Positions 1-64,000 of a stretch of DNA of 64,000 nt are shown in pieces. Numbering within the stretch: the first letter of the stretch is position 1; each line of letters starts with the position of its first letter. A program made the position numbers and the translations under genes. The notes beneath the pieces were generated by a model. That model did not search any database. It had not been told where the DNA came from and saw nothing but the letters and a program-made list of their open reading frames with translations. Origin of the DNA: Candidatus Collierbacteria bacterium GW2011_GWB1_44_6 (GTDB lineage Bacteria; Patescibacteriota; Microgenomatia; UBA1400; MFAQ01). The stretch is from contig LCJG01000002.1 in assembly GCA_000998025.1 (NCBI GenBank), positions 891 to 64,890 of the forward strand. Reading direction: 5' to 3'.

Positions 1-607
1 GAAGGACAAAGAACAGGGCAAATGGTTTTACCAAAATAGCAATAGCGATCAAAACGGAACTCATTAGAAGAAAAAGGCGTTTCTTCATTCCGATAGATTC
101 GGACATTTTTATGAGATACCAATAAGATGCCAAAACAGTGGAGATCATTAAAGGTTCCGGCAGTATGACTCTGGAGTAGTAGATACTAAAGGGAAGTATG
201 GCAGTAAACAAAGCGGCCAGCCAGCCGACAAAAAACCCGGAAAGTTTTTCCCCAATAAGAAAAACAAAATAAATGGATACCAGGGAGAGAAGTACTGATG
301 TGAGGCGACCTGCCATGTCTAATCCGACGCCAGGGTAAACTTTATAGACCAGTGAGTGAAGGTAATTGTAGAACGGAAATTCCACCATGCGGTAACCGTG
401 GGGGTTGTCTTTTCCTGATTGAATATTGGAATTGTCATGATAAGTCGGGACCAACAAGGTCCCCTTATTTTCCACTAGATTTCTAGTCACTGAGGATGTG
501 TCTGCCTGACGGAAGGAGTGCCAATCAGCCACCGGATTATCTATCTTGTAAAGCCTAAGGAACAAAGCCAAAACTATAACTCCGACAACAAGTAATTTTT
601 TTATCAT
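1..607 (-). CDS. N-terminal fragment of a GT-C membrane glycosyltransferase (ArnT/PMT-like); the gene runs off the window start
   Basis: A minus-strand ATG near 605-607 (ATGA overlap with the stop of the upstream gene) opens a reading frame that continues to position 1. Hand translation gives MIKKLLVVG... and continues hydrophobic, with multiple TM helices and a loop of the form ...WHSFRQADT.... It is not in the ORF track, presumably because it has no stop in the window. Confidence 0.4.
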   Translation of the reverse strand, partial: MIKKLLVVGVIVLALFLRLYKIDNPVADWHSFRQADTSSVTRNLVENKGTLLVPTYHDNSNIQSGKDNPHGYRMVEFPFYNYLHSLVYKVYPGVGLDMAGRLTSVLLSLVSIYFVFLIGEKLSGFFVGWLAALFTAILPFSIYYSRVILPEPLMISTVLASYWYLIKMSESIGMKKRLFLLMSSVLIAIAILVKPFALFFVL

Positions 608-1953
608 ATCTTTTTAGTACTAAATGCTAAACCCATATAGGCCCAAAATAAAATGGCGATTTTGCTGGATTCAAATACATCAATAAAAATGGCGCTAGTA
701 AGAAATGAAGCGAATATGCCAATGGCCGAAATAATAATTATTTTATCTATACCACTGACTTTGTTGACGCTTAACACCAGAAACTTCCCCATGGCATACA
801 GAAGAGCTAAAAATGACAATAGTCCCAGTAGACCCATTTCTCCAAGTGTTCGTAGGTAGTCATTGTCAGTTGCTAGGGTAATAGAGGAAAAACCAGTACC
901 CAGTATGGGATTTTTGTAAAACGCCCTCATGGCTCTCGGCCACTCGACATCAAAGCGGATACTGGTAGACCTATCTTGCTGAATAGGACGAAGCGGCTCA
1001 GGAGTGGGTGTGGGCTTGGGAGTCAGAGTAGGAGTTAGGATTTTTGGCGTAGCGGCATAGGTGGGCGGAAAAATTATTTGGCTGGTCTTGACCGTGAAGA
1101 CTCGAAAAATACTTTTGAACCGGTCGATATATTGTGAAGACGTGGCGATAAAGGCAAAGATGACCCCTAGAAATATCAAACCGAGGACAAACCGGCGATA
1201 AAAATAGGAGACGAGACAGACTGCCACTACTAAAGATACCAAAGAAATTCGAGAGCCAGCTTGCATAAACAACCAAAGCAGAACAACAAAGAGGATTAAG
1301 AAAGGTAGCCTTTTTAGCCAGGTATTGAGTGATCCGGTAATAGCTACCAGGAAGGTCATAATCATGGTCAGATAGACGGCGAGATCATAATGACCCCCGA
1401 AGGTACTGTTGAGGGTAACACCAGGTCTTAGATACATGGCGATGCCCTTACTGGATTCGGAGTCCATGGTAGAGATCACTGGGGCATTGAAATATATCTG
1501 GGCAATGCCATAAAGAAAGACGCCTATCGCCGGCAGAATGGCAAGCTCAAGATAATACCGCCTGGTGGAGCTTTCCCGGGCGGCGAAGTATATAAGGAAA
1601 AAGACGGACATATATTCTATGCGACGGAAAAAATGGAGGAATACGAGTATGGGCTGAACATTTTTGGTGATGAGTATGGCTGACAAGCTAGAAACTAGAG
1701 CGACAAAAGCAAAAACTGCAAATTGTAAAGTAACTTTCGGGAAGATAATTTTTTTTTGATTTATAAGGAGGACAAAAAAGACCGACCAGACCAATGCAAT
1801 GAGAAAATCCTCTACCCTGATAGAGACATAGGTAAAGGGAACCGTAAAAAGCGGGAATTTCGGATAAAGCGGTATAAATATCAAGACCGCCGCAAAAAGA
1901 TATTTAAAAAATGAATCCAAGAGCGTGGAAGTAGGCTTTGCGAGCTTTTGCAT
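604..1953 (-). CDS. O-antigen ligase/polymerase-like (Wzy_C family) polytopic membrane protein with a Pro/Thr-rich linker
   Basis: 449 aa with about 10 TM helices and a large loop. The loop contains PTLTPKPTPTPEP. The general architecture matches WaaL/Wzy-type proteins. Domain assignment is from pattern memory, not a search. Confidence 0.5.
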   Translation of the reverse strand: MQKLAKPTSTLLDSFFKYLFAAVLIFIPLYPKFPLFTVPFTYVSIRVEDFLIALVWSVFFVLLINQKKIIFPKVTLQFAVFAFVALVSSLSAILITKNVQPILVFLHFFRRIEYMSVFFLIYFAARESSTRRYYLELAILPAIGVFLYGIAQIYFNAPVISTMDSESSKGIAMYLRPGVTLNSTFGGHYDLAVYLTMIMTFLVAITGSLNTWLKRLPFLILFVVLLWLFMQAGSRISLVSLVVAVCLVSYFYRRFVLGLIFLGVIFAFIATSSQYIDRFKSIFRVFTVKTSQIIFPPTYAATPKILTPTLTPKPTPTPEPLRPIQQDRSTSIRFDVEWPRAMRAFYKNPILGTGFSSITLATDNDYLRTLGEMGLLGLLSFLALLYAMGKFLVLSVNKVSGIDKIIIISAIGIFASFLTSAIFIDVFESSKIAILFWAYMGLAFSTKKI

Positions 1954-2812
1954 CTCCTTTAATTATCCCAAATATTAACAACCTAAGCAATGAACCAATC
2001 CAGAAAGAGATTTTTACAAAAACAATTTGCCAGTGTGGCATATGTTTACGCCAAAAGTAGATCATGTTTTTTATTTCCAAGGTGAGGGCAAGATAAGACC
2101 CTCCTGAAGCCCCACCAAGATGCACGATGGCGGGAGTATTGGTGTAATAAGTAGGGTATCCTAGTTTGGACAGGCGGTAGCATAGCTCCATTTCTTCCGT
2201 ATACATAAATATGTTTTTGTCAAAGCCGCCTGCCTTATCAAAAATATCTTTTCTAACAATCATAAAGGCACCGGTGACCCAGTCCATTTGTTTGTTTTTT
2301 TCGTACTGACTTTGCTTGGGATGAAAGGAAGGAATGAAATCACCGATAATCGGTAAATCGTCAATAAAAAACTGCCAGGCCATCAGACTCCAAAAGGAAG
2401 GAAAGTGACCACCAGAAGCCTGAAAAGAACGGTCTGCGTTTAGTAGACGGCAGGAATATGCGCCAACCTTAGGATGCTTAATGACGGTTTCGTAGGCTTC
2501 TTTTAGGGCGTTATCAAACAAGAGAGTGTCGGAGTTTAAGAAAAGGAGATAATTACCCCTGGCTTTTTTGACTCCTAGATTGTTACCACGCCCAAAGCCT
2601 AGATTTTCTTGTGCGTCGATTAGAATTATCTGAGGAAATTTCTTGGAGTAGTGGCGAACTGCTTCTACTGAGCCATCTTTCGAGCCATTATCCACCACAA
2701 TGACTTCATAACTTATACCTTTGGTGTATTTCAAAATTGAGTCAAGGCAGTCCAGTGTGATCTGCTTGGTGTTGTAAGAAATGGTGATGATGGAAAGATC
2801 GATTTTAGGCAT
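1904..2812 (-). CDS. GT2 family glycosyltransferase (rhamnosyltransferase-like)
   Basis: N-terminal LSIITISYNTKQ...VIVVDNGSKDGS has the GT2 DxD/Rossmann signature. Length is 302 aa. Confidence 0.8.
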   Translation of the reverse strand: MPKIDLSIITISYNTKQITLDCLDSILKYTKGISYEVIVVDNGSKDGSVEAVRHYSKKFPQIILIDAQENLGFGRGNNLGVKKARGNYLLFLNSDTLLFDNALKEAYETVIKHPKVGAYSCRLLNADRSFQASGGHFPSFWSLMAWQFFIDDLPIIGDFIPSFHPKQSQYEKNKQMDWVTGAFMIVRKDIFDKAGGFDKNIFMYTEEMELCYRLSKLGYPTYYTNTPAIVHLGGASGGSYLALTLEIKNMIYFWRKHMPHWQIVFVKISFWIGSLLRLLIFGIIKGDAKARKAYFHALGFIF

Positions 2813-3347
2813 TTTTGAAGGCTAAAGAAACTAAGTAGGCAGATGGGAAAATAAGCGTCCAGATGATTAGCCTTGCCCAAACTGGAGAATTCACAGGACG
2901 CAGCGTAATTTTTGCCTGGTAAGCAACACCGTGAAGAGAGATGTCTGGTATTTCGTCTGGGGTAAGATTAGCGTTTTGAGGCGCTTTTTCTGGTTCCCAG
3001 CCATTGACGAAGGTGGAGTTCCTCATGGGGTAAACAATTTCTTCCAAATAGTTGCTTTTGGTCTGATCTCTTACGAGAGTAAAGGCGTCTTCTGGTGGAT
3101 AATTTAGTCTGTATGTGGGTAGGGTCAGTCCAAGGAATTTAATTTGAGATTTTGACTGAATATCGCTCAGAACTTCACTACGAGTAAGATCCGAGTAGAA
3201 ACCTTTTTGATCAGGATTTTGCCAAGTATCCCCTTCTTCATCCGATCTGGCCGAATCTCTAAGATCAGGAAGGGTCGGAGTAGGAAGACTTAAGTAAACT
3301 GCTCCGATTAGAAATACAAGTAGCAACGGTAAGTATTTTGTTTTCAT
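2805..3347 (-). CDS. hypothetical exported/membrane-anchored protein
   Basis: N-terminal signal/anchor MKTKYLPLLLVFLIGAVYLSL and a C-terminal hydrophobic helix. No recognisable domain. Confidence 0.4.
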   Translation of the reverse strand: MKTKYLPLLLVFLIGAVYLSLPTPTLPDLRDSARSDEEGDTWQNPDQKGFYSDLTRSEVLSDIQSKSQIKFLGLTLPTYRLNYPPEDAFTLVRDQTKSNYLEEIVYPMRNSTFVNGWEPEKAPQNANLTPDEIPDISLHGVAYQAKITLRPVNSPVWARLIIWTLIFPSAYLVSLAFKNA

Positions 3348-3979
3348 TGGAATAACCTAGGGCGGCCTAACTTGTAATGATATTCTTTAAGAGATCTTTC
3401 TCCGATAACCTTGGCAGGGACTCCTCCGACAATGGCACCCGCGGCTACATCTTTGGTAACGACAGCACCACCTGCCACAACTGCACCTTTTCCAATACTC
3501 ACTCCTGGCATAATTATGACTCGAGGGCCGATAAAGCAGTAGTCTCCAACGGAGACTGGCTCCTCGATGGCTCTGAAGGTGGGGTCAGATAAATCGTGTT
3601 CCGAATTGTAGACCATGACCTGAGACGCAATATCCGTGTGTTTCCCGATCGTTATTTTGGCTCGTCCATCAAAAAAGGCATGGTCTCCCACGATGGCGCC
3701 TTCCCCTATTGTGATATTCTTGGGAAGAAAAAAACGGGCACCCATATGAATACTAGCTCCTTTACCAAGTTTTATACCGGACAAGCGGTAAAGTAAATTT
3801 CGGACGAAGTGGCTGGGTATATATCCAATTATCCACAATAAATACAACTCGATGTCTATCAGATAACTATGTAATCTTTTGATTATTTTATTAAAAGCAA
3901 TCCCAAAGGAAAGGCGGTGGCCATCCTTATCAGTGAACACAAGGCCTTTTTTGGAGACATTTAAGTTCAGTATGGTCAT
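3344..3979 (-). CDS. hexapeptide-repeat (LbH) sugar O-acetyltransferase
   Basis: Repeated [LIV]G-x-x-x-x hexapeptides: IGEGAIVGDHAFF, VSVGDYCFIGPRVIIMPGVSIGKGAVVAGGAVVTKDV, GAIVGGVPAKVIG. Confidence 0.8.
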   Translation of the reverse strand: MTILNLNVSKKGLVFTDKDGHRLSFGIAFNKIIKRLHSYLIDIELYLLWIIGYIPSHFVRNLLYRLSGIKLGKGASIHMGARFFLPKNITIGEGAIVGDHAFFDGRAKITIGKHTDIASQVMVYNSEHDLSDPTFRAIEEPVSVGDYCFIGPRVIIMPGVSIGKGAVVAGGAVVTKDVAAGAIVGGVPAKVIGERSLKEYHYKLGRPRLFQ

Positions 3980-5091
3980 AGTTTTTTTAATGTCGTTATT
4001 ACTTTCTGGGCTGAAACATCCCAGTCAAACCGTCTTGCATTATCCTTGCCGTCTTTAATCATTTTAATTCTTTCGGAAAGTGATAGTGATAACACTTTTT
4101 CGAGTGACTGTCTAATGCTCTCAGGTGACAAAGGATCGTCGATATAGATAGCCGCGTCTCCGGCCACCTCAGGTAAAGAACTTACTTTGGAAACAACAAC
4201 CGGTGTGCCGACTGCTTGAGCTTCGACGACGGGCATGCCAAACCCTTCGTAAAGACTGGGAAGAATGAAGGCGCGACTCGCTTTTATTAGAGCCGGGAGG
4301 TCATCTGGTACTAGGAAGCCTGTAAAAATAACTCTGTTCTCTACACCCAACCTCCTGGCTTGATCGAGAATTTGATCGTACAACCACCCCTTTTTGCCAG
4401 CAATAACGAGTTTCAACCTGGATTCTTTTAATTTGGAAAAGGCTTCGATAAGGCGGGTAATATTCTTTCTTGGTTGTAACGTACCCCAGTAGAGTAAGAA
4501 GCTACCGTTAATGTTGTATTTTTTTCGAACAGCCATTTGTTTAGTTTTGGGAATTTTGCCATGGAAAGCTTTTTTGTCATACGACGGATAAACCACCTCA
4601 ATCTTCTCAGGGTTTGTTCCATAGAGCCTAATGATTTCGTTTTTACTAAATTCTGAAATAGTAAAAACCTTTTTGGCTCTTTTAACAGAAACTGGAGTCC
4701 ATCGTTTTAATTGGTTAATATCGTAGCTCGTAAAGTATTCTGTGCCAAATAGCTCAAACGACATATCCATGAGATATATGGCGCTTTTTACCGGTGATAA
4801 AAATGGAGAATAGTGGCTAGGCGAGAATAAAATATCTATCTTTGGCTCCCCGAACCAGAGCCTTTTGGTAAGACTAGTCAGAACCCAAGCTCTTTTTGCC
4901 CCAAAAATTTCATAAGTTAATTTATCTCCAGCAGGAGGCATGTCTGGTAGCGGGCGCTCTTTAGCAAAGGCTATTATTCTGTCTCCGTCTTGGAGATTTT
5001 TTACTAAATGAATAAAAATATTGTAGGCAACCTGATTAACCCCAACACGCTGGGGAACATTGGCTTCATTGATATCAAATCCAATAATCAT
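3976..5091 (-). CDS. GT4 (GT-B fold) glycosyltransferase
   Basis: C-terminal EGFGMPVVEAQAVGTPVVVS...SLPEVAGDAAIYIDDP is the canonical GT4 motif. It overlaps its neighbours by 4 bp. Confidence 0.85.
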   Translation of the reverse strand: MIIGFDINEANVPQRVGVNQVAYNIFIHLVKNLQDGDRIIAFAKERPLPDMPPAGDKLTYEIFGAKRAWVLTSLTKRLWFGEPKIDILFSPSHYSPFLSPVKSAIYLMDMSFELFGTEYFTSYDINQLKRWTPVSVKRAKKVFTISEFSKNEIIRLYGTNPEKIEVVYPSYDKKAFHGKIPKTKQMAVRKKYNINGSFLLYWGTLQPRKNITRLIEAFSKLKESRLKLVIAGKKGWLYDQILDQARRLGVENRVIFTGFLVPDDLPALIKASRAFILPSLYEGFGMPVVEAQAVGTPVVVSKVSSLPEVAGDAAIYIDDPLSPESIRQSLEKVLSLSLSERIKMIKDGKDNARRFDWDVSAQKVITTLKKL

Positions 5092-6200
5092 AAATTGTTC
5101 TTCCCAGCAGTCAGACCAAGGACTTCATTGTATGTCTTATAAGTTTCCTCGGCTGTATGTTTCCAGGTGAACTTTGCTGCCTGTTTGAGGCTCTTTTTTC
5201 TAAGTTCAGACCTGTTCTGGATAGCCTCTATTATACCAGCTGCGATAGACTGAAGGCTGCTTGGGTCGAAAAGTACCCCAGCGTCCCCCACCACTTCTGG
5301 AAGACTACTAATATCCGAAACAGCAACTGGAGCCCCACAAGCCATGGCCTGGAGCGGAGATAGGCCAAAACCTTCATAAAGACTAGGTAAGACAAATGCC
5401 AGACATCCGGAATATAAGGCTGGGAGATCGGCATCCGGGATATAACCGGGGGTCAGGATATTCTCAGCCGAATGCACCTCGCTGTCCTGACGAACCCGGC
5501 CTCCGATCAAAAGTTTTAAGTTTGGATATTTTTCTCTGACAAGATCAAAGGCTTTTATTAAGGCTGGCTGATTTTTGCGCGGCTCCAAGGTAGACAGAGT
5601 AAATATGTACTCGTCACCGGTTTTGTATTTTCGAGTAACGGTTTCAACTATCTCAAGGGGTTGAGGTGTATATCTCTCCTCCACTCCCTCAGGAATAACC
5701 ACAATTTTTTCCTCCGGAATTCTGAGAATAGAGATCAGATCACTCCTGGTGGACTCGCTGACGGCGATAATTTTTTTTGATTCTCTCATGACCCAAGCCA
5801 ATCTTTTTTTGTGAGCGTTCCTGATCGAGTCGGTGGTGGTATGTGGATACTTAAAGGGGACCAGGTCGTGAACAGTGGTGACTTTGGGATATCTGGAGGG
5901 TGGCTCTGTCCAATCTGAGGTATGAATGATATCAACCGGTCCGGTGAAGGTCTCCACAGGGACCAGGTGGAGAGAGTTCCAGATGAAGTCCATCATTGTC
6001 GGCGGGAAAGGAAAGATCTTAGGCGTGCCTTTGAACTTCTTGGCTAGCACAAGAAGCTCGCGCCGCCGCCGAAGTGAACCACCAAAAAGAATAAATTCAT
6101 CTTCAGGATGTAGTTTTATCAGATTGCTGACAAGATTCTTGGTATAGACAGATACACCGGTGCCATATATGGCCTGACTAATGTCAATAGCTATCTTCAT
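5088..6200 (-). CDS. GT4 (GT-B fold) glycosyltransferase
   Basis: EGFGLSPLQAMACGAPVAVSDISSLPEVVGDAGVLFDP. Confidence 0.85.
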   Translation of the reverse strand: MKIAIDISQAIYGTGVSVYTKNLVSNLIKLHPEDEFILFGGSLRRRRELLVLAKKFKGTPKIFPFPPTMMDFIWNSLHLVPVETFTGPVDIIHTSDWTEPPSRYPKVTTVHDLVPFKYPHTTTDSIRNAHKKRLAWVMRESKKIIAVSESTRSDLISILRIPEEKIVVIPEGVEERYTPQPLEIVETVTRKYKTGDEYIFTLSTLEPRKNQPALIKAFDLVREKYPNLKLLIGGRVRQDSEVHSAENILTPGYIPDADLPALYSGCLAFVLPSLYEGFGLSPLQAMACGAPVAVSDISSLPEVVGDAGVLFDPSSLQSIAAGIIEAIQNRSELRKKSLKQAAKFTWKHTAEETYKTYNEVLGLTAGKNNL

Positions 6201-7570
6201 AATGGCTGGAACTCATAAACTTGCCCCAGATTGTTAAAATTATATACTCCCGTCTGCTTTAACTTCAAACCACTAAGGGACTTGAGGATAGTACGGTTTG
6301 GATCCGTAATATCAGCCAGATAATCGAGATAGTACACAGGTTTTGACGTTTCGAAGTTTTGATCGACAGGTATCCTGTGGTAGTTGGCGTCCAGCAAAGG
6401 AACCACCAGGGTATAAGTCTCGTAGAAATATAGCGGTGCAAATTTATATGGAAACGCAATCACCAACTGACTTTCCTTACCGGAGAGGAAACGTGCTAGG
6501 CCTCTCCAATCCTCCCGGTGGAATTTTGGATTGGTCCAAAAGAAAATATTGAAAAAGATAAATGTACCGCAAACCCAAATAATGGTTCCGAATTTAATTA
6601 CTCTGGGCATGGCTTCTATGCCAGAAGCAAGTAAAACAAAGAAGAAAGGTAAAACATAAAGAAAACGCCAGTACCCAAGCATTGGAGTTTTTAGACTAAT
6701 GATTGATCCAAAAAGCAAAGGTGTAATTAGAGCTATCCAAAAGAGTTTGGTCTTTTTGTTTCGAAACGAGTTGGTGATTATGCTGAAAAAAATTAATACT
6801 AAAGAACCTCCGACTAAATAATAGAGCGTCTGGGGCTGAAAAGAAATCCGTCCGAGGATAAATTTTAAGGGAATTAATATGAGCGACTTTAGAGTTAGCG
6901 AACCGGATAGTGCTTGCCAGCCTGGTAGAAAGGTTTTTAGATAATTACCATTGCTGAGCTGGGCCGAGAACACTGGCCACCAAAGCACAAACACCACAAG
7001 TGCAGGTACACTAATAAAGATAACGTGCCCAAAATAGTTCTTCGATTTATTAAATAATAAATAAATTACCTCGGCGACGATGTTGAAGATGGCTCCATAA
7101 AAAGTGAAGAGGCACAAGACGTTTATGATAGCTACCATTTGAATTTTTTTCCGCACCAGAAAGAGCCAAGAAAGTACTATGAGCAAAGAAACAAGGGAAT
7201 ACATTCTCAATTCTTGAGAGTAATATATATGCAAAGGATTTAAAGCAAGAAATAGAGCAGAGACCACCGGTATTGTTGATTTGGTGCCAAATATTTCCCG
7301 GCAGAGAAGAAATATGACAGGGATGGTGGCGGTTGCCAAAATAATGAAGGGTAAACGGATCAACCACTCGGATCTTCCAGCCAGAGGCAGCCAATAATGA
7401 AGCAGGGAATAGAATATCGGTGGGTGAAAGTCAGTCTTGATACTCTCAACCAGCTGGGGTATTGGTAGCTTCGCGAACATGAGCGAAGCCCCCTCATCTA
7501 GCCAAAAACTTTGATTGGAATAAATTAGCCGTAGGATTAACCCCAATAGAGTAATTATTCCTATATACAT
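6197..7570 (-). CDS. GT-C membrane glycosyltransferase, ArnT/PMT-like (GT39/83-type)
   Basis: N-terminus LRLIYSNQSFWLDEGASLMF... with the DE loop-1 motif, then ...RLPFIILA. About 12 TM helices and a C-terminal extracytoplasmic domain. Confidence 0.6.
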   Translation of the reverse strand: MYIGIITLLGLILRLIYSNQSFWLDEGASLMFAKLPIPQLVESIKTDFHPPIFYSLLHYWLPLAGRSEWLIRLPFIILATATIPVIFLLCREIFGTKSTIPVVSALFLALNPLHIYYSQELRMYSLVSLLIVLSWLFLVRKKIQMVAIINVLCLFTFYGAIFNIVAEVIYLLFNKSKNYFGHVIFISVPALVVFVLWWPVFSAQLSNGNYLKTFLPGWQALSGSLTLKSLILIPLKFILGRISFQPQTLYYLVGGSLVLIFFSIITNSFRNKKTKLFWIALITPLLFGSIISLKTPMLGYWRFLYVLPFFFVLLASGIEAMPRVIKFGTIIWVCGTFIFFNIFFWTNPKFHREDWRGLARFLSGKESQLVIAFPYKFAPLYFYETYTLVVPLLDANYHRIPVDQNFETSKPVYYLDYLADITDPNRTILKSLSGLKLKQTGVYNFNNLGQVYEFQPL

Positions 7571-7579
7571 ATATACATA

Positions 7580-8296
7580 TTAGTTTTTTGTATATCTTTT
7601 TACTGATAAGGTCAGGTAATATACCGCCTGCAGATAAGAAAGAAAAAGACCACGATAACCATCCAGAAAACCGAGCTTATAAAAAAACCTTTTAAAAAAG
7701 TCTCGAATAAACCACCAGTTAGGAAAATATTGTTTCTGTTTGATCGCCAGATCTGAGTACTTGTTAATCTTATCCACAAATTCGGATATAGTTTCATAGT
7801 TATTGTGAATGAGATAATTTTTTAACTCATCGACCCTTTTCTCTGTTACAAACTCTTCGTGAACCAAACTTTGCCAAGAGCCTACCCCTTTACGATAAAG
7901 CCAAATGTGACGGTCGTCTTTGGGCCCCCAGTCAGAGTGCTTTACTTCTTCGCCCCAGATGAAATTTCTTCTGCCGATGTAATAAGCATCATACTCGCTG
8001 GAATCGATGGCCGAACTGATTTCTTTGGCCAGTTCAGGCGAGATGGATACATCTGCCTCGGTTGATAAGATCCATTCACCATTTGCTTGTTTATCACCAA
8101 AGTTGCGGGTTTCTGAAAAAGAAGTGAATGGGTGGTTAATTATTCTTGCTTTGGCTGACTTGGCTAATTCCAATGTTTTATCTTTGGATCCGGAATCGAT
8201 GATGATTATTTCGCCGGCCAAACCTTTTAGTGAGTCTAGACATCGGGGTAAGTCTTTCTCTTCGTTGAGAGTCGGAATAATAACTGATAGTGCCAT
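7580..8296 (-). CDS. GT2 family glycosyltransferase
   Basis: MALSVIIPTLNEEKDLPRCLDSL...IIIIDSGSKDKT. Confidence 0.8.
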   Translation of the reverse strand: MALSVIIPTLNEEKDLPRCLDSLKGLAGEIIIIDSGSKDKTLELAKSAKARIINHPFTSFSETRNFGDKQANGEWILSTEADVSISPELAKEISSAIDSSEYDAYYIGRRNFIWGEEVKHSDWGPKDDRHIWLYRKGVGSWQSLVHEEFVTEKRVDELKNYLIHNNYETISEFVDKINKYSDLAIKQKQYFPNWWFIRDFFKRFFYKLGFLDGYRGLFLSYLQAVYYLTLSVKRYTKN

Positions 8297-8310
8297 AAGG
8301 AGAATTATAC

Positions 8311-9021
8311 TTGTTATATACTAGGCCAGTGATAAAGAAGTTGTCTGTCATCATGCCGGTATACAACGAAGATAAGCTCGTAGTAAAGGCAGTTAGAAAA
8401 GTTCTTGGAGTGAATTTTGGAAAAATAAAGCTAGAGCTAATAGTGGTAAATGATGGGAGCACAGACGGAACCGAGGAAAAACTCAAAAGACTTAAGTCGA
8501 TAAAGGTTATATCCCTTAAAAAGAATCAGGGTAAGGGGGCGGCGATAAGACGCGGTCTAAAGGAAGTTACCGGAGACGCAGTAGTTATTCAGGATGCAGA
8601 CTTGGAGTATGATCCTCGCGAATTGCAGATATTGTTGAAACTGATCACCGATGGGGACGCAGACGTAGTTTACGGATCGCGGTTTATGGGAGACAGGCCA
8701 CACAGGGTGTTATTTTTCTGGCACATGGTGGCGAACAATATTCTTACTCTAATTTCCAACATGTGTACTAATCTGAACCTTACCGACATGGAAACTGGGT
8801 ATAAAATGTTTACAAAAGAAGTGGCAAAAAGATTAGACCTCAGGGAAAACCGCTTTGGACTGGAGCCGGAGTTTACGGCAAAGGTCGCCAAAATGGGTGT
8901 GCGGGTATACGAAGTCGGTATCAGCTATCATGGACGAAACTACGAACAAGGCAAGAAAATTGGCTGGAAGGACGGTGTCTGGGCGCTATGGTGTATCCTA
9001 AGATACAATCTATTTCCCTGA
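8311..9021 (+). CDS. polyprenyl-phosphate sugar synthase, DPM1-like soluble GT2 (dolichyl/undecaprenyl-phosphate mannosyl- or glucosyltransferase)
   Basis: LSVIMPVYNE...VVNDGSTDGT...KNQGKGAAIRRGL...VIQDADLEYDP...YGSRF is the classic Dpm1/Ppm1 catalytic-domain pattern. 236 aa with no C-terminal TM helices. Confidence 0.8.
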   Translation: MLYTRPVIKKLSVIMPVYNEDKLVVKAVRKVLGVNFGKIKLELIVVNDGSTDGTEEKLKRLKSIKVISLKKNQGKGAAIRRGLKEVTGDAVVIQDADLEYDPRELQILLKLITDGDADVVYGSRFMGDRPHRVLFFWHMVANNILTLISNMCTNLNLTDMETGYKMFTKEVAKRLDLRENRFGLEPEFTAKVAKMGVRVYEVGISYHGRNYEQGKKIGWKDGVWALWCILRYNLFP

Positions 9022-9738
9022 CTTTCGAGCGATCAGTACCAGACTTTGACCAATAGGCGGACGCAAATACTTTTCCAGATATAAAAGTGGGACTATAAAT
9101 TTGTCAAACAGTTTTCCAAAATAATTATCCTGCTTATTTGCCCCCGGCTTAGATCTGCTTAATTTTCCGATCAAGACTCCCCTACCCCACCAAAGAAAAT
9201 ATCCAGGTAAGTTGACATAGTGAATTTTTTCAATTTTAAAACCAGCTTTTTCAACTTTTTCCTTCAGACTTTTATGGGTATAGCGGCGGTAGTGCCCCAT
9301 GTCCGTGTCCAGCTTTCCGTAGATCTCAGGGCGGGCGGGAACAAACAGTAGCAGACGACCACCTGACTCTAATAATTTAAAGCAGTTTAAAAAAGCTTTC
9401 TTGTCGTCTTTGATATGTTCAAAAACGTTGGAGGAAAAAATGGTATCCATCTTGCCAATTAATATTTCAGGAGCTTCGTTTTCGATATCGAGTTTCAATA
9501 CCGGATCGGTGAAGGTCTGTTTGAGTTTGTTTATATAGTCAGAGTAAATGTCGGAGAGAATAATGATGGCTTTCCCGGGAAACAGCTTCGAAAGGGCTCC
9601 CTGTCCACTTCCGATTTCCAAAATGGTTCGGCCAAAATACTGCTTGAAGTTGCCCATTAACCAGTGGTTATACCGATCGAGACTGGTAGCCTGCTCTAGT
9701 ATGGAATGGCTTTGCTCTGACCATTCAAGATTTTTCAT
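9010..9738 (-). CDS. class I SAM-dependent methyltransferase
   Basis: Motif I ILEIGSGQGALS and motif II/III region FD..I...FEHI. Confidence 0.8.
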   Translation of the reverse strand: MKNLEWSEQSHSILEQATSLDRYNHWLMGNFKQYFGRTILEIGSGQGALSKLFPGKAIIILSDIYSDYINKLKQTFTDPVLKLDIENEAPEILIGKMDTIFSSNVFEHIKDDKKAFLNCFKLLESGGRLLLFVPARPEIYGKLDTDMGHYRRYTHKSLKEKVEKAGFKIEKIHYVNLPGYFLWWGRGVLIGKLSRSKPGANKQDNYFGKLFDKFIVPLLYLEKYLRPPIGQSLVLIARKSGK

Positions 9739-10972
9739 GGAGAAGGGCGTTTATTTTTGCCGATGAAGCTATAAGTACAAAAATATTGGAAGCTAAGAGG
9801 GAAATGGCGGGAGCGTGATATCCCACTTTGGGGATCAGAATAAGATCAAGAACGACCAAGATGGTGGTCTGGATAGCCACCATTCTGGTGTAGAAAGATA
9901 ACTGATTAAAGGCGTAGATGAGGACAGAGTTAAAAATAATGATATACAAAAAAGGAACCATGGCCAGGATCAGATTGCGGAAAACGGAGATCGACTCCGT
10001 ATACTTTTCACCGTAAACCAGAGTAATGATGGGGCCTGCAAAAAGAGAGATGATCGCCATGAAGGCGGCGATGCCCGAAACGAGTAATAATAATTTTTTC
10101 ATATAGGAAACCGTCTTTGAGTGAGAATCAAATGAGGAGAAGCGCGGGTTGATGACCGAGTTTAGCCCTGCGGCCAACATGGCGAAAAATATCGTCACCC
10201 GGCTGGCAGCGGAGAAGATGCCGGCGGAGTAATTCCCTGCCATGAGGTTCAATAGAACAATATCGATCCGGGAAGTCATCACGGTAAAGATGCGGGAAAC
10301 AGCTATCCACTTGGAAAAATGAAATATGTTCCAAAAGGCATCTTTAAAAAAATCTAGCTCGATCGTATAAAGTTGTTTACCAAAGGTGATTAGTAGGGCA
10401 ATGAAGGTAGATATAATGTTGGCTATTAAGGCATTTCCTATGGTCAACTTACCCATCTTAAAGATGACCAAGACGATCAAAATCTTGACCGCACTATCAA
10501 TTATTTGGCTGGCTGAATAAGACCAGAATTTACGGCCAGCGGTAAAAAACCCCTGGGTGTAAATAATCAAAAGATAATTAAAGGAGATAATTCCGGTGAG
10601 AATGAAATCTGTCTGCAATGACCCAGGTACGACCAGATTGCTGACAAACGAAACAGTGCCAAACAAAAGAAGAACAAGTACTCCGATAGCAAATTCCAGC
10701 CAAAAGCTGGTCGCCAGATATTGATATTTATCAATGTGTTTTTTGGGTAAAAAATTGACTAGCGAACTGGAAATACCCAAGTCCCCCAAACTGAAGACGA
10801 TGGCCGCGAGTGCCGTCAAAGCAGAATAAACGCCGAAGTTAACCGGCCCCAGACTCCTGGCCAGCAGAATGGTATAGACAAAGCCGATGACCGCCGACAC
10901 ACCTAGGCCGATTGCCACAACAAAAGAGTCCTTGATTGTCTGCGTCTTGAGAATACCAATAATTTTCTTCAC
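9725..10972 (-). CDS. Wzx-like oligosaccharide flippase (MOP/polysaccharide biosynthesis protein family)
   Basis: 415 aa with about 12 TM helices. The N-terminus has the Wzx-like pattern (KDSFVVAIGLGVSAVIGFVYTILLARSLGPVNFGVY). Confidence 0.55.
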   Translation of the reverse strand: MKKIIGILKTQTIKDSFVVAIGLGVSAVIGFVYTILLARSLGPVNFGVYSALTALAAIVFSLGDLGISSSLVNFLPKKHIDKYQYLATSFWLEFAIGVLVLLLFGTVSFVSNLVVPGSLQTDFILTGIISFNYLLIIYTQGFFTAGRKFWSYSASQIIDSAVKILIVLVIFKMGKLTIGNALIANIISTFIALLITFGKQLYTIELDFFKDAFWNIFHFSKWIAVSRIFTVMTSRIDIVLLNLMAGNYSAGIFSAASRVTIFFAMLAAGLNSVINPRFSSFDSHSKTVSYMKKLLLLVSGIAAFMAIISLFAGPIITLVYGEKYTESISVFRNLILAMVPFLYIIIFNSVLIYAFNQLSFYTRMVAIQTTILVVLDLILIPKVGYHAPAISLLASNIFVLIASSAKINALLHEKS

Positions 10973-11008
10973 TACTATATCTTACAATCCCGATGTACGA
11001 TATATCTA

Positions 11009-12835
11009 ATGGAATCATCCTTACCAGAAAAAGAACGCTTTGGAGTGAAATATATAATTTATTCTGATTTTGAAAGGACTGTAAAACCAATTGACCAAAT
11101 GATGGCTGCGACTGGTCTTTCAAGCAATGAATTGATTGGCACAGATCAACAAAAGACGTTAATAGTTGGATGGATAGACCAAAGAACGGAGTTGGCTGAG
11201 AGGTATAGGATAGTAGTAACCGAAACTGACTTTGTACCTGGAAAACTAGCGTCTAACATTTTTGATGTGAGGAAAGTATACGATGGTTTATTTCTTGGCA
11301 TGGACGGTTTATATGTATTGCATTCATCACTATCAAATAAAAAAGATCCAAATATTTCAAGTTTAAATGAAAAATGGATCGAACTAGAAAGACAAATTGA
11401 TTCAACAGCTTTGACTCTTTCTTATTCTCGTAAAGAAGGGAGCGACCCTGAGTATGACAATAAGCTTGATATTGTTGTGCGGACCATACGAGAGATAAGT
11501 ACGTTTATTGAAGAAATTAAAGATGCGACAACAGACGAAGATATCAAAGTATATTTATCCAGATCAATGTTGGCTGCACAGTCCATAACCGACTCTTTAA
11601 AAGAGATTCCTATCAGCAAGAAGATCAGAGAAGAATTGCGTGAATATTCACAAGGGCTAAGGGAGAATGGACTAAGCGAAATGAGGATTTATCAGAAAGA
11701 GCATATATATAAAAGAGAACTACTGCAACGTTACGCGGGGAAAAAAGACATAAAGTCGTCCTCCCTAGTATCTTCTCTATTTCCAGAGCTTCCATTTGGG
11801 AAAAATAGCTTCGATAGGATACTTATTCCAGATACGCTTTCAATAAGAATTCTTCACCATATGAATCTAGATGACTTTAACGAAGTCTTTACTTCGATTT
11901 CTAGTATTCTAAAAGAGGAAGGCCACGCAACAATATTTCCTATTAGAAACGCTCCTGAAAAATCACAAAAATTTAATCGTGGCGCGTTGATAGGCTCTCT
12001 TGAGGCCTTAGTCGTGGACAGCCATGGAATGGTATCTTGGGAAATTAAAAACTCAGATGAAGAGGCTCTGGAAGAAGTACTAATTATCAAAAAACATTCT
12101 TCATCAAACAAAGAAGCCTTGGAAAAAGCATTAAAGTACCTTGAGGTAATTAATAAAGAAAATGAAAAAATCGTTTCAAACTTATCGAGATGGTTTAAAG
12201 AAGGTGCGAAGAACCTTCTGGATACAGGAGCCATCCTTATAAACGATGGAGTGGTGTTTGTAAGATGTTTAATTACTCCTCATTTGCTAGCAGATGATAC
12301 CCCGATTGTCTTGGTTTCTCCAGATCCGGTTCGTCAAAAAACGCTTGGTATCGGCGCTCTTCATGACTCTGTCTACATTGATCTGGTAAACGAAAGCCAG
12401 AAACGAGGGGAGGAAGCTAGAAAAAAAATGATGGATCGATTCCAATTTACTGACTTTACAGAAGCCTATTTAGAATTTACCCCTAAGGAAAATGGGTGTT
12501 TCTTGGGAAAATTTGATCTTTCTGTAAAATATTATTATGGAGACTTGCCACACGTATTTGAAGATCCTAAATTCCTAGATAAACTAGTACGTATATATAA
12601 CATCAGTAGTGTTGGAGATACAATACAAGATTTGAATATTGTAAAAATTATTCGTGAAGCAAACATTACGAGTGAGATAAACTCCCGGATCAAAAAAATG
12701 GAAGATAAAATGTTTTCCTCTTCGGATATCACGACATACCGGAGACTGGCTACTCTTGCTTACATAGAGGGGTCACTAAAGCCGGACTCTCAGGCATGGA
12801 ACAAACTGAAAGAGTTAGAGGCGGAATTTATTTAG
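11009..12835 (+). CDS. large hypothetical cytoplasmic protein (608 aa), orphan
   Basis: Long uninterrupted ORF on the opposite strand to the flanking operons. No TM helices. K/E-rich. I recognise no domain. There is only a weak MTase motif II/III-like stretch (FDRILIPDTLSIRILHHM...ILKEEGHATIFPI) with no motif I. Confidence 0.5.
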   Translation: MESSLPEKERFGVKYIIYSDFERTVKPIDQMMAATGLSSNELIGTDQQKTLIVGWIDQRTELAERYRIVVTETDFVPGKLASNIFDVRKVYDGLFLGMDGLYVLHSSLSNKKDPNISSLNEKWIELERQIDSTALTLSYSRKEGSDPEYDNKLDIVVRTIREISTFIEEIKDATTDEDIKVYLSRSMLAAQSITDSLKEIPISKKIREELREYSQGLRENGLSEMRIYQKEHIYKRELLQRYAGKKDIKSSSLVSSLFPELPFGKNSFDRILIPDTLSIRILHHMNLDDFNEVFTSISSILKEEGHATIFPIRNAPEKSQKFNRGALIGSLEALVVDSHGMVSWEIKNSDEEALEEVLIIKKHSSSNKEALEKALKYLEVINKENEKIVSNLSRWFKEGAKNLLDTGAILINDGVVFVRCLITPHLLADDTPIVLVSPDPVRQKTLGIGALHDSVYIDLVNESQKRGEEARKKMMDRFQFTDFTEAYLEFTPKENGCFLGKFDLSVKYYYGDLPHVFEDPKFLDKLVRIYNISSVGDTIQDLNIVKIIREANITSEINSRIKKMEDKMFSSSDITTYRRLATLAYIEGSLKPDSQAWNKLKELEAEFI

Positions 12836-13760
12836 ATCTGTACCAATCCAGTAAGTCTTTGAGGGTTTGTTCGATGGGGATTTCGGGGGTCCAGCCGGTT
12901 TCGGTAGTAATTTTGGCGTGAGAACCGATAATAACAGGCACGTCGGAGGGATTGTTTCTAGTGGGGTCGATTGAATGTTCAATTTTTACGTAGGCGTTTT
13001 TTATCAAACCCTGATAGATATCTCCGGTAGAGATCGCTTTCCCCGAACATACGTTATACCTCTCCCCAGTTTTTCCTTTATCCAGTAATAAGCGGTATGC
13101 ACGAACCACATCACGTACATCAGTATAATCCCGCAAATTTTCCAAGTATCCGGTCAATAGGAGGGGTGCTTTGTTTCCTTTTTCGATTTCGACAATTTGA
13201 GTTGCGATATCCGAAGCGAGGAAACCAACTCCTTGTCCGGGTCCTGTGTGACTGAATGAGGCTGAGTAAACTATATCAATTTTGTTTACCCGGACATAGG
13301 CTTTTGCTGTGTAATAACAAGCTAATTTACTGATCGCATATGGGCTTCTCGGATCAAAACCGGTTTCTTCGGTAATGGGAAGCTTATCTTCAGGAACATC
13401 CCCATATTCTACCGAGGAACCGACCAATAAAGTTCTAGGGTGGTAGCCGGGGTTATTTTTTATGGATTCTAGAAGATTTACGGTTCCAATGGTATTTATT
13501 TCAAAAGTTTTTTTGGGTGAGGTCCAAGAGTGGTGGGGGCTTGGTTGGGCGGCGAGATGAAAAATATAATCCGGACGAAGATTTTTCATTAAATTGTCGA
13601 CTTTTTCAGTATCAGTGATATCACAAACGAATACTTTATCCGATTTTATCTCCGGCTCGTTCAATGATGTTCCAAAAACTTTGTAACCATTACTTTCCAG
13701 TTCTTTCCACAGGTGTCTACCCACAAATCCTTCACTACCGGTGATTAGTGCTTTTTTCAT
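12828..13760 (-). CDS. rmd: GDP-4-dehydro-6-deoxy-D-mannose reductase (Rmd-like extended SDR)
   Basis: ITGSEGFVGRHL, NTIGTVNLL, SPYAISKLACYY (YxxxK), FSHTGPGQ, YTDVRDVVRAYRLLLDKGKTGERYNVCSG and GSHAKITTETGWTPEI align motif-by-motif with Pseudomonas Rmd as I recall it. It lies next to gmd. Confidence 0.7.
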   Translation of the reverse strand: MKKALITGSEGFVGRHLWKELESNGYKVFGTSLNEPEIKSDKVFVCDITDTEKVDNLMKNLRPDYIFHLAAQPSPHHSWTSPKKTFEINTIGTVNLLESIKNNPGYHPRTLLVGSSVEYGDVPEDKLPITEETGFDPRSPYAISKLACYYTAKAYVRVNKIDIVYSASFSHTGPGQGVGFLASDIATQIVEIEKGNKAPLLLTGYLENLRDYTDVRDVVRAYRLLLDKGKTGERYNVCSGKAISTGDIYQGLIKNAYVKIEHSIDPTRNNPSDVPVIIGSHAKITTETGWTPEIPIEQTLKDLLDWYRSK

Positions 13761-13780
13761 TAATTTTCTAAAAACAAAAA

Positions 13781-14764
13781 TTAATAACCATAGATCCCTC
13801 TTTCGGGAAGTTTACCACCATTTAAGACCCGCAGCCTGTCCATCATTAGAGTGTAGCTAATTTGGTCTAGACCGTTTAACTGCCTGAAACCCAGCTCCTC
13901 AAGTAGCTCAATGTCAAAACGGATGTCTTTTATTTTTGCGAGACCACCAAATCTTGGATCAGGCTCCCCGGGTTTGTCTGGCCGTCCAACTACCCTAGCC
14001 ATCGAAAGGAAGAAATCCTCAAGGCTGGGGCTATATCCACTGGTAACCAAAAAACGATCACCGATATCTACTCTCTTACTGGTCATGGCATAGAAAAAAA
14101 TACTAGCGGCATCCTTTGAGTGCAGAAATGGCCTATTCTGTTTGAGATCGCCGTGAACGATTTTTTCCTCACCACGAACAAACTGATCCATAATATCCGG
14201 CCCGATAAAGCCCAAACGTTGACCCTCCCCTGTCGTGTTTCCAATAAACGAGAATCTGATATCAATGTCAGGCAAATATTTCAAGGCGTCATAGAACATA
14301 TTATTTTTGCTTAGGACATAAGTATCTCCATTTTCTTTCAGTGGATGGTGAACACTAATCAGGCCAGACTCTTTGATGTCGAATTGGAGAACTGAGCATG
14401 GTAGGATCACTATTGGCCTTTTTTCCCTTGGTAATTTTTTGACTGATTCCAACATTTGTATTACTCCAAGGTGATTAACTTGGTCTGCGAGTATGGGATT
14501 CTCTTTAGCTATTCTCGGATCAGATATACCGGCCAGACAAATAATCACATCGAAACCACCTTTCGCAATAACTTCATCGGCAGTTTCCGGGTGACGAAAG
14601 TCAACATAATGAATGCCATCGCGTATTGATGCCCGTCCCATTTCGGTACTGGTAATCTCAACCTTAAAACCACGTTGAGTGAGACCGCTATCGGTTGCCC
14701 GACCTATCATTCCATCCCCTCCAGGAATAAGAATTTTCCCTTCAGCGAATTCAGATCTGCTCAT
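13781..14764 (-). CDS. NAD-dependent epimerase/dehydratase family protein (divergent extended SDR)
   Basis: GGDGMIG (GxxGxxG) near the N-terminus and YVLSK (YxxxK). 327 aa. Sits between rmd and gmd. Confidence 0.5.
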   Translation of the reverse strand: MSRSEFAEGKILIPGGDGMIGRATDSGLTQRGFKVEITSTEMGRASIRDGIHYVDFRHPETADEVIAKGGFDVIICLAGISDPRIAKENPILADQVNHLGVIQMLESVKKLPREKRPIVILPCSVLQFDIKESGLISVHHPLKENGDTYVLSKNNMFYDALKYLPDIDIRFSFIGNTTGEGQRLGFIGPDIMDQFVRGEEKIVHGDLKQNRPFLHSKDAASIFFYAMTSKRVDIGDRFLVTSGYSPSLEDFFLSMARVVGRPDKPGEPDPRFGGLAKIKDIRFDIELLEELGFRQLNGLDQISYTLMMDRLRVLNGGKLPERGIYGY

Positions 14765-14769
14765 GTGGT

Positions 14770-15798
14770 CTATTTTACATTATGAGATTTTAACCATTCG
14801 ATGTCGGCATCGACCATGATCTCCATTAGCTCTTTCATAAAGACTTTTGGCTCCCAGCCAAGTTCTTTTTTGGCCAAGGAGTAATCCCCTCTCATATCGG
14901 TAATTTCGGTGGGGCGGAGTAACCGCTCATTGGACATGACATGGTCTTCCCAGTTCATACCCACATGATCGAAAGCAGCTTTACAGGCATCTTTTATAGA
15001 ATAGTTGGTATCGGTGCCAATGACGTAGTCTTTGGGTTTCTCCTGCTGGAGCATGAGCCACATCGCTTCCACATAATCCTTGGAATAGCCCCAGTCGCGC
15101 ATGGCGTTTAGGTCGCCGAGGTGGATTCTGCCCTGAGCGTCCACCATAGGTTCTCCGAGTTCGTTGACAGGAGGATTTTGGATGCCAAGCTTGATACAGG
15201 CGACACCCATGGAAATTTTGCGGGTGACGAAGTGCAATGAACGGCGGGGTGACTCGTGATTGAAAAGAATTCCACCGCAAACGAACATGCCGTAAGATTC
15301 ACGATAGCAATTGATCATCATGTGAGCGTAGGCTTTGGCAATTCCGTAAGGATTGTTAGCAAAAAGTGGAGTGGACTCATTGGCTCTATCAACACCTTTT
15401 ACCCCGCCAAGAATTTCTCTCGAAGTGGCTTGATAGACTTTGGCATGAGGAGCAAAGTGGCGGACGGCTTCAAAAACTCGGACAGGTCCTAGGGCAGTAA
15501 CTTCGCCGGTATAGAAGGGATGAGACCAAGCGTCTCCCGGGACGGACTGGGCCGCGATATTGTAAACCTCGTCGGGCTGGTACTTGATCATGACTCGATT
15601 GAGTGACTCCTGATCGATCAGGTCGGCTGCTTCCAAAATAATTTTGCCTTTCAGGTGCTCGATGTTTTCGTGAACCATGGCGGTGGAGCGGCGGATGGAG
15701 CCAACTACTTTGTACCCTTTCTCAAGTAGTAGTTCTGCTAGATATGAACCATCTTGGGAAGAGACTCCTACGATGACTGCCGTTTTTTGTTTTTCCAT
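14770..15798 (-). CDS. gmd: GDP-mannose 4,6-dehydratase
   Basis: AVIVGVSSQDGSYLAELLLEKGYKVVGSIRRS and YGIAKAYAHMMINCYRESYGMFVCGGILFNHESPRRSLHFVTRKI match Gmd almost motif for motif. Confidence 0.9.
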   Translation of the reverse strand: MEKQKTAVIVGVSSQDGSYLAELLLEKGYKVVGSIRRSTAMVHENIEHLKGKIILEAADLIDQESLNRVMIKYQPDEVYNIAAQSVPGDAWSHPFYTGEVTALGPVRVFEAVRHFAPHAKVYQATSREILGGVKGVDRANESTPLFANNPYGIAKAYAHMMINCYRESYGMFVCGGILFNHESPRRSLHFVTRKISMGVACIKLGIQNPPVNELGEPMVDAQGRIHLGDLNAMRDWGYSKDYVEAMWLMLQQEKPKDYVIGTDTNYSIKDACKAAFDHVGMNWEDHVMSNERLLRPTEITDMRGDYSLAKKELGWEPKVFMKELMEIMVDADIEWLKSHNVK

Positions 15799-15822
15799 AA
15801 TAGCTATTTTATCTTAATAATC

Positions 15823-16569
15823 CTATTTCTTCTTTAGAACAGTAAAGATTGAGATGCCGATGGGATAGCTGATATATTTCATCAGCTTAATTTCGGTGAC
15901 AAAGATAATTTTGAGAAGGTCATTTATCAAACTTTTCTTGGCTATATCATAGTTGAGCTTGGAATCGTAACTGTTGACCTTTTTGAAGGGTTTCAAACGT
16001 CCCAGAAGCCGTAGGAGGATGATTGCTGGCGACAGAAAGAAATTGAAGTAACTGATCCTATCGATAGCCAACCGGGTTTTTATAGCAAGCCAGCGCATCC
16101 TACTCCTGGTATATCTCCGGAAGTGGCCCTGCTCGCTGTCGTGCTCTGACCAGATAAATTGAAGTGCCGGAGTAGTGATAATAATCTTGCCACCTTTCTT
16201 TAGAACACGTTTGGCTTCCAAGAGTATCCCCGAGTCATCTTCGATATGTTCAATCACATCCAAAAGAAGGACGTAGTCAAAGGAGTTGGCGTTAAAAGGG
16301 AGTTTTTTTGCATCGACCAGGCGAATGTTTTTGTGGCCTCTTTTCCGAGCAAAGTCGATGGCTACCGGCATATTGTCTATACCGTAGAGTTTGGGCTTAT
16401 CCAAGCAACCCTCCAAGAAAGTAAGTGTCTCACCGGTACCGCAGCCGATGTCCAGTATTTTTAAACCGGGTTTTTTTTCGAGTGATTGCCGGAGGATCTG
16501 CCTGCGGCCTTCCCACCACCAGTGGATTTTTTCGATTTCATGGAAATGTCGAAGCAGTTTTTCGTTCAT
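15823..16569 (-). CDS. class I SAM-dependent methyltransferase
   Basis: LKILDIGCGTGETLTFL and VLLLDVIEHIEDD. Confidence 0.8.
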   Translation of the reverse strand: MNEKLLRHFHEIEKIHWWWEGRRQILRQSLEKKPGLKILDIGCGTGETLTFLEGCLDKPKLYGIDNMPVAIDFARKRGHKNIRLVDAKKLPFNANSFDYVLLLDVIEHIEDDSGILLEAKRVLKKGGKIIITTPALQFIWSEHDSEQGHFRRYTRSRMRWLAIKTRLAIDRISYFNFFLSPAIILLRLLGRLKPFKKVNSYDSKLNYDIAKKSLINDLLKIIFVTEIKLMKYISYPIGISIFTVLKKK

Positions 16570-16624
16570 GACTTGTTTTTGATTTTATCTGTAAGAAAGT
16601 AAAAATGATACCTGGAGTGTAACT

Positions 16625-17623
16625 CTATATTTCCCGTATGACCTCGAATCCCTTGTAGCTTCCAACTACCGCTAGGCCAATTACTTTTTTTGCCGTCCCC
16701 GCCTGTTTCAATTTCTGAGCAGTTTCATTTAGCGTAGCTCCGGACCCAACAGCATCATCAATCAGCAACACATTATCGTATTTCTTGTTTTCATCTTTCA
16801 AAAAGATTGACCCTCGAGCGTTTGTGATACGATCTTCAAGTTTGGATAGTGACTTTTGAGCCACCGGTATATCTCCGACATAGGCTTTAACCAATTCAAT
16901 TCTATGGAGTTTAATCTTTGCAAGTTTTTCCATTTCTTTCTGAAATTGATACTTTCTGGGAATGGTAGGGGGGATAAAACCAACAGCATCAATCTTATAT
17001 CGCTTAATAATGTCTTGTATGACGTGTTTAAATTGTGGAAATATTTCTTCTATGAGAGTAATTTTTTGGGTTTGCTTGGCGTATAGAACCAGCTGACCAA
17101 GCTTGGTTTTTCCAAATTTTGGTAGGCTGTAAAAATCCAAGTAATAAAGTTTATCGAGAAGGGTGTCTGGGAAAACTGCTTTAATTCTTTCTGTGGCGTT
17201 AATATATCCAAATCTATTAATAAAGACATTGGCTTGAGTCCGATTGTGAACGTACTCGACTGCGAGATTAGCTGCCCTCTTTTCTTCTTTTATATCTTTA
17301 ACCCACCTAAGGAAACCAGCAACTCCCTGAAGGACTTCTCCCAAGGGCGTGACATACAAATATTCGCTTTCAATGACATCCTTGATTTTTTTGGGAATTT
17401 CCAAGTCTTGTGGCACCACGGTCAAATCACCGTTCATGTAAATATAAAACACAAGTGGAGGCTTACCAACCCTAGCAACTCTTCCCTCAGAAAGAAGGCT
17501 CTTGAGATATCTGTGTATAAGAACCTTACTGATTCTAAATTGTCGCCAAAGATCATCCACTCGAGTTTGACCTCGAGCCTGAATAAACTGAACTATTTGT
17601 TCCTTATAATTTTGATTCGACAT
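16625..17623 (-). CDS. winged-HTH fused to a ComF-family phosphoribosyltransferase-fold protein
   Basis: The N-terminal roughly 65 aa are a DeoR/MarR-like wHTH (IVQFIQARGQTRVDDLWRQFRISKVLIHRYLKSLLSEGRV). The centre and C-terminus follow the ComF pattern: IDAVGFIPPTIPRK, then PVAQKSLSKLEDRITNARGSIF, then the type I PRTase PRPP loop VLLIDDAVGSGATLNE. Confidence 0.55.
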   Translation of the reverse strand: MSNQNYKEQIVQFIQARGQTRVDDLWRQFRISKVLIHRYLKSLLSEGRVARVGKPPLVFYIYMNGDLTVVPQDLEIPKKIKDVIESEYLYVTPLGEVLQGVAGFLRWVKDIKEEKRAANLAVEYVHNRTQANVFINRFGYINATERIKAVFPDTLLDKLYYLDFYSLPKFGKTKLGQLVLYAKQTQKITLIEEIFPQFKHVIQDIIKRYKIDAVGFIPPTIPRKYQFQKEMEKLAKIKLHRIELVKAYVGDIPVAQKSLSKLEDRITNARGSIFLKDENKKYDNVLLIDDAVGSGATLNETAQKLKQAGTAKKVIGLAVVGSYKGFEVIREI

Positions 17624-17643
17624 ATGTGTATTATATCACAAAG

Positions 17644-17680
17644 TTTACTGTTAACAGTTAAGTGTTAACTGTTAATAGTT
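17644..17680. promoter_or_regulatory. 25-bp near-perfect palindrome (operator-like) in the 5' region of the wHTH-ComF-like gene
   Basis: TTAACAGTTAA-GTG-TTAACTGTTAA has 11-bp inverted arms. It overlaps a 12-bp perfect palindrome ACTGTTAACAGT. GTTAAC occurs three times. It lies 20-60 bp upstream of the minus-strand start at 17623. Confidence 0.5.
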
Positions 17681-17762
17681 CGTGCCTAAATAGTCTCAGT
17701 TTGCAGCGATTTTAAGGATATTTATGGAAAAATTCTGCCAGCGTGACACTCACAAATGATAT

Positions 17763-18602
17763 TTAGTGTAAAGATTTTTGTTTATTAACAGGCTTAGTTT
17801 GCGGAAAATGGTTTTCTTTTGAACTAATCTTTGACCCACTGGCTTTTTCAATTTGTTTTCTAGTGTCACCGGCGATCTTCCCACCTTCTTTGGCATCTGT
17901 TCGAATCGGGCTGAACCCTTTGGAGTCTCTGTCTTTATGTAATTTTGTCGTTGTGGCTTCTGCCAGCATGGTAAGGATTAATTCCAAATCGTTCATGTGG
18001 TCTCGAAGATTTTCTTTTTCCAGTCCCTTGAAATTTTTATATTCACCGACTTTCATGTCAAAAGTTCCCTGCATGATTTCGTTGGTCAGTATGGCAAATT
18101 CACGGGTGTGCTTGATGCCCCTGTCTTTCCACTCGGTAGTTAGTTCCTGTCGCACTGCAATGCCCCTTGATCGTTTTTCAATCCACTCTTTTGTATATCC
18201 TTTCTTTTCATACAAAGACCTCATCCTCTCCATGGCCAATTCAGGATCATTTATTTCGTCAATTCTCTCTTTACCGATACGGGCAAGCCATTGCTTAAAG
18301 GGTTCTGCTTTGGGAGAGGGTATGGACTGGATTATCCTGAGCACCGTAGCTGTGTTGGCACAATCAGTCGTGTATTTTTTTCCGTCAGACGACATCATCT
18401 TCAGTTGTCCGATTTTTTCGGACAACTCAATATCGCCTTCTCTTTCTATCTTCTTCTTTAGATCGTTCCAATACTTTCTTGGTCTCTCGTTTTGAATTAG
18501 AGCCGCTACGACGTCTGTAATTGAAAACCACCAATCCTTTTTATGCCACACTCTCCTTACCTGTCTTTTTTCGAATAACGCAATCTCTTTTGCTTCTCCC
18601 AT
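17763..18602 (-). CDS. dinD: DinD-like DNA-damage-inducible protein (Bro-N N-terminal domain plus DinD C-terminal region)
   Basis: The N-terminal pattern (VRRVWHKKDWWFSITDVVAAL) is Bro-N-like. The remainder (...KQWLARIGKERIDEI...LYEKKGYTKEWIEKRSRGIAVRQELTTEWKDRGIKHTREFAILTNEIMQGTF...) parallels E. coli DinD as I recall it. Confidence 0.6.
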   Translation of the reverse strand: MGEAKEIALFEKRQVRRVWHKKDWWFSITDVVAALIQNERPRKYWNDLKKKIEREGDIELSEKIGQLKMMSSDGKKYTTDCANTATVLRIIQSIPSPKAEPFKQWLARIGKERIDEINDPELAMERMRSLYEKKGYTKEWIEKRSRGIAVRQELTTEWKDRGIKHTREFAILTNEIMQGTFDMKVGEYKNFKGLEKENLRDHMNDLELILTMLAEATTTKLHKDRDSKGFSPIRTDAKEGGKIAGDTRKQIEKASGSKISSKENHFPQTKPVNKQKSLH

Positions 18603-18670
18603 ATCTCAATCTAATTGTTAACTATCTCCATTAAATACCAAAGATTACCCGAATACAAGAGTTGGTTTAT

Positions 18671-20077
18671 CTAATATCGTTTCAGAAATTGGCCGGAGTC
18701 GACGTGGATGACGGTGCCGGAGGGAGTACTGATGGGGAGGTCTACAAAATATACCTGATAACTGCGATCGTGATAGAAAACCTTGAAAAAATCGGACTGG
18801 GATACTGCCAGCGCCACTTCTTTAGATTGGTTTTCTCCCCCTTTGTAGCCTTTTGGGTCGTTTACGAAGAGAAAAGAGGTGTTTAAGGGTGGAGAGGGAT
18901 ATATTTCTGCGAAGTAGGTGTAGACGAGGCGGGAAATCTTACCCCTATTTACTGCGTAAAACCTGGGGTACAAGAAAAACATCATACTGATATTTGTGAC
19001 TAGATAAACCGCAATAAGTGCCTTGGAAAGAAAGCTGGGTTTGGAAAGAAAAAATCCAAGCAGCAAGGAAGATCCAATCATGGGAAGTGATAAGGCATGT
19101 GTAAATTTGTGCCAGGGCATAAAGAGGACGGGTGCGAGGGAAACCACAAAGATGAAAAGACAGAAGAAAACCAGACGGTGTTTTTTGAATAGATCTCGAT
19201 AACTGACAATCAGAAAGGCGAAAAAGATTGTAAATAAAGAGCCCAGCTCGGCGAGGATGACTTTCCCCCACTGAGGAAAATCGGTATAGTAACGAGGGAT
19301 AATTCTTAAACCGGAACCGACATAATCGACCATGATCTCCGGAGTACCAAGGGCCCAAAGGACGTACCATAGGAGGGTGTTGGCCGCTTTCTTCAGAGAA
19401 AAGTCCCAGAGATAACTATCCCCCACCGCACCGCCAAAATACTTTAACCTGTAAAAGAGATATAAACCTACGACAAGTAAGTACGGAATTGTATTGGTGT
19501 AATTTTTTTTGCGAAGATAAAGAGTAAGAGCGATGAGAAGAAACGGCGTGACCACGGCTGTTTCCTTGGACAGCAGTGCCAGTGCAAAGTACAGCAGGAA
19601 AAGCCAATATCTTTTGTCTAAAAAAGTTAGCAGCGAAAGAATTACTAGCAGAGGTAGCAGAACATCTTGAAAAGCGGACAAGAAATAGATCCGGGCGAAG
19701 TTCGCCGCAGCTGTGCCATAAACAGTGACAGTGAGAAGAGCTTGAAGATGGTCAAATCCGATCTTCCGGGCGAGCCGGTATAGAAAATAGAGAGACAAAA
19801 GGAAGCAAGATAATACAAAAAAGTAGTAAGGAAAAGGATGAAGGCCGAAAAGCGCACCAAAGAGATTGAAAAATAGCTGTTGGGGCAGTGGTCTGAAGAA
19901 TGTAAGAGATTGAGGTGTGTGTGCGAGAAAAAAGTTGAAGAACTCAGGGAGGGAACTGATTTGAGAGGTCCGCATGACAGCCCAGTCGTCACCGGAGAAG
20001 TAGCCGAACAGCGAGGGCAGGAAAATAAAGCCGATGCCGAAGATGATGAGGAGTAGCTGTCGTTTTTCTTTTTTCAT
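18671..20077 (-). CDS. polytopic membrane protein with a C-terminal extracytoplasmic domain (possible GT-C glycosyltransferase); co-transcribed immediately downstream of fic
   Basis: 468 aa with at least 10 TM helices followed by about 100 soluble residues. It starts 2 bp after the fic stop. Confidence 0.4.
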   Translation of the reverse strand: MKKEKRQLLLIIFGIGFIFLPSLFGYFSGDDWAVMRTSQISSLPEFFNFFLAHTPQSLTFFRPLPQQLFFNLFGALFGLHPFPYYFFVLSCFLLSLYFLYRLARKIGFDHLQALLTVTVYGTAAANFARIYFLSAFQDVLLPLLVILSLLTFLDKRYWLFLLYFALALLSKETAVVTPFLLIALTLYLRKKNYTNTIPYLLVVGLYLFYRLKYFGGAVGDSYLWDFSLKKAANTLLWYVLWALGTPEIMVDYVGSGLRIIPRYYTDFPQWGKVILAELGSLFTIFFAFLIVSYRDLFKKHRLVFFCLFIFVVSLAPVLFMPWHKFTHALSLPMIGSSLLLGFFLSKPSFLSKALIAVYLVTNISMMFFLYPRFYAVNRGKISRLVYTYFAEIYPSPPLNTSFLFVNDPKGYKGGENQSKEVALAVSQSDFFKVFYHDRSYQVYFVDLPISTPSGTVIHVDSGQFLKRY

Positions 20078-20079
20078 AG

Positions 20080-21018
20080 CTAGGTGGTCTTGCGATAGAG
20101 TACGCCACGTGTCGCGCCGATTTTGTCTACATAGCCTCTTTTGACTAGCTGGGAGAGATCATAATGCAGAGTTTTCTGGTTTACAGATGGAAACCGGCGC
20201 CGGATCATGTCAAAAGTACAGAGTGGGTGATCGGAAATAATGTTTAATATTTCCCCCCGTCTAGGCATTAATAGGTCTTCCCTTTTTTCTTCTTTTCCGG
20301 AAATAGAAATGATTATTTCTCCGATCTCACCAGTCAAAGCTTCGAGAAAATACCTGATGAATTCCGTAACGTCACAAGAACTCTCAAGGGTACGGTAATA
20401 GTCCGACCGGTGAGTTTCTATATATTTTTCAAAAGGTATCAATCCTCTAAAACCATATCCTTTTTGTGTTAGAACTAAAGCCGAGATAAGCCTGCCGACT
20501 CTTCCATTACCATCCGCAAAGGGGTGAATTTTTTCGAATATGAATTGAGCAATGGCGGAAGTTACCGCTGGATGTTCTTTGAGACCAGCAATATAATCCA
20601 CATATTCATTCATAAGTTTCGGTAATTCAAAATGCATAGGTGCCAGATAAACGGCATTACCGGACTTATCAAATATGGCCCAAGGTTCTGATCTGTAGTT
20701 GCCCGCATTGTCAGAGATGTCTCTCATTACCAATCTATGGAGTTCTTTAATCTCCACAATGTCCAGATGGTGAATTTTATCGGAATGAACCCGATTGTAT
20801 GCAGACAGCAGATTTTGACTGGCTTTTTTGGGGGCTGATTCTTCTTCTATTAGTCCTTCAATGCGAGCGGAGTAGACCGCACTCCTGAGTAAAGATCTTT
20901 TTCTGAGTGCTAACTCCAGATGAGGCAAGCTTCTCGTGCTGTCGAGGGAGATTTTCTGAGCTTCAAGTTTGATGAGTAGCTGGTTTATCTCCGGAGTTAT
21001 CTGCCATTCGTATTTCAT
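20080..21018 (-). CDS. fic: Fic/DOC family protein (putative AMPylase/adenylyltransferase) with a C-terminal wHTH
   Basis: Canonical Fic active-site motif HPFADGNGRVGRL. The C-terminal roughly 70 aa look like a winged helix (TLHYDLSQLVKRGYVDKIGATRGVLYRK). Confidence 0.85.
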   Translation of the reverse strand: MKYEWQITPEINQLLIKLEAQKISLDSTRSLPHLELALRKRSLLRSAVYSARIEGLIEEESAPKKASQNLLSAYNRVHSDKIHHLDIVEIKELHRLVMRDISDNAGNYRSEPWAIFDKSGNAVYLAPMHFELPKLMNEYVDYIAGLKEHPAVTSAIAQFIFEKIHPFADGNGRVGRLISALVLTQKGYGFRGLIPFEKYIETHRSDYYRTLESSCDVTEFIRYFLEALTGEIGEIIISISGKEEKREDLLMPRRGEILNIISDHPLCTFDMIRRRFPSVNQKTLHYDLSQLVKRGYVDKIGATRGVLYRKTT

Positions 21019-21024
21019 TAGATA

Positions 21025-21075
21025 ATATTAGTATATATTAGAAGATGTTGGAAGATATTAGTAAATGTTAGGAGA
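21025..21075. repeat. tandem ~20-bp direct repeats (iteron-like) in the fic upstream region
   Basis: ATATTAGAAGATGTTGGAAG and ATATTAGTAAATGTTAGGAG are about 16/20 identical. A partial third copy ATATTAGTAT precedes them. The period is about 10 bp. The repeats overlap the last codons of the upstream GT2 gene. Confidence 0.5.
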
Positions 21076-21871
21076 AATATCCCGAGATTAAGTTTGGTAG
21101 CGCTAGGGGGTATTCTTTAAGTACTCTCATTTTTATCCGAAACATGCTTACCAAATTTAAAGGGAAAGAGACGTGGCGGGCTATCATTCGGCCATAGATC
21201 CAGTAGTAGTTCTTGAACCATTTATCCCTTGGCATTCTAGTACCCCCCGAAGAGGCCCGGTGATGGTAGACTAGTGCGTCTGGGGAAAAAATCATTCTGC
21301 CGAGCTTGGTGACTCGCAAACCGAGATCTGTCTCCTCAAACCCGGGTGGTGGGATCTTTTCATCGAATCCTCTCAGTTTTTCCAAAATACTTCTGCGAAA
21401 AGACATGTTGCAACCATAGGGAAATTGAACAAATTGTCTTCTGGTTCCCCAAAAATTCATCGTGAAGGAGGCTAGATATTTATCTGTTTTGCCAGTGACC
21501 GCATCGGTATCTTGAGGCATTTTTTCCCCATCATTGATTACCCTACCGGCGACTCCCAGAATTTTTTTGTCTGCATATTCTGCCAGGTGAGCTTTGATTG
21601 TTTTTGGGGTGATCTCGACATCGTCATCGAAGAAAAAGACAATCTCACCAGTGACTCTGGCGAGTCCGATGTTTTTAGCGATGGAAGTATTTGCTTTGGA
21701 GTTTTCAATATAAACGACATCCAATTTTTTTATCTCTTTTGGATCTTCTTTCTTATCACTTTGGTCAACGATAATTATTTCAGCACCAGGTTCAAACTTC
21801 CGGATTTGTTTAGCTAGACCCAAAGCTAGCCCTGGTCGATTGTAGGTGGGAATAACAACTGAGATTTTCAT
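21068..21871 (-). CDS. GT2 family glycosyltransferase
   Basis: MKISVVIPTYNRPGLALGLAKQI...IIVDQSD...FFDDDV. Confidence 0.8.
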   Translation of the reverse strand: MKISVVIPTYNRPGLALGLAKQIRKFEPGAEIIIVDQSDKKEDPKEIKKLDVVYIENSKANTSIAKNIGLARVTGEIVFFFDDDVEITPKTIKAHLAEYADKKILGVAGRVINDGEKMPQDTDAVTGKTDKYLASFTMNFWGTRRQFVQFPYGCNMSFRRSILEKLRGFDEKIPPPGFEETDLGLRVTKLGRMIFSPDALVYHHRASSGGTRMPRDKWFKNYYWIYGRMIARHVSFPLNLVSMFRIKMRVLKEYPLALPNLISGYFS

Positions 21872-23358
21872 TTTGACTTTTTCTCATCGAAGCCCCAGGA
21901 ATAGAGTTCTAATGGCCACTTTTCTTCCTGAGCGACAGCCATAGACTCGACCCTGAACTCCAATTTTAAGTTTTTCTTGATATAGCCCTTGACGTCATCC
22001 GGCATTAGACTTTGCCAGTCTTCGATAATTACTAGCCCACGGGGATATTTTTCTTGTTCTTGAAGAAAATATTCCTGACTAGGATAAATCATGACCGAAT
22101 AATAGTCGTGTTGGAATGGGGGTAGGTTAGTTTTCATAAATATGGCCGAAGGTAGGTGGAAGGTATACCAGGAACCATGATCAAAACCATTGGTGAAATA
22201 CGGAATATTATCAAAATCCGGAAATTGCTCGTATATTTTTTTATAAAATACTTTGTAGTCGGCATTTTGGACATCGGCAAAAAAATCGGCGTTTGGGGTA
22301 TAGTAGACTGCTGGTTTGCGGACTACTTTATAACCTCCGGCATAGATCAATAAAGCTACAAAAAGACAGACTACAGCGGAACCTTTATACAGCGAGAAGC
22401 TTACCTTTGTCCAAAATATTCCAAACTTAACAATGAGCAAACCAATTAAGGGTAATAGGTAGCGAAGATTTTTGCTTTCCTGAAAAAAGAGCCACATGAT
22501 CAAAACTGGAAGTGTTGAAAGCGCCAAACTTAATATGGATTTTTTATCTTTTATCAAGGCGAGCCCGAATATCGCCGGAAGTGTCAAAAAGGCATATTGC
22601 CTCCAGAAAAACTCTCTTAGGTAGGTAAAGTTATTTACTGTGGGTCTAAAAAACAGCGAAATAATGACACCAAGATCGAACAGGTAGAAAGCGATGAACG
22701 TCAGTCCTAGAACCAGGGAAAAGATATATATCGTGGGTAACTTTTTTAACCACGAGTAAAACCCGGGAAGTGTATAAGTAAGATAAAAAACTAAACAAAT
22801 AATCCCCAAAGGGTGATAGAAGATGGCAATAGAAGCACCTGCCAGGATGACAGCGTGGATCAATAATTTTTGCTTCATCTTTACAGTTTCCGAGAGCGTA
22901 AGACTTCCGTAGATGGTAAGTAGGTAGAGGGTTTGGATGGCAGCGTATGGCTTTGCCTGAGTTGAATTTGCAAGATTTAGTTGTAAGAACGTATACAAGA
23001 AAGCTGCCAATAGACCCCCTCCATGATTGGAGAACTTTTTGGCTACAAGATAGGAAGTGGCTATTCCGGCAGTACCCCACAAGACACTTGGCAACCTGGC
23101 CGCCCATTCCGAGATCCCAAACAGGCTAAACGAACCGAGAACGGTAATTATTTGAAAAAACTGATAACGTAGAGCTGAAAGCCCCTGCGATAAAGACGTC
23201 TTTCCAAGGAAAATATCTTTGGCAATGCCGGATACATATGCTTCGTCCGACCAGAAGGAATGATTCGTACTGATACCTTTTAGTCTAAAAACAAGTCCGG
23301 CTAATAGCAGTGTTCCCAGGGTAATGGAGGGTAAGTACCTTTTTATTTGTAGAAACAT
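21868..23358 (-). CDS. GT-C membrane glycosyltransferase, ArnT/PMT-like
   Basis: FRLKGISTNHSFWSDEAYVSGIAKDIF...WAARLPSVLWG matches the family N-terminal signature. Multi-TM with a C-terminal soluble domain. Confidence 0.6.
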   Translation of the reverse strand: MFLQIKRYLPSITLGTLLLAGLVFRLKGISTNHSFWSDEAYVSGIAKDIFLGKTSLSQGLSALRYQFFQIITVLGSFSLFGISEWAARLPSVLWGTAGIATSYLVAKKFSNHGGGLLAAFLYTFLQLNLANSTQAKPYAAIQTLYLLTIYGSLTLSETVKMKQKLLIHAVILAGASIAIFYHPLGIICLVFYLTYTLPGFYSWLKKLPTIYIFSLVLGLTFIAFYLFDLGVIISLFFRPTVNNFTYLREFFWRQYAFLTLPAIFGLALIKDKKSILSLALSTLPVLIMWLFFQESKNLRYLLPLIGLLIVKFGIFWTKVSFSLYKGSAVVCLFVALLIYAGGYKVVRKPAVYYTPNADFFADVQNADYKVFYKKIYEQFPDFDNIPYFTNGFDHGSWYTFHLPSAIFMKTNLPPFQHDYYSVMIYPSQEYFLQEQEKYPRGLVIIEDWQSLMPDDVKGYIKKNLKLEFRVESMAVAQEEKWPLELYSWGFDEKKSK

Positions 23359-23375
23359 TCTATTGGGCTTGAATT

Positions 23376-25490
23376 TTAGTTTTTAAAAATGATTTCTTCG
23401 ACCTGTAATTCATGTGGGATAAGCCACCATGCTAATCCAATGTTTGGACCGATATCCAGTTTAATCAGCACGACTTCTTTGGGGCTGCCAAGGCCGATAT
23501 TTACTGCCTGGGTCTGTCGTCTTGCCAAAATATTTGTGGTTGTGGTCAAGTATGTTTGGCCGTCTTTTTCCTTACTAATGACCGTAAGAGTGAGATAGAA
23601 TCTGCTTAGATGTTTCGCTAACAAACTCCCCTTAAGATTTAATTTTACTGAGATCTCCGAGGCAGTCACCGACTGATTCATTTTTAATGCCCATGAGGCC
23701 TGATTCCGAATAATCCGATACTTACCCTGCCCGGTATCTACCAAATATCGACCAATGATCTCACCTTCTTCGCCAGGTTTCCATGATGCTACCAAGGTGT
23801 TATGTTTTACTACTACAGGAATCAATCGCGGTTTCATAATGACAGCGACATTATTTTTTAGCGCAGGTTCATAATTTTCTAGAATATATTTTTCAACTTC
23901 ATTTCCAAGCCCAGAGAATAGAGGCCCATCTTCGCAGCAGAAAGAGTAAAAATTTTCCATATTTTTTCCGTAGAGGACAGAACCTAAGTTATTTAGCAGG
24001 TTTATAACAACTAACTTTGGTTTTTTATCCGAAAGTTCACTGACCGTTTTCGTCACAAACTTGTCACCGGCAAAAAATTGAAATGCTGTAGGGATGGAGT
24101 TGGGAGATGTTCTACCTGTTATCTGATTGTGAGGACCCCACGGGTAGGTATAAATAAAGTCTGACTTATCTGTATTTTTTTCAACATAGGTTGAAATTTC
24201 TTTATAGCCTATCACCAAATCTTTCCGGAGATACCACCCGGCGGGAGGATAGTACTCCTCGGCAAAAGTAATCTTGCTTGGCTCAACTATTTTTGTGCCA
24301 AAAATTTTAATTATTGTACCGGTGTTTTCGGTTAATATGGTCCATATTATAAAAATTACAACACATAGGTATAGGAGTGCTTTAATTATTCGATTACTCG
24401 AGTGACGGATCAGGTTCCGGATGTCTTCCCAAATTAGAATAAGGATTAGAAAGAGGGGTACTAATCCATAAGTGAAGTAACCTGTGCAGGGAGTATCAAG
24501 AGTTCTAACGAATGCCAATAGACCATAAATTGTTAAGCCGAGAATAACCAAATTCTTCGTAAGTTTTTTATTTTTATAGAAAGCCAGAGATATTAAGATA
24601 AGACACGCAAGATAGGCAATAAATACTAGATAGAAGTTCAGTTTCTGTAAGTACTCGACCGGAATACTAAAGATGAGCAATTTGGAGTTTTTTGACAAGC
24701 TTTCGATATCGGCAATTCTGGGAAAGCCTTCACCACAAGGAGAAGAGTGATAGAAGTTGTTGATGCCCATAAAGGTGTACTCCCAATAGTTTCTAAGTAC
24801 ACCTTTGAGCGATATCCATAAAAAGAAGGGGGTTAACACCAGCAATTGGCCAGGCAAAAAAGTCGTTATCACTGGTCTTATTATTCTGGTGTCAGAGAAA
24901 ATGCTAATAAACGCAAGACATACCACGGTAATGTTTAGTGATAGGCCGTATTCGGAACTCGATAGCAGAGAAAGGCCAGCAACAACACCAGCCCAGAATA
25001 AGTTTGATCTTTTGCGCTCCAGAAGATAGAGCATGATGAGTGACAATGACAGCTCGGCAATTAGATGTCTTGGCGAGGTATATATACTATTTACCGCAAA
25101 CAGCAAACAGAGAAAAAGAAAAACGATGATTAAATTATTTTTCCTTAGGACATTTTTGGCAACAAAATAACTGAGCGTCACTGCCAATAAAGGGAGGTAT
25201 AAGAATTCGATAATCAACATAGCCATAAAGCTACGTCCAAAAAGCAAATACACTGGTGACTGAATCAACAAGTAGACCCAACCATAACTTCCAAAATTAA
25301 AATAATCCCTAAAAGGCATCTTTAGATTTACAAAGTCGTCGAGTAGCCTCCAGTGATGCTGTGTATCTGCGTAACCAAACATAACTGAGATTTGATCAAG
25401 TGAGAATTTGAAATTTCTGTAGATAAACAGAAGATACCCAATCAGAAGTAAGGTGAATAGTATTATTGTTAAAGGCTTTCTTTTATTCAT
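23376..25490 (-). CDS. large polytopic membrane protein (about 420-aa TM region plus about 280-aa soluble C-terminal domain), function unknown, possibly GT-C
   Basis: 704 aa with many hydrophobic helices followed by a hydrophilic C-terminus. No motif recognised. Confidence 0.4.
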   Translation of the reverse strand: MNKRKPLTIILFTLLLIGYLLFIYRNFKFSLDQISVMFGYADTQHHWRLLDDFVNLKMPFRDYFNFGSYGWVYLLIQSPVYLLFGRSFMAMLIIEFLYLPLLAVTLSYFVAKNVLRKNNLIIVFLFLCLLFAVNSIYTSPRHLIAELSLSLIMLYLLERKRSNLFWAGVVAGLSLLSSSEYGLSLNITVVCLAFISIFSDTRIIRPVITTFLPGQLLVLTPFFLWISLKGVLRNYWEYTFMGINNFYHSSPCGEGFPRIADIESLSKNSKLLIFSIPVEYLQKLNFYLVFIAYLACLILISLAFYKNKKLTKNLVILGLTIYGLLAFVRTLDTPCTGYFTYGLVPLFLILILIWEDIRNLIRHSSNRIIKALLYLCVVIFIIWTILTENTGTIIKIFGTKIVEPSKITFAEEYYPPAGWYLRKDLVIGYKEISTYVEKNTDKSDFIYTYPWGPHNQITGRTSPNSIPTAFQFFAGDKFVTKTVSELSDKKPKLVVINLLNNLGSVLYGKNMENFYSFCCEDGPLFSGLGNEVEKYILENYEPALKNNVAVIMKPRLIPVVVKHNTLVASWKPGEEGEIIGRYLVDTGQGKYRIIRNQASWALKMNQSVTASEISVKLNLKGSLLAKHLSRFYLTLTVISKEKDGQTYLTTTTNILARRQTQAVNIGLGSPKEVVLIKLDIGPNIGLAWWLIPHELQVEEIIFKN

Positions 25491-26059
25491 TTCCTTTTCT
25501 TTATATACTTTGCGGGAGATCCGGCAACTACAGTATATGGTAATACATCTCTGTTTATTACCGAGTTAGCACCGATGACTACTCCATCACCAATTTTTGT
25601 TCCTGAGAGAATGGTCGTCCCGTTTCCTATCCAAACGTCACTTCCAATTATGATCTTTTTTCTTTCCTTTCCCTGCTTCTTAATGAGGATATTTTTGTCT
25701 AAGTAGTTATGAGTGAAAGAAACGATTGAAGTGTGGGGGGCTATCCTGACATAGTCTCCAATCTCAATCCCACCATCTCCATCCAGAACACAGTACTCAC
25801 TAATACCGACATGATTTCCGATGCTTATTCTTTCGGGAAACTTGAAAATCGCTCCCTCCCTTACGGTTAGACCACGGCCTGCCTTCTTAAAAAACGGCGG
25901 CAGGCATATCATCCTTAAACCGACGCCGATGCTACTTGGAACTCCTCTGAGGATGCCTAGAAACAAGTCTCTCAAGGTATACTTAAAGACAAAGTCAAAT
26001 AGACTAATCTTTTCGTTAATTAGAATTATTTTTTCGAACATTTTTCTGAGCGATGACAA
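25487..26059 (-). CDS. hexapeptide-repeat (LbH) acetyltransferase (WcaF/maltose O-acetyltransferase-like)
   Basis: IGNHVGISEYCVLDG...IEIGDYVRIAPHTSI...IIGSDVWIGNGTTILSGTKIGDGVVIGANSVINRDV. Confidence 0.85.
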   Translation of the reverse strand: MSSLRKMFEKIILINEKISLFDFVFKYTLRDLFLGILRGVPSSIGVGLRMICLPPFFKKAGRGLTVREGAIFKFPERISIGNHVGISEYCVLDGDGGIEIGDYVRIAPHTSIVSFTHNYLDKNILIKKQGKERKKIIIGSDVWIGNGTTILSGTKIGDGVVIGANSVINRDVLPYTVVAGSPAKYIKKRK

Positions 26060-26774
26060 TTAGGCTTAAACCGATGGGCAACATGTTAATTCTACCCTCT
26101 ATAGTGAGCCAAATATAGAGAAAACTATTGACTATCCTTGTCATGAATCTCTTTTTGCCTGATCTTGCCGGCCCAGTGAGTTCTTTATTCAATATTTTTT
26201 CGCTAATAAGGTATGGCAAAACTCCAATAAGGTTCCAAAACCGGGAGCTTTTTATAGTGAAGCCACTTGCAGTTATTTTTTCTTCGAGATCCTTTTTTTC
26301 ATATCTCCGATAGTGACCGTAATGTTTATCTCTTTTACCGTACAATAATGGACAGGCGGGCACGCTAACAAATAACGTACCCTTACTCTTTAAGAGAAAG
26401 TAACAGCCATTAAAGAACTCTCTGTCATTTTTCAAATGTTCAGCCACATCACAGGCAGTTACCAAATCAAAATCATTAACGGTAAGATTAGGCTTGGTAG
26501 CATCCATTTTTATTACTTTTAGATTGTGGATGTTTTTTGCCTTTGACTTAAGTTTCTTGACTACTTTCATCGAGTTGTCGGTAGCGTAGACTACATTGGC
26601 TTTCTTGCTTAGAGCAATTGCCATTTCACCGTTGCCTGACCCTACATCAAGTATTTTGGCACCCTGTTTTACCGGAACGAGGTTAAGTAATGTCTTGAGC
26701 CGATAGTCGTTACTGAAATTTGTTAGTTGGAAATCCTCTACGTGATCTTGCGTTATGTCCCCAAGCCTTACCAT
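26016..26774 (-). CDS. class I SAM-dependent methyltransferase
   Basis: KILDVGSGNGEMAIAL and FDLVTACDVAEHL. Confidence 0.8.
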   Translation of the reverse strand: MVRLGDITQDHVEDFQLTNFSNDYRLKTLLNLVPVKQGAKILDVGSGNGEMAIALSKKANVVYATDNSMKVVKKLKSKAKNIHNLKVIKMDATKPNLTVNDFDLVTACDVAEHLKNDREFFNGCYFLLKSKGTLFVSVPACPLLYGKRDKHYGHYRRYEKKDLEEKITASGFTIKSSRFWNLIGVLPYLISEKILNKELTGPARSGKKRFMTRIVNSFLYIWLTIEGRINMLPIGLSLIVIAQKNVRKNNSN

Positions 26775-28477
26775 TTGAAGTTGTATTTGAAAAGCACCTT
26801 GTTAGATGGAGGACGGTCCATGGGAACAACTTGGACCAAACCAGACTTCGTAATTTCCGGACTGGTACGGAAAATTACTCTTTCGTCCGACCAATCAATT
26901 ACATACACTCCCTGCTCCACTCCATCAATTAGTATTTTACCGACAAAGGGTTTGCCGCGGAAATTTTTTCCGTAGACACTCACATCGGCCCACGCTTCGT
27001 TGGTTTCATTAGGTGAAATGTGGGTAATGCGGCTCTTGTTTTCAAAGTCAAGAGATTTGCGCATGATACTTCCCGAAAAAAGATAAAACAAGGAAACAAG
27101 AATAAATAAAATGGCAATCTTTCTTTGTGAGAGTTTGTTGAGGTAAAAGTAACCAGCGACAAAAAGAATAAATAAAAGTATTTCCGGTAGGAGCAAAGTA
27201 TTGACAAATATCCGTAGATAATCTGATGGATAAAATGCTTTAAAAACGTCTATTTTGTCAATAATTCTAGTTATGGAAAGAATTAGGATAACTAGAATGC
27301 TTATTTGAGGAAGCGATTTGATGAACAGATTAAGAAATTTTTTGTATCTGACTGTGGAAATTGGTTTGTGAGTTGGTAACTTTTTCACCTTTGCAAAGTT
27401 TTGAAAGAAAGACGTTATTTGCATTTCTTCCCCTACAGAATAGCTTCTTCTGAACAGAGTCGTCAGCGCAGATACCAGAAATATGAAACCATACACAATT
27501 GATTTTTCTGTTGGAATTGTTAGATCCCAGAAAGTTAGACCTATGGTCAGAATAAAGAAGACAGATGCTATGGCAGCGTTAATTCTGCTTTCAAACCTGA
27601 AACGGTAAGCTGTCATACTCCAAAAAAGGAATATCGCTAGCAGAAAAAAGTCGTAGCTTTCTTGGATAACAAAAATGTCGAGTAGACACAAACCAAGGGT
27701 CAAACCAACGTAATAACGGTAGTCAAATTCACTAAGTAGGTGGTATGAGATAAATAGAATTAGAGGTAGGAAGAAAAACAATATCTTGAGACCCATGCCG
27801 GACTCACTTAGTAAATTGTCAATTTTTGAAGCAATGAAGTATTGGAGATGTTTTCTGTTTTGAAGCAACGATAAGCCCGAAAACTCTGACTTTACGATAA
27901 AGGTAGTTTTGGCTTGATCGACGATAATTCCGCTACCGGTACTGCCGGAAACGGACTCCAGTTCAAATTGAAAATTTTTGTTTTTAGAAAAAGCCAGTGT
28001 TGGGAAGTTAAAGCTGTTTAGCTCATGAGAGGAAAAATCTTTAGTGTCGAACGTTTTCTGATATATCCATCCATCATAAGACTCTTGTTTAAGTCGGAAG
28101 ATAAGTTTGTCGCTACTAGGATAAAGTCTGTAAAACCGTACATGGATTGAGTTCAAGTAGTTATATTTTGACAAGAAACTTCCTTTTACAATATCTCCTT
28201 GCAACAACTCACTATCCCGGGGAATTACCAGTTGCTCTGGTTTTCCTTTCAAATAAAGACTTAGAAATCCATTGTCTTCTTTTTCTAGAAAATATACTGT
28301 TGAGACAATGCCAGTAAAAAAGAAGAGAGCAGAAACTACAAATATGTTTTTAAAAATAAAATTGAATTTCACTTTTTCCTGATAGTTTTTATTAATCCGG
28401 GAAGACCACCCAGTAAGCAGACTAGAATGGTTATCCCAGAGGCAATCATTCCCATAAAAAAGAGTCTTTGCGGCCAA
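26768..28477 (-). CDS. membrane protein with a C-terminal IPT/TIG-like beta-sandwich domain
   Basis: Multi-TM core. The C-terminus (ITHISPNETNEAWADVSVYGKNFRGKPFVGKILIDGVEQGVYVIDWSDERVIFRTSPEITKSGLVQV) follows the IPT/TIG pattern. The start is uncertain because it overlaps the downstream gene by 109 nt. Confidence 0.4.
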   Translation of the reverse strand: MAAKTLFYGNDCLWDNHSSLLTGWSSRINKNYQEKVKFNFIFKNIFVVSALFFFTGIVSTVYFLEKEDNGFLSLYLKGKPEQLVIPRDSELLQGDIVKGSFLSKYNYLNSIHVRFYRLYPSSDKLIFRLKQESYDGWIYQKTFDTKDFSSHELNSFNFPTLAFSKNKNFQFELESVSGSTGSGIIVDQAKTTFIVKSEFSGLSLLQNRKHLQYFIASKIDNLLSESGMGLKILFFFLPLILFISYHLLSEFDYRYYVGLTLGLCLLDIFVIQESYDFFLLAIFLFWSMTAYRFRFESRINAAIASVFFILTIGLTFWDLTIPTEKSIVYGFIFLVSALTTLFRRSYSVGEEMQITSFFQNFAKVKKLPTHKPISTVRYKKFLNLFIKSLPQISILVILILSITRIIDKIDVFKAFYPSDYLRIFVNTLLLPEILLFILFVAGYFYLNKLSQRKIAILFILVSLFYLFSGSIMRKSLDFENKSRITHISPNETNEAWADVSVYGKNFRGKPFVGKILIDGVEQGVYVIDWSDERVIFRTSPEITKSGLVQVVPMDRPPSNKVLFKYNFKW

Positions 28478-30576
28478 TAATCGATGGTGAGAGAAATATT
28501 GACCGTACCGTCCGCGTTGGTGCTGCAGACGGAGGGATCAGTTTTGCAGATTTTTTCAGTCTCCATTAACCATCCATTGGCATAACCATTGGCTGTAAAA
28601 TGCCTATCTTCTTGAATTACTGGCGTTCGAAACCAAGTATCCCAAAAATTATTTCTTAGATTTTTGTATTCTTGAATAGTCCCTCTGTGAGACTGTTCAT
28701 CATCAGTGGTATTATTAAAAAATTCTCTTTTGCCAGCATATATCTTCCACTTTGGGTGGAAGTTTTCATTGAAGACTAATATAAATTTATCTCCGGCATT
28801 TTTGATTATTAACGTGTAAGTTGTTGGATTGTTTTTGTTAAAAATAAGTTTTACATTTGAATAGTTAGCGCCTGGAAGCCACTCCTTGTAATCAATTTCT
28901 TTCTCAGAACTTGAAACAATTAGTAGGTTTTTGGGGTTGTTTACCTTTCCGAGAGAGGGACACAGAGTACTAGCTAGTGATGGATCTATAAACTTTAATC
29001 CACCCAAGTATGGTGTCGAGGTGCTGCTTGCGTCGACTATCTCTTCCGGTAGGTAGATTCTGGGATAGTAATTGTTTTTATTTATTTCAAAGAGATCAAA
29101 TACTTCATCCGAGTGCACAGTTTTTCCGATTAGTTTAGACTCACAGATTACCGAAAAAAAAGAATCTTTTTGAATCAATACGTGACTGACGTTATTTAAA
29201 AATAGCGAAGAACTATCCTGATTAGTTTCTACCCCGGATCCCAGGTTTTCCAAACTCAATCCGGATTGGTCAGGTCTAAAAATTGTTTCTTTTGCTGAAA
29301 TCCAATAAAGAGGGTCGGCACCCATGTAACCCCAAGTTTTTGTCACATATCCATTGGGAAAGGGAAGTTCAAGAACTTTGGCCGCCTCCTTTAGGCCATC
29401 TAACTTCACCTGCAATGTGAAGTATTCATCTGGAATTTTGAACCCCCTACGGTCGTTCTCAGAGATAGTGGTATTGAAGTACTTATCTCCTTTAATAATG
29501 GGGTAAAAAATAACTAAGTGAATAAGAACTATAGCTGGAAATATTTTTTTCAAACCGTAGCGCTTTACAATGTCAGCTATAGAAATTGCTAGTAGGAGCG
29601 AGTAAAGTATGACAGCCCCAGAAGCAATCGATGATGTAGTTCGAAATACTCTTAGTAGAGGGATATAAACCATTGCCTGGGTATATAAATAGCCAAATGG
29701 CGGGTTTGGACCCTTTGCAATGAATATAATTAGAAGAGAAAATAATAATAGGATCAATTTTTTGTGATTTTTTACCTTGTCGATAAACACCCCTAGGCAT
29801 AGAACTAACCACAGAAGAAGTGTCCAGATAACGAACATAGTGCTCGTGAGGTACTTACTGATATGTGGATAAATTAGGACGATGGAATAGTTGAAGAAGC
29901 GCGAAATATATAAAAGAGAGGCACTTCCCAGGTCTGCTTTTCCGCCATGAGAAGAGACGTTAGAGGAAAAATTTCGAACCACTCCAAACAAGGTGCTATA
30001 TATGTAAGGAATGATAGTAAAAGCATTAATTAATAGAGATATTGCGGCTAAGGCGATCAACCTTAAGAAGAGAGATAGATAAGAGAGCTCCTTCGGTTTT
30101 GAGATCAAGACGACCGCCAGAGCAGACAGCGGAAATATTAGTAGTATTTTGGGTTGAGGAAGGTCAATAAAGAAAAAAAGGTTAAGACATATCGCAAAAA
30201 GAATGGCAAACGTTAGGTTTTTCGACTTCACAAATTTGACAAGGAAATAAAGACAGACAGGGAACCCGTATAGTGGTAGATAAGCTGTAACGAGCAAAAA
30301 GTAAATAGGATTAAGGATGAAAAACATGGCACTCAAATAAGCCCACTTTTTGTGGTATTCCGGGAATATTTCCCGAAACAGTAAATATGTAAACACGAAA
30401 CCAGTCGTAAACAGGAGAACAATAAGAATTTTTAAGGTTAAGAAGCTAGGAATCTTTATAAGGTTTAGAAAGCCATAAAACCAGTACCAAAATACGTGCA
30501 AATACTCTAAAGATTCTCCATATGAGTTCCACATGAACATCTTGTCAGAAATGTTCATGCGGTACATGGGATACAT
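28369..30576 (-). CDS. large polytopic membrane protein (735 aa) with an extracytoplasmic domain and a C-terminal anchor; YfhO/GT-C-like
   Basis: About 12 N-terminal TM helices, a roughly 350-aa hydrophilic region, and a final TM helix (FMGMIASGITILVCLLGGLPG). Confidence 0.35.
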   Translation of the reverse strand: MYPMYRMNISDKMFMWNSYGESLEYLHVFWYWFYGFLNLIKIPSFLTLKILIVLLFTTGFVFTYLLFREIFPEYHKKWAYLSAMFFILNPIYFLLVTAYLPLYGFPVCLYFLVKFVKSKNLTFAILFAICLNLFFFIDLPQPKILLIFPLSALAVVLISKPKELSYLSLFLRLIALAAISLLINAFTIIPYIYSTLFGVVRNFSSNVSSHGGKADLGSASLLYISRFFNYSIVLIYPHISKYLTSTMFVIWTLLLWLVLCLGVFIDKVKNHKKLILLLFSLLIIFIAKGPNPPFGYLYTQAMVYIPLLRVFRTTSSIASGAVILYSLLLAISIADIVKRYGLKKIFPAIVLIHLVIFYPIIKGDKYFNTTISENDRRGFKIPDEYFTLQVKLDGLKEAAKVLELPFPNGYVTKTWGYMGADPLYWISAKETIFRPDQSGLSLENLGSGVETNQDSSSLFLNNVSHVLIQKDSFFSVICESKLIGKTVHSDEVFDLFEINKNNYYPRIYLPEEIVDASSTSTPYLGGLKFIDPSLASTLCPSLGKVNNPKNLLIVSSSEKEIDYKEWLPGANYSNVKLIFNKNNPTTYTLIIKNAGDKFILVFNENFHPKWKIYAGKREFFNNTTDDEQSHRGTIQEYKNLRNNFWDTWFRTPVIQEDRHFTANGYANGWLMETEKICKTDPSVCSTNADGTVNISLTIDYWPQRLFFMGMIASGITILVCLLGGLPGLIKTIRKK

Positions 30577-30692
30577 GACATCCCCGCCGATATAGTAATT
30601 TTTGTCAGCAATGGAAAACAGGAAAGTGGCTATACCTGCAATAGAAATTATTATCGGCCAGTGTCTTTGGAGTAGGCGTACGACTTTACCAA

Positions 30693-31502
30693 TTATGAGT
30701 TTTTTTGAGTATATAAGAAGACTGCATAAAAGCTGGGCGATAGAAACGGCAAGCTTTTTACCACGTTTCGGACCAGGTTGACCATGTACGGAACCTTGGA
30801 CAAAGCACCAAGTTGCGCAGATATGCGGTTAGGAGTAACCGGAGGGTACATTCGTATTCCTTCGGTAAGCCCATACGTGTACATTGTTTTTTTTAACCTG
30901 TTTGGGTTTGTTAAATTAACGTGAACTTTTTTTTCTTCATTTTCCGCCCTTATTACTTCACTCAGCGTTGAATTCCTCATTATGACGTTTATTAGGTTCA
31001 AAATTGGCCGGATAAACTTTAGATAAATATTGTTGTCTGTGTGAATGACGACTTGGAGATTATTACTCCAAGACTGGAATGATTTGAGGACTTTTCTTAT
31101 TTCAGAATCATACATGTGCTCAACCACATCACATAGATATACTGCTCTAATATTTTTCAGTTTTGGAAGATGGTTATTATTAGCACAGAGAAATTCAATC
31201 TTCATTGCTCCGTACTTCTTTTCATATTTCTTTTGCCTATCCCGGCATATGTCGACTGCCGCCTTGGAATAATCTATGCCTACAACCCTACAGCGGTATT
31301 TTTTCCAAAGCATAAATGAAAGGTTCCCATTACCACAGCCAAAGTCAACTACAGTATTTTCGGGAGTTAATTTAACCAAGGAAACCATTTCTTTGTAATA
31401 TTCTTTTGAAAGATTCTCTTCTAAAGTATCGGCTGAGTTGTCTTGCCCATATACTCTATTGAAAAAGTCTTTGTCGTATAGTCTTGAACTTACCTGTTTC
31501 AT
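30693..31502 (-). CDS. class I SAM-dependent methyltransferase
   Basis: VVDFGCGNGNLSFML and YLCDVVEHM. Confidence 0.75.
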   Translation of the reverse strand: MKQVSSRLYDKDFFNRVYGQDNSADTLEENLSKEYYKEMVSLVKLTPENTVVDFGCGNGNLSFMLWKKYRCRVVGIDYSKAAVDICRDRQKKYEKKYGAMKIEFLCANNNHLPKLKNIRAVYLCDVVEHMYDSEIRKVLKSFQSWSNNLQVVIHTDNNIYLKFIRPILNLINVIMRNSTLSEVIRAENEEKKVHVNLTNPNRLKKTMYTYGLTEGIRMYPPVTPNRISAQLGALSKVPYMVNLVRNVVKSLPFLSPSFYAVFLYTQKNS

Positions 31503-31504
31503 AA

Positions 31505-32668
31505 TTATGTGAAGTTAGATATCAAACGGCTTTCTTTTTCGACTATTAAATTCCAATCATGTTTTTTTGCCATTTTCTTTCCTTCAGTATTTGTAAACTT
31601 ATTATCACGGAATAACTTGATGACAGCGCTGGCCACAGATTGAATATCACCTGTTTTGTGCATTGAAACCTGTTTGTCCGTATAAAGTTGCTTAAAGATC
31701 GGTAGGCTATAGGTGAAACACTGCCTACCGAGAGCAACCGCCTCTAATAATGCTACACCAAAACTTTCGTCATAACTCAGAAACCAAAACGATTTTGTGT
31801 TTCCGAGATAGCTGTATTTTTCAACCCCAGACTGATATCCAAGAAATTTGATATTATTTTCAAGTCCCGTTTGGATTATTTGCTCTTTAAAAGCCTCCTC
31901 GGTTTTTTTGTCGCCACTTCCCATAATACTCAGGGTAAATTTTGGATGATCTCTTTTCACGATCTCTAGAACTTTCAACAGGTCAAAGATACCTTTACTC
32001 TCGTTTAGTCGCCCCATGAACAAACCGTCTGACCTGTATTTATTACCTTTTTTTATTTTCTTTATTAATTCGCTTTCAACACCGTTTCCCGTGACGGCAA
32101 TATGTTTCTCGGACAACCCTCTTCTAATTAGATATCTTTTTAGATATGTGGTGACAGTAAATATACAATCAGCCTGTGATAACAACGGGATGCTTATCTG
32201 AAAAAATAGCCAAGCTAATAAACGTATCAGTGTATTTCCCCGTCCAAAAATGGGTACTGTATTGTCAAAAACGGTACACCAAACCACTTTTTTATTTGTC
32301 AATTTGTAGACAAAAGGCACAATAATAAAATCTAGCACAGAAGAAAATGAGTATATTATGTCGGGTGAAATTTTAGAAATCTCCTTGTTTTCTCCCAGCG
32401 AGAGAATATTTTGGCGAATGGCATATAGGAGGTAAGAGATTTTTGACTTATTTATTTTGGGTTTAGAGAAAGCGCCATGGTGCTTGTTGTCATAACTGTA
32501 TACATCACCGATGGTTTTAATCTCATTAATATAATTTCCTCCATGAATATAGGTCTTATAGCCAAGCTTTTGATACTCTTTTATTTTTATTAGCCAGATT
32601 ATTTGAATACCTTGATTGCCTAGGTTTGGAATAATGAAAATAATTATTGGGGGTTGGCCGTTGCTCAT
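31505..32668 (-). CDS. GT4-like glycosyltransferase
   Basis: C-terminal ...SYDESFGVALLEAVALGRQCF... is a GT4 E(G/S)FG motif. I place the start at the internal Met (MSNGQPP...), which gives a classic ATGA overlap with the upstream gene. The ORF-track start at 32716 uses an upstream alternative start codon. Confidence 0.7.
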   Translation of the reverse strand: MSNGQPPIIIFIIPNLGNQGIQIIWLIKIKEYQKLGYKTYIHGGNYINEIKTIGDVYSYDNKHHGAFSKPKINKSKISYLLYAIRQNILSLGENKEISKISPDIIYSFSSVLDFIIVPFVYKLTNKKVVWCTVFDNTVPIFGRGNTLIRLLAWLFFQISIPLLSQADCIFTVTTYLKRYLIRRGLSEKHIAVTGNGVESELIKKIKKGNKYRSDGLFMGRLNESKGIFDLLKVLEIVKRDHPKFTLSIMGSGDKKTEEAFKEQIIQTGLENNIKFLGYQSGVEKYSYLGNTKSFWFLSYDESFGVALLEAVALGRQCFTYSLPIFKQLYTDKQVSMHKTGDIQSVASAVIKLFRDNKFTNTEGKKMAKKHDWNLIVEKESRLISNFT

Positions 32669-33831
32669 ATAACTTTGTCGAGTATGTGTAGTAGTCTTCC
32701 AGCGGTTTTTGCCCAACTAAACTCCTTAACTTTCTCAAGACCTTTTTTTATCAACTCTGAGCGAAGTGTGTGGTCGTTGTCGATCTGATGCATAGCATCA
32801 CTAATCTGATTGGTATCAAGTGGATCTACCAAAATACCCGATGCACCAACGACCTCTGGTAAACTCGACGTGTTGGAAGCGATAACGGGACACTTGTTCT
32901 GCATGGCTTCTAGTACCGGAAGGCCAAAACCCTCGTAATAAGAACAATAGACAAAGGCGATTGCTTTCGTGTATAAGGCCATCAGTTCGGTTTTGGTAAT
33001 ATATCTGCCTGTCAGGATTACCTTGCCTGCATGTTTGGTCTTTTTTAGAAGAGCACCAATGTAGTCAATCATTTCAGGGTCCTTGACGACAATTACTAGC
33101 TTGGCGTCCTTCTTTGTTTCACAGAATATGTCAAAAGCCTTGAGAGCTGAATCCACATTTTTTCGAATAGAAGTGCCGGCCGTGAGGAAATATTTATCTT
33201 CTTCGTTTAGGTGAATCTTTTTTAGTATTCGCCAAATTTGAGATTCCGTAATATGTGAAGATTTTCCCGTGTCTTCGTCTACCCCCAGCGGAATAGTGGT
33301 TATCTTGGCTTTGTCAAGTTTAAATAGCCTCCTTAAATCTTTTTTTGTATTATCTGAAATAGTGATGATTTGGTCAGCCCTTTTTAAGCTTGGTGACAGA
33401 ACGAGGTCATAGTATAACTTCAACTGCCTTGTAGTTGTTTCTGGCACGATAAAGGTGCAGAGATCAAGCACTCCGACTACGTATTTGACATCTTTTTTTC
33501 TAAACAAAGGTAAAATGTTTACGGGACTAAAATATACCCCTACTCCACCCATGGCTTTCAAAACATACAGGTGGTCAAAGAGTATCTCGGTGAATATGTT
33601 TCGATGGCCAGGTATATTTTCCAAACTGACATTTTTGTTTGCCAAGAGGTCCTCGATGTATTCGTTTTTTCCGTCATAAGAAAACACGGCCACTCTGAAT
33701 TCTGTTTTTGGAGAGGCTTGAACCAGAGCTTTGACTAGGTTGTAGACGTAGCTTTGTACGCCGGTATAAGGATTCTGAAGCAACCGCAAATTAATTAGAA
33801 TTGTTTTATTCACCTTTGGCCGACTATCCAT
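32665..33831 (-). CDS. GT4 glycosyltransferase
   Basis: YYEGFGLPVLEAMQNKCPVIASNTSSLPEVVGASGILVDP. Confidence 0.85.
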   Translation of the reverse strand: MDSRPKVNKTILINLRLLQNPYTGVQSYVYNLVKALVQASPKTEFRVAVFSYDGKNEYIEDLLANKNVSLENIPGHRNIFTEILFDHLYVLKAMGGVGVYFSPVNILPLFRKKDVKYVVGVLDLCTFIVPETTTRQLKLYYDLVLSPSLKRADQIITISDNTKKDLRRLFKLDKAKITTIPLGVDEDTGKSSHITESQIWRILKKIHLNEEDKYFLTAGTSIRKNVDSALKAFDIFCETKKDAKLVIVVKDPEMIDYIGALLKKTKHAGKVILTGRYITKTELMALYTKAIAFVYCSYYEGFGLPVLEAMQNKCPVIASNTSSLPEVVGASGILVDPLDTNQISDAMHQIDNDHTLRSELIKKGLEKVKEFSWAKTAGRLLHILDKVI

Positions 33832-34412
33832 ATTTGACCACCCAGACCGAGTTTGTTTATGAAGCTTTGAATGAATAGTGGGAGGGGGTGAAAGGGGGCA
33901 AAGCTCTTGGTAATCTTAAAATTGTTGGTACTCAAAATAAATTCGAGATTAGGAATGGTGAAGAGGTACTTATGAGTCTTGTCACTATAGCCGTGCCATT
34001 TGTTTTTTTCGACATACCTACCAAAGGAGTTTAGATTTGGGGTGGTGATTATGAGTTTTCCTCCCTTTTTTAACATGGAGTAGCATTTTTCCACAAATTT
34101 TGAAGGACTATCAAGATGTTCGATGACATCGAAAGCGGTAATTAGGTCAAATTTCACAGTAGGGAAAGGAGTAGTACTGGAGTTTAGGTCAAATACTTTT
34201 AATCTGGCTTTGGTGTTCGTTTTTGCTTTTTTTAGCCATGCACTAGAGATGTCAACTCCGTATGTTTTCATACCATAGGCGTCACATTTTTTTAAAAAAT
34301 TGCCGGTGGCACAGCCGATGTCCAGAACTTTCTGTCCTTTTTTAAAACCTTCTGCAAGCACAGCCCCAGGGAAATAGATCTTGGATATCAGATCTTCTCT
34401 TTTTATGACCAT
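33810..34412 (-). CDS. class I SAM-dependent methyltransferase
   Basis: VLDIGCATGNFLKKC and FDLITAFDVIEHL. Confidence 0.8.
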   Translation of the reverse strand: MVIKREDLISKIYFPGAVLAEGFKKGQKVLDIGCATGNFLKKCDAYGMKTYGVDISSAWLKKAKTNTKARLKVFDLNSSTTPFPTVKFDLITAFDVIEHLDSPSKFVEKCYSMLKKGGKLIITTPNLNSFGRYVEKNKWHGYSDKTHKYLFTIPNLEFILSTNNFKITKSFAPFHPLPLFIQSFINKLGLGGQIWIVGQR

Positions 34413-34413
34413 T

Positions 34414-35136
34414 TTATTTTTTTGCTAAAGCGTATATTCTAGTGGCGAATATGCCTTGAGGAGTTAACCCTTTCATTATCTGGCGGAACATAAATTTGGT
34501 CGTTTTATATACTTTGTGAAAGAGGTGCTTGTATATATATAACAACAGAATGTCGATGTCCCAAAACAAGTTTCCTATTTTCAAAATTTCTGATGATTTA
34601 AAGTTTGAAAGTTTTAAGAGTATTTCAATATCGGATGCTTTGTAGTGTCTGTGCCCAAGGAACCAGGCTGGATCGATAAAGTTGAAGGGGTGGCTATTCA
34701 TGGTGCTCGTAATCAAGACTCCGCCTTCTTTGAGAAGCTTATTGATATTTTGAAGAACAATCCCTTCAGTCCCGACAGGGACATGTTCGATGACATCAAG
34801 AAAAATGGCAGAATCAAAATACCCGGCGTACTTTTTCATAAATTTGGGATCTGGGTCGGCAAGATTAATTTGGTAAAAATCAAATTTGGGAAATGTTTTT
34901 TTGGCTACGTTCAGGGCATCTTGGTTGAGATCAATCCCGACCATTTTGCATGGGAATTTTCTTCGAGAAACTTCCTTTTCCATGGTGCCGGTCCAGCAAC
35001 CAGCGTCCAGTACCTTTTTTCCTTTGAAATATTCTTTATAATAATCTACAACATGTTTGTGTTGGTAGTTGGCCCTAATTTGGGAATCGTTGAGGCTATC
35101 AAACTCCATGGTGCCATTGTATGTAAGTGATCTCAT
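34414..35136 (-). CDS. class I SAM-dependent methyltransferase
   Basis: VLDAGCWTGTMEKE and FDSAIFLDVIEHV. Confidence 0.8.
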   Translation of the reverse strand: MRSLTYNGTMEFDSLNDSQIRANYQHKHVVDYYKEYFKGKKVLDAGCWTGTMEKEVSRRKFPCKMVGIDLNQDALNVAKKTFPKFDFYQINLADPDPKFMKKYAGYFDSAIFLDVIEHVPVGTEGIVLQNINKLLKEGGVLITSTMNSHPFNFIDPAWFLGHRHYKASDIEILLKLSNFKSSEILKIGNLFWDIDILLLYIYKHLFHKVYKTTKFMFRQIMKGLTPQGIFATRIYALAKK

Positions 35137-35143
35137 AGAGGAA

Positions 35144-36289
35144 TTATAACCGAGATGCGTAGATTTTTAGGTATTGGTTCGCTGTTTTAAGCGGTGATCT
35201 AGATCTGGCCATGACATAAACGTTGTCTTCAATTTTCTTTACCAGATGAGGATTGTTGGCTACCAGCTCAAAGGCTTCGTCCCACCTTGAATTATCGGTC
35301 AGGATACCCGTTTTACCATCATCTATGTCCTCAAGATAATGGCCTATTTTGGTCGCTATGATGCACTTGCCGTAGCTATTTGCGTGATATAGCGGTCCAC
35401 TAGAACCCATGGAAAGAACAGCGGGGATGATGACGCAGTAAGCCTTTTCATAGAGACTATCCTGCTCACTCTCTTCAATGAACCCTTTGTAAACTATTTT
35501 ATCCTGCAGACCGGAACTGGATATCATTTTGGTTATTTCCGTCAACGAATCCTCTTGTCCCTTAATGACGCCTCCGGCCAGAATTAATTTGAATTTTGTT
35601 TTGGGGTTTTTGGTGATGTATTTTTTGAATCCGTCCAGGGCGAAGCCAAGCCCCTTCCGCCTAGCCATATAGCCAAAATAGAAAAAATACGGTTCCTTTT
35701 TGCCGCTGTTATATGGTTTCTCAGGGATGGCTGCCGGAATGACGTTTACCTTTTTCTCATCCACACCGTAGTCTGACGTGATTATTTTTTTGGTTAAATG
35801 AGTATGAACAACGATAGAGTCTGAAATTAAGGAAATCAGCTTATAGACATAAGAAAAGAATAGCTTCAACATGAACGGCCTGACTATATTAGGATTTTGA
35901 TTGAAAATTCGGACAAATTCTGTATCAACCTGTTTTTTATATACCGCCGCGTGAACAGTGACTACGACTTTGAAACCCAGAAGTTTGGTGATAAATAAGA
36001 GCAAAGGGAAAAGGGCTGCTGTAAAAATACCTCCATACATATTAATTTCATGTTGAAAATGAACGAGGTCTGGTTTGTCTGTCTTTAGCTGATTTACAAT
36101 CTCCGAAATAAATGCCGGTGACTTTGTCCAGACAGGAATGATCCGACCGTGACCAGTAATCTCAAGGTTCTTTTTGTCTTTGTCCGTATATACCAGCAGC
36201 TCAACTTTTTTTGTTTGGACGAGCCCGCCTGTGATGTACTGAGAGTAATGCCCAGATGGCAACATACCTGTGATGAAGGCAATTTTCAT
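35144..36289 (-). CDS. GT-B fold glycosyltransferase (GT4/GT1-like)
   Basis: The N-terminus MKIAFITGML... is Rossmann-like. The C-terminus ...GKCIIATKIGHYLEDIDDGKTGILTD is typical of a GT4 donor-binding region. Confidence 0.6.
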   Translation of the reverse strand: MKIAFITGMLPSGHYSQYITGGLVQTKKVELLVYTDKDKKNLEITGHGRIIPVWTKSPAFISEIVNQLKTDKPDLVHFQHEINMYGGIFTAALFPLLLFITKLLGFKVVVTVHAAVYKKQVDTEFVRIFNQNPNIVRPFMLKLFFSYVYKLISLISDSIVVHTHLTKKIITSDYGVDEKKVNVIPAAIPEKPYNSGKKEPYFFYFGYMARRKGLGFALDGFKKYITKNPKTKFKLILAGGVIKGQEDSLTEITKMISSSGLQDKIVYKGFIEESEQDSLYEKAYCVIIPAVLSMGSSGPLYHANSYGKCIIATKIGHYLEDIDDGKTGILTDNSRWDEAFELVANNPHLVKKIEDNVYVMARSRSPLKTANQYLKIYASRL

Positions 36290-36297
36290 ATCTATAA

Positions 36298-37545
36298 TTA
36301 AACCACTTCTATCTTTGGGAGGGGAAATACCAAGTGCCCACCAGAATCCAGGTAAGCTTGTTCCTTACCTATTATATTGTCCTTAAAGTGCCAAGGTAAC
36401 ACCAGAAGATAGTCGGGCTTTAAGGCTTTAATTTCAGTTTCTGATTTAATCTCGATATCGGTTCCAGGAGCAAACCTTCCATATTTATACTCATTGACCT
36501 CAGCGATTGCCGGTAGATCTTTTTTGTCTAACCCAGCAAACTGAAGAATTACGTTTCCTTTTGTTGAGGCTCCATATCCATATATCGTTTTACCCTGTTG
36601 ATGAACCTTCTTAATAAAATTAACAAGACCTTCTCTATGTTCGAAAATAGCTTTGTTGAAGTCTTCGTACGTTTGAGGGTCTTGAAGATCTCTAGCTTCT
36701 TCTGCTTCGATTATTGCTCTAACCATTTTTTCGTTACCCAGCATCCGAGAATTTTTCTTCGCCAAAAAGACTTTGAAACTTGCTCCATTTGTTTCGTTTA
36801 GTTCGATGTCAACAATTTTCATACCGATTCTGGAAACCATCCAGCTTATTTGTCTTATGGCGTAGTATTCCAGGTGCTCATGGCAGATGGTATCGTAGGA
36901 AACATTGTCTATCATTCTTGGCATATAACTTTGCTCTAGTACCCAAACGCCTTCATCATCTAAGATCTCATAGACTTGTGCCATAAAGTCTATCGGGTGC
37001 TCTAAATCATAAAACATAGCCACTGATGTAACTACTTTAGCTTTCCTCTCACCGAATTCTTTCTTAAACACCTCAGATGAGAAGAAGTCGGGAATTTTTG
37101 TAATTCCACGCTGGTAATACATTCCAAATTTCTTAATTGTGGGATCAATACCAACTAAGTCGACACCGTCTACTCCGTACTGTGATAATAGTGTTCCGTC
37201 GTTGCTGCCGATGTCCAGGATAAGATCTCCTTTTTTTAGTTCGATTTTATTTTTTATTTGATTGGCTAATTCTTGAAGGTGAGCCACCATTGACCGATTG
37301 AGACCGGAGCGATAGCCGTAATTGTCACCATAAAGTTTTTCTGGTAAGTAATTGTGAGCTAATTGAAGTAGACCACAACTAATTCCGTCACGGTCATCAC
37401 ATTTAACGACAGTTAGAGGACCTTTTTCTACTTCCTCGTCCGCCTTAGGGAATACTCCACTTAGTGCAGTCTCACCAAGTTCAACAACTTTATAAATGTT
37501 TTTGTTTCCGCAAATCCGACATTCAGTAATTTCTCGGTAAAGCAT
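36298..37545 (-). CDS. SAM-dependent methyltransferase of the TylC3/NovU family (N-terminal zinc ribbon plus C-methyltransferase C-terminal domain); candidate sugar C-/O-methyltransferase
   Basis: N-terminal ECRICGNKNIYKVVELGETALSGVFP, a central MTase fold (LILDIGSNDGTLL), and about 415 aa, typical of this family. Confidence 0.65.
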   Translation of the reverse strand: MLYREITECRICGNKNIYKVVELGETALSGVFPKADEEVEKGPLTVVKCDDRDGISCGLLQLAHNYLPEKLYGDNYGYRSGLNRSMVAHLQELANQIKNKIELKKGDLILDIGSNDGTLLSQYGVDGVDLVGIDPTIKKFGMYYQRGITKIPDFFSSEVFKKEFGERKAKVVTSVAMFYDLEHPIDFMAQVYEILDDEGVWVLEQSYMPRMIDNVSYDTICHEHLEYYAIRQISWMVSRIGMKIVDIELNETNGASFKVFLAKKNSRMLGNEKMVRAIIEAEEARDLQDPQTYEDFNKAIFEHREGLVNFIKKVHQQGKTIYGYGASTKGNVILQFAGLDKKDLPAIAEVNEYKYGRFAPGTDIEIKSETEIKALKPDYLLVLPWHFKDNIIGKEQAYLDSGGHLVFPLPKIEVV

Positions 37546-37645
37546 TTTTGTACAATAAAATAATTATTATGTCTATAAAAAGACTACCTGTACTTTACAT
37601 CAACAATTAATACAAGTCTATAATTATTTTGAAAACTTCTTTCTA

Positions 37646-39238
37646 TCAGCAGGCCTTTGCCTCGTCGACATTGAGCTGTTTGGGAGAAAAGTTTGCCAGA
37701 AAGCCAAAGAACTTCCAGGCAGAAAAGAACAAGAACTTGATGTCATTAAAATTCCTAATTTCGATGATTTTCCTATATATAAACTGCGGTGATAAGGCTG
37801 CTTTGTAAAGATCTTGAGTGAGTTCCAGAACTTGGGTTTCTGTTAATGATGATTTCATGACAGGTTTCCTCATATCGTAGTCCTCATAGTCCTCGGATAA
37901 GAGCCAACCTTCCTTTTTACACTCTTTCCATAGCGGTGTGCCCGGATAAGGAATCACGACCGTCGCTTGAAGGGTATCCACATAACCCTTTTTGAAACAT
38001 TTTTTTGCCAATTCCACAGTGTTCTTGGCATCTTGATAGGACTCCCAGGGGTAGCCCATCATGATGGTGAGGTGTGGGTCTAGACCGCCCTTCTTGGCCA
38101 TACGAACGCCTTCTTCAATTTGCTCTACTTTAAGTCCTTTATCAAGATGATCAAGAGTGTATTGATTGGCCGATTCCATACCATAGAGAATAAAGCGGAA
38201 GTTGGCTTTGCCCATAAGATCGTAGTGTTCCTGCTTGAGGGCGTTGAGACGCATATTGCAGCCAAAGACAACTTTTTTGGCGTATCCCGACTCGATCATC
38301 ATATTACAAAAATCCATGAGAGGCTTGCCGATCATAAAGGTACCGGCATCGTCGAAGATTTCTTTGACATGATATTTGTCTACCACATGTCTGACCTCGT
38401 CAAAAAGTCTTTGAGCAGTAAACCTTCGATATGACCCAATTGGGTTGATGGTATGGTCCCAAACACAGAAAGTACACCGGTTCCACCAACAGTCACGACC
38501 TGAGTACATATAGGTGGCCGGAGTGTATTTGTAGTTCCCGTTATAGACGGAATATAGTTCCCATTTAGTCAGGTCACGGTCTACAAAAGGCAACTCGTTC
38601 AGGTCGTGAGCAATACTGGGTTTGCCGCTATTAGCATAAACAACTTTTCCTTTTCTTTTGATTGTTTCCGCTGGTTTTTGTTTGATTCTCTTGTCGTCTG
38701 TTCTCCACCAAACCCCGCCCTCTAATGGTGTGAGATCCCTCGACTGCGCTCGGGATGACGAGGAGAGATGGTCTAGTAAGTTGACGATGACAAAGTCATA
38801 ATCTCCTCCGGTGATAAGATAGTCTACTTTGCTGTTGTCCATCATTTCTTCAGGAGCAAAAGTGACGTGGTCCCCTACCCAAACCAGAAGTAATTTTGGG
38901 AGTTCTTTTTTGAGATCTTTGATTATTTGCCAGTGTTTTTTAACAATTGGGGATTTGGTCTCCACCATCAGGACGTCTGGTTTGAATTTTTTTAACTCGC
39001 GGACCCACTCTTTGTAGGTTTGCTCCTCCGCAATACCATCCATCCATTTCACCTTATATCCATGCTTCTGAGCATTTGAGGCCGCATAGGCAGGCACCAT
39101 AGGATAGATGTATGTCTTGGCGTTGAAGTACTGGAACTGGCGGTTTTGAGAAAGTAGCATGACGCCCTTGTCGGAAGGTATGGGGGGGTAGCCAATGACT
39201 AAACGGAGAGATTTTTTTAATTTTGATTTTTTTAACAT
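37646..39238 (-). CDS. B12-binding-domain radical SAM protein (class B rSAM-like)
   Basis: N-terminal Rossmann-like B12-binding region (KPDVLMVETKSPIV...LLLVWVGDHVTF), then a Cys triad SGRDCWWNRCTFCVW. The spacing is CX4CX2C, not the canonical CX3CX2C. Confidence 0.55.
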   Translation of the reverse strand: MLKKSKLKKSLRLVIGYPPIPSDKGVMLLSQNRQFQYFNAKTYIYPMVPAYAASNAQKHGYKVKWMDGIAEEQTYKEWVRELKKFKPDVLMVETKSPIVKKHWQIIKDLKKELPKLLLVWVGDHVTFAPEEMMDNSKVDYLITGGDYDFVIVNLLDHLSSSSRAQSRDLTPLEGGVWWRTDDKRIKQKPAETIKRKGKVVYANSGKPSIAHDLNELPFVDRDLTKWELYSVYNGNYKYTPATYMYSGRDCWWNRCTFCVWDHTINPIGSYRRFTAQRLFDEVRHVVDKYHVKEIFDDAGTFMIGKPLMDFCNMMIESGYAKKVVFGCNMRLNALKQEHYDLMGKANFRFILYGMESANQYTLDHLDKGLKVEQIEEGVRMAKKGGLDPHLTIMMGYPWESYQDAKNTVELAKKCFKKGYVDTLQATVVIPYPGTPLWKECKKEGWLLSEDYEDYDMRKPVMKSSLTETQVLELTQDLYKAALSPQFIYRKIIEIRNFNDIKFLFFSAWKFFGFLANFSPKQLNVDEAKAC

Positions 39239-39301
39239 GTGTTTTTGTTATTGATGGTTGAGATTGCTTCTCCACCAGAGGCGGATCGCAATGACGGCGC
39301 A

Positions 39302-39568
39302 CTAGGGAAATATTTGCTTACCGTTTTTATCTTTAATAATAATAGCAAGGATTGGGCAACACCGGGCAGCTTCAAGTACTTTTTCAAAAGTATCGCCGTC
39401 GGGATCGGCAATAACAGCCTTGCCGTCTGAATCTCTTAGCAAGAAGGTAAGGGGGGCGGCGATCGAACAAGGACCGGCAGCAATGCATTTGTCGAGATCA
39501 ACGGTAATCTTATACCCGTCGGTGCGAGTGGCTTCGCTGATTGATTCGGTAGTGTTAACTTGGACCAT
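39302..39568 (-). CDS. small ferredoxin-like protein (single-cluster Fd fold with atypical Cys spacing)
   Basis: ITVDLDKCIAAGPCSIAAP...KVLEAARCCPILAI follows the single-cluster ferredoxin pattern, but with CX5C...CC ligands. It lies immediately downstream of the radical SAM gene. Confidence 0.45.
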   Translation of the reverse strand: MVQVNTTESISEATRTDGYKITVDLDKCIAAGPCSIAAPLTFLLRDSDGKAVIADPDGDTFEKVLEAARCCPILAIIIKDKNGKQIFP

Positions 39569-39593
39569 TATTGTATCAGTTTAACATTTATAT

Positions 39594-39619
39594 AGATCCC
39601 CGATCAGGTCGGGGATGAC
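39594..39619. repeat. intergenic palindromic element / hairpin (ATCCCCGA-TCAGG-TCGGGGAT-GACA), a member of the family also found inside coding regions
   Basis: 8-bp GC-rich stem with a 5-nt loop, just downstream of the GT2 stop at 39625. About 15 nt are identical to the copy inside the GT39 gene near 56890. Confidence 0.6.
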
Positions 39620-39624
39620 AAGAA

Positions 39625-40716
39625 CTATCTTGTCAGTTTACCAGTAAACAAAAATCCTTGTATAAATCTGAGTCCGTACCAGAGATGGGTAATGAAGATA
39701 ATGAGGATGGACAAAAGGGCATGAAGTGGTTTTTTTGATTTTTTTAGTACCCAGAGGGCGTTTAAAGATAGAGTTAGGAAATACAGGATAAAACAGTATA
39801 TTCCGAGATTACGGATGACCAAGAGGGCATTAATAACGGGTTTTGCGATGATTATCGGTTGGTAAATTGTAAACGGCTCGGTTACATTGATGGTCTCTAC
39901 ACTAGTTGAGGCGTATAGAGGCAGGGGTGACGTTATGATCATGTAGATAAACCCCAGGAAGATTAAAGAAGGCAGGAAATAAACAAGTTTGAGTGATGTT
40001 TTGGGTAGAATACGGGCAAAAAATCCCCGGTGAAGGCCGAAGTTGCCATTTTGTCTCAGGTGAGCGAACAGGATGGGACGGCGGTGGTGGTAGACGATCG
40101 CTTTTGGTTCGTAAATAATCCTTTTACCCAAGTAATGGGTGAGATCTAGGCAGAGTTTGGTATCTTCCCCCGGCCAGTAATTGGAGTCATAACCGCTAAC
40201 TTTTTTGAAGTCGGTCTTCCTAACTGCCAAATTCATAGAAGGATAATCGTCAACAAATTGTCTTTTGCCAGGAAGGAAGCGGTAGGTATACGGACCGGCA
40301 CCTGCAGGAGAGGCCGAAGCCCAACCGGAAGCCTCTTCCTCCCAGGAAATGTAAGGGGGTGTAACCCCAGGTCCGCCGACCCCGGCAATGCTTTCATTTT
40401 TGAAATGTGGAACTAAGTGTTCAAGCCAGGCACCTGAAGGATAAGCATCGTCGTCTAAAAAAGCTAGAATATCACCTTTGGCTAACCTGCCCCCTTCGTC
40501 CCTCTTTTCGGCTGGGCCCACATAGCTACCATAGTACTTTTGCCTTAACTTGGGGTACTTGAGATTTTCAACTTTGTAATCGCAGATGAGTAAGATCTCG
40601 TAATTCTTGTATGTCTGCTTCTGAATAGCGTTTAAACATTCAATTAGATATGGATTTTTTCTTTTGTAGTCGACAACTATGATTGAAACTAGTGGAGAAT
40701 ATTTATCGGATTTCAC
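39625..40716 (-). CDS. GT2 family glycosyltransferase with C-terminal TM helices
   Basis: LVSIIVVDYKRKNPYLIECLNAIQKQTYKNYEILLICD. The C-terminal 100 aa are hydrophobic. Confidence 0.8.
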   Translation of the reverse strand: MKSDKYSPLVSIIVVDYKRKNPYLIECLNAIQKQTYKNYEILLICDYKVENLKYPKLRQKYYGSYVGPAEKRDEGGRLAKGDILAFLDDDAYPSGAWLEHLVPHFKNESIAGVGGPGVTPPYISWEEEASGWASASPAGAGPYTYRFLPGKRQFVDDYPSMNLAVRKTDFKKVSGYDSNYWPGEDTKLCLDLTHYLGKRIIYEPKAIVYHHRRPILFAHLRQNGNFGLHRGFFARILPKTSLKLVYFLPSLIFLGFIYMIITSPLPLYASTSVETINVTEPFTIYQPIIIAKPVINALLVIRNLGIYCFILYFLTLSLNALWVLKKSKKPLHALLSILIIFITHLWYGLRFIQGFLFTGKLTR

Positions 40717-40725
40717 AAGTTGTTA

Positions 40726-41541
40726 TTATTTGTATTTTAACTTGAGTTTTGGATCGTCCTGCCACAGGTCGGAGCCTCCATCATCGTAATACCGGAGAAT
40801 GTATGTTCTATAAAGGATAGCTAAATAGTCAATGGCAAAATTCTGGACTGATGACATGTCGACATTGCTTGAAAAATTGTGGGTAATTTCCACCGGAGAT
40901 TCAAATATTCTCTTAAAACCCAAGTGGTTGGCCACTGTCAGTATTTCCAGATCAAAAGCCCAACGTTTCACAATAAGCCGCGGCAAGACTTTAACGAGAA
41001 CTTCTCTCTTAAAGACCTTTAACCCAGTCTGAGTATCCGAAACATTTAAACCAAAGAAAAACCTGGTAGCTCTCTGAACAAAAAAAGAGAGAATTTTTCT
41101 CTGCCAAGGATACTCTACTTTACTTGCGTGATGGCGTTTACTTCCGATGATTACGTCTGCGTCGTACCATTTCATATGTTCCAAAGCCAACCCAAGCCCT
41201 TTGGCGTGGAGATCTGAACCGGCATCAATAAAGGCGATAACTCCTCCCCTTGCCCTAGCCATACCAAAACGGATAGCGTAACCCTTACCCCGGTTATCCG
41301 GATAAAAATATATTTTTATGTCTGCAGACTTTGCTTTGATGGCTTTTTCGCGGGTGTGGTCTTTTGATGTTTTTCTACCATCTACAATGCAAATGATTTC
41401 GTATGGGCGGTTTAAGAGATCAAGATATAGTTTTATAGTAAAAAGATCTTTGTCGATAGTTTTACAGTTATACGCAGGAACGATTACAGAGAGAAGAGAT
41501 GGGTCGGCTTTTAGGATTTTATTTTTGGCCACTTTGGGCAT
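40726..41541 (-). CDS. GT2 family glycosyltransferase
   Basis: LLSVIVPAYNCKT...IICIVDGRKTSKD...IAFIDAGSD. Confidence 0.75.
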   Translation of the reverse strand: MPKVAKNKILKADPSLLSVIVPAYNCKTIDKDLFTIKLYLDLLNRPYEIICIVDGRKTSKDHTREKAIKAKSADIKIYFYPDNRGKGYAIRFGMARARGGVIAFIDAGSDLHAKGLGLALEHMKWYDADVIIGSKRHHASKVEYPWQRKILSFFVQRATRFFFGLNVSDTQTGLKVFKREVLVKVLPRLIVKRWAFDLEILTVANHLGFKRIFESPVEITHNFSSNVDMSSVQNFAIDYLAILYRTYILRYYDDGGSDLWQDDPKLKLKYK

Positions 41542-41573
41542 GAGTGAATTATATGACGGGGTGATTGCAGATA

Positions 41574-42824
41574 CTAGTTTTTATTTCTGAAGTAGAAGAG
41601 ATAGAAGATTAGAGAACTGGACAAGAGTACTTGGATGCTGAAGTTAGACCAGATGATACCGGAAAATGAGTGCCTGAAAAGAATAATTAGTACTGGCTGT
41701 AGTACCGTAGCAGCCAACAGAAGGAGGGTGGCTTTGGGCCTTCCTGTCGCCATAAGAAAAGAGAGAATAAACTGGCTAAGAGCAAAGAATACCATGGAGA
41801 AGGCGAATAGACCAAGATATGGTGTTACAGCCAGATACTGAGTCCCCGACAGAATCCGGATGACGAAGGAAGGAAATAGACCAAAAATACATGCCCCGAT
41901 AAGACCGATGGTTGAGATTAAGGATCCAAGCTTGAGAAGAATAGATTTGGCAGATCCGTGGGCAGCGTACCTGTGGGACGCAATAGGAAGAGTTAGGCCA
42001 ATTAGTGGAGTGAGCCCAAAGAGAATCATTCTACCCAAAATTGACAAGGCGGAGTAGAGACCGGAAAAGTAGGAATCAGAGAATGCCCTAATAACTAAGA
42101 TATCGGTAGAAATTAGTGATAGGGTACCAAGAGAAAAAAGAAAACTGTAAACCGTGAAACCGCCAAGTGAGAAGTGCGGAGTTTTTTTAACTTTTATTCG
42201 TGGATATATTGATGGTTTTATATCCCAGTAAATCATTAGAGTAGTAATGATGCCTGCCACAAGCTGGCCAAGAACAGCGCCGGTAGCACCCATACCGAGT
42301 TTAATAAAGGCGATGGACAAAGCAATCGTTAGAATAATATTAATGAAACCGATTAGAGAAATAAAAATAAATTTCTGAAAAGCGGTGTTGTAAGAGTTGG
42401 CGACGACTTGAAATAGAGAAACAAACATACTTATCCCGAGGATTATGAAAGCAACAGAGTTTGCTTTGAATAATTCTGAAAGTGGATTGGCAAATAGAAT
42501 AAGCAACAATCCTAGGGTAATGGTGACTGGACTAAGAGTCTTTAGTAGGTAGTAAAAAAAGAGATTGGTTGAGGTGCTATCGCCTTTTCCGGTATATGCT
42601 GAAACATATTTGGTAACAACTGTGGCGACTGTGCCCATAGGGATACTAAGCAGGTAGGTGAGCGATAGATAAGACAGGAATTCACCATATTCAGCTGGAA
42701 CAAGAAATCTGAGCAGAAGGAGGTGAAAAAAATATCGAAAAATATTCTGAGCAAAGCTGGCAATATAAAAAATAATAGTGCTTTTTGCAGTTGGAGTGGT
42801 AATGGCTTTTAGAAGACGGTGCAT
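41574..42824 (-). CDS. Wzx-like flippase / polysaccharide biosynthesis membrane protein (MOP superfamily)
   Basis: 416 aa with about 12 TM helices and a Wzx-like N-terminus. Confidence 0.5.
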   Translation of the reverse strand: MHRLLKAITTPTAKSTIIFYIASFAQNIFRYFFHLLLLRFLVPAEYGEFLSYLSLTYLLSIPMGTVATVVTKYVSAYTGKGDSTSTNLFFYYLLKTLSPVTITLGLLLILFANPLSELFKANSVAFIILGISMFVSLFQVVANSYNTAFQKFIFISLIGFINIILTIALSIAFIKLGMGATGAVLGQLVAGIITTLMIYWDIKPSIYPRIKVKKTPHFSLGGFTVYSFLFSLGTLSLISTDILVIRAFSDSYFSGLYSALSILGRMILFGLTPLIGLTLPIASHRYAAHGSAKSILLKLGSLISTIGLIGACIFGLFPSFVIRILSGTQYLAVTPYLGLFAFSMVFFALSQFILSFLMATGRPKATLLLLAATVLQPVLIILFRHSFSGIIWSNFSIQVLLSSSLIFYLFYFRNKN

Positions 42825-42879
42825 GGGATTTTTTCAGGATTGCTTCGGTTCGGGTACGACGAAGTGACGATTGTATCTT

Positions 42880-44370
42880 TTATTGTAGATTAAATATGTA
42901 GGCAGTGAAAGCACCGGAATGGACCGGCTTACAATTTTGGTCAGCAGTACAAGGAATATTCTTTTGCTCAGCAATAATGACACGATAGAGGGGTTTTTCT
43001 GTAGAGATTTCGTCAGGATAAGTCCAGCCAAAAAATTCGTCAGCGAAACTAAGCGTGGGACGGTTTCCGTAGGTTTGAAATAGGTAGTGCCAACCACCAT
43101 ACGGGTGATACTTACGCGGGTCTTTCCCCTCTGTCTCCAGGCTGAATGGCCTATCCTCTATCTTGACCATGACTTGATCGACTAAGTCTCTTCTAGCGAC
43201 TAGGCCGTATGGAGATTGTGTTGTGGTGAAAATAGTAATACTGTTTATGGCGGCATACACTACTAATAATGGGGCTAGAGCTTTCCAGCTTAAATGCTCT
43301 AAAAACAAAGCCAGCACAATCGTGAATAATATAAAGAAGCTTAAAAGATAATACTCGGCACCCCATTGAGGATAGAGAACATAGAAAGCAACAATCGAGA
43401 TGATCATGCCACCTAGGATACGGAGGTTTTTATTGGCTTTGCTTCTAACGAAGAAGGAAACAAAGGCGATAAAGGAAAAGAGAGAAAGAAATGTGTTTGG
43501 TCTAGTCATAAATGCACCGTGAGCTCCGAGTCCGTGTTCTTCTTGGATATTGGTATAGAAGTTTAAGAAAATTAACCGGCTGGTAGAAGAGAATATGTTT
43601 CTTGCATGGGTGAATAGTTTGTGGAAACTAAAAGAGGAATCGGAGTTGTTGGATCCCGCTAAAAACTTTAGAGGACCAAGGATATTATCAAAATTATGAT
43701 TAATATCGAAGATTATTAGTGGCAAAACCACCAATGCGTAGGAGACTATAGCCACAAACCAGGTTTTTATGCTAATTTTCCTGAAGCTTCTGATTAATAA
43801 ATATAAGATCAGTGGCCAGTAAACAGCGAGGGAGAGATGTACATGCAGGGCAGTGGCCATAAGAATCGATGTCAGAATATACCAACGAGAATCATTTTTT
43901 GCTTGATAAAGGGAAAATAGCAGCCAAATTGTAATAAACATGATTGGTGTAGGATTCCAGAAACGATGGTCAAAATATATGAGCAGTGCCGAGAAGCCAT
44001 ATATTAGCGATGACACAATTCCAACCTTCTTGGAAAATATTTTTGAGGAGACATGGTATAAGCTAAGCGTTGTAATCAGACCAAATAAAGATGAGAAATA
44101 TGCCAGTATACTCAGATCACCTTTTGATATCCAAAACAAAAGAGCATTGAGATAAGTGAAGCCAGGACCTAGGTAGAAGCCAAAGTTGCTGGCACTCACG
44201 CCGATCCAAATAGGGTGAAAGTCCTTTACCTGAGACCAGGATATAAGAGCTTGATATTCTTCGTCGAAATTGAAAGAAAACCAGTCTGCCGCTTTCCAGA
44301 AACGAAGTACACACAATAAGGCAAATATAATAATGGGTAGTACTGTTTGTTTGGCTCTTTTCACTGTCAC
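42880..44370 (-). CDS. GT-C membrane glycosyltransferase, ArnT/PMT-like
   Basis: VLRFWKAADWFSFNFDEEYQAL is the loop-1 DE motif. Multi-TM. Confidence 0.5.
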   Translation of the reverse strand: MTVKRAKQTVLPIIIFALLCVLRFWKAADWFSFNFDEEYQALISWSQVKDFHPIWIGVSASNFGFYLGPGFTYLNALLFWISKGDLSILAYFSSLFGLITTLSLYHVSSKIFSKKVGIVSSLIYGFSALLIYFDHRFWNPTPIMFITIWLLFSLYQAKNDSRWYILTSILMATALHVHLSLAVYWPLILYLLIRSFRKISIKTWFVAIVSYALVVLPLIIFDINHNFDNILGPLKFLAGSNNSDSSFSFHKLFTHARNIFSSTSRLIFLNFYTNIQEEHGLGAHGAFMTRPNTFLSLFSFIAFVSFFVRSKANKNLRILGGMIISIVAFYVLYPQWGAEYYLLSFFILFTIVLALFLEHLSWKALAPLLVVYAAINSITIFTTTQSPYGLVARRDLVDQVMVKIEDRPFSLETEGKDPRKYHPYGGWHYLFQTYGNRPTLSFADEFFGWTYPDEISTEKPLYRVIIAEQKNIPCTADQNCKPVHSGAFTAYIFNLQ

Positions 44371-44450
44371 AGGGATAGTTTAGCATTGTGGTGTAAAATG
44401 AGGCCATGGATTTTATCGGATTTGCTCGAAGAACATGTAACAAATAAAAA

Positions 44451-45398
44451 ATGAAAACAAAAAATCCTTTGTTTTCTGTAGTTATTCCCGTCTATAACGA
44501 GGAAGGTAATGTCTTACCTTTATTCAAAGAAATAAAAAAAGTGATGACTAGGTTGGGGAGTTTTGAGATAATATTTGTAAACGACGGCTCGACGGACAAC
44601 ACAGGAGTTGAACTGAAACGGTTGAGAAAGGTAAAAATCGTACAATTTAGAAAGAACTTTGGGCAATCTGCGGCGCTGGATGCAGGCGTAAAGGCTGCCA
44701 AAGGAAAGTATGTCGTTACGCTGGACGGAGATGGTCAAAACGACCCGGCTGACATACCCAAGCTATTTGGAAAACTGAACCAGGGTTACGATGTGGTATG
44801 CGGGTGGCGATACAACAGAAAGGATAACTGGATACGAAAATTTATTTCTGAAGGAGCAAGGAGGCTTAGGTCCGTTTTGGTCGATGACAAGGTGCACGAC
44901 GCGGGATGTACTCTGAGGGTATACAACAAGGTGTGTTTTACGGACTTAGATTTGGCCGGTGAAATGCATCGAATGATCCCAGCGATTCTTAGGTGGAGGG
45001 GTTTTAGAATAACTGAACTCAAAGTGAACCATCGGCCAAGAATAATTGGAAAGAGTAAGTATGGAATGAGCCGCACCATAAAGGGTTTTCTTGACATGCT
45101 TCTAATCTGGTTTACTAGAAAATACAACAACCGTCCGTTGCATCTATTTGGCACGGTCGGTCTGTCCCTTATATTTGCCTCAGTATTGTTATTGTCGGCT
45201 CTGGCAATATTGAAAACTTTTTATGGCTATAGTCTATCTGATAAGATCTGGCCACTGGTTGGCATGATAAGTTTCTTAGCGGGGATACAGCTGTTGGTCT
45301 CGGGTATTCTGGCCGACTTAACCATAAAAAATAATACTGTCAGTAAAGAATGGATGATTAAAACAGTGAGGGGACCTAAGAAGATTTCTACGAAATGA
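44451..45398 (+). CDS. polyprenyl-phosphate glycosyltransferase, GtrB/ArnC-like GT2 with two C-terminal TM helices
   Basis: LFSVVIPVYNEEGNV...FVNDGSTDNT...FRKNFGQSAALDAGV...VVTLDGDGQNDPADIPKL, plus a C-terminal TM pair (LHLFGTVGLSLIFASVLLL..., ...WPLVGMISFLAGIQLLVSGIL). Confidence 0.85.
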   Translation: MKTKNPLFSVVIPVYNEEGNVLPLFKEIKKVMTRLGSFEIIFVNDGSTDNTGVELKRLRKVKIVQFRKNFGQSAALDAGVKAAKGKYVVTLDGDGQNDPADIPKLFGKLNQGYDVVCGWRYNRKDNWIRKFISEGARRLRSVLVDDKVHDAGCTLRVYNKVCFTDLDLAGEMHRMIPAILRWRGFRITELKVNHRPRIIGKSKYGMSRTIKGFLDMLLIWFTRKYNNRPLHLFGTVGLSLIFASVLLLSALAILKTFYGYSLSDKIWPLVGMISFLAGIQLLVSGILADLTIKNNTVSKEWMIKTVRGPKKISTK

Positions 45399-46521
45399 AA
45401 TAACCACGGGTAAAGAAGAATATGCTGAAAAGAGTCATAGTAAGACAGAGAGTGTAGTAGGCATAGCGGAAATAGGGGTGGTTTTTTTCAAAAAATAGCG
45501 CAAGATATAAAAAGACAGGGAACAAAACTAGGGTGAAACGGGGAACACTCATAAAAGTTCCTGTGAGGGTTGGCAGGATAAAGGATAAAAGAGAGTAGAG
45601 CCAATACGAAAGTCGGATTTTTTTGAGTGAGAAGATGAGAACAAGTAAGATCAGGGACGCGGAAAGGAGTTCCAAGACGACCGTAAAAAATAATGGGTCA
45701 AGGTGATCCGTAAAAATTAACATCTTGGCATAGCGGAAGTAAACTTGATGAAGGAGGATTAGTTTGTCCATGGACCTCCCAGTAAAATTTGATTGAAGAG
45801 TGGCAAAAAAGAGGGCGTTGCCTGTTTTTATATATTGAAACCGCATAAAGGAGATCAGCCCTAAAGGTGGGATAGCAAGCCATATGGTTGAGAGGTTTAG
45901 GCTTTTCCGAATGTCTTGCCCGTGAGCAAGCCAAAATTCGTAAATAAGTGCCGGCCAGAGAAAAATGCCGGTTATCTTGGTAGCCGAAGCAATGGCCGCA
46001 AAAGTGCAAGCAAGGAAAAATTGGTTTTTCCTGGCGAAGTAAAAGGAAAGAACGGCAAGTAATATAAATAAAGATTCGGTGTAAACCGAACCAAAGAATA
46101 GAGATGTGGGAAAAAGTAAGGTTAGGATAATGGTTTCTTTGGCGATCTTTTTTTTGAAGTCGATGGCGACCAATTTATAAAGGAAATAAAGAGCCAAAAT
46201 TAATGAGAGGTGGGAAATGATCAGACCGGAGGCAAGGTAGTTGCCGAAGACATTGAAAGTCTTTATGGCCCAGGGGTAGACTGGGAAAAAAGCATAGTCC
46301 ATATCGGTCTTGTGCTGGTAACCATAGCCAAACTCGGCTAAGTCCAAGTAGTGGAGTCCGTCAAAATTTGACCACATAGAGAAGACATTGGCGACTGATG
46401 GGGTGGGGGTAAGATTGGTAAAACGGGTGCGTGGTGCAAGGAGGAACATGGCCGGGAGAGCCACTATGACAATCAGGAGTCTCCAGCCAAGAACAAGTTT
46501 AAGGATTTCTTTGAGAGACAT
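45388..46521 (-). CDS. polytopic membrane protein, possible GT-C (GT87/DUF2029-like) partner of the GtrB-like synthase
   Basis: 377 aa with about 10 TM helices. It is convergent with and overlaps the GtrB-like gene. Confidence 0.35.
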   Translation of the reverse strand: MSLKEILKLVLGWRLLIVIVALPAMFLLAPRTRFTNLTPTPSVANVFSMWSNFDGLHYLDLAEFGYGYQHKTDMDYAFFPVYPWAIKTFNVFGNYLASGLIISHLSLILALYFLYKLVAIDFKKKIAKETIILTLLFPTSLFFGSVYTESLFILLAVLSFYFARKNQFFLACTFAAIASATKITGIFLWPALIYEFWLAHGQDIRKSLNLSTIWLAIPPLGLISFMRFQYIKTGNALFFATLQSNFTGRSMDKLILLHQVYFRYAKMLIFTDHLDPLFFTVVLELLSASLILLVLIFSLKKIRLSYWLYSLLSFILPTLTGTFMSVPRFTLVLFPVFLYLALFFEKNHPYFRYAYYTLCLTMTLFSIFFFTRGYFIS

Positions 46522-46620
46522 TGGTAAGGATGATTATAACAACTAAAAAAACTCAAAAACTCGAAAATTCAAAACGGTGGACTTGTTGATTTCGGGTATT
46601 GTTTGGTGTTAAATGGATAT

Positions 46621-46956
46621 ATGGGAAAATATAAAGTATGGCTATATCGGGATAGAAACGGTGATTCACCGGTCGAAGATGTTATAAAAAAACTGAATAA
46701 AGTTCAAGGATCAAAGGTGAGTAGACAAATTCTTCATTTATCTGAGTTTGGTATTTCGATACACAATAAATCACTTAGGAAGCTGACAAAGACGTCACTG
46801 TGGGAGTTAAGAATTCTTGGAAGAGATAACATTCGTCTGTTTTGCACCGAAACGAAGTATGGCATTTGTATTATCCATGTATTTGTTAAGAAAAGCCAAA
46901 AAACACGTATTTCGGAGATATTGATCTCTTTGTCCAGGCTCAAGACGATATCTTGA
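46621..46956 (+). CDS. higB: RelE/ParE-superfamily toxin (HigB/Gp49-like addiction-module killer)
   Basis: MGKYKVWLYRDRNGDSPVEDVIKKL...LWELRILGRDNIRLFCTE...ICIIHVFVKKSQKT has the Gp49/HigB-like pattern and size. I place the start at the ATG at 46621, not the upstream alternative start codon at 46603. Confidence 0.65.
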   Translation: MGKYKVWLYRDRNGDSPVEDVIKKLNKVQGSKVSRQILHLSEFGISIHNKSLRKLTKTSLWELRILGRDNIRLFCTETKYGICIIHVFVKKSQKTRISEILISLSRLKTIS

Positions 46957-46987
46957 CAAAATATATCTTTTAAGGTATATTTTACCC

Positions 46988-47272
46988 ATGAAACACAACA
47001 TGATCGACTTTGAAGATTTCCTTAAAGAACAGCTGAAAGACCCTGACTTTAGGGCGGAAATGGAAAAGCTGGAACCACAATACCAGCTCGAAAGAGCCAT
47101 TATCAAGGCCAGGCTTGAAGATGGGATAACTCAAAAAGATCTCGCAAAGCGAACCAATACCACCCAAGCTGTAATTTCTCGGGTAGAATCGGGGTCTGTT
47201 AGTCCGTCTTTAAAGACAGTTAATAAAATCGCAATGGCACTAGGAAAGAAATTGAAGATCGAATTTGTATGA
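46988..47272 (+). CDS. higA: HTH-XRE antitoxin (HigA-like)
   Basis: ARLEDGITQKDLAKRTNTTQAVISRVESGSVSPSLKTVNKIAMALGKKL is an XRE-family HTH. It is 31 bp downstream of the toxin gene. Confidence 0.7.
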   Translation: MKHNMIDFEDFLKEQLKDPDFRAEMEKLEPQYQLERAIIKARLEDGITQKDLAKRTNTTQAVISRVESGSVSPSLKTVNKIAMALGKKLKIEFV

Positions 47273-47392
47273 ATGTAATGTGCATAAAATGAACATTCCT
47301 AGGTGGAATGAGATTGGCCGAAAGTTTTTTCGGTACTTAGCTCTGCTGAGAAGCGCCCCGTTTTTTACTCGCAATGACGAATACGACGATTA

Positions 47393-48412
47393 TTATTCCT
47401 GATTGAGTACTTGTCTGTAAACTTCGGCGGTGAGATTGGCGGTCTTTTTCCAGCTGAAATCTTTGGAGCGCAATTTTGCCAGTTCAATCTGTTTGGCTTT
47501 TGCACTGGGAGAAAGGTGGAGAGCTTTCCGGATGGCTTTTTCCATGGATTTTGCTTTCCGGGGGTTAAAGGTAATGGCGTCTTCGTGATAGACTTCCGGG
47601 AGACTGGAGGTGTTTGAACTGGCAATCAGACAGCCAGTGGTCATGGCCTCCAGAAGAGGGAGTCCAAAACCTTCATAATATGACGGCTGAACATATAGGG
47701 AGGCAAGGTGTAGGAGGGCATTAAAATCCTGATTCGAAACGTATCCAGGATATTTTATGTGGTTGTAGACTTGTAAGCGAACGAGATCAATTAACTCGGG
47801 GTGGACCGGGTTTTTGATTTCCTGCAACATACCACCGCCAACAATGACCAAGGGAAGATTTAGACGATCGGTAACTTCCGCGAGGGTGGGTAAGTTTTTG
47901 TTGGGATTTGGACCGGCCGCGAGAGTAAGAACAAATTTATCTGGAAGGTGATATTTTTCTTTTATTTCTTTCAGGTTAGAAATAGAGGGGGCCTTCCGGT
48001 AATCTTCAGCTACCGCTAAAGGTGTGACAAAGATCTTGTTGGGAGATATCCGGAAATATTTTTCGATGTCCTTCTTTGAATTTTCTGAGTCGGTAATAAT
48101 GGCTGAAACATTTCTGAGGGAAAGCCATTGTAAAAAAAGTTTGATAGTGCCCCTGACGCCCTTAGGGTATCTGCCGGACATGACTAGCGGGGTGAGATCG
48201 TGAACCGTAACTACCGTTGGCTTTGCCTTCCTCATGGGTAAGGTGAGATAAAAAAGATCGAAAAAAGGATAGTGGATAATGTCCGGATCTTTGTCGGTAA
48301 GGCTAATACCCGGAAGGTGTGCAAGAGACATGGATAGATTCTCGGCATAGACACCGACCCCCCTACCGGCTGAGTGTCCTCCTGTGGCCATATGAACTTT
48401 GATTGATTTCAT
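47393..48412 (-). CDS. GT4 glycosyltransferase
   Basis: YYEGFGLPLLEAMTTGCLIASSNTSSLPEVYHEDAITFNP. Confidence 0.85.
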   Translation of the reverse strand: MKSIKVHMATGGHSAGRGVGVYAENLSMSLAHLPGISLTDKDPDIIHYPFFDLFYLTLPMRKAKPTVVTVHDLTPLVMSGRYPKGVRGTIKLFLQWLSLRNVSAIITDSENSKKDIEKYFRISPNKIFVTPLAVAEDYRKAPSISNLKEIKEKYHLPDKFVLTLAAGPNPNKNLPTLAEVTDRLNLPLVIVGGGMLQEIKNPVHPELIDLVRLQVYNHIKYPGYVSNQDFNALLHLASLYVQPSYYEGFGLPLLEAMTTGCLIASSNTSSLPEVYHEDAITFNPRKAKSMEKAIRKALHLSPSAKAKQIELAKLRSKDFSWKKTANLTAEVYRQVLNQE

Positions 48413-49653
48413 GGATGTCTATTCGAATTATACAGTTTTGGAGGATAATAGGAACCAGATTGAACAAAAAAGTGTTGATATTTTCTTTGTTTGTAGGAAT
48501 TTTACTAAGTGCGTTTGATGCATTTCTCTCTTATGTGTTTACCGATAGTGCTCTCTTGGCTCTGATCGGTCAAAGCAAATCCGGTGTATCGAAGGCCGTA
48601 ACGCACCTGCAAAGCAGTTTCCCACGAGAAATGGTCAACCAGACAGGACTGGCACTGATAGCTGTCATTGCCGCTATTCAAGTGATGCTGACTTTTTCAA
48701 AAAAAATAATAGGGCGAAGAGAACTGTTTTTGGCGACAATCATTCCCTCACTCCTGGTTTTTGCTTATCCGATGGTCAGTCGGGATATTTTCAGTTATTT
48801 GTATTATGCCAAGATGGTTTTGGTTCACCATCAGAATCCGTATTTGATAGTACCTTTGGTCAACAGCAGTACCGATCTGTGGCTGGGGTTTGTCCACAAT
48901 GTTGACCGGGTGTACGCATATGGGCCAACGGCGCTGATAATTTCGATAGTCCCTATGCTGATAGCCGGAGGAGAAAAATTACTCGTAAATATATTTTTTG
49001 TTAAACTCGTGAGTTTGACTTTTTTTCTTTTGGGGTCTTGGCTTTTTCTGAAGATTAGCAAGAACAGAAATTTGGTAGTTGTTCTTTGGATACTTAACCC
49101 TTTCATTATCAATGAAATGCTAGTCAATGGACACAATGACTTGTTTATGATTGTTTTTTTCTGGCTGGCAATATATTGGAAACAGAACTCAAAAACAACT
49201 TTGTCGGTCTTGGCTTATCTATTGTCTGTGGGAACCAAATATCTGACGGCGCCCTTGCTGCCGATTCTATTCTTATCCAAAAAATGGCAGACCATACTGT
49301 CTACTCTGTCGATAGTGGTAATAGCGGGATATTTGATTTTACACGGTAACTTACCCTGGTATTACAGCTGGATTTATTTTTGTCTACCTTATCTGAAACT
49401 AAACAAAGGACAGGTTACATCCATTCTGTTTTTACAAATTACATTGCTACTTGGATATGCCGGATTTTTGGAAACCGGTATGTGGGGACCTCCACCCAGT
49501 AGTAATGTAATAATTTTGCTTTCCAAGTCTGTGTGGATGTTTTTGCCTCTATTTATATTCTTCGTCTTTGTAGATCTCCCAAAGCTTCATGTAGGAGAAA
49601 GCATGGTGAAGACCGGAATAAAGGGAAAAAACAAAACCAGGAAAACCATCTAG
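48403..49653 (+). CDS. polytopic membrane protein (possible GT-C / DUF2029-like)
   Basis: 416 aa with at least 10 TM helices. Its C-terminal 105 nt overlap the convergent GT2 gene. Confidence 0.35.
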   Translation: MISWMSIRIIQFWRIIGTRLNKKVLIFSLFVGILLSAFDAFLSYVFTDSALLALIGQSKSGVSKAVTHLQSSFPREMVNQTGLALIAVIAAIQVMLTFSKKIIGRRELFLATIIPSLLVFAYPMVSRDIFSYLYYAKMVLVHHQNPYLIVPLVNSSTDLWLGFVHNVDRVYAYGPTALIISIVPMLIAGGEKLLVNIFFVKLVSLTFFLLGSWLFLKISKNRNLVVVLWILNPFIINEMLVNGHNDLFMIVFFWLAIYWKQNSKTTLSVLAYLLSVGTKYLTAPLLPILFLSKKWQTILSTLSIVVIAGYLILHGNLPWYYSWIYFCLPYLKLNKGQVTSILFLQITLLLGYAGFLETGMWGPPPSSNVIILLSKSVWMFLPLFIFFVFVDLPKLHVGESMVKTGIKGKNKTRKTI

Positions 49654-50424
49654 GAAGCCACGATAGCGGAAGTACAAGCTCAGAAAAGTACCTAGGGGTT
49701 TGAAAAATAAATAATTTAAGGTATTAAAGAGGTTCACTTTGACACCAGCATCTTTGAGCTGGTGGGCATGGAGGCTAGAGTAAGAATTTTCTCTGAGTAA
49801 ATATCGGGAAAAATTTGGCGTAGCAAGGTGGTCTAGATCAGACATGAGCCAACCAGTGACACCCTTGACTATCATTTGTTCGTGAACATCCTTGGCAGGA
49901 AGTCTGGCTTTACCTCTTTGGAATAGGCGGATGACCGGATCGGGGTATTGGCCGGCGTTCTCGAGATATCTATTCAGGAAGAAATTTTTTCTAGGTAGGT
50001 AGTATGCGGAGGCCGGGGATCTGAGCAATTGTGGCTCAGAAAAAATCTTTATTATTTTATTTATTGAGGATTTGAGGGGAGAAATCCAACTGTCATAACC
50101 GAAATATGATCCCTCCAAGATGCCGAGTATTTCTTTGACCATTTCTTTGGTCACTCTTTCGTCCGCGTCCATTTGCAGAATCCAATCTGATTTGGCCGAT
50201 CGATTGGCAATATCTTTTTGAACATGGAAAACAGGATTATTTGGCCGCAGTATAACTTTGACCCCCAGCTTTTTGGCGATCTCAGCAGTATTGTCCGTGG
50301 AGTAGCCATCAACGACGACAATCTCATCGGCAAAATCCTTGACCGATTCCAGACAGGCGGCAATATTCGCCTCTTCATTATATGTAGCGAGAGTGACAGA
50401 AATGGTTTGGCGTTTTGTTTTCAT
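49549..50424 (-). CDS. GT2 family glycosyltransferase
   Basis: ISVTLATYNEEANIAACLESVKDFADEIVVVDGYSTDNT. Confidence 0.8.
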   Translation of the reverse strand: MKTKRQTISVTLATYNEEANIAACLESVKDFADEIVVVDGYSTDNTAEIAKKLGVKVILRPNNPVFHVQKDIANRSAKSDWILQMDADERVTKEMVKEILGILEGSYFGYDSWISPLKSSINKIIKIFSEPQLLRSPASAYYLPRKNFFLNRYLENAGQYPDPVIRLFQRGKARLPAKDVHEQMIVKGVTGWLMSDLDHLATPNFSRYLLRENSYSSLHAHQLKDAGVKVNLFNTLNYLFFKPLGTFLSLYFRYRGFLDGFPGFVFSLYSGLHHAFSYMKLWEIYKDEEYK

Positions 50425-52232
50425 TTTTTGATGGTTGAGATTGCTTCGTCGACTTCGTCTCCTCGCAATGGCGGAGGGGAGGTGGAGATAAATTTGAACA
50501 TGGTGCCTCCGGAAGGAGATTTTACTGTACCGATGACGTTGTTGTCATCTACTTTCTCTTCGGCGGTTATCAGGAGGGTATTCGGAAGCAACTTGTCCTG
50601 TTCATAATTGATAGTCCGGAATTCATACTTGCCTAGTTTGCGGCCGGTGGCAAAGCCAAAGTGGTCGGGGGAAGACATAACAATATCTCTTTGCAGATCC
50701 GCCGGCGGATACTGGGTAAAGAAAGCGATCAGAATATATGGCTGGTCGTAGCGGTCGGTAACGATAATGTGATCGTATTTGTCGTAATTATCTTTGGTGT
50801 AAACGGCGATTTGATCGAAGCCATACTGCCAAGCATACGGAAGCTCTTTGGGATAGTGGACGTAATACATATGTAGATAACGGGAAAAGTCGTAAGAGAT
50901 AAATAAGGTTGCGATGGCTAGGAAAATGGGAAGTAGTTTGGGAAGGTGACTTTTGATGAACACAAAAAACTCAACAAGACCAAGAGCGGAAATAATCATC
51001 AGTGGGACAGCCATATTTGCTGCTCTTAGGGCGTGAGGGGACTGGAAGGTAATTGAGGCGGCCAGGGGTGCAATGAGGAACCAAGCGAAAATTAGTTTCT
51101 TGCCAGAAGAATCCAACTTTATCAAAGAAATAAATCCTAGAACGAAGACGGGCAGAAGGACCAGTATACTTTGACCGGTTTCCGGCACCTTGCTTCTGGC
51201 TATGGCGTCACCATTGAGAAAAAGGAAATCGGGAGAGTAGTGCGACAAATAGTTTTCGATAAATCTGAGCGAATATGAAAGGTAGCGGTTGTGAATAAGC
51301 CTGACCGGAAGAGTATCTTTATCGGTGTGCTGGAGCCGGTAATTGGTGGCCTGCCACTCCGGCCCGGTGTCGGCAAAAATGGAGACACCTGAAAAACGCG
51401 ACTGGCCTTCTTTGGAGAGAAGTTGGGTGGCAATTGGAAGGGAAAGAAGGAGGCCGAGGAGACAGGAGAAGAAAAAGGTTCTGGTGGTTGTTGGAGTGAG
51501 ATCCCTCCACTTCGGTCGGGATGACGATAAAGCAGGAATGACAACAGTACCTGAGAATAGATCTTTCCAGTAGATAATGACCAAGGATAAAGAAAGTAGA
51601 GGCGAGATGACTCTGGCGGAATGATAGGTATAGAGACTGAGAGCGAGTGAAGTGACAAAGAGAAAGAAATAGTTTGCCTGCCTCCCGGCAGGTAAAGTTT
51701 TTTCAATCCCTTTCAAAAAACCCCAGACCCCAAGAAGCATGAAAAAAGTGGCGGCGTTTACTTCCCAACCACCCCGGGAGAAGTGAAGATGCCAGGGGGA
51801 AATGGCGAGGAGGAGGGCGGAGATATGAGGAAAGTATTTATATGTTGTAGTTACTGGATGGATTCCCGCCTTCGCGGGAATGACAGCAGTGACGGGGGGG
51901 AATAATAGTTTGACGATTAGGTAGATGAGGAGGACGCTGGCGACTCCCAATATGGCGGAGGGGAGACGGACGGCCGTGACGGTGAGGCCGAGGAATTTGA
52001 CGAAGGGCAGAACCAGATAGAAATAGACGGGGGGTTTGTAATCGTCAAAGGAACGGAAGACCTGAGGCCAGGCGACAGAGTGTTCGTCTTTGCCCGTCTC
52101 AATAAGACTCCAAGCATTGTAGCCGATCGCCGCTTCATCAGCATTGAGACCAGCGGGAAAACTGCTCAGAAAAGGCAGTCTGAGTAAGGCTGCTAAGATG
52201 ACAATGGCGATGATGAAAAAATGTTTTTTCAC
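50421..52232 (-). CDS. GT-C glycosyltransferase, GT39/PMT_2 family (ArnT/Pmt-like) paralog 1 of a tandem array
   Basis: LLRLPFLSSFPAGLNADEAAIGYNAWSLIETGKDEHS...AVRLPSAILG is the canonical PMT_2/ArnT N-terminus. 603 aa. Confidence 0.8.
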   Translation of the reverse strand: MKKHFFIIAIVILAALLRLPFLSSFPAGLNADEAAIGYNAWSLIETGKDEHSVAWPQVFRSFDDYKPPVYFYLVLPFVKFLGLTVTAVRLPSAILGVASVLLIYLIVKLLFPPVTAVIPAKAGIHPVTTTYKYFPHISALLLAISPWHLHFSRGGWEVNAATFFMLLGVWGFLKGIEKTLPAGRQANYFFLFVTSLALSLYTYHSARVISPLLSLSLVIIYWKDLFSGTVVIPALSSSRPKWRDLTPTTTRTFFFSCLLGLLLSLPIATQLLSKEGQSRFSGVSIFADTGPEWQATNYRLQHTDKDTLPVRLIHNRYLSYSLRFIENYLSHYSPDFLFLNGDAIARSKVPETGQSILVLLPVFVLGFISLIKLDSSGKKLIFAWFLIAPLAASITFQSPHALRAANMAVPLMIISALGLVEFFVFIKSHLPKLLPIFLAIATLFISYDFSRYLHMYYVHYPKELPYAWQYGFDQIAVYTKDNYDKYDHIIVTDRYDQPYILIAFFTQYPPADLQRDIVMSSPDHFGFATGRKLGKYEFRTINYEQDKLLPNTLLITAEEKVDDNNVIGTVKSPSGGTMFKFISTSPPPLRGDEVDEAISTIKK

Positions 52233-53872
52233 TGAGCTTTGGTTTTGATGATTCTTAAAGCAACTTCCCCATTGGGATATAAAACGTCCATGTGTTTATC
52301 AATGGTGGGTAGAGAAAAATCGAAGTCCTCGGGAAAGTTCCCAATAGTACCCACAAAAATAGTATCCGGCTGGGTTTGTACTTCGGAAAGCCCTGACTGG
52401 TGGAACTCTACCCGGCCAACATTAGCAACCTTGCCGACGTCTAGCCCCCCCGACTGGAACTCATTAATTTTTTGATAAGTGGCGGGGTCAAAGCGGGAAT
52501 AAAAAAGATAGAAGATGTATGGCTGGCCAAAGACGTCGGTAATGACCGCTTTGCTTTCCGGGTACTCACTGACAAACTGAATCGCCTCTTTGAAGCCATA
52601 TTGGAATTCTCTGGCGTAAGTAAAATTTGTATGGACAAATAATAGATCAAGAAAATAAACGAAGAAGACTAGGGTGGCGAGAAGATTAATAAAGAAGAAC
52701 AGCTTAATTTTGCTAAAAGCGTAAAACGCCCCTAAACCACAAATTATGGCTAAGGGAATGGTCAAGAAAAAGGCCCTGACGGTGGAGTACTCTGACAAAG
52801 TAAGTGAGCCAGTAATGGGTGCGAGTAACAGTAGCCCGGCTATGAGCAGTGAATTCTTTTGATGAGAAAATTTTATAAGAAAGACTAACCCAAGCAAGAA
52901 CCATACTATATCAAAAGGCAGAAGCATGCCCATGCCCGGAATGTGACCTCGTTCGACGATATCGGTGCCTTCGAAGAAGAGCAAATTGGGACTGAGATGC
53001 TTGAGATAGCGGCTGGCGACAAGACGTGAAGTGAGCTGGAACTGGTTGTGAAATAAATTTAGACTGACCGGATTATTCTCGTCGATGTTTTTTATTTCCT
53101 GACTAATTCCCGGACGGTAACCAAAGATGCTGAGACGTTTTAACCGATTTCCCGCTTCTCCGGAAGCAGTTGACAGGTAAAATGCCAAAAAGAAGGCCAT
53201 CGAAAAAGCAAGAAGCGCTCTATTGAATTTGACTGAGGTGTATTGTTTGAAGTTTGTAGAAAAGTCTGACCAAAAAAGTATGACCGGAAGTAAGAGAACT
53301 AAGGGGGTAAGAAGCTTGGCGGCCTGATAAGTCAGAAAAGTAAGCAAGGCCAGGACAATGGACCAACCGAGGTACTTACCCGAGTGAATAAAGCGAATCA
53401 GAAAATATAAAGAGAAAAGTAACAGAGTGGCGAAGATATTGGTTTCCCAGGCTCCCCGGCTGAAATGAATATGCCAGGGCATAAGGGCTAGAGAGAGGGC
53501 ACAAAAAGACGCCAAGAGAGTCTTGTTTTTGTTTTCTCTAACAATTTCAGAGACCAATAAGAAGACACCGTAGATGGCTAAGATACCAGCCAAAGCGCTG
53601 GGGAGACGGGTGGCGAACTCGGAGAGACCCAGAATGGCGATGGGAGGAATGGCTAAATAGACATAAAGTCCGGGTTTGTAATCACCGAAGCTTTTAAAAA
53701 CAATGGGCAGGAACTTTCCGAATTCATCCCGGCCGGTTTTTATAATGGAAAAAGCGTTGTAACCCAAAGCAGCTTCGTCCCAGGTGAGAGCGTTGGGTAG
53801 TGAACCCAGCTGATAAAGTCTGAGGAGAGAACCGATAACTATGGCAAAGATTAATAACCAATATTTTTTCAT
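52229..53872 (-). CDS. GT39/PMT_2-family glycosyltransferase paralog 2
   Basis: LLRLYQLGSLPNALTWDEAALGYNAFSIIKTGRDEFG...ATRLPSALAG. Confidence 0.8.
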   Translation of the reverse strand: MKKYWLLIFAIVIGSLLRLYQLGSLPNALTWDEAALGYNAFSIIKTGRDEFGKFLPIVFKSFGDYKPGLYVYLAIPPIAILGLSEFATRLPSALAGILAIYGVFLLVSEIVRENKNKTLLASFCALSLALMPWHIHFSRGAWETNIFATLLLFSLYFLIRFIHSGKYLGWSIVLALLTFLTYQAAKLLTPLVLLLPVILFWSDFSTNFKQYTSVKFNRALLAFSMAFFLAFYLSTASGEAGNRLKRLSIFGYRPGISQEIKNIDENNPVSLNLFHNQFQLTSRLVASRYLKHLSPNLLFFEGTDIVERGHIPGMGMLLPFDIVWFLLGLVFLIKFSHQKNSLLIAGLLLLAPITGSLTLSEYSTVRAFFLTIPLAIICGLGAFYAFSKIKLFFFINLLATLVFFVYFLDLLFVHTNFTYAREFQYGFKEAIQFVSEYPESKAVITDVFGQPYIFYLFYSRFDPATYQKINEFQSGGLDVGKVANVGRVEFHQSGLSEVQTQPDTIFVGTIGNFPEDFDFSLPTIDKHMDVLYPNGEVALRIIKTKAQ

Positions 53873-55554
53873 GGAAGTTCGATTATTTTGAAGGCGACAG
53901 ATCCGTCCAAGAAATTAATAGTCTTGAGAACATTAGCACCGGCAGGGATGCGGTCAGGGGAGGCGACCAAGAGGCTCTTGGAAGTGGGCATTATGTCACC
54001 GCTTTCGAGAGTGAGAGAAGTAAATTGTTCCACGGGAATTTGCCAGTCATTTACGAAGTAATAGTCACCTACCTTATCGGTCCAGAACCAGTCCGACTTC
54101 CCAAAACGGATATTATCACCTCCGGGCTGAAGCACTTGAGGATGAATCCGGTTATAAAATGCGTAAAAAATGTGTGGTTCTCCATAAAACTTGGAAATGA
54201 AGAACTTCGGATATTGTTTTTGAGTATTCAAAAAATCTAAAACTTCCCGGTAACCATATTGCCAAGATTTTGAGTAGCTCTTGGCGTAAGTCACGAAATA
54301 ATCATTTGCATAGATGGCAAAGTTGCCAATAGTGAGAAGGAAAATAACTGCAGTCAAAATTTTTCCGGTGGTGGCAGATAGCTTGGTCTGCAAGAACAGT
54401 AGTCCCAAGCCGCCGATAATTACCATGGCAGGGATCATGGGATTTGGACGTAGGGCCTGAGGGGGATCGACAGTAAGAGCTGAAGCGATAGGGGAGAGCA
54501 GAAACCAGGAAAGGATCAGTTGGTGGGATTTTTCACCCGGGTTTTTAATAATGAAAAATAGACCGGCGATAAACAAAACCATGACAGGAAAACCTAAAAG
54601 ATTTCTACCGGGAATGGCAAACTGGAACTGAGCTCCCCTACTCTGATTAAAAAAGTCAGTGGTGAAATAGCCAAAATAATTATTGATAAATGTTTGAACA
54701 AAATAGACAGGGCGATTGTAGACAAATTTGGCGACAAGAGGTGGTAAGCCGCTCTCGATTCTTTTCTGGCCAAGGGTATAGGCCGTCGATTCCGTGATGA
54801 TATTAAGTTTGCCATAGCGGGCAGTACCCGTGCCGGCAAAAATTTGATAAGCGACAATAGAGGCGAAGGCTCCGAGAATAAAAATAGAAAATAAAAGAGT
54901 GCGGGTGATTTTTATTTTTTTCCAATAAATGACGATGAAAGCTAGGAGAAGGACCGGGACAAAGACCCTGGCAGTATTGTAGGTATGCAGTGACAAACCA
55001 AAAAGAAAGGCAGACGGAATAAATAATACAGATTTTTTTAGACCGGTGAGTAAAAAATAGGTAGCGAAAATAATCAGAGTCAGTGCGAGATTGGCTTCTA
55101 GCGCCGGGCGGGAAATAAAGAAATGCCAAGGAAGAAGAGCAAGGAAGAAGGCTGAGAGTAATGGGAGATTTAGAAAATGCTTCTGTTTGGGCAAAAAATT
55201 CGCAATGACAGATGAGGAAAAGAGTTCACGAGTGAGGAGGAAGATACCGGGGATGGCAAGAGTGCCGGCCAAGGCGGAAATGAAACGGAGAGAGAAGGTG
55301 GTGAGACCAAAAAGCCAAACAGGGATTACAGAGAGATAGATATATAAGGGAAGTTTGTAATCTCCAAAAGCACGGAAGATCAAAGGGAATTTGACTCCCC
55401 ATTCGTCTTTGCCGGTCAGCAAAATGGAGTAGGCGTTGTAACCATGACTGATCTCGTCCCAGTTGGGAGAGACGGGAAATTTGTCCAGTAGAAAAAATCT
55501 CAGGAAGCCACCAAAAAGAGTGATTAGCAGTATATAAAGTAGAGTTTTTTTCAT
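53869..55554 (-). CDS. GT39/PMT_2-family glycosyltransferase paralog 3
   Basis: FLRFFLLDKFPVSPNWDEISHGYNAYSILLTGKDEWG...SLRFISALAG. Confidence 0.8.
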   Translation of the reverse strand: MKKTLLYILLITLFGGFLRFFLLDKFPVSPNWDEISHGYNAYSILLTGKDEWGVKFPLIFRAFGDYKLPLYIYLSVIPVWLFGLTTFSLRFISALAGTLAIPGIFLLTRELFSSSVIANFLPKQKHFLNLPLLSAFFLALLPWHFFISRPALEANLALTLIIFATYFLLTGLKKSVLFIPSAFLFGLSLHTYNTARVFVPVLLLAFIVIYWKKIKITRTLLFSIFILGAFASIVAYQIFAGTGTARYGKLNIITESTAYTLGQKRIESGLPPLVAKFVYNRPVYFVQTFINNYFGYFTTDFFNQSRGAQFQFAIPGRNLLGFPVMVLFIAGLFFIIKNPGEKSHQLILSWFLLSPIASALTVDPPQALRPNPMIPAMVIIGGLGLLFLQTKLSATTGKILTAVIFLLTIGNFAIYANDYFVTYAKSYSKSWQYGYREVLDFLNTQKQYPKFFISKFYGEPHIFYAFYNRIHPQVLQPGGDNIRFGKSDWFWTDKVGDYYFVNDWQIPVEQFTSLTLESGDIMPTSKSLLVASPDRIPAGANVLKTINFLDGSVAFKIIELP

Positions 55555-57263
55555 TTCTTAAAATCGAAGACTTCCATTATTATCTCACCAGTAGGCGTTA
55601 GAACCTGATAGATTGTATGCCTATCGGTAGGTAAGGGGGCAATTTTTTGGGCAATATACAAAGTGTGTTCGTTCCTATCTTCCTGCCAGTCTAGAGTCTC
55701 AAAAATGTACTTGTCGCCGAGTCGGTAATGGTCCATCTGGTCCAGATAAGAGATGGGCCTTTTCTTTATCTTTATGTCCCAGGTTTGGGTAGCTAACTGA
55801 AACTGTTCAGGGGGAGTATGCTGATAAAAAGCGACATAGACCTGAGACTGGGTGCCCTTTTCAACTAGGACGGCTTGATAATTTCCCTCTATTTCCGAGA
55901 CTACCTTCATGGCATCTCTCCATCCATATGAAATTGCTTTGGGAAAAGTCACTCTAGAATTAAAATAATAGTCTTCCAGATAAAAAATAGTCAAAACTAG
56001 AGCGAAGATAATAAAGGTTGTCAAAATTAATTTGCGGAATTTAAATTTTATTTCGAGAAGGTTTACAGCTCCAAAGGCAGCGATAATTTCCCAGACAACC
56101 AAAAAGGAACCGGCCCTATTTGGACGATAACCTTCTTTGGTAAGGGCGGCGGGGATGGCTGCCAATAGGAGCCAGAGAATTAGTGGACGGGCGTCAAAAT
56201 CTTGGTTGTCTTTCTTCCGTATTAATAAAAATAAACCGTACAATACCAAGGGAAGCATCCAAAAGTATAAAAGTCCCCTTCCGGGAATAACTGAATAAGT
56301 GATTTCCCTACCTCCCTCTGTGAACCAAAAGGGTAGTGAGAAATAACTGAGATAGTTTTCGGCAAACTGAGAAGTGACTGTAAATATTTTCCGGTGAAAG
56401 AGCCTGGGGATTTTGGGGTGAACTTTGGAGAGAGGCGAGTAAAAGGACTGGTCATCTATCTGTTTGAGATTGACAGTGTCCAGGTTGGTAATCAGGAGAT
56501 CCCCTCCCCTTTTGGCCGAGTTTCCGAATACCATATCTAATCCGAGTGGGCTGATCAGAATAACGACGAGCATGATGGAGGGAATGAGGGGACGGAGCCC
56601 TCGATCAAAAATTTGTTTTCGATAGATATAAACCATGGAAATGGCGAAAAGCGGGACAAAAACTTTGGTGGAGTGATAGGCGTAGAGACTAAAGCCCCAA
56701 AGGAGACTGGCGTAGACAAACTGGCGGTGGTCCCTCAGACCTTGCAAAAAGAAGTAGAGGCCAAGGGGAAAAAGAAAGGAGGTGAGGTTTACTTCCAGAG
56801 CAGTCCGGGAAAATTGGATATGCCAAGGGGAGAGGGCGAGGAAGAGAGCGGCGTAAAGCGGAAGGTTATTGAATGGATTCCCGATCAGGTCGGGAATGAC
56901 ACGTTTTTTGGAAACGTGTGGGATTCGGGGGAAAAGTTCGGAGGCAAGGAGAAAGACGGCAAGGATGGCTAGAGTACCAAAAATGGCGCTGGGAAGACGG
57001 GCGGCAAATTCATTGAGCCCAAAAAGTGCAATGCTTGGCATCATCAAATACGTTTGAAGAGGGGCTTTGTAATCCAAGAAGGACTTGAAAGAAACAATCG
57101 GCCAGGCAATTCCCCACTCATCTTTTCCTGTTTGAAGGAGACTGTAGGCGGTGTAGGCTTGGCTGGCTTCGTCGGGAGAGAAACCTGCAGGAATTGAACC
57201 TAGAAAGATTAAGCGGATCGATAGTCCGAGAAGAAGGATCAAAGCCAGAAGTTTTAACTTCAT
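55551..57263 (-). CDS. GT39/PMT_2-family glycosyltransferase paralog 4
   Basis: SIRLIFLGSIPAGFSPDEASQAYTAYSLLQTGKDEWG...AARLPSAIFG. Confidence 0.8.
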   Translation of the reverse strand: MKLKLLALILLLGLSIRLIFLGSIPAGFSPDEASQAYTAYSLLQTGKDEWGIAWPIVSFKSFLDYKAPLQTYLMMPSIALFGLNEFAARLPSAIFGTLAILAVFLLASELFPRIPHVSKKRVIPDLIGNPFNNLPLYAALFLALSPWHIQFSRTALEVNLTSFLFPLGLYFFLQGLRDHRQFVYASLLWGFSLYAYHSTKVFVPLFAISMVYIYRKQIFDRGLRPLIPSIMLVVILISPLGLDMVFGNSAKRGGDLLITNLDTVNLKQIDDQSFYSPLSKVHPKIPRLFHRKIFTVTSQFAENYLSYFSLPFWFTEGGREITYSVIPGRGLLYFWMLPLVLYGLFLLIRKKDNQDFDARPLILWLLLAAIPAALTKEGYRPNRAGSFLVVWEIIAAFGAVNLLEIKFKFRKLILTTFIIFALVLTIFYLEDYYFNSRVTFPKAISYGWRDAMKVVSEIEGNYQAVLVEKGTQSQVYVAFYQHTPPEQFQLATQTWDIKIKKRPISYLDQMDHYRLGDKYIFETLDWQEDRNEHTLYIAQKIAPLPTDRHTIYQVLTPTGEIIMEVFDFKK

Positions 57264-57309
57264 GAGTATATTATACTAATCTCCGGTGTGACAATGTTAA
57301 ACTTGAGTC

Positions 57310-57798
57310 ATGGAACTGAGTTGGGAGGAGACCAGAAAATTTATATCTAAATATCTGTTGATATATTTTGGTTTGGCCCTCGTTTTATTTTTTGTCTTGC
57401 GGTGGTATAAGACCGCAAATTTTTCTCAGGATACTCTGGAAACGATGTTGACGACCGTCTCGGTCTTAAGAGATAAAACTGATGATCCTTGTAAGTATGC
57501 TATTCTCGGGGAGCCGACGACGGCACAGGCAAACTATGTCAAGGTCAATATATATTGCGGTAGAACAAAATCTTTGAATTCAATGGACCTGCGGGCTATC
57601 AAAGAAAAAACGGTGGGTGGTGCATTGACAGAACTGGCCAGAATAAATGGCTATACCGGAAACCGCAACAACTGGATATGCAAATTAAACAGAAAGCCTT
57701 TCGTGAGCTTTGAGGAGAAATTGGAATCGAAGGCGACGGTTGATTGTTTCCTGGGACTTTCCGAAAAAGAAATCGCCAAATATTATGAAACTATTTAA
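57310..57798 (+). CDS. hypothetical single-pass membrane protein with a 4-Cys extracytoplasmic domain
   Basis: TM helix LLIYFGLALVLFFVL, then a soluble domain with C61, C83, C124 and C146. Confidence 0.35.
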   Translation: MELSWEETRKFISKYLLIYFGLALVLFFVLRWYKTANFSQDTLETMLTTVSVLRDKTDDPCKYAILGEPTTAQANYVKVNIYCGRTKSLNSMDLRAIKEKTVGGALTELARINGYTGNRNNWICKLNRKPFVSFEEKLESKATVDCFLGLSEKEIAKYYETI

Positions 57799-59200
57799 AC
57801 GGATAGCTTTACCTGTATTGGCCGTTATCTTGATTATGGCTCTGGGCTATAAACTGAGACTTTCGGGATTCAATAGCATCCCCTTCCCCGGTGAATCACT
57901 GGATGAATATAGCAACGCCTGGGTGGGGCTAAGTATGATCCGGCTCGGGGTGCCGGTGGGGATGTCAGGACTTCCGGGGTACCCTGTCCAAGATAGTCGA
58001 TATATTAATGTTGACAGAGTTTTCCAAACAACAGCAAACGGCAATACCATGCAGATGAGTTACCCTTGGTTTGACCACCCTCCAATGATGGGACTAATAA
58101 CCGGTGGCTTTAGCTACTTCAAGGGGGCGAGAGTGTTCGAAGACACGACTGCCGTGACAATCAGAAAACCGGTGATTTTGATGTCGACCCTCACCATTGG
58201 ACTTGCTGCTTATTTAGCGTATCTACTTTTTGGTTGGGAAACGGCGATCGCTGCTGCCACGATAATCGCCACTTCTCCCCTGATGGTAATAAATAGCCGC
58301 ATGGTACAAGCGGAGAATGGCTTAACCCCTTTGTTTTTGCTGTCTTTGATCTTACTCTGGTGGTATGAGAAAAAAGGAGGTTACACTTTTCTCACACTGC
58401 TCTCGATGACAATAGGTCTGGCAATGCTTTTTAAGCTTTCGGCTGTCGCCCTACTCTTCTGTGCTCTGGCACTTATTTTTGCCAATGTCAAGAAAAATTC
58501 TGCGACCAGATGGCAGGAGGGCTTGATAGTTTCGGTAATTGCCTTATCCGTCTTCGGAATATTTGTAATATCGGCTTTAGCTTGGGACTTCTCCACCTTC
58601 GTTAAAGTATTTTTGGCAAATTCTGGTAGAGCATACGGCATCGGGCTAAGTGCTCTTTTTGATCTGATTACCAATACGAAAATTACAGCGGTAAAATTCC
58701 TGACTGATGGCTGGCCTCTCACAGGATGGCTGGGACTTGCCATATTGACCAGGATGGATCTGAGGAACAAGGCTTGGTATCTTTGGCTACCGATCTTCTC
58801 GTATTTGGCCGTTTATTTGTTCTTTGGCAGTGAGCCTTTTGGCTGGTACCGGATTCCATTTTTGCCGTTTTTACTAATCGTCTCGGGATGGCTGACCACC
58901 GCCTTTATACGGAATATGCATCTTACAGCAGTCTCGGTCGTGACCCTTCTGATTCCACTCGGTATCAATCTGGAAAAATATTTTGACGTACACAAATTGA
59001 TTTGGCTTATTCCGGCGTGGAGGCTCAGCTGCTTGGCCTTAATCATAGGTGCTTTATCCCTACTTATGACCGACCAAGCAAATCCGAAAGTAAAATGGGC
59101 TGTCTACGCAACCATGTTTGTTCTTTTTTCTCTGGTCATATATTCGAATATACTTCGTGCAGGTATGTTTACCGTGGACTACTGGTATAAAGTAAACTAG
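57785..59200 (+). CDS. GT-C membrane glycosyltransferase (ArnT/PMT-like)
   Basis: MKLFKRIALPVLAVILIMALGYKLRLSGFNSIPFPGESLDEYSNAWVGLSMIRLG... has the family N-terminus with the DE motif. I prefer the ATG at 57785 over the upstream alternative start codon at 57710. Confidence 0.55.
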   Translation: MKLFKRIALPVLAVILIMALGYKLRLSGFNSIPFPGESLDEYSNAWVGLSMIRLGVPVGMSGLPGYPVQDSRYINVDRVFQTTANGNTMQMSYPWFDHPPMMGLITGGFSYFKGARVFEDTTAVTIRKPVILMSTLTIGLAAYLAYLLFGWETAIAAATIIATSPLMVINSRMVQAENGLTPLFLLSLILLWWYEKKGGYTFLTLLSMTIGLAMLFKLSAVALLFCALALIFANVKKNSATRWQEGLIVSVIALSVFGIFVISALAWDFSTFVKVFLANSGRAYGIGLSALFDLITNTKITAVKFLTDGWPLTGWLGLAILTRMDLRNKAWYLWLPIFSYLAVYLFFGSEPFGWYRIPFLPFLLIVSGWLTTAFIRNMHLTAVSVVTLLIPLGINLEKYFDVHKLIWLIPAWRLSCLALIIGALSLLMTDQANPKVKWAVYATMFVLFSLVIYSNILRAGMFTVDYWYKVN

Positions 59201-60858
59201 TTTTTCGGAGGTAAAGTACCCGACATCAGGTAGAACAGGGGCTGGCCAAAAATGTTTTTTTGAGAAGCGAGAACAGTCGTGTTGTCCAGCGGATTTTTGC
59301 TCCAGTCCCAATCGCCTTGGCCTTCTCTACCCTGCACTGCCAGATAAACCATTCGGTCATTCATCAATAGTTTTAGTTCATCCAAATTGGGAGCTTCCCC
59401 AAAAAAGTATTTTTGGTCAAAGACAAATCCATGGAAAGAATTGGTTTGATAAGTGTCGACTTTGTCGGTTACAAAGTTTTTTTGAAAATCTTGTGGGGGG
59501 TACTGAGTATAGAAAAGAAAGAGCAGCAAAGAAGGTTGGTAAGTATTGTTGATATAGACTTTGTCGAAATTTGGTGCCAGTGCCTTTAGATCGGTAAAGA
59601 TATTTTTGAAACCATAGTGCCACAGTGACGCTGACTCATATTTGTAATGAGAAGAATAACGATGCCAGAAGCTAGTGAAAAAAAGTCCCAGAAAAACAAT
59701 AAACAGAATAATTGTTGGTCGGATAAATTTTTTACCAAATAGACTAAATAGATAGGTACCCCCTAGGGCGGAAATTAAGATAAGTGGAGGGACCATGAGG
59801 AAGAGTCTGGTGGCATGGGTGCCTCCGCCTGTGGTGAGACAGCTTGGGATGGGAGAAAGTAATAACCAGAAAAGGAGTAGTTTTGAGTTTTTCTGTGAAA
59901 AATTCTTGAAAATAAAATAGAGTCCGGCAAGGAACAGGGGCAGTGTGGGCAACAGTAGCTCCCCTACTTTGGAGATGGAGTGGCGGAAAAATGGGTCTCC
60001 GTTCACAAATAAGAATTGGGGTGAAAATGAGGTCAAGTAATTATCAAAAAATGCGGTCGCTATGGCCAAATATTTGTTGTGAAACAACACCTCAAAGAAA
60101 GTCTTTTGGACCCATGGATCAGTTCTTTGAAGAATAACAGATTCAATAAGCTTGAGGTCGCTAAAGATGCTTATCAAACCAAACCTGCCACCAGCCTGGC
60201 CGAAGAAAATATTGTAAACAATAGGGAGAGCGAGAAGTGAAGGCAAAAAGAGACGAGGCCAGTTTTTCCCGAGGGATAATTTTGGCCTTTCGATAAGGAG
60301 AAGGGCGAGAACAAATAACGGTGTAAAGACTACCGCGGTTGAGTAAGCATAAAAAGTGAGAAAGAAAGGGATGAGGCTGGCGAAATATTTGCCTTTTAAA
60401 AAAAGATACGTGCCCAGCATGGTAAGAAAAGTCAAAGGAACTACCTCGAAGGCAGCCCGGGAAAAGTGAATGTGCCAAGGAGTGATGGCCAGAAGTAAAG
60501 TGGATATCAGGGCGGTCGTTTTGTTCTTGAACAGAGTATTCCCCAGTAGATATATCAAGTAGATACTGAGTGAGCCGATGAGAGCAACCGGCAGCCGGAT
60601 AGCCAGGTCGGTGGTGCCAAACAGACCGACGAAAGGAGCGGTGAGATACATGAGTAGTGGCGCGCGCCACTCAGCCAGGCTTTGGATATAAGTAGGTAGA
60701 AGGTGCCCCATGTAGTCCCGTCCAGTGGATATAAGTGACCAGGCTTGGTAACCAACATCAATTTCGTCCCCAAAGAGGGCAATCGGCAAAGAAGTTAGCT
60801 GAGTAAACCGGAAGAAAGTGCCTAGAGCTATGATGAGGACGAGAAATACTTCGATCAT
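59197..60858 (-). CDS. GT39/PMT_2-family glycosyltransferase paralog
   Basis: FFRFTQLTSLPIALFGDEIDVGYQAWSLISTGRDYMG...AIRLPVALIG. Confidence 0.8.
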   Translation of the reverse strand: MIEVFLVLIIALGTFFRFTQLTSLPIALFGDEIDVGYQAWSLISTGRDYMGHLLPTYIQSLAEWRAPLLMYLTAPFVGLFGTTDLAIRLPVALIGSLSIYLIYLLGNTLFKNKTTALISTLLLAITPWHIHFSRAAFEVVPLTFLTMLGTYLFLKGKYFASLIPFFLTFYAYSTAVVFTPLFVLALLLIERPKLSLGKNWPRLFLPSLLALPIVYNIFFGQAGGRFGLISIFSDLKLIESVILQRTDPWVQKTFFEVLFHNKYLAIATAFFDNYLTSFSPQFLFVNGDPFFRHSISKVGELLLPTLPLFLAGLYFIFKNFSQKNSKLLLFWLLLSPIPSCLTTGGGTHATRLFLMVPPLILISALGGTYLFSLFGKKFIRPTIILFIVFLGLFFTSFWHRYSSHYKYESASLWHYGFKNIFTDLKALAPNFDKVYINNTYQPSLLLFLFYTQYPPQDFQKNFVTDKVDTYQTNSFHGFVFDQKYFFGEAPNLDELKLLMNDRMVYLAVQGREGQGDWDWSKNPLDNTTVLASQKNIFGQPLFYLMSGTLPPKN

Positions 60859-62354
60859 AGATCAATTATATTCTCCTCTTCATTCAGGAAAAAATAATAA
60901 CCGTGAATTGAATTGCCGATGGTTTTCATTTTGGGTTGGTGCTCCAACTTGGCCATGAGGATACTGCCAACCGGAAGAGAGTCTCCCGGCTGCCACCGCA
61001 GTATGACTTGATCAAAATAAGCTGCTTCCAAAAAATTACCGGTTTCCCCGTCTGCCTTTCTGGAACTGACTTCGATGTATGGGGTCAATGAATTTTTTGC
61101 TGACACTTGAGAGAGGTACTTGTAAGCATCTTCCACGGAGTTGGCAGGTAAAAAGTGTTCCGAAACAAATTTGGGATAGGTATACCAGTAGTAGTTGACA
61201 AAATCAAAATAATTAATGGCAAACATAATAATCGTAGATACAATTAGTACACCATGGAGGAGCTTATTCCTTATTTCCCAGAGTGAAAGGAGACCTAGGG
61301 TAGTGATGGCTACGAAGGGCGGAATAAATGCCATTAGACGGGAGGCGCGATGAACACTGTTTACAAAACCAAAAAGTAAAGGTGTTGCCAGAAAAACGGC
61401 AATGAAAAATGTCCAAAAGCCTCTTTTTTGGACGGCTCGATATAATCCAATGAGAAAAAAAGGTAAGGTTGAAAGCAATAGCATGCCGTGGACACCAGTG
61501 GAGTGATAGACGGTCTCGTCTCCTCTGATAAACAAGAAGGAAGGATCAAAACTAGAGAGATATGGATAGAGAAAATCGTAAACCGAGGTCCACTTAAAAC
61601 CCTGGGAATTAAAAACAGCCCCGGGATATTTTTGTTCTAATAAAGGAATTATGGCAAAAAAGGGTAGTACTCCTAGACAAAAGAAAAGCGTTCTTTTGAA
61701 GAATATCTGAAGGTCTTTTTTGGTATACCGGCCGTGAAGTCCGCGGAACAAGTAGACAGTTGTCAATAGACACCAAATCGGAACTGTCGCTCTCATGGCT
61801 TTGTAGGTGTAGAAATTTATTCCCAAGGAGATGCCAGCCAGGACCAAGTACTTGAGACTCTTGGTCTTGGAGAAGTACCAGAGAAATATCAGCCAGAGTA
61901 GAGTGAAAGGTACCGGAAAAATATTGTCGAGGGCCATATGAGTCTGGATCATGACGAGAGGAGTGGTTAAGAAGACTAAAGAGCCAATAAGACCAGCTTT
62001 TTTGTCCAAGACTTTTGATAACCAAAAATACGTTAAATAGGCACTTGTCAGTAAAACTGCTACTGTGGAAAGTCGAAGCGAGAGAAGTGAAGGACTGAAG
62101 AGTTTGAAGATAGCAGTGAGATAGTACTGGGAGACAGGCTGTCTCCAATCCCCACCATTTATGGAGAGGACAAAAACCGGCATGAAACGGCCATTCTGAT
62201 CATGGGCAGTTTCTGCCAGCAGGACAGCGTTGTAGCCAAAGGCGGCTTCATCAACCGTAATGCCAGGAGGGGTTTCCAAAATCCTGTAGGAAAAGAATAG
62301 GCCGGTGATAAATAGAGCCAAGACAACTAAAATTACGGAAAGGTATTTATTCAT
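60855..62354 (-). CDS. GT39/PMT_2-family glycosyltransferase paralog (divergent)
   Basis: YRILETPPGITVDEAAFGYNAVLLAETAHDQNGRF...SLRLSTVAVL. Confidence 0.7.
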   Translation of the reverse strand: MNKYLSVILVVLALFITGLFFSYRILETPPGITVDEAAFGYNAVLLAETAHDQNGRFMPVFVLSINGGDWRQPVSQYYLTAIFKLFSPSLLSLRLSTVAVLLTSAYLTYFWLSKVLDKKAGLIGSLVFLTTPLVMIQTHMALDNIFPVPFTLLWLIFLWYFSKTKSLKYLVLAGISLGINFYTYKAMRATVPIWCLLTTVYLFRGLHGRYTKKDLQIFFKRTLFFCLGVLPFFAIIPLLEQKYPGAVFNSQGFKWTSVYDFLYPYLSSFDPSFLFIRGDETVYHSTGVHGMLLLSTLPFFLIGLYRAVQKRGFWTFFIAVFLATPLLFGFVNSVHRASRLMAFIPPFVAITTLGLLSLWEIRNKLLHGVLIVSTIIMFAINYFDFVNYYWYTYPKFVSEHFLPANSVEDAYKYLSQVSAKNSLTPYIEVSSRKADGETGNFLEAAYFDQVILRWQPGDSLPVGSILMAKLEHQPKMKTIGNSIHGYYFFLNEEENIIDL

Positions 62355-63494
62355 TTAAATAAAGGGGATTTTTAATGTAAGAAACAGATTTAGAAAGTGA
62401 TAAGTGCTTAGGGTAAAGTAACTGAGCCACCAATAAGGATTGGCGGAAAAAGACAAAAGCCCAAAGACCAGAGCAGGTGCGAGATGTCTCTCGTGCACGC
62501 GAGTCTGGAGAAAGAAAACAGCTAGAGACCATAAGAAGAGAGCCATGAAGAAATTTTTCTTTGAATACTTATTCCTCAGATAAATTAAAGTAATTAAAAG
62601 AATTGTAATTAGCAGAGCGATTGAGATTTGCCGGATGGTAAATATCCCTAGCCTGACAGAATCGGAAGTGGGTGTCGGATAGAAAAACCACCAGAAGTTG
62701 TAAGCGGCGTCCGAGACATAATCGGACGAACCCGACAAAGTAGAGAGATAGTTGGCCGCCGCAGACAAAGGATTTAAACCGAAAGGTAAATAACTAAATA
62801 CAAAAAGAGTCAAACTTGAAATAATTCCCTCAAGCCAGTCTTTGGGATTCAATTCTTTGTACCAGAGAAATATATAAAAAGGAGTGAACCACAAAGCGGT
62901 CTGTTTGGTGAGAGCAGCGAAGGCAAAAAAGAAGATTGAAAGATAGAAATGTTTCCTCTGAGCAAAATACGCGCAATATAGGGAAACGATTAAGAAGAAG
63001 GTGGTAAGAGACTCTATCTGCCCCCAGACCGAGCTGACATAGAGAATGGCCGGATTAAAGAGAAACAAGATGGTTATTAGAAGAGGTTTCCGATATTTGA
63101 GTTTTTGAAATATCTTCAAAAGAAAGATACCTATTCCCAAATCGGCAAAAATTGCGGGCAGTTTCATGAAACCCAGCTGCATGTTTTCATGTTCAAAAAG
63201 TGGGACAAAAAATGAGGGGAAGACAGGAAGCAAATGGTTGAGGTAGGAAAATAAAGAAGTAACGCTTAGATAAATAAAGCGAGAAATGGCGAAAAAATAG
63301 ATCGTTAATGAGGGATAATTAGCATCGTTGAAACCCGGAAAGTGCCGGGAATAAAAACCAACAGGGTACTGTAAAAAACTATTGGCCCAAACTAAATGGT
63401 TTTTGACATCACCGGAGTACTGTGGAAAAAGAAATATCAGTCTTAGAAGCAAGGCGGCAAAGAATATAAAGAATACAGGCTTAAGCTTTTTCAT
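62355..63494 (-). CDS. polytopic membrane protein, GT-C-like
   Basis: LLLRLIFLFPQYSGDVKNHLVWANSF... Multi-TM, 379 aa. Confidence 0.4.
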   Translation of the reverse strand: MKKLKPVFFIFFAALLLRLIFLFPQYSGDVKNHLVWANSFLQYPVGFYSRHFPGFNDANYPSLTIYFFAISRFIYLSVTSLFSYLNHLLPVFPSFFVPLFEHENMQLGFMKLPAIFADLGIGIFLLKIFQKLKYRKPLLITILFLFNPAILYVSSVWGQIESLTTFFLIVSLYCAYFAQRKHFYLSIFFFAFAALTKQTALWFTPFYIFLWYKELNPKDWLEGIISSLTLFVFSYLPFGLNPLSAAANYLSTLSGSSDYVSDAAYNFWWFFYPTPTSDSVRLGIFTIRQISIALLITILLITLIYLRNKYSKKNFFMALFLWSLAVFFLQTRVHERHLAPALVFGLLSFSANPYWWLSYFTLSTYHFLNLFLTLKIPFI

Positions 63495-64000
63495 GATCGC
63501 TCACGAACCTGATAAAACAAGCTATTAGACCGGCGCGAGACAGCTGAACAAGCTCTTTGAAGTAAGCCGAGGAAATAAGAGGGGGTGACAAAGAGAGTTT
63601 TGAGTGAGTGAATATTTGCATATGGAGAGTGGCGTCAAATGAAAAGAGAACTCCAAACCAAGAAGCGATGATGGCTAGGTATATAAGAGGGTCCGACTTT
63701 TCAATAGAATAAATAACCAACCAGGGCATAACCCAGACTAGCCATTGTGGATGAAAGTGGGAAAAAACAAGGGAAGAAAGCAAGGCTGTCCCGACAGCTT
63801 GAAAGAACGTAAACCGCCTTTGCCAGAGTAAAAGAACTATGAGGGTGTAAGCAATGAAGAAATAAGGGATGTCGTGGCCTGAGGCAATAGAGAATAGGCG
63901 ATGGAACCAAGGTAAGGTAAAACCCCCAGAAGATAGACACCAAGACCTGTTAGTGTCAGCAATAGAGACTCAGTAATTTTTTTGTTTGTAACAAAGTTGT
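63481..64000 (-). CDS. C-terminal part of a further membrane protein gene that runs off the window end; apparent frame break between the two ORF-track fragments
   Basis: Two overlapping hydrophobic minus-strand ORFs (63481-63783 and 63701-63943) lie in different frames, directly upstream of the preceding gene. They look like one membrane-protein gene that is truncated or frameshifted. Confidence 0.3.

Follow-up and report, generated by a model that had tools for sequence, protein, structure and literature searches.

In the window analyzed here (the whole 64,000-nucleotide stretch of DNA), a gene for a radical SAM protein, hereafter rSAM, lies between genes for a ferredoxin and an NDP-hexose 3-C-methyltransferase (CMT) in a cell-surface glycan locus. 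Which of its neighbors does the radical enzyme work with, and on what substrate? The three genes are genuine minus-strand open reading frames with exactly the limits given in a preliminary description of this DNA (Table 1). They are transcribed in the order ferredoxin, rSAM, CMT, so the words "follows" and "precedes" in that description are to be read in plus-strand coordinates.

Table 1. Features of the rSAM locus, with positions counted from the first nucleotide of the window
Feature	Position	Strand	Basis
CMT-paired GT4 gene	35144-36289		
CMT (NDP-hexose 3-C-methyltransferase), 415 aa	36298..37545	minus	ORF list; Pfam; 4rv9 match
rSAM protein, 530 aa	37646..39238	minus	ORF list; Pfam PF04055, PF02310
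Cluster-binding triad CWWNRCTFC (C250, C255, C258)	38465..38491	minus	Translation; rSAM residues 250-258
Ferredoxin, 88 aa	39302..39568	minus	ORF list; Pfam Fer4_13, Fer4_15
Membrane-anchored GT2, 363 aa	39625..40716	minus	Pfam PF00535; hydropathy; AF2
Soluble small GT2, 271 aa	40726..41541	minus	Pfam PF00535; PpgS best NCBIfam match
MOP-type flippase-like membrane protein, 416 aa	41574..42824	minus	Pfam Polysacc_synt_3; hydrophobic segments
GT-C glycosyltransferase (PMT_2, ArnT/PMT-like), 496 aa	42880..44370	minus	Pfam PMT_2

Searches against Pfam matched rSAM to PF04055 (56.8 bits) and, at the border of significance, to the B12-binding family PF02310 (32.2 bits, with a cut-off of 32.1). The protein comprises an N-terminal Rossmann-like domain of the B12-binding type (residues ~10-160), a linker with the motif LxxLPFxDRxL, and a radical SAM barrel (residues ~240 to 450). 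Its AlphaFold (AF2) model (pLDDT 82.3, pTM 0.86) was matched by Foldseek to AprD4, MgmA, TsrM, OxsB, CysS, and TokK across both domains, indicating that the N-terminal Rossmann-like domain is real. The B12-binding-like domain and the class-B-type architecture announced in the preliminary description are thus both borne out. Cobalamin dependence cannot be assumed from this architecture, since AprD4, the top structural match (E 7e-19, TM 0.66/0.76, 13% identity), has the same domain but binds no cobalamin (PMC12931638). A homolog search recovered 4914 rSAM homologs, and across 45 of them the Cys triad, FDDAGTF (the GGE-equivalent motif), and GMES were invariant. The top NCBIfam models were HpnJ (152.8 bits) and BchE (112.2 bits), both far under their cut-offs. 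The HpnJ match spans residues 41-514 of rSAM and positions 29-467 of the 472 in the model, and an assignment to HpnJ itself (TIGR03471) was rejected, the cut-off being 577.6 bits.

The triad CWWNRCTFC is spaced C-X4-C-X2-C. Of the 120 closest rSAM homologs, 116 share it unchanged and all 120 keep its spacing, and it aligns column for column with the canonical CP[YF]xCxFC (CX3CX2C) of remote relatives. The rSAM protein contains no Cys triad of canonical spacing elsewhere. As had been proposed, the triad is therefore the cluster site, and it is conserved. The same spacing is present in 113 of 120 members of a sister family (see below), while among rSAM relatives more broadly the Cys loop varies (CX3, CX4, CX7, or longer). 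That the spacing would be new for class B was not upheld, because it has already been described for OxsB (PMC9204698) and GenD1 (PMC4340712). The one-residue insertion in the Cys loop is probably independent of that in OxsB and GenD1. Some family members carry inteins within the motif, at Cys1 or Cys3.

Gene neighborhoods were surveyed in 80 species-level CPR genomes, with denominators that vary by gene. The conserved order, on one strand, is (GT-C), MOP flippase, small GT2, membrane GT2, (ferredoxin), rSAM. The membrane GT2 is the tightest conserved partner, lying upstream of rSAM in 60/65 CPR loci and in 7/7 non-CPR loci; in the latter this larger GT2 is directly upstream, mostly with overlapping stop and start codons. 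A hydropathy scan and an AF2 model (pLDDT 89.8) indicated a GT-A domain followed by three to four C-terminal transmembrane helices. Its best whole-length Foldseek likenesses were to HAS and BcsA, which are membrane GT2 synthases (TM 0.5-0.57), and its best NCBIfam models (MftF, AglG, and EpsD) all scored under cut-off. The small GT2 is upstream of rSAM in 55/64 CPR loci and 6/7 non-CPR contexts, and in two loci (L028 and L044) it is fused with the 363-aa GT2 into one protein of ~608 aa. Its best NCBIfam match was PpgS and its nearest solved structures were GtrB sll0501 and ArnC, with a low score of 26.9 bits; non-CPR orthologs scored best against PgfS, ArnC, PpgS, and Dol-P-hexose transferase. 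By these scores it resembles a polyprenyl-phosphate-sugar synthase (ArnC/GtrB/PpgS-like), with all GT2 assignments under curated cut-offs. Neither GT2 gave an HpnI-like match. The MOP flippase is upstream in 38/57 CPR loci and present in 4/7 non-CPR loci. The 496-aa GT-C enzyme of the window is a candidate extracytoplasmic transferase using a lipid-linked donor; in WWE3-type loci (cluster 9), too, the module begins with a PMT_2 protein.

Outside CPR, the sister family (39-55% identical to rSAM, about 50%; motif CWW[GA]KCxFC) occurs in the same GT2-GT2-rSAM cassette in Methanoperedens, Omnitrophica, Kuenenia, and others. The cassette is thus found in bacteria and archaea, and its chemistry is uncharacterized, as the preliminary description had supposed: a literature search found no paper on the cassette and no experiment on any rSAM family member.

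The ferredoxin matched Fer4_13 (38.5 bits) and Fer4_15 (29.1 bits). Its ligands had been called an unusual CX5C...CC set, and four Cys residues do exist (C28, C34, C70, and C71), but in an alignment of 43 homologs only C28, C34, and C71 were conserved, with C70, the first Cys of the "CC", replaced by Ser in most. The conserved ligands, C28-x2-A-x2-C34 ... C71-P72, form a three-Cys, [3Fe-4S]-type pattern. This is the ordinary CxxAxxC...CP arrangement: in an alignment with the ferredoxins of D. africanus (FdI), T. maritima, and P. furiosus, it corresponds to their CxxCxxC...CP with the second Cys changed to Ala. The gene is upstream of rSAM on the same strand in 56/76 related CPR loci; roughly one in four CPR loci lack it, as do 7/7 non-CPR cassette loci. 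The description of this protein as a private electron carrier is supported to the extent that it is a frequent, dedicated neighbor. We presume it to be the electron donor for rSAM. These absences count against the scheme proposed below, as does the potential of three-Cys ([3Fe-4S]-type) ferredoxins, which is usually higher than would best suit the reduction of a radical SAM cluster.

The conserved partnership with two GT2s and a MOP flippase argues for a membrane- or lipid-linked substrate over the GDP- or dTDP-6-deoxyhexose (D-rhamnose-type) suggested previously, which found no support. On balance, we think it probable that rSAM, with the ferredoxin, performs a radical tailoring reaction within a conserved cassette, whose product would be a sugar or short glycan assembled on a lipid carrier in the membrane. 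Also in favor of this reading are the fusion of the two GT2s in L028 and L044, the polyprenyl synthase gene directly downstream of rSAM in the Omnitrophica locus, and HpnJ being the nearest curated family. From the domain architecture, the Cys triad, the synteny, and the neighbor families, we propose the following substrate, electron route, reaction type, and topology. The small GT2 would load a sugar onto polyprenyl phosphate, and the membrane-anchored GT2 would add to or extend the lipid-linked sugar at the cytoplasmic face. The [4Fe-4S] cluster on C250, C255, and C258 would be reduced by the ferredoxin, and SAM cleavage would then yield a 5'-deoxyadenosyl radical that abstracts hydrogen from the lipid-linked sugar. 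The MOP protein would flip the modified unit, which would probably be used outside by the neighboring GT-C enzymes. Several points weigh against this scheme. The GT2 assignments are all under cut-off, and the HpnJ score falls far short of its threshold, with no HpnI-like match for either GT2. The membrane GT2 model is nearest to HAS and BcsA and not to DPMS or GtrB, such that the acceptor could differ from a polyprenyl-phosphate sugar, and neighboring genes do not by themselves establish the GT2 product as the rSAM substrate.

As to the reaction, a radical rearrangement or redox reaction without methyl transfer, comparable to HpnJ, Cds, or AprD4 chemistry (a ring contraction, dehydration, oxidation, or epimerization), seems to us slightly more likely than cobalamin-dependent C-methylation. 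The latter, which we regard as a possible but less likely alternative, keeps the same cassette and substrate class and makes rSAM a radical C-methyltransferase of the GenK, GenD1, Fom3, or MoeK5 type. It would methylate an unactivated carbon in a sugar of the lipid-linked glycan, with the ferredoxin reducing both the cluster and cob(II)alamin. The fold matches to class-B MgmA, TsrM, CysS, and TokK, the PF02310 match that reaches threshold, and the conservation of G122 (Gly-Gly motif) and G145-D146 (Gly-Glu-like motif) in the homolog alignment are consistent with C-methylation. The canonical GGxH and GEGE motifs of a neighboring, canonical class-B paralog in locus L022 are, however, altered in rSAM to G-D-H and G-G-D-Y-D, and the methylase models HpnR and PhpK scored 67 and 63 bits, 40-85 bits under HpnJ (153) and BchE (112). 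CPR bacteria, to our knowledge, generally lack cobalamin synthesis, which also counts against a cobalamin-dependent methylase. The prior favors methylation, since most characterized class-B enzymes are methylases (PMC12931638); moreover, GenD1, with its CX4CX2C motif, is a sugar C-methylase (PMC4340712), and MoeK5 and Fom3 co-localize with HpnJ in a sequence network (PMC9204698). Against this stands the top structural match, AprD4, with its lack of cobalamin binding (PMC12931638).

A reaction on the lipid instead of the sugar is unlikely; rSAM would then methylate, cyclize, or cross-link a polyprenyl carrier or membrane lipid acceptor. The nearest curated families (HpnJ, BchE, HpnR, and the ladderane rSAM) are lipid- or tetrapyrrole-directed, and in the Omnitrophica locus a polyprenyl synthase gene lies directly downstream of rSAM. 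That neighbor, however, occurs in 1/7 non-CPR loci, which are otherwise typical of sugar tailoring (DegT, SDR, and GT genes), and the strictest partner is a translationally coupled glycosyltransferase, not a lipid-synthesis gene. Lipid-modifying radical SAM enzymes have been reviewed (PMC13459092); those of the HpnJ/BchE neighborhood include HpnR, HpnP, the ladderane candidate, and the Tes and Grs enzymes.

The methyltransferase neighbor belongs, as first described, to the TylC3/TcaB9/MtmC family. It has a Zn-binding domain, a class I SAM MTase domain, and a C-terminal domain (Pfam Methyltransf_13, Methyltransf_23, and Methyltransf_14), and it matches MtmC (4rv9, E 2e-57), 3ndi (5e-40), and 5t64 (1e-36) over its full length, TcaB9 and KijD1 being among the matches. 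The preliminary model joined it with the ferredoxin and rSAM in one unit for tailoring a nucleotide-activated 6-deoxyhexose (for example, GDP-D-rhamnose or the 4-keto compound that precedes it); the three genes adjoin on one strand, Gmd-like and SDR genes lie elsewhere in the window (12828-15798), and a CMT was found within 5.5 kb downstream of rSAM in 6/52 related loci, but synteny largely refutes the model, which we consider very improbable. A CMT was directly downstream of rSAM in 0/64 related genomes, and none was called in the seven non-CPR cassette loci. In a close relative (L011), rSAM runs directly into the GT4 gene, with no CMT at that junction. The AT-rich gap of 100 bp between rSAM and CMT is the largest here, compared with 8 bp between CMT and the next GT4 gene. 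In L057 and L072, CMT has a separate cassette, in which it stands between genes for a Gmd-like dehydratase and a reductase-like SDR, the latter followed by a GT4 gene; this set suffices for a 3-C-methyl-6-deoxyhexose without any radical enzyme. TcaB9-type enzymes use enolate chemistry to methylate C3 beside a 4-keto group and do not depend on a radical partner. The synteny counts and the separate cassette in L057 and L072 exclude CMT as an rSAM partner; it is an unrelated, ordinary neighbor outside the rSAM module and pairs with the GT4. It would act separately on an NDP-4-keto-6-deoxyhexose, supplying that adjacent GT4. CMT resembles TcaB9, MtmC, KijD1, and TylC3 in its full-length matches and all three Pfam domains; it differs in context, lying in a cell-surface glycan locus of CPR bacteria that also encodes a Gmd-like dehydratase, whereas the characterized enzymes act on dTDP-sugars in actinomycete antibiotic pathways.

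Several known systems resemble the rSAM cassette in part. AprD4 (PDB 6fd2), the radical SAM 1,2-diol dehydratase of aminoglycoside biosynthesis, shares the N-terminal Rossmann-like domain and a sequence match in the barrel, although the score for the NCBIfam AprD4 model was 33.8 bits, where the cut-off is 500. Its target is also a sugar, but a soluble pseudodisaccharide, whereas that proposed for rSAM is lipid-linked. Three-component modification of polyprenyl-phosphate glycans is known from GtrB/GtrA/GtrV and ArnC/ArnD/ArnEF/ArnT, and in the Arn pathway ArnD alters the lipid-linked sugar chemically ahead of the flipping step. The rSAM cassette has in common with these an ArnC/GtrB/PpgS-like GT2, a flippase, and a GT-C transferase encoded together; it differs in its MOP-type flippase (rather than GtrA or ArnEF), its second, membrane-anchored GT2, and a radical SAM protein as the modifier. 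We know of no radical SAM component in Gtr/Arn-type systems.

OxsB and GenD1 share with rSAM the domain organization and the non-canonical Cys spacing, and each has a sugar-type substrate (PMC9204698, PMC4340712). OxsB was a Foldseek match (E 3.6e-16, structural identity ~14%), and no sequence-level match between it and rSAM was found. Cds, the calditol synthase of Sulfolobus, is a radical SAM enzyme proposed to contract a lipid-linked hexose to a cyclopentyl polyol, the archaeal counterpart of the HpnJ reaction (PMC13459092); its likeness to rSAM lies in the proposed logic. The rSAM cassette, too, is found in an archaeon, Methanoperedens. HpnJ-like relatives are ~24-31% identical to rSAM and have the canonical CX3CX2C in place of CX4CX2C, and a hopanoid-pathway substrate is impossible for rSAM unless hopanoids are present, which were not seen. 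HpnJ is nevertheless the best-scoring curated family, with a near whole-length match and the same two-domain architecture. It is a non-methylase, for which a radical ring contraction of lipid-linked glucosamine has been proposed from gene deletion, without biochemistry, the target being a sugar placed on a membrane lipid by the GT2 HpnI (PMC13459092, PMC9204698).

Three minus-strand genes, transcribed in the order ferredoxin, radical SAM protein (rSAM), and C-methyltransferase (CMT), were identified in the ORF list, as the preliminary description had placed them. The two HMMs proposed there as a check both matched rSAM: PF04055 scored 56.8 bits (Pfam cut-off, 29.5), and the B12-binding domain PF02310 gave a borderline 32.2 bits (cut-off, 32.1). 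A total of 4914 rSAM homologues were found among 8000 candidates scored. The closest genomes are those of Candidatus Collierbacteria and other Microgenomates, and the 120 closest homologues include WWE3, Roizmanbacteria, and other Patescibacteria. The exact rSAM protein is also encoded on groundwater metagenome contigs.

Positions of the features discussed. Those with a handle such as L022 lie in related loci that were compared with the window; all others lie in the window.
Feature	Position	Strand	Basis or remark
Ferredoxin, 88 aa	39568..39302	-	ORF list
rSAM protein, 530 aa	39238..37646	-	ORF list; PF04055 and PF02310
CWWNRCTFC, residues 250-258 of rSAM	38465-38491	-	CX4CX2C; C250, C255, C258
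CMT methyltransferase, 415 aa	37545..36298	-	ORF list; Methyltransf_13, _23, _14
PMT_2-type GT-C gene	21868-23358		Confirmed
PMT_2-type GT-C gene	42880-44370		Confirmed
PMT_2-type GT-C gene	45388-46521		Confirmed
Additional class-B rSAM gene	L022:11850-13262
Additional class-B rSAM gene	L083:12905-14290
Additional class-B rSAM gene	L086:15440-16705
Additional class-B rSAM gene	L087:11933-13456
Additional class-B rSAM gene	L087:15868-17358
Additional class-B rSAM gene	L088:8185-9597

The AlphaFold model of rSAM, built from 45 homologues (pLDDT, 82.3; pTM, 0.86), had low confidence only in the cluster loop and superposed on radical SAM barrels. In the alignment of 45 sequences, GMES and FDDAGTF, the latter being the GGE-equivalent SAM motif, were invariant, as were C250, C255, and C258. 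Among the 120 closest homologues (63-87% identity), 116 have CWWNRCTFC unchanged; each of the other four had one residue changed and retained the CX4CX2C spacing, which is thus kept in all 120. The motif shares alignment columns with the canonical CP[YF]xCxFC of remote relatives, which identifies it as the true cluster site with one residue inserted. The scenario in which the true ligands lie elsewhere with canonical spacing was not borne out, since the columns match and a motif scan for a second, canonical triad returned the CX4CX2C site alone. C311, C327, and C440 are also invariant but form no canonical triad motif. The same spacing has been described for the class-B enzymes OxsB (PMC9204698) and GenD1 (PMC4340712). 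The noncanonical spacing that had first drawn attention to this protein is thus genuine and conserved, yet nothing new for the class.

The Cys loop is a hot-spot of length change among rSAM relatives, with CX3, CX4, CX7 (CWWRKDGGCTFC), and longer forms. Five homologous proteins (P0122, P0123, P0124, P0126, and P0127) carry inteins with Hint and LAGLIDADG domains inside the nine-residue Fe-S motif. Four of these lie directly before the third Cys (…CTF / C-intein-N / CSW…) and one directly before the first (RD / C-intein-HN / CWWRR…), making two independent insertion sites within one motif. Five full-length paralogues that are 28-37% identical to the window rSAM (P0136, P0142, P0143, P0148, and P0160) keep the B12-like and radical SAM domains and have lost all three cluster cysteines, e.g., RDSDWGQSSLGS; they may be non-catalytic relatives.

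Foldseek comparison of the model with the PDB matched both domains to AprD4 (E value, 7e-19), MgmA, TsrM, OxsB, CysS, and TokK. Because these matches span both domains, the Rossmann-like N-terminal domain is confirmed, and the B12-binding-like fold proposed for it is present. PDB sequence and profile searches found MgmA and AprD4 only, with OxsB, TsrM, and TokK giving no useful E values. Among NCBIfam models, HpnJ (TIGR03471) was the top match, near full length at 152.8 bits, followed by BchE at 112.2 bits; methylase families (HpnR, PhpK, and others) scored below 70 bits, and all matches were far under their cut-offs. The cut-off for HpnJ is 577.6 bits, and none of 77 representative rSAM relatives reached its equivalent (best E value, 5.9e-141). 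Neither neighboring GT2 matched HpnI at E values up to 0.01, nor did the non-CPR GT2 orthologues tested at up to 0.1, and hopanoid genes (hpnI, hpnK, and shc context) were not seen among annotated rSAM neighbors. The low score and the lack of an HpnI-like partner rule out a bona fide HpnJ; rSAM is a member of an uncharacterised branch in the HpnJ/BchE neighborhood.

In OxsB, TsrM, and TokK, a Gly-Gly motif (beta4) and a Gly-Glu motif (start of alpha5) hold the cofactor tail (PMC9204698). Across the 45-sequence alignment, the rSAM family has G122-D123 where Gly-Gly is expected and G145-D146 where Gly-Glu is expected. AprD4 has the same domain fold without binding cobalamin (PMC12931638). The related glycan loci often carry one or more further class-B rSAM genes (PF02310 and PF04055). 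The extra copy of L022, a canonical class-B paralogue and the only one read in sequence, has CPYRCTFC, GGVH, and GEGE. These anaerobes seem to make common use of radical chemistry to tailor surface sugars.

Synteny was analyzed in 80 species-level genomes encoding a close rSAM relative, by calling genes and comparing them with those of the window; counts are loci with the gene over loci with enough flank. Upstream of rSAM, on the same strand, were the 363-aa membrane GT2 (60/65), the 271-aa GT2 (55/64), the ferredoxin (56/76), and a MOP flippase-like protein (38/57). In WWE3-type loci, as in the window, the module begins with a PMT_2 GT-C gene. A promoter and terminator scan of 32-45 kb gave counts at or below shuffle expectation and no operon boundaries. 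Two further proteins recur next to rSAM. One, of about 320 aa with a weak DUF4015 match alone in Pfam, lies between ferredoxin and rSAM in nine WWE3-type loci (L018:4957-5925 and eight others; cluster 11). The other is encoded directly downstream of rSAM in 15 loci (L057:7690-8187 and 14 others; cluster 8); it is a membrane protein of about 165 aa, rich in His, for which Pfam and NCBIfam gave no match. Many clearly CPR-type loci (L001, L003, L004, L007, L010-L013, and others) come from third-party MAG records titled "uncultured Pseudomonadales," "Gammaproteobacteria," or "Bdellovibrionales"; these titles look like taxonomic mislabels because the best matches are Collierbacteria, WWE3, and Roizmanbacteria.

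The assignment of CMT as a TylC3/NovU-type methyltransferase with a zinc domain held up. Methyltransf_13, Methyltransf_23, and Methyltransf_14 were all above the Pfam cut-off, four cysteines (C9, C12, C49, and C57) are present in the Zn domain, and similarity to MtmC, TcaB9, and KijD1 extends over the full length of the protein (4rv9; E value, 2e-57 over residues 4-414). CMT is thus a predicted NDP-hexose 3-C-methyltransferase of the TylC3, TcaB9, and MtmC family. Its proposed membership in one tailoring unit with ferredoxin and rSAM was not supported by the comparison: CMT was directly downstream of rSAM in 0/64 loci and within 5.5 kb downstream in 6/52. The close relative L011 has rSAM, GT4, MT, MT, and GT4 like the window, but lacks CMT. 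In L057 and L072, CMT sits in a cassette of its own, in the order Gmd-like dehydratase, CMT, reductase-like SDR, and GT4. The Gmd-like protein is 43% identical to the window Gmd at 14770-15798, and the CMT and GT4 are 57% and 61% identical to the window CMT and its adjacent GT4. The intergenic gaps in the window are 100 bp, AT-rich, between rSAM and CMT and 8 bp between CMT and GT4. Most simply, CMT would supply the adjacent GT4 with a 3-C-methyl-6-deoxyhexose, without rSAM involvement. CMT should be kept out of reconstitutions of the radical enzyme.

The ferredoxin matched Fer4_13 at 38.5 bits (Pfam cut-off, 24.5) and also Fer4_15. Its supposedly unusual CX5C...CC ligands turned out to be an ordinary set: of its cysteines, C28, C34, and C71 alone are conserved in 43 homologues (C28-IAAGP-C34 ... 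C71-P72, with C-x2-A-x2-C ... C-P throughout), and C70 is mostly Ser, which rules out the "CC" as a ligand pair. It can be aligned with three single-cluster ferredoxins, those from Desulfovibrio africanus, Thermotoga maritima, and Pyrococcus furiosus (1dax, 1rof, and 2z8q). The second Cys of CxxCxxC...CP is replaced by an invariant Ala in the window-type proteins, a replacement by which three-Cys, [3Fe-4S]-type ferredoxins are usually recognized. From its motif, the window ferredoxin is putatively of this type. Three Roizmanbacteria-type loci (L032:5086-5907, L042, and L049) have an additional gene, for a 273-aa FTR1-family iron permease, inserted between ferredoxin and rSAM.

The small window GT2 best matched PpgS (51.8 bits) and ArnC (24.1 bits), all far under the cut-offs, and gave 26.9 bits against GtrB and ArnC structures. 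Its non-CPR orthologues scored higher (PgfS, 88.8; ArnC, 75; PpgS, 73), their best scores being to PgfS, ArnC, PpgS, and dolichyl-phosphate hexose transferases. The larger GT2s scored best against MftF, EpsD, and AglG. The window copy has C-terminal transmembrane helices, and over its whole length its model (pLDDT, 89.8) is similar to membrane GT2 synthases, though at a TM of just 0.5-0.57. In two loci (L028:2913-4733 and L044:1509-3341), both genes are fused into one encoding a protein of about 608 aa, with an N-terminal half like the 271-aa GT2 and a C-terminal half like the 363-aa GT2.

The rSAM subfamily extends to archaea and other anaerobic bacteria. A profile of mid-distance rSAM relatives retrieved a large sister family with members of about 485 aa, 39-55% identical to the window rSAM and annotated from Methanoperedens, Omnitrophica, and Kuenenia, among others. 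Of 120 members, 113 carry CWW[GA]KCxFC and six have CX7. The surroundings of the sister rSAM gene were inspected in seven distinct contexts. A 280-348-aa GT2 (PF13632-type) was directly upstream of the sister rSAM in all seven, with overlapping stop and start codons in most; a 242-270-aa GT2 preceded it in six, and a Polysacc_synt flippase was present in four. In the Omnitrophica locus, a polyprenyl synthase is encoded directly downstream. No ferredoxin was found in the seven contexts.

Elsewhere in the window, several large membrane-protein ORFs at 50421-57263 and 59197-62354 may be further PMT_2-type GT-C genes. Three large ORFs of the glycan locus, at 23376-25490, 26768-28477, and 28369-30576 (704, 569, and 735 aa), had no Pfam match at E values up to 0.001. 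The sugar-nucleotide genes are separated from the glycosyltransferase block by genes for a Bro-N domain protein (17763-18602) and a Fic/DOC protein (20080-21018), which suggests that a mobile or toxin-like element was inserted into the glycan region.

The main point of interest is a large, strongly conserved, uncharacterised rSAM subfamily locked to a GT2-GT2 pair in both bacteria and archaea, to which CPR bacteria have added a dedicated ferredoxin. A literature search for radical SAM and glycosyltransferase cassettes in CPR/Patescibacteria, including undecaprenyl/GtrB, found nothing relevant. Some of the hardest biosynthetic reactions are catalyzed by class-B-type radical SAM enzymes, most of whose subfamilies, to our knowledge, lack a known function. 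The locking of rSAM to two GT2s gives a concrete substrate hypothesis, the product of both GT2s. Tentatively, and with rather low confidence, we propose that the cassette is an unrecognized cross-domain pathway, spanning CPR bacteria, Omnitrophica, anammox Planctomycetes, and Methanoperedens archaea, in which rSAM remodels a lipid-linked sugar before export and a three-Cys ferredoxin was recruited in CPR as power source. The change might be a contraction that yields a carbocyclic cyclitol, of the kind put forward for HpnJ and Cds, or another alteration of the carbon skeleton. If so, a radical-chemistry step would join polyprenyl-phosphate-based cell-surface glycosylation. CPR bacteria have very small genomes; that they keep rSAM and a private ferredoxin in surface-glycan loci suggests that the modification may matter for the envelope or host attachment.

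Judging from family resemblance and gene order, the small GT2 would load a sugar onto polyprenyl phosphate and the membrane GT2 would add to the charged carrier. From what is established for radical SAM enzymes, and from the motifs conserved here, the CX4CX2C cluster would then be reduced by the ferredoxin in CPR, or by general cellular reductants elsewhere, and the 5'-deoxyadenosyl radical would take a hydrogen off the lipid-linked sugar. The MOP protein would flip the product and GT-C enzymes would use it outside the membrane, steps again suggested by family resemblance and gene order.

As to the reaction itself, we consider the case for a non-methylating rearrangement or redox step to be about evenly balanced. 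Cobalamin-dependent C-methylation is a somewhat less probable alternative, although most class-B enzymes are methylases (PMC12931638); against it, the methylase families rank below HpnJ and BchE among the rSAM matches. What probability remains falls to lipid-directed or other chemistry. AprD4, the closest structure to rSAM, dehydrates a sugar diol. For HpnJ, the closest curated family, a gene deletion is the sole basis for the proposal that it converts lipid-linked glucosamine into a contracted cyclitol, and Cds is proposed to perform a comparable contraction in archaea (PMC13459092).

Follow-up and report, generated by a model that had tools for sequence, protein, structure and literature searches.

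Rickettsia palindromic elements (RPEs), reportedly described by Ogata et al. 2000, are 100-150 bp long, specific to Rickettsia and have no known link to GIY-YIG nucleases. REPs are essentially extragenic and carry a GTAG-type head, and MITEs possess terminal inverted repeats, target-site duplications and a length of at least 100 bp. The closest described system is formed by the Ssn GIY-YIG nucleases and the hairpins of the Neisseria Transformation Sequence, NTS (Chenal et al. 2025, Nat Commun 16:2388, PMC11893778). In the Neisseria and Wolbachia pairs, and in these only, Ssn nucleases are established to bind such hairpins and to cut single-stranded DNA immediately 5' of the hairpin; the cutting has been demonstrated, mobilisation of the hairpins has not (PMC11893778). 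In N. meningitidis, 2% of NTS are located within genes; REP/BIME elements with RAYT transposases are discussed in the same paper, and CPR bacteria are unmentioned in its main text (PMC11893778).

The window, the whole 64-kb stretch of Collierbacteria DNA analyzed in the current work, contains short elements between 38.7 and 57 kb, and all full copies and orphan heads are on the gene strand. They share one layout, consisting of a head (C)GTCAT, a variable hairpin and a tail ATC(T/C)(C/A), and are 25-43 nt long; one copy has the degenerate head GCCAT. A preliminary description of this DNA reported five copies of one element. All five are present in the sequence, but they represent at least three hairpin types (NTS-like or type A, type B, and a TGCGA-type) with a common head and tail. 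Searching for further copies revealed two more full copies (39254-39296 and 50431-50472) and two orphan heads, and 5 of the 7 full copies are in frame within genes.

In the B12-binding radical SAM gene (37646-39238, minus strand; 530 aa, Pfam PF04055 and PF02310), the type B copy TCGTCATCCCGAGCGCAGTCGAGGGATCTCAC (38730-38761, minus) is in frame and encodes SSSSRAQSRDLTP at residues 159-171. The 63-nt spacer between this gene and the ferredoxin gene holds the TGCGA-type copy CGTCATTGCGATCCGCCTCTGGTGGAGAAGCAATCTCAACCAT (39254-39296, minus; DNA fold -6.1 kcal/mol), and the type A copy TGTCATCCCCGACCTGATCGGGGATCTAT (39592-39620, minus), an 8-bp hairpin with z = -3.9, is intergenic between the GT2 and ferredoxin genes. 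The remaining full copies are found in two GT39/PMT_2 genes: paralog 1 (50421-52232, minus; 603 aa), whose protein is 100% identical to UW68_C0002G0050 of the groundwater genome Candidatus Collierbacteria GW2011_GWB1_44, and paralog 4 (55551-57263, minus; 570 aa). At the 3' end of paralog 1, the TGCGA-type copy with the degenerate head, CCGCCATTGCGAGGAGACGAAGTCGACGAAGCAATCTCAACCAT (50431-50472, minus), encodes the C-terminal extension PPLRGDEVDEAISTIKK and has exactly the same tail as the 39254-39296 copy, GAAGCAATCTCAACCAT. Loop 2 of the same protein contains the type B copy TCGTCATCCCGACCGAAGTGGAGGGATCTCAC (51496-51527, minus) within VVIPALSSSRPKWRDLTP, residues 230-247; directly upstream lies an orphan 5' half-site, GTCATTCCTGCTTTATC (51529-51545, minus), in which head and left arm are present, the closing arm is absent and VIPAL is encoded. 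Loop 1 contains the NTS-like type A copy TGTCATTCCCGCGAAGGCGGGAATCCAT (51858-51885, minus; z = -3.1), which yields VIPAKAGIH in residues 112-127 and is preceded by a short orphan head, GTCACTGCT (51885-51893, minus). The type A copy in loop 1 of paralog 4, TGTCATTCCCGACCTGATCGGGAATCCAT (56873-56901, minus; z = -2.6), yields VIPDLIGNP in residues 119-130. All four peptides quoted in the preliminary description are correct; some of its measurements require revision. The paralog 4 copy, given as 56881-56911, is situated at 56871-56901 (GAATGG...GACA), the second copy of paralog 1 starts at 51496 instead of 51507, and the similarity of the radical SAM and GT39 copies is 30/36 instead of 33/36.

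The two type B copies are identical at 29 of 32 core positions, and the core TCGTCATCCCGAsCGmAGTsGAGGGATCTCAC has 2 matches with at most 3 mismatches in the window, against 0.00 expected. CGGGRATGAC, which marks type A hairpins, has 3 matches against 0.2 expected, and 26 of the 28 positions of the Neisseria NTS consensus, CGTCATTCCCGCGMAVGCGGGAATCYRG, are matched by the copy at 51858-51885 (minus). The published degenerate motif of the Ssn-related motifs (SRMs), HGTCWYN(0-2)YYVSBRHN(0-5)WNVSBRGN(0-2)RNCYNB, is fitted by the type A copies 39592-39620 and 51858-51885, while 56873-56901 is one base short and the type B and TGCGA-type copies do not fit. It has 3 matches in the window against 0.16 expected; the third (60978-61008) is native coding sequence and was rejected as an element. 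The conserved CGTCAT head and the C that directly follows the palindrome give the elements an orientation, and they have the 20-50 nt inverted-repeat or hairpin form of SRM/NTS. With a generic head, stem and tail finder, 311 matches were obtained in 755 kb, compared with 17 in shuffled sequence. Judged by sequence, the family identity of the window elements is clear: the best explanation, and in our estimate the probable one, is that they are SRMs, DNA hairpin repeats of the NTS/dRS3 superfamily. The superfamily is not special to this lineage; it occurs across bacteria, is tied to Ssn GIY-YIG nucleases, and is unrelated to the RPEs (25-43 nt against 100-150 bp), to which the preliminary description had likened the elements.

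The palindromic character originally ascribed to every copy holds for type A, with 8-bp stems and DNA folding z values of -2.6 to -3.9. Type B is only a weak palindrome with a 5-bp outer stem, and its DNA folding is not significantly better than that of shuffles (z about 0; +0.36 and -0.29). Among 127 type A copies, pairing covaries strictly in the Watson-Crick manner: one paired position is C-G in 73 copies and T-A in 54, with no C-A or T-G, a second is C-G in 74, G-C in 52 and C-C in 1, and G·T is absent. Positions N1/N8 of type B are Watson-Crick in 103 of 111 copies. A compensatory double change from CCCCGA/TCGGGG to CCCGGA/TCCGGG can be observed in the ortholog of the 39592-39620 copy in locus L005. 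The constraint on the hairpin, as this covariation reveals, acts at the DNA level.

AlphaFold models of the host proteins are confident overall (pTM 0.88 and 0.86), and the inserts appear in them as low-pLDDT segments between helices. The radical SAM insert lies in a loop that follows helix 147-161, where pLDDT falls to 72. In GT39 paralog 1, loop 1 (residues 111-130) has a pLDDT of 67, and the model has its lowest confidence at the loop 2 insert (pLDDT below 50 at residues 229-236). As described earlier, the inserts of paralogs 1 and 4 share one inter-helix loop, and paralogs 2 and 3 are without an insert. An element-free ortholog of paralog 1 is 547 aa long; the extra residues of paralog 1 are nearly all element-derived. 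According to these models, the inserts are tolerated in permissive surface loops of the glycosyltransferases and the radical SAM enzyme. Avoidance of ORFs is general for the elements across the loci sampled, and the in-frame coding copies are a survivor subset, enriched in the glycosylation locus of the window.

Comparison with homologues provides both empty and filled sites. Of 120 homologues of the radical SAM protein, about 115 show no insert, and the closest ones carry other hairpins at this site; the inserts of the window, L005 and L006 all share a CGTCAT start and an ATCTCA(C) end. Loop 1 of GT39 paralog 1 is unexpanded in 76 and expanded in 44 of 120 homologues, and loop 2 is unexpanded in 103 and expanded in 17; many of the expanded loops contain recognizable element-derived peptides. 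When filled and empty radical SAM sites are compared, a 31-nt element is found in place of about 7 nt, with no target-site duplication, and removal of the element fails to restore the frame, so that this is not a simple insertion.

A copy-by-copy comparison shows differences between the window and its syntenic relatives L272, L049 and L273. L272 has 10 elements, about 3 of which match the window in position, one of these being of a different type. In the spacer corresponding to 39254-39296, L272 keeps the ATTGC/GCAAT stem with a different interior, and L049 has a GTCAC-headed palindrome; the intergenic copy at 39592-39620 is decayed in L049. The extension at 50431-50472 is absent in the L272 and L273 orthologues, which end in ...STK. 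The element at 51858-51885 is present at the equal place in L272 and its site is empty in L273, and the loop occupied by 56873-56901 holds a TGCGA-type element (SLRGAKATWQS) in the L272 orthologue. At the same nucleotide position, hairpin bodies vary among close relatives, and tandem units or orphan 5' halves occur there as well. The half-sites are polar (49 upstream and 2 downstream, with 3.1 expected), and 51529-51545 is one instance. Because the loops of close relatives carry different hairpins with matching heads and tails, turnover of the elements is fast. The empty sites and copy-by-copy differences bear out the preliminary view that these are nucleotide-level elements and not a product of shared protein ancestry; together with the low-confidence loops, they also support the view that copies are gained, lost and exchanged and are tolerated as loop insertions.

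Both type A and type B were found in many phyla by exact-pattern scans, on contigs with a GC content of 0.35-0.72. The type B pattern occurs at 118 or more metagenome loci (GC 0.35-0.72). The type A variant occurs at 119 or more genome loci, of which 17 are CPR, including Collierbacteria and Daviesbacteria, and others are Bacteroidales, Dehalococcoidia, Nitrospirales, Proteobacteria, Treponema and Armatimonadota. A near-identical sequence of 25-28 nt is common to Neisseria, Bacteroidales, Dehalococcoidia and CPR bacteria. In other phyla, the element types are associated with ssn-like genes, represented by ORFs of about 95 aa that encode small single-domain GIY-YIG proteins and match PF01541. 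Type B flanks such an ORF on both sides in L078 and L013/L063, is upstream with a different hairpin downstream in L065, and lies, together with other hairpins, solely on the downstream side in L108. Type A adjoins the ORF in L175 (both sides), L201 and L155, and is about 800 nt away in L176.

Neither an Ssn-like nor any other GIY-YIG ORF was found in the 64-kb window, in its syntenic relatives L004, L005, L006, L049, L272 and L273, or in the 17 CPR genome loci, and a protein search seeded with an Ssn homologue gave no CPR-named match. The rate seen outside CPR predicts only about 1 such ORF in the CPR sample, so that absence from this sample is uninformative rather than negative. With no Ssn gene in the window or the CPR loci examined, the mobilising enzyme in the Collierbacteria lineage is a putative one.

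The same absence fits a different account, in which the elements are orphan relics, SRM-type hairpins without a cognate nuclease in Collierbacteria that change only by mutation, replication slippage at hairpins and gene conversion. Decayed copies do exist (the intergenic one in L049 and, with its degenerate head, 50431-50472), and in-situ divergence could partly account for variation at the same site. This account is considered unlikely, as two relatives with proteins 70-85% identical share about 3 of about 14 element positions, a related 21.6-kb locus (L004) is without any element, and different hairpin bodies at one site are unexplained by point mutation alone; moreover, the CPR sequence sampled for ssn amounts to only about 250 kb. 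Still more improbable, by a wide distance, is that the elements are REP/BIME-type repeats mobilised by RAYT, an IS200/IS605-like Y1 transposase, or MITEs of an ordinary insertion sequence. They are indeed short imperfect palindromes, and the mixed-orientation intergenic clusters of some CPR loci resemble BIMEs (13 elements in 2.6 kb in L185). However, their conserved head is GTCAT rather than the GTAG-type REP head, nine loci show a GIY-YIG nuclease gene in association with them, no terminal inverted repeats exist apart from the hairpin itself, target-site duplications are absent, and a length of 25-40 nt is far under MITE size.

Function in RNA, as terminators, mRNA stabilisers or other cis-regulatory hairpins, appears similarly remote. 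All copies of the window and L272 are on the transcribed strand, and each would therefore form an mRNA hairpin; yet most window copies are inside coding sequence, a T-run follows none, pairs of the G·U type are absent among the 127 copies, no Rfam family matches the elements, and elsewhere both orientations occur (same strand as the ORFs outside the window in 7 of 15 and 39 of 77 copies). The recurrence of related peptides (VIPxxxG..., SSSRxxxRDL) in several proteins might suggest a selected peptide motif, either convergent or a shared protein module, and an assembly artefact could also be imagined. Both ideas have a negligible probability. One nucleotide element is read in different frames (VIPDLIGNP against HSGLDPES-type; SSSRAxxRDL against VIPSxxEGS and RHPExxRGIS) and is intergenic as well, and nucleotide conservation is greater than peptide conservation. 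The insert-bearing radical SAM protein is identical on 11 contigs of independent ENA, JGI and Logan assemblies from different runs, which rules out an artefact of assembly. Together, the independent assemblies and the data on frame and orientation effectively refute these ideas.

If the elements are SRMs, as preferred here, they have colonised the few intergenic spacers and, unusually often, the permissive surface loops of enzymes of the glycosylation locus. Survival would be limited to copies that leave the reading frame open and land in a tolerant loop, which would account for the in-frame position of all coding copies and for their short hydrophilic peptides. Sites already occupied are re-used by new elements, which suggests that the shared head and tail allow new copies to be templated on existing ones or converted from them. 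In Collierbacteria, a putative Ssn-type nuclease or another enzyme would drive this spread, by an insertion route that is likewise putative. A bolder reading, which we hold to be possible but rather doubtful as a whole, is that SRMs are actively propagating by templating at existing copies, with the polar orphan half-sites and body swaps as footprints of single-strand cleavage and copy-choice; that in reduced CPR genomes they would constitute a built-in engine rewriting the surface loops of envelope and glycosylation enzymes; and that a putative Ssn-like nuclease might gate the recombination of incoming ssDNA in these DNA-scavenging bacteria.

The window locus and its syntenic relatives provide natural junction data that are missing from the Neisseria work on hairpin multiplication: clean empty sites, filled sites, swapped hairpin bodies, tandem units and polar orphan half-sites. 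Common variants (type B and TGCGA-type) escape the published search motif for SRMs, although they bracket ssn genes. In a compact genome, the elements can lengthen a protein by about 10%. Their peptides (VIPAKAGIH, VIPDLIGNP, SLRGAKRRGNL and SSSRAQSRDL, among others) emerge as recurrent odd low-complexity insertions and spurious "hypothetical proteins" in metagenome annotation, where they should be recognized as element-derived.

Among known systems, REP/BIME-RAYT offers short ssDNA-hairpin repeats, mosaic intergenic clusters and a small enzyme gene flanked by its own repeats, but its enzyme is an HUH Y1 transposase instead of a GIY-YIG nuclease, and the head differs. Correia elements and MITEs are likewise small non-autonomous repeats able to sit within or beside genes; their terminal inverted repeats and target-site duplication are not seen for the window elements. 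RPEs, too, are selfish palindromic repeats present in frame in unrelated coding genes and tolerated at surface positions, whereas the window elements show no sequence similarity to them, measure 25-43 nt and are found across bacteria. The resemblance is thus by analogy only, and shared in-frame insertion behavior is not evidence of membership. With NTS/dRS3/SRM, the window elements have in common the head-hairpin-tail layout, hairpins of 20-50 nt, strand-specific orientation and clustering near genes of envelope or membrane proteins, and in other phyla their sequence types are found bracketing ssn-like genes. They differ in that the published motif does not cover the type B and TGCGA-type bodies, no ssn gene was found in the window or the CPR loci examined, and the host belongs to the CPR and has a reduced genome. 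The window elements are a known kind of hairpin with an unusual habit, which is to reside often in frame in coding sequence: 5 of the 7 full copies do so, against 2% of NTS located within genes in N. meningitidis.

All five copies of the palindromic element listed in the preliminary description are present in the window, and the peptides quoted for them are correct. These copies were taken for a single element, whereas they fall into two types. Type A, a perfect 8-bp hairpin of the form TGTCAT(T/C)CCCG-loop-CGGG(A/G)ATC(C/T)AT, is located at 39592-39620 (-) between genes, at 51858-51885 (-) in paralog 1 of the GT39/PMT_2 glycosyltransferases, and at 56873-56901 (-) in paralog 4. Type B, TCGTCATCCCGAsCGmAGTsGAGGGATCTCAC, is located at 38730-38761 (-) in the gene of a B12-binding radical SAM protein and at 51496-51527 (-) in paralog 1. 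The start of the latter copy (51496) and the position of the paralog 4 copy (56871-56901) differ from those first reported, and the similarity of the type B pair, put at 33/36, is 29/32 over core positions and 30/36 overall. The informative strand of both types is the minus strand, which is the coding strand of all genes involved. In the window, CGGGRATGAC has 3 matches against 0.2 expected, and the type B consensus has 2 against 0.00 expected at up to three mismatches; thus, chance does not explain either type.

Additional copies were detected with a finder (GTCAT, stem, closing arm and C) and with family-specific patterns. They comprise a TGCGA-type copy at 39254-39296 (-) in the spacer between the ferredoxin and radical SAM genes, another with a degenerate head at 50431-50472 (-), and orphan heads at 51529-51545 (-) and 51885-51893 (-). 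A further candidate at 26424-26474 was rejected as a chance match of the generic finder, of which about 1.4 are expected per 64 kb. The 7 full copies and 2 orphan heads of the window all lie between 38.7 and 57 kb and on the gene strand.

The elements are distributed very unevenly: none occurs in the first 38 kb, and the 7 full copies are in the glycosylation locus. Of two related loci, L004 has no element in 21.6 kb and the syntenic L272 has 10. In the window and L272 combined, 17 of 17 copies follow the gene strand. The cumulative GC skew rises monotonically over all 64 kb, the plus strand being G-rich, and the long ORFs are mostly on the minus strand from about 35 kb onward; the top strand of the elements therefore lies on the C-rich strand. 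Five GT39/PMT_2 paralogues of about 30-36% identity were observed, four in tandem (50421-57263) and one at 59197-60858, with a more distant relative at 60855-62354. This array (50421-62354), whose gene order is kept in L272, is located within a cluster of GT2 and GT4 glycosyltransferases, methyltransferases and the B12-radical SAM gene.

A full-text literature search with the element sequence led to the work of Chenal et al. (2025, PMC11893778) on Ssn, a family of single-domain GIY-YIG nucleases of about 94 aa. Ssn binds hairpins of this kind and cleaves only single-stranded DNA, just 5' of the hairpin; the bases upstream of the palindrome are critical for cleavage, and the C directly after it is critical for binding (PMC11893778). 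The ssn genes are typically bracketed by their own Ssn-related motifs (SRMs), for which a degenerate motif was defined, and the Neisseria Transformation Sequence (NTS), CGTCATTCCCGCGMAVGCGGGAATCYRG, contains the classical dRS3 repeat (PMC11893778). The copy at 51858-51885 equals the NTS at 26 of 28 positions, and both this copy and that at 39592-39620 conform to the SRM motif. The elements at the radical SAM site differ in their bodies between the window and two close relatives, while all start with CGTCAT and end with ATCTCA(C/T), indicating a family in which head and tail are constant and the hairpin between them varies. These constant parts are the ones reported in PMC11893778 as critical for Ssn cleavage and binding. 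Judged by their sequences, the elements belong to the SRM/NTS superfamily.

The SRM motif has 3 matches in the window against 0.16 expected, and the third is not an element. This stretch, 60957-61008 (-), fits the motif, folds with z = -3.5 and has an NTSvar-like head and tail; however, it was rejected because it aligns without gaps to the L272 orthologue as native coding sequence. The degenerate motif alone thus yields false positives.

Both types are widely distributed. An exact type B pattern with 22 fixed bases was found in at least 118 loci among metagenome contigs, and their GC content of 0.35 to 0.72 implies many phyla. The type A variant of the window with the ACCTGAT loop was found in at least 119 loci among one-genome-per-species contigs. 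The matches listed include Bacteroidales, Dehalococcoidia, Nitrospirales, alpha-, beta- and gamma-Proteobacteria, Treponema, Kiritimatiellia and Armatimonadota, together with 17 CPR loci, Collierbacteria and Daviesbacteria among them. Carriage of the elements by phages was considered and rejected, as viral contigs hardly carry them (the type A variant in 28 stretches, type B in none).

Hairpin folding, as first proposed, holds for type A, which is far more stable than its shuffled versions (z from -2.6 to -3.9), but by energy type B is not convincing as a palindrome (z about 0). Among the copies of other genomes, the hairpin of both types is under constraint. The first pair of type A is C-G in 73 copies and T-A in 54, with no mispair and no wobble; the second is C-G in 74 and G-C in 52, with one C-C; and positions N1/N8 of type B are Watson-Crick paired in 103 of 111 copies. 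In the relative L005, a compensatory double substitution is also present in the orthologue of the intergenic copy. As G·T is absent at paired positions, a hairpin in DNA, or a templated palindrome, is favoured over RNA structure.

In other bacteria, the elements accompany small GIY-YIG genes. In L078 and L013/L063, type B lies on either side of ORFs of about 95 aa (PF01541); in L065 type B is upstream and a different hairpin downstream, and in L108 type B and other hairpins occur on the downstream side only. Type A adjoins such ORFs in L175, L201 and L155 and is about 800 nt away in L176. The ssn gene of L014 lies between two further hairpin variants, and its contig also carries a type B copy. 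Since both types adjoin or bracket these genes, they behave as genuine SRMs in other bacteria, though type B lies outside the published motif. Another class of small GIY-YIG ORF (FYCYVLRSQKTGRRYVGS...) occurs about 300 nt from type B in three related contigs (L111 3112-4074, L048 2692-3108 and L101 1110-1286), suggesting that the hairpins may also accompany genes beyond the cd10448 subfamily.

No ssn or GIY-YIG gene was found in the window by regex, phmmer or hmmsearch, nor in the syntenic relatives, including L272 and L273, nor in the viral loci. None was found in 17 CPR genome loci either; this sample is small, and the rate in non-CPR loci predicts about 1. With the L108 Ssn homologue as the query, a protein search returned only names of Proteobacteria and Acidobacteria and no CPR-named match. 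In locus L103, a low-GC (0.35) contig, the only small GIY-YIG ORF belongs to another subfamily and is decayed by internal stops (MYYVYILK...). At 9900-10800 of this contig, about 350 nt from a type B copy, tRNA-like copies in which the anticodon region is replaced by an inverted element (GTCCCGAAAGCTTTCGGGATGAC) adjoin this ORF and an intact tRNA.

Mobility and turnover of the elements are evident at orthologous sites. About 115 of 120 radical SAM homologues read LSKG-T.LEGG and are empty. Inserts occur only in the closest homologues (83-87% identity), each of them different, and equally close homologues are empty: SSSRAQSRDL in the window, and elsewhere SSSRSKSRDL, SLRGVKRRGNL, a proline-rich insert and two tandem units. 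The filled site has a 31-nt element in place of about 7 nt, and neither target-site duplication nor precise excision was found there; filled sites are therefore not simple insertions. A chimeric assembly can be dismissed, because the insert-bearing radical SAM protein is identical on 11 contigs from independent ENA, JGI and Logan assemblies.

Among the syntenic relatives, L049 is empty at the radical SAM site; its version of the intergenic copy of the window has decayed, and its neighbouring GT2 gene contains a type A copy that is absent in the window. L272 (21.7 kb of a 790-kb contig) has the gene order of the window, 64-85% protein identity and ten elements, all on the gene strand. Only the element in loop 1 of paralog 1 is identical to that of the window. 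Between the ferredoxin and radical SAM genes, the element shares its stem with the window copy and differs in its interior, loop 1 of paralog 4 carries a TGCGA-type element instead of type A, and the remaining elements are private to L272. In L273, both loops of paralog 1 are empty. Toxin-antitoxin or abortive-infection-type genes (HTH + Gp49, AbiEii) lie beside the ferredoxin/radical SAM pair in L005 (612-1268, 3337-4228) and L272 (18595-19253), and none does so in the window; these insertions in relatives are another sign that the locus is a rearrangement hot spot.

The GT39 inserts do occupy the same loop, as the preliminary description stated. Among 120 paralog 1 homologues, loop 1 is expanded in 44 and loop 2 in 17. 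Many expanded GT39 loops carry recognisable element peptides in differing frames, such as VIPAKAGIH, VIPGLTRNP, VIARSERDVAIS, VIPDLIGNP, SLRGAKATWQS, SFRAKSRNL, VIASEARQS and HSGLDPES. Paralog 1 of the window is 100% identical to UW68_C0002G0050 of Candidatus Collierbacteria GW2011_GWB1_44, which assigns the window to a CPR (Microgenomates) genome of Rifle groundwater. It has 603 aa, compared with 547 in an element-free orthologue, and nearly all of the excess is derived from elements; the TGCGA-type copy at 50431-50472 constitutes a 17-residue C-terminal extension. Only a few bases past the tail of this element, the stop codon of paralog 1 shares ATGA (50421-50427) with the start codon of the following gene; the element thus lengthened the upstream ORF as far as the downstream start. 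In the same gene, a naked palindrome without head or tail, CCTGCCGGGAGGCAGG at 51677-51692 (-), adds the 7 residues KTLPAGR (178-184). It is missing from 113 of 120 homologues; in L272, the orthologue of paralog 3 has a TGCGA-type element whose interior is a near-identical palindrome (LPAGRQA).

AlphaFold models place the inserts of both proteins in loops, which tolerate them. In paralog 1 (pLDDT 85.8, pTM 0.88), loop 1 (residues 111-130, pLDDT 67) is between helices 85-110 and 134-143, and loop 2 (pLDDT <50 at residues 229-236) is between helices 222-226 and 247-272. In the radical SAM protein (pLDDT 83.1, pTM 0.86), residues 159-171 lie in the loop that follows helix 147-161, where the pLDDT dips locally to 72. 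In the fetched loci, ORFs are avoided: 15 of 63 elements of CPR genomes lie inside ORFs against 0.57 expected for random positions, and 77 of 288 in non-CPR loci against 0.80; in other CPR genomes, the elements pile up in intergenic clusters. Thus, the in-frame copies are most simply survivors of selection, and the loop models agree with this reading.

In 240 fetched loci and the window, orphan half-sites were surveyed, defined as GTCAT with the left arm and without the closing arm. At 8-40 nt from full elements, 49 orphan 5' half-sites are upstream and 2 downstream, against 3.1 expected. Half-sites occur, for example, in L175, L227, L168, L165, L185 and L159, and at 51529-51545 and 51885-51893 of the window; tandem arrays of them, with a period of about 19-21 nt, are frequent. 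Together with the body swaps at the same site and the tandem units, this polarity points to a polar process on the 5' side of a hairpin already in place. Such a process would fit the cut position of Ssn, and the candidate routes are cleavage with subsequent copy-choice repair, slippage, or nested insertion.

No Rfam family matches the elements, and the literature full text held nothing relevant on the element-derived peptides or the type B and TGCGA sequences. The Ssn paper was the sole relevant one, and none was found on palindromic elements in CPR. Neither in the main text of PMC11893778 nor in the searched literature did we find the occurrence of these elements in CPR, a high in-frame coding share, protein loops as hot spots of turnover, the type B and TGCGA variants outside the published motif, or half-site arrays with such a strongly polar footprint.

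The elements were initially likened to Rickettsia palindromic elements. The likeness holds for behaviour only: the elements themselves are those of the SRM/NTS superfamily. The defining features of REP/RAYT elements and of MITEs are missing from the window elements. Within their own superfamily they differ from those of N. meningitidis, in which 2% of NTS are inside genes (PMC11893778), whereas the share of in-frame coding copies is high here.

Follow-up and report, generated by a model that had tools for sequence, protein, structure and literature searches.

Several described systems assemble glycans with membrane glycosyltransferases of the GT-C fold. In mycobacteria and corynebacteria, the set used for lipomannan, LAM and arabinogalactan (PimE, MptA, MptB, MptC, EmbC-EmbA-EmbB and AftA-D, with Ppm1) comprises GT-C families that act sequentially on the outer face, using polyprenyl-phosphate sugars from a DPM1-like GT2 after priming by cytoplasmic GT4 enzymes, and embCAB forms a tandem array of GT-C paralogs. 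In the ER lumen, the ALG mannosyl- and glucosyltransferases (ALG3, ALG9, ALG12 and ALG6/8/10, with DPM1 and ALG5) are paralogous GT-Cs that lengthen a lipid-linked oligosaccharide stepwise, linkage specificity being fixed per enzyme. The ArnT (GT83)/ArnC pair serves lipid A aminoarabinose modification, and GT39 PMTs include yeast Pmt1/2/4 and actinobacterial Pmt. The GT87/PimE-like, PIG-V-like and MptA/B-like GT-C families act on glycolipids or glycans in characterised systems.

Here we describe a 64-kb stretch of DNA (the window) from an uncultivated groundwater CPR bacterium (Microgenomates), nearly all of which is a surface-glycan biosynthesis island with at least 14 genes for GT-C membrane glycosyltransferases (Table 1), a strikingly high density. 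Like the mycobacterial set, it holds a tandem GT-C array (paralogs A-E, with a sixth copy, F) together with GT87 and MptA/B-family genes; its core paralogs, however, belong to a PMT_2/ArnT-like branch and not to Emb or Aft, five or six copies and their cytoplasmic partners share one conserved operon-like array, and the host has no mycolata envelope. The ALG enzymes differ from the window paralogs in sequence (12-18% identity, and no Pfam GT22 match in the paralogs), and the window is bacterial and encodes a Wzx flippase but no evident oligosaccharyltransferase with a WWDYG motif. Homologs of the paralogs are publicly annotated as ArnT-like (by JGI) and a full-length ArnC-like GT2 is present, but similarity to ArnT is not significant, copies are many instead of one, and Ara4N pathway genes are absent within the 64-kb window; CPR bacteria, moreover, are not known to produce lipid A. 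With the GT39 enzymes the window genes share the loop-1 DE motif and matches to the PMT_2 and PMT profiles, whereas they have no MIR domain and lie among glycan assembly genes. We propose, at about an even chance, that A-E constitute a stepwise extracytoplasmic glycan assembly line and not the multiplied protein O-mannosylation of the initial annotation.

Table 1. Genes of the window discussed in the text, in order of position (TM, transmembrane)
Feature	Coordinates	Strand	Remarks
PMT/PMT_2 GT-C, 5' part cut by window edge	1..607	-	PMT_2 37.8 bits, PMT 34.3 bits; QAD replaces DE
Peripheral PMT_2 GT-C	6197..7570	-	457 aa; PMT_2 27.1 bits; DE at 25-26
DPM1/Ppm1/AglJ-like soluble GT2	8311..9021	+	236 aa; candidate polyprenyl-phosphate hexose synthase
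Peripheral PMT_2 GT-C	21868..23358	-	496 aa; PMT_2 30.3 bits, TMEM260-like 21.1 bits; DE at 38-39, RLPS at 88
GT2 with C-terminal membrane domain	39625..40716	-	363 aa; Glycos_transf_2 52.5 bits; 4 predicted TM segments
PpgS/GtrB-like GT2	40726..41541	-	271 aa; candidate polyprenyl-phosphate-sugar synthase; NCBIfam PpgS 51.8 bits, positions 4-199 of 226
Wzx-type flippase	41574..42824	-	416 aa; Pfam Polysacc_synt_3 31 bits
PMT_2 GT-C	42880..44370	-	496 aa; PMT_2 31.7 bits; DE at 36-37; divergently adjacent to ArnC-like gene
ArnC/GtrB-type polyprenyl-phosphate glycosyltransferase	44451..45398	+	315 aa; 2 C-terminal TM segments
PIG-V/PMT_2-like GT-C	45388..46521	-	377 aa; Mannosyl_trans2 30.1 bits, PMT_2 30.4 bits
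GT4 glycosyltransferase	47393..48412	-	339 aa; Pfam Glycos_transf_1 73 bits
MptA/B-family-like polytopic GT-C	48403..49653	+	416 aa; precomputed Pfam PF26314 on public contig; ~10 predicted TM segments
Soluble GT2	49549..50424	-	291 aa; Pfam Glycos_transf_2 77.5 bits; ATGA overlap, translationally coupled to E
Paralog E, GT-C	50421..52232	-	603 aa, GTG start; PMT_2 25.6 bits; GTGA overlap with D
Paralog D, GT-C	52229..53872	-	547 aa; PMT_2 26.9 bits; ATGA overlap with C; ortholog clade of 15 loci
Paralog C, GT-C	53869..55554	-	561 aa; DE at 33-34, RFIS at 90; ATGA overlap with B
Paralog B, GT-C	55551..57263	-	570 aa; PMT_2 26.0 bits; DE at 31-32, RLPS at 89
N-terminally anchored protein	57310..57798	+	162 aa; paired with 57785-59200
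PMT_2 GT-C	57785..59200	+	471 aa; PMT_2 40.7 bits; opposite strand; interrupts the array between A and B
Paralog A, GT-C	59197..60858	-	553 aa; opens conserved A-E array
Paralog F, GT-C	60855..62354	-	499 aa; PMT_2 39.2 bits; without most of the C-terminal domain
GT87-like GT-C	62355..63494	-	379 aa; Pfam GT87 29.1 bits (cut-off 25); directly upstream of array
Further polytopic gene, 3' part	63481..64000	-	391 aa on full contig (L001:871-2046); weakly GT87-like, 16.4 bits, sub-threshold

Gene content and family assignment

All ORFs named in the initial annotation are real and have the coordinates given there, and gene calls on identical public contigs concur, also for the length of the 57785-59200 product; chance origin is of no concern given the long ORFs, significant homology and conserved synteny. 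Additional GT-C genes lie at 45388-46521, 62355-63494 and 48403-49653, the last without a match in our Pfam search of window ORFs, unlike the precomputed assignment on the public contig. Less certain GT-C candidates are the gene at 18671-20077 (DUF2079, 17.5 bits) and the cut gene at 63481-64000. An initiating phosphoglycosyltransferase was not found within the window, an observation that counts against an assembly line.

Pfam profiles and structure comparison agree with the initial description of the named genes as GT-C fold membrane glycosyltransferases of the PMT_2/ArnT-PMT type. The PMT_2 (PF13231) gathering score of 26.1 was reached by paralogs A, D and F and by 2-607, 6197-7570, 21868-23358, 42880-44370 and 57785-59200, with E and B marginally below it; C gave no Pfam match, yet is 29-31% identical to its neighbours over its full length. 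A and 2-607 reached the PMT (PF02366) threshold, which likewise speaks against glycan assembly; that only these two of the 14 genes did so sets the window genes apart from the GT39 enzymes. The DE motif, said to be common to all, stands directly behind TM1 in 10 of the 11 named ORFs, 2-607 being the exception; an R(L/F)(P/I)S-like motif, also ascribed to all, is found in A-F, 21868-23358, 2-607 (as RLTS) and 6197-7570 (as RLPF), and is lacking in 57785-59200 and 42880-44370. All six paralogs, and all sequences in an alignment of 79 homologs, carry D31, E32 and R88, so that every copy looks catalytically competent, and other residues are conserved group-specifically in each A-E ortholog group.

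Membership in GT39 or GT83, as initially proposed, is unsupported, since every GT-C family has the DE motif (PMC6801728) and sequence profiles of the family matched no solved PMT structure. The only GT-C seen by the family sequence profile was ArnT, at a non-significant E of 0.54. In structure comparison, the lipid-linked-oligosaccharide mannosyltransferase ALG12 ranked first whether the complete protein or its C-terminal domain by itself was compared, with AglB, ArnT, STT3 and Pmt4 near behind, and AftA, AftB, AftD, PimE, EmbA, 6p2r (Pmt1-Pmt2) and 7bvf (EmbA-EmbB) were also matched. Protein-modifying AglB, STT3 and Pmt4, and ArnT, which modifies lipid A, are nearly as close in fold as ALG12, so that structure does not decide between acceptor classes, a point against the assembly-line reading. 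The idea of paralog-specific C-terminal domains does not hold: the alignment of A-E runs from end to end and takes in one homologous alpha/beta domain of ~145 residues.

These results bear on whether the paralogs could be Pmt-like protein O-glycosyl(mannosyl)transferases, each serving a distinct set of secreted or surface proteins with donors from Ppm1-like synthases. Such a role would accord with the Pfam matches, the loop-1 motif, the presence of a DPMS-like GT2 in the window and the GT2 coupled to E, whose best PDB matches, over its N-terminal half only, are the protein/peptide glycosyltransferases GmaR and SunS (a resemblance that counts against glycan assembly); five conserved acceptor classes would be equally compatible with 1:1 orthology. 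We nevertheless consider it unlikely, given the generality of the DE motif, the failure to match any solved PMT, the homologous C-terminal domains without paralog-specific modules, and the co-conserved GT2/GT4, Wzx, GT87, PIG-V and MptA/B-like genes, which indicate oligosaccharide or glycolipid assembly. In Actinobacteria, moreover, a single Pmt acts on many substrates, so that breadth requires no multiplication.

Order and conservation of the array

The core of the window (~39.6-64 kb, minus strand) is an ancient gene cluster common to the class Microgenomatia, with the order GT87-like GT-C, (F), A-B-C-D-E, soluble GT2 and GT4, followed by a PIG-V-like GT-C and/or PpgS-like GT2, a membrane GT2 and the Wzx flippase. 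Most of the related Microgenomatia MAG loci contain tandem arrays of this subfamily with 4-8 members, and Collier-, Woese-, Ames-, Shapiro- and Daviesbacteria carry 1:1 orthologs of A-E in unchanged order; the expansion is not peculiar to this genome. The A-B-C-D-E order is unbroken in 15 loci and kept in 6 further loci despite inserted extra copies, with orthologs of B always immediately after A, those of C in the matching array position and those of E last in every case.

While A-E are 29-33% identical to one another (full length, 30-31% for B against A, C and E, and 29-31.5% for C against A, B, D and E), their orthologs are 70-75% identical in Collierbacteria and 31-44% in Ames-, Shapiro- and Woesebacteria. 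F is more distant (25-27% identity to A-E), and its orthologs lie upstream of A in loci L006, L008, L013, L018 and others. A neighbor-joining (NJ) tree gave five ortholog clades with 15-17 loci apiece. Bootstrap values for the exact clades were low (6/30 for C, 1/30 for E) and the Gottesmanbacteria arrays did not resolve into A-E, both of which count against the stepwise reading. To the question, posed initially, of recent tandem duplication or ancient diversification, the NJ clades and 1:1 orthologs answer in favour of the latter: constant order across lineages implies that the duplications are ancient and each copy non-redundant.

Neighbouring genes are conserved as well. Counted over 58 related loci, GT87-like homologs are present in 37, mostly just ahead of A, and homologs of the soluble GT2 directly follow E in 40. 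Homologs of the GT4 come after the GT2 in 16 loci (77% identity in L007), and the PIG-V-like gene has orthologs in L007 (77%), L009, L041, L045 and L051. In loci of Shapiro- and Woesebacteria, the GT4 is followed by orthologs of 40726-41541 (46-51%), with a PpgS-like GT2 in 12 loci; those of the membrane GT2 (38-43%) close the cluster in 10, and Wzx stands behind it in L009, L031 and L045. The pair of 57785-59200 and the 162-residue gene, which had no Pfam or NCBIfam match, is kept in 6-7 loci and lies upstream of the array in other genomes.

The 4-bp overlaps noted initially are real, though not all are ATGA (ATGA at 53872, 55554, 60858 and 50424, GTGA at 52232). Translational coupling of this kind, strict co-occurrence and constant order would also be expected if A-E formed one multi-subunit GT-C complex with some subunits catalytic and others acting as scaffold or in acceptor binding, for which the heterodimers 6p2r and 7bvf among the structural matches provide precedents. 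We regard this as very improbable, for the D-E pair, R88 and other core residues are kept in all paralogs and none looks degenerate; a complex would in any case be compatible with glycan assembly, not its opposite.

Donor synthases and probable decoration modules

PDB matches confirm that both types of polyprenyl-phosphate-sugar synthase are encoded in the window, as first described. The product of 44451-45398 matches ArnC (9hwj, E 4.6e-36) and GtrB (5ekp, E 5.6e-31) over its full length (NCBIfam ArnC 135 bits, PgfS 126 bits), and that of 8311-9021, whose TTG start is preceded by an AAGGAG Shine-Dalgarno sequence, matches Pyrococcus Dol-P-Man synthase (5mlz, E 3.1e-18, residues 9-216; NCBIfam AglJ 105 bits, PpgS 78 bits). 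The product of 40726-41541 matches GtrB and ArnC in the PDB at E 3e-5.

Weakly related PMT_2 genes beside GT2s are probably separate decoration modules of the GtrB/GT-C type: 42880-44370 adjoins the full-length ArnC/GtrB-like gene, 6197-7570 adjoins the GT2 at 7580-8296 and the DPMS-like 8311-9021, and 21868-23358 overlaps the downstream GT2 at 21068-21871. Applied to the array, decoration of the GtrB/GtrC, ArnC/ArnT or CsbB/YfhO kind would have each GT-C place one side-branch sugar on a finished polymer or lipid (e.g. wall polysaccharide, a teichoic-acid-like polymer or membrane glycolipid), many copies yielding combinatorial surface decoration. The prominence of ArnT in the structural and (non-significant) profile searches and the JGI annotation would suit this account, which for A-E is doubtful: decoration systems tend to be variable and are frequently mobile, whereas the content and order of A-E are constant across deep lineages; no small GtrA-type flippase was detected among window ORFs with Pfam and NCBIfam profiles; and five or six array GT-Cs face two or three candidate donor synthases. 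As decoration probably holds for the peripheral genes, it complements the assembly-line model without excluding it.

A model for stepwise glycan assembly

In the assembly-line model, cytoplasmic GT2 and GT4 enzymes would begin a lipid-linked glycan from nucleotide sugars, and the Wzx flippase would carry this glycan across the membrane. The DPM1-like and GtrB/ArnC-like GT2s would load single sugars onto polyprenyl phosphate. From these donors the GT-C paralogs, working at the outer face, would each add one sugar at a defined position of the growing glycan by means of the invariant loop-1 Asp-Glu. With one sugar per paralog, the array would operate as an assembly line comparable to ALG3/9/12 in the ER and PimE/MptA/MptB/EmbCAB in mycobacteria. 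The analysis establishes the gene content, orthology, synteny, the GT-C fold and the conserved catalytic motif; from these we infer the donor type, the sidedness, the stepwise action and a glycan instead of a protein acceptor. The constant order, the ancient divergence and the co-conserved GT2/GT4, flippase, GT87, PIG-V and MptA/B-like genes make this model a better fit than a multiplied Ppm1/Pmt system. The five GT-Cs are an ancient array, fixed in order throughout the lineage, whose most likely role is the stepwise construction of a complex surface glycan.

Membership of the GT-C superfamily

The expansion of GT-C glycosyltransferases described in the initial annotation holds and was slightly understated: with the overlooked genes added to the 11 candidates named there, the GT-C genes of the window number 14 on solid evidence and as many as 16 with the weak candidates included (see table). 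All named ORFs were reproduced by ORF listing, and identical public contigs give the same gene calls, including a 471-aa product for the ORF at 57785. The 4-bp ATGA overlaps said to join consecutive paralogs are present at 53872, 55554, 60858 and 50424, the junction at 52232 reading GTGA. The loop-1 DE motif ascribed to every candidate occurs in 10 of the 11, ORF 2-607 carrying QAD; neither 57785-59200 nor 42880-44370 has the accompanying R-x-x-S motif. The PMT_2 profile (PF13231; gathering threshold 26.1 bits) matched 10 of the 11, with paralogs B (26.0 bits) and E (25.6 bits) falling just under the threshold and C giving no match; despite this, C aligns with its neighbours over its full length at 29-31% identity. 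Nine window ORFs reach the threshold (2-607, 6197-7570, 21868-23358, 42880-44370, 45388-46521, D, 57785-59200, A, and F).

The paralogs belong firmly to the GT-C superfamily. They are polytopic, the transmembrane (TM) core of the structural model superposes on solved GT-C enzymes (GT-C_A fold), and an acidic pair soon after TM1, D31/E32, is invariant, together with R88, across the six core paralogs (A-F) and 79 homologs; in the core paralogs R88 is part of an RLPS-type motif. All GT-C families share a DxD, DD or DE motif shortly past TM1, within the first extracytoplasmic loop (PMC6801728); the DE motif therefore cannot tell GT39 from GT83. Membership of GT39, as initially proposed, was not borne out: a PDB search with the family profiles (A1 and A2) at E values up to 10 returned no PMT chain, and PF02366 (PMT) is reached by only two ORFs, A (32.9 bits) and the truncated 2-607 (34.3 bits). 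Significant sequence similarity to ArnT, the enzyme of GT83, was likewise lacking. The paralogs gave no Pfam Glyco_transf_22 assignment to GT22 (ALG9, ALG12, PIG-B, PIG-Z), and the C-terminal WWDYG motif combined with a Pfam STT3 match, typical of GT66 (STT3, PglB, AglB), was not found. In NCBIfam, A, B, and E gave weak Agl23 (TIGR03663) matches alone (22-35 bits, the cut-off being 126). Since the PDB sequence search with both family profiles returned no meaningful GT-C match, classification rests on Pfam and fold. Public automatic annotation labels homologs 'glycosyltransferase family 39 protein' or 'ArnT-like', names that are without support for this large, uncharacterised family, which comprises 6,075 clusters (50% identity level) at E <= 1e-30.

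ALG12 (26.1) heads the structural-match list, followed by AglB (23.5), ArnT (23.1), STT3B (21.8), Pmt4 (21.4), Pmt2 (20.1), PIG-M (18.2), ALG9 (18.1), PglB (18.1), AftA (16.2), PimE (12.2), and EmbA (9.3); protein-, lipid- and glycan-acting GT-Cs are almost equally distant from the paralog fold. Protein O-mannosylation multiplied across the paralogs, to which the locus had initially been likened, would be in keeping with the Pmt4 match and the PF02366 score of A, and the absence of any PMT chain among the profile matches speaks the other way; we consider it unlikely. In characterised systems, the GT87, PIG-V-like and MptA/B-like GT-C families, all encoded near the paralogs, have glycolipid or glycan substrates.

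Ancient diversification of the A-E array

All-against-all BLAST set apart a core subfamily, A-E, whose members share 29-33% identity along their entire length. F, at 25-27% identity to these, is missing most of the C-terminal domain; in the remaining PMT_2 ORFs, similarity to the core is confined to the N-terminal loop region (E 1e-4 to 1e-7). A-E can be aligned through their last ~145 residues, which therefore form a single homologous domain that has diverged, rather than the paralog-specific C-terminal domains envisaged initially.

Protein A is identical to the NCBI entry 'hypothetical protein UW80_C0007G0019' of Microgenomates group bacterium GW2011_GWC1_44_9, and the window locus is present on 11 metagenome contigs. 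Among species-representative genomes, the nearest relatives are Candidatus Woese- and Collierbacteria (74% identity), then Ames-, Shapiro-, Davies- and Gottesmanbacteria, which makes the source an uncultivated member of the Patescibacteria, class Microgenomatia. A six-paralog HMM run against the ORFs of 58 related loci detected, for most of these loci, 4-8 subfamily members in a span of about 20 kb, so that what had been presented as an unprecedented expansion of more than tenfold is a conserved trait of Microgenomatia rather than something special to this window. Every window paralog has a separate best ortholog per genome, with identities of 70-75% in Collierbacteria (locus L007) and 31-44% in Ames-, Shapiro- and Woesebacteria, values as high as, or above, those between paralogs inside the window. 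When every family member was labelled by its best-matching window paralog, 15 loci showed the order A-B-C-D-E unbroken and on a single strand, and 6 more showed it with extra copies inserted.

A neighbour-joining tree (103 sequences, 530 columns) resolved five ortholog clades, each drawing roughly one sequence from each of 15-17 loci. Bootstrap support for the exact clades, out of 30 replicates, was good for A (27), moderate for D (19) and B (15), and poor for C (6) and E (1), divergent sequences being attracted into the C and E clades and Gottesmanbacteria copies into that of E. Each ortholog group also has its own distinct set of residues conserved at >= 90%. One-to-one orthology, fixed order and ortholog clades together indicate that the duplications are older than the split of these lineages and that every copy has been retained; the phylogeny called for initially thus favours ancient diversification. 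Recent tandem duplication is ruled out, orthologs from other candidate phyla being as similar as the window paralogs are to each other, or more so. Three Gottesmanbacteria loci (L050, L051, L053) carry 4-7 tandem copies that are all nearest to E, with no A-E ortholog groups, reflecting either an independent expansion or a divergence too deep to resolve.

The conserved cluster and its glycan context

Mapping of window ORFs onto the related loci defined a conserved cluster, mostly on one strand, in the order GT2, GT87-like, (F), A-B-C-D-E, GT2, GT4, and then the PIG-V-like GT-C and/or a PpgS-like GT2, ending with a membrane GT2 and/or a Wzx flippase. In the window it spans about 39.6-64 kb of the minus strand and is broken by four plus-strand insertions. 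One of these, a HigB/HigA-like pair, separates the conserved GT4 from the PIG-V-like gene, runs opposite to both, and is not at that position in L007 or L009. The GT2 directly after E is translationally coupled to it; among solved structures it is closest to GmaR (E 2e-12) and SunS (E 2e-10), which glycosylate proteins or peptides, and aligns with them in its N-terminal nucleotide-binding half alone. Two more polytopic families, absent from the window, occur in other Microgenomatia arrays (for example L012:14313-15845, L014:14326-15873, L007:3689-5959, L006:330-2615): one of about 510 aa (9-10 TM, 19 members in the related loci) lies between B and C in Amesbacteria-type arrays, and one of about 760 aa (11-13 TM, 15 members) lies upstream of the array. 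Many metagenome-assembled genomes bearing the clearly Patescibacteria-type array (records L010-L062) are titled 'uncultured Gammaproteobacteria', 'Pseudomonadales', 'Spirochaetia' or 'Mariniplasma', names that look like placeholder or wrong taxonomic labels.

Nearly all of the 54 ORFs scanned in the 64-kb window are glycan-related. They include at least 8 GT2 and 6 GT4 genes, two Wzx flippases, one Wzy_C/O-antigen-ligase-like protein, a GDP-mannose 4,6-dehydratase with two epimerase/reductases, and two hexapeptide acyltransferases. These ORFs yielded neither an initiating phosphoglycosyltransferase (of Bac_transf or Glycos_transf_4/WecA type) nor a small flippase of the GtrA type, an absence that stands beside the Wzx and Wzy_C-like genes. 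Unusual methylated or branched sugars in the glycans produced here are suggested by genes for a sugar C-methyltransferase (Methyltransf_13/14), a B12-binding radical SAM enzyme and seven SAM methyltransferases.

Both donor-synthase types reported initially are encoded. The ArnC/GtrB-type gene product (44451-45398) aligns over its full length with ArnC (9hwj; residues 8-289 against 10-293, E 4.6e-36) and GtrB (5ekp; E 5.6e-31), and combines a GT-A domain with two predicted C-terminal TM segments (about residues 236 and 266); it scores below NCBIfam equivalog cut-offs, the assignment being one of family type and not of sugar specificity. The DPM1/Ppm1/AglJ-type product (8311-9021) matches Pyrococcus Dol-P-Man synthase (5mlz; residues 9-216, E 3.1e-18) and, under the equivalog cut-offs and hence at family level only, AglJ (105 bits) and PpgS (78 bits). 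As partners of the array, however, these two genes give way to a third, weaker candidate, the PpgS-like GT2 at 40726-41541 (51.8 bits; GtrB and ArnC at E 3e-5), which in other genomes is the one found in synteny with the array.

The peripheral PMT_2 genes, each adjoining a GT2, look like separate GtrB/GT-C-type decoration modules. That the A-E paralogs, too, purely decorate a finished polymer seems improbable. Between two glycan modules lie a Bro-N domain protein and a Fic/DOC protein, both typical of mobile or conflict systems. Three further polytopic ORFs (23376-30576), in a stretch of lower GC content (0.37-0.39 vs 0.41-0.44 elsewhere), lack both a Pfam match and any homolog among the related loci; hhalign against the GT-C family profile gave probabilities of 0.7%, 0.1% and 19%, respectively. 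They may represent divergent enzymes, GT-C or polymerase-like, within a sub-cluster that is variable or was acquired horizontally. A soluble 608-aa ORF likewise has neither a Pfam match nor a homolog in these loci. Window genes are nearly all on the minus strand, tRNA genes are absent from the window, and GC skew is about 0.02-0.1, climbing to 0.15-0.22 past about 40 kb.

Window positions of the array, its partners and other genes discussed
Feature	Position	Strand	Remarks
GT-C paralog A	59197-60858	-	
GT-C paralog B	55551-57263	-	
GT-C paralog C	53869-55554	-	
GT-C paralog D	52229-53872	-	
GT-C paralog E	50421-52232	-	
GT-C paralog F	60855-62354		
GT87 GT-C	62355-63494		Pfam; overlooked initially
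PIG-V/PMT_2 GT-C	45388-46521		Pfam; overlooked initially
MptA_B family GT-C	48403-49653	+	precomputed Pfam, public contig; overlooked initially; insertion
Weak GT-C candidate	63481-64000		overlooked initially; gene cut off by window edge
Weak GT-C candidate	18671-20077		overlooked initially; weakly DUF2079-like, polytopic; between Bro-N and Fic/DOC genes
GT2 after E	49549-50424	-	homologs in 40 loci
GT4	47393-48412		16 loci; after preceding GT2
PpgS-like GT2	40726-41541		12 loci, 46-51% identity
Membrane GT2	39625-40716		10 loci
162-aa protein and PMT_2 gene	57310-59200	+	insertion
HigB/HigA-like pair	46603-47272	+	insertion
HigB-like toxin	46603-46956	+	Pfam Gp49, 39.5 bits
XRE/HigA-like HTH antitoxin ORF	46988-47272	+	
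ArnC-like GT2	44451-45398	+	insertion
Peripheral PMT_2	42880-44370		adjoins ArnC-like gene
Peripheral PMT_2	6197-7570		adjoins GT2 7580-8296 and 8311-9021
Peripheral PMT_2	21868-23358		adjoins GT2 21068-21871
Bro-N domain protein	17763-18602	-	
Fic/DOC protein	20080-21018	-	
Polytopic ORF	23376-25490	-	704 aa; 8-11 predicted TM
Polytopic ORF	26768-28477	-	569 aa; 8-11 predicted TM
Polytopic ORF	28369-30576	-	735 aa; 8-11 predicted TM
Soluble ORF	11009-12835	+	
Methylation genes	36298-39238	-	
Methylation genes	9010-9738, 15823-16569, 26016-26774, 30693-31502, 33810-35136		

A proposed role in stepwise glycan assembly

From the fold, the invariant acidic pair, the donor-synthase-like GT2s, one-to-one orthology with fixed order, and the co-conserved partners, we infer that the A-E array is a stepwise glycan assembly line, a proposal to which we give an even chance. 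Cytoplasmic glycosyltransferases would prime a lipid-linked glycan, Wzx would flip it across the membrane, and at the outer face each GT-C would add one specific sugar from a polyprenyl-phosphate donor. Use of such donors at the extracytoplasmic face is suggested by gene context, ArnC/GtrB-like and DPMS-like GT2 genes lying in the window. ALG3/9/12 of the endoplasmic reticulum (ER) and PimE/MptA/MptB/EmbCAB offer parallels to this proposed stepwise GT-C addition. A hetero-oligomeric complex of the paralogs is compatible with the assembly-line model and is in itself quite unlikely.

Taken further, the assembly-line model would make A-E, with the GT87, PIG-V-like, GT2, GT4 and Wzx genes, a Microgenomatia-wide pathway and a bacterial counterpart of ER-lumenal ALG or mycobacterial lipoglycan assembly, in which at least five dedicated GT-Cs, in cells of otherwise minimal genome, assemble a single conserved and complex glycan or lipoglycan of the surface, a defining envelope component of bacteria that are ultra-small and probably depend on hosts, and possibly a host-attachment structure; we advance this only tentatively. 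The enzyme class is already known and the sequences have been public for years. In a full-text literature search of partial coverage we found no description of the A-E array or of GT-C expansion in bacteria of the candidate phyla radiation (CPR); what we could not find described is a lineage-wide, fixed-order array of five GT-Cs with conserved partners in minimal-genome bacteria.

CPR bacteria (Patescibacteria) have genomes of roughly 1 Mb and are missing many core pathways, and here one 64-kb stretch is given almost wholly to glycan biosynthesis. The defined gene set, the high-confidence structural model, and the invariant catalytic-type residues offer targets for further work. That several candidate phyla keep a five-gene GT-C array in one and the same order implies strong selection, throughout the lineage, on a surface glycan of organisms whose envelope chemistry has hardly been explored, and the importance of the array would rise if its product proved to be their defining envelope glycan.
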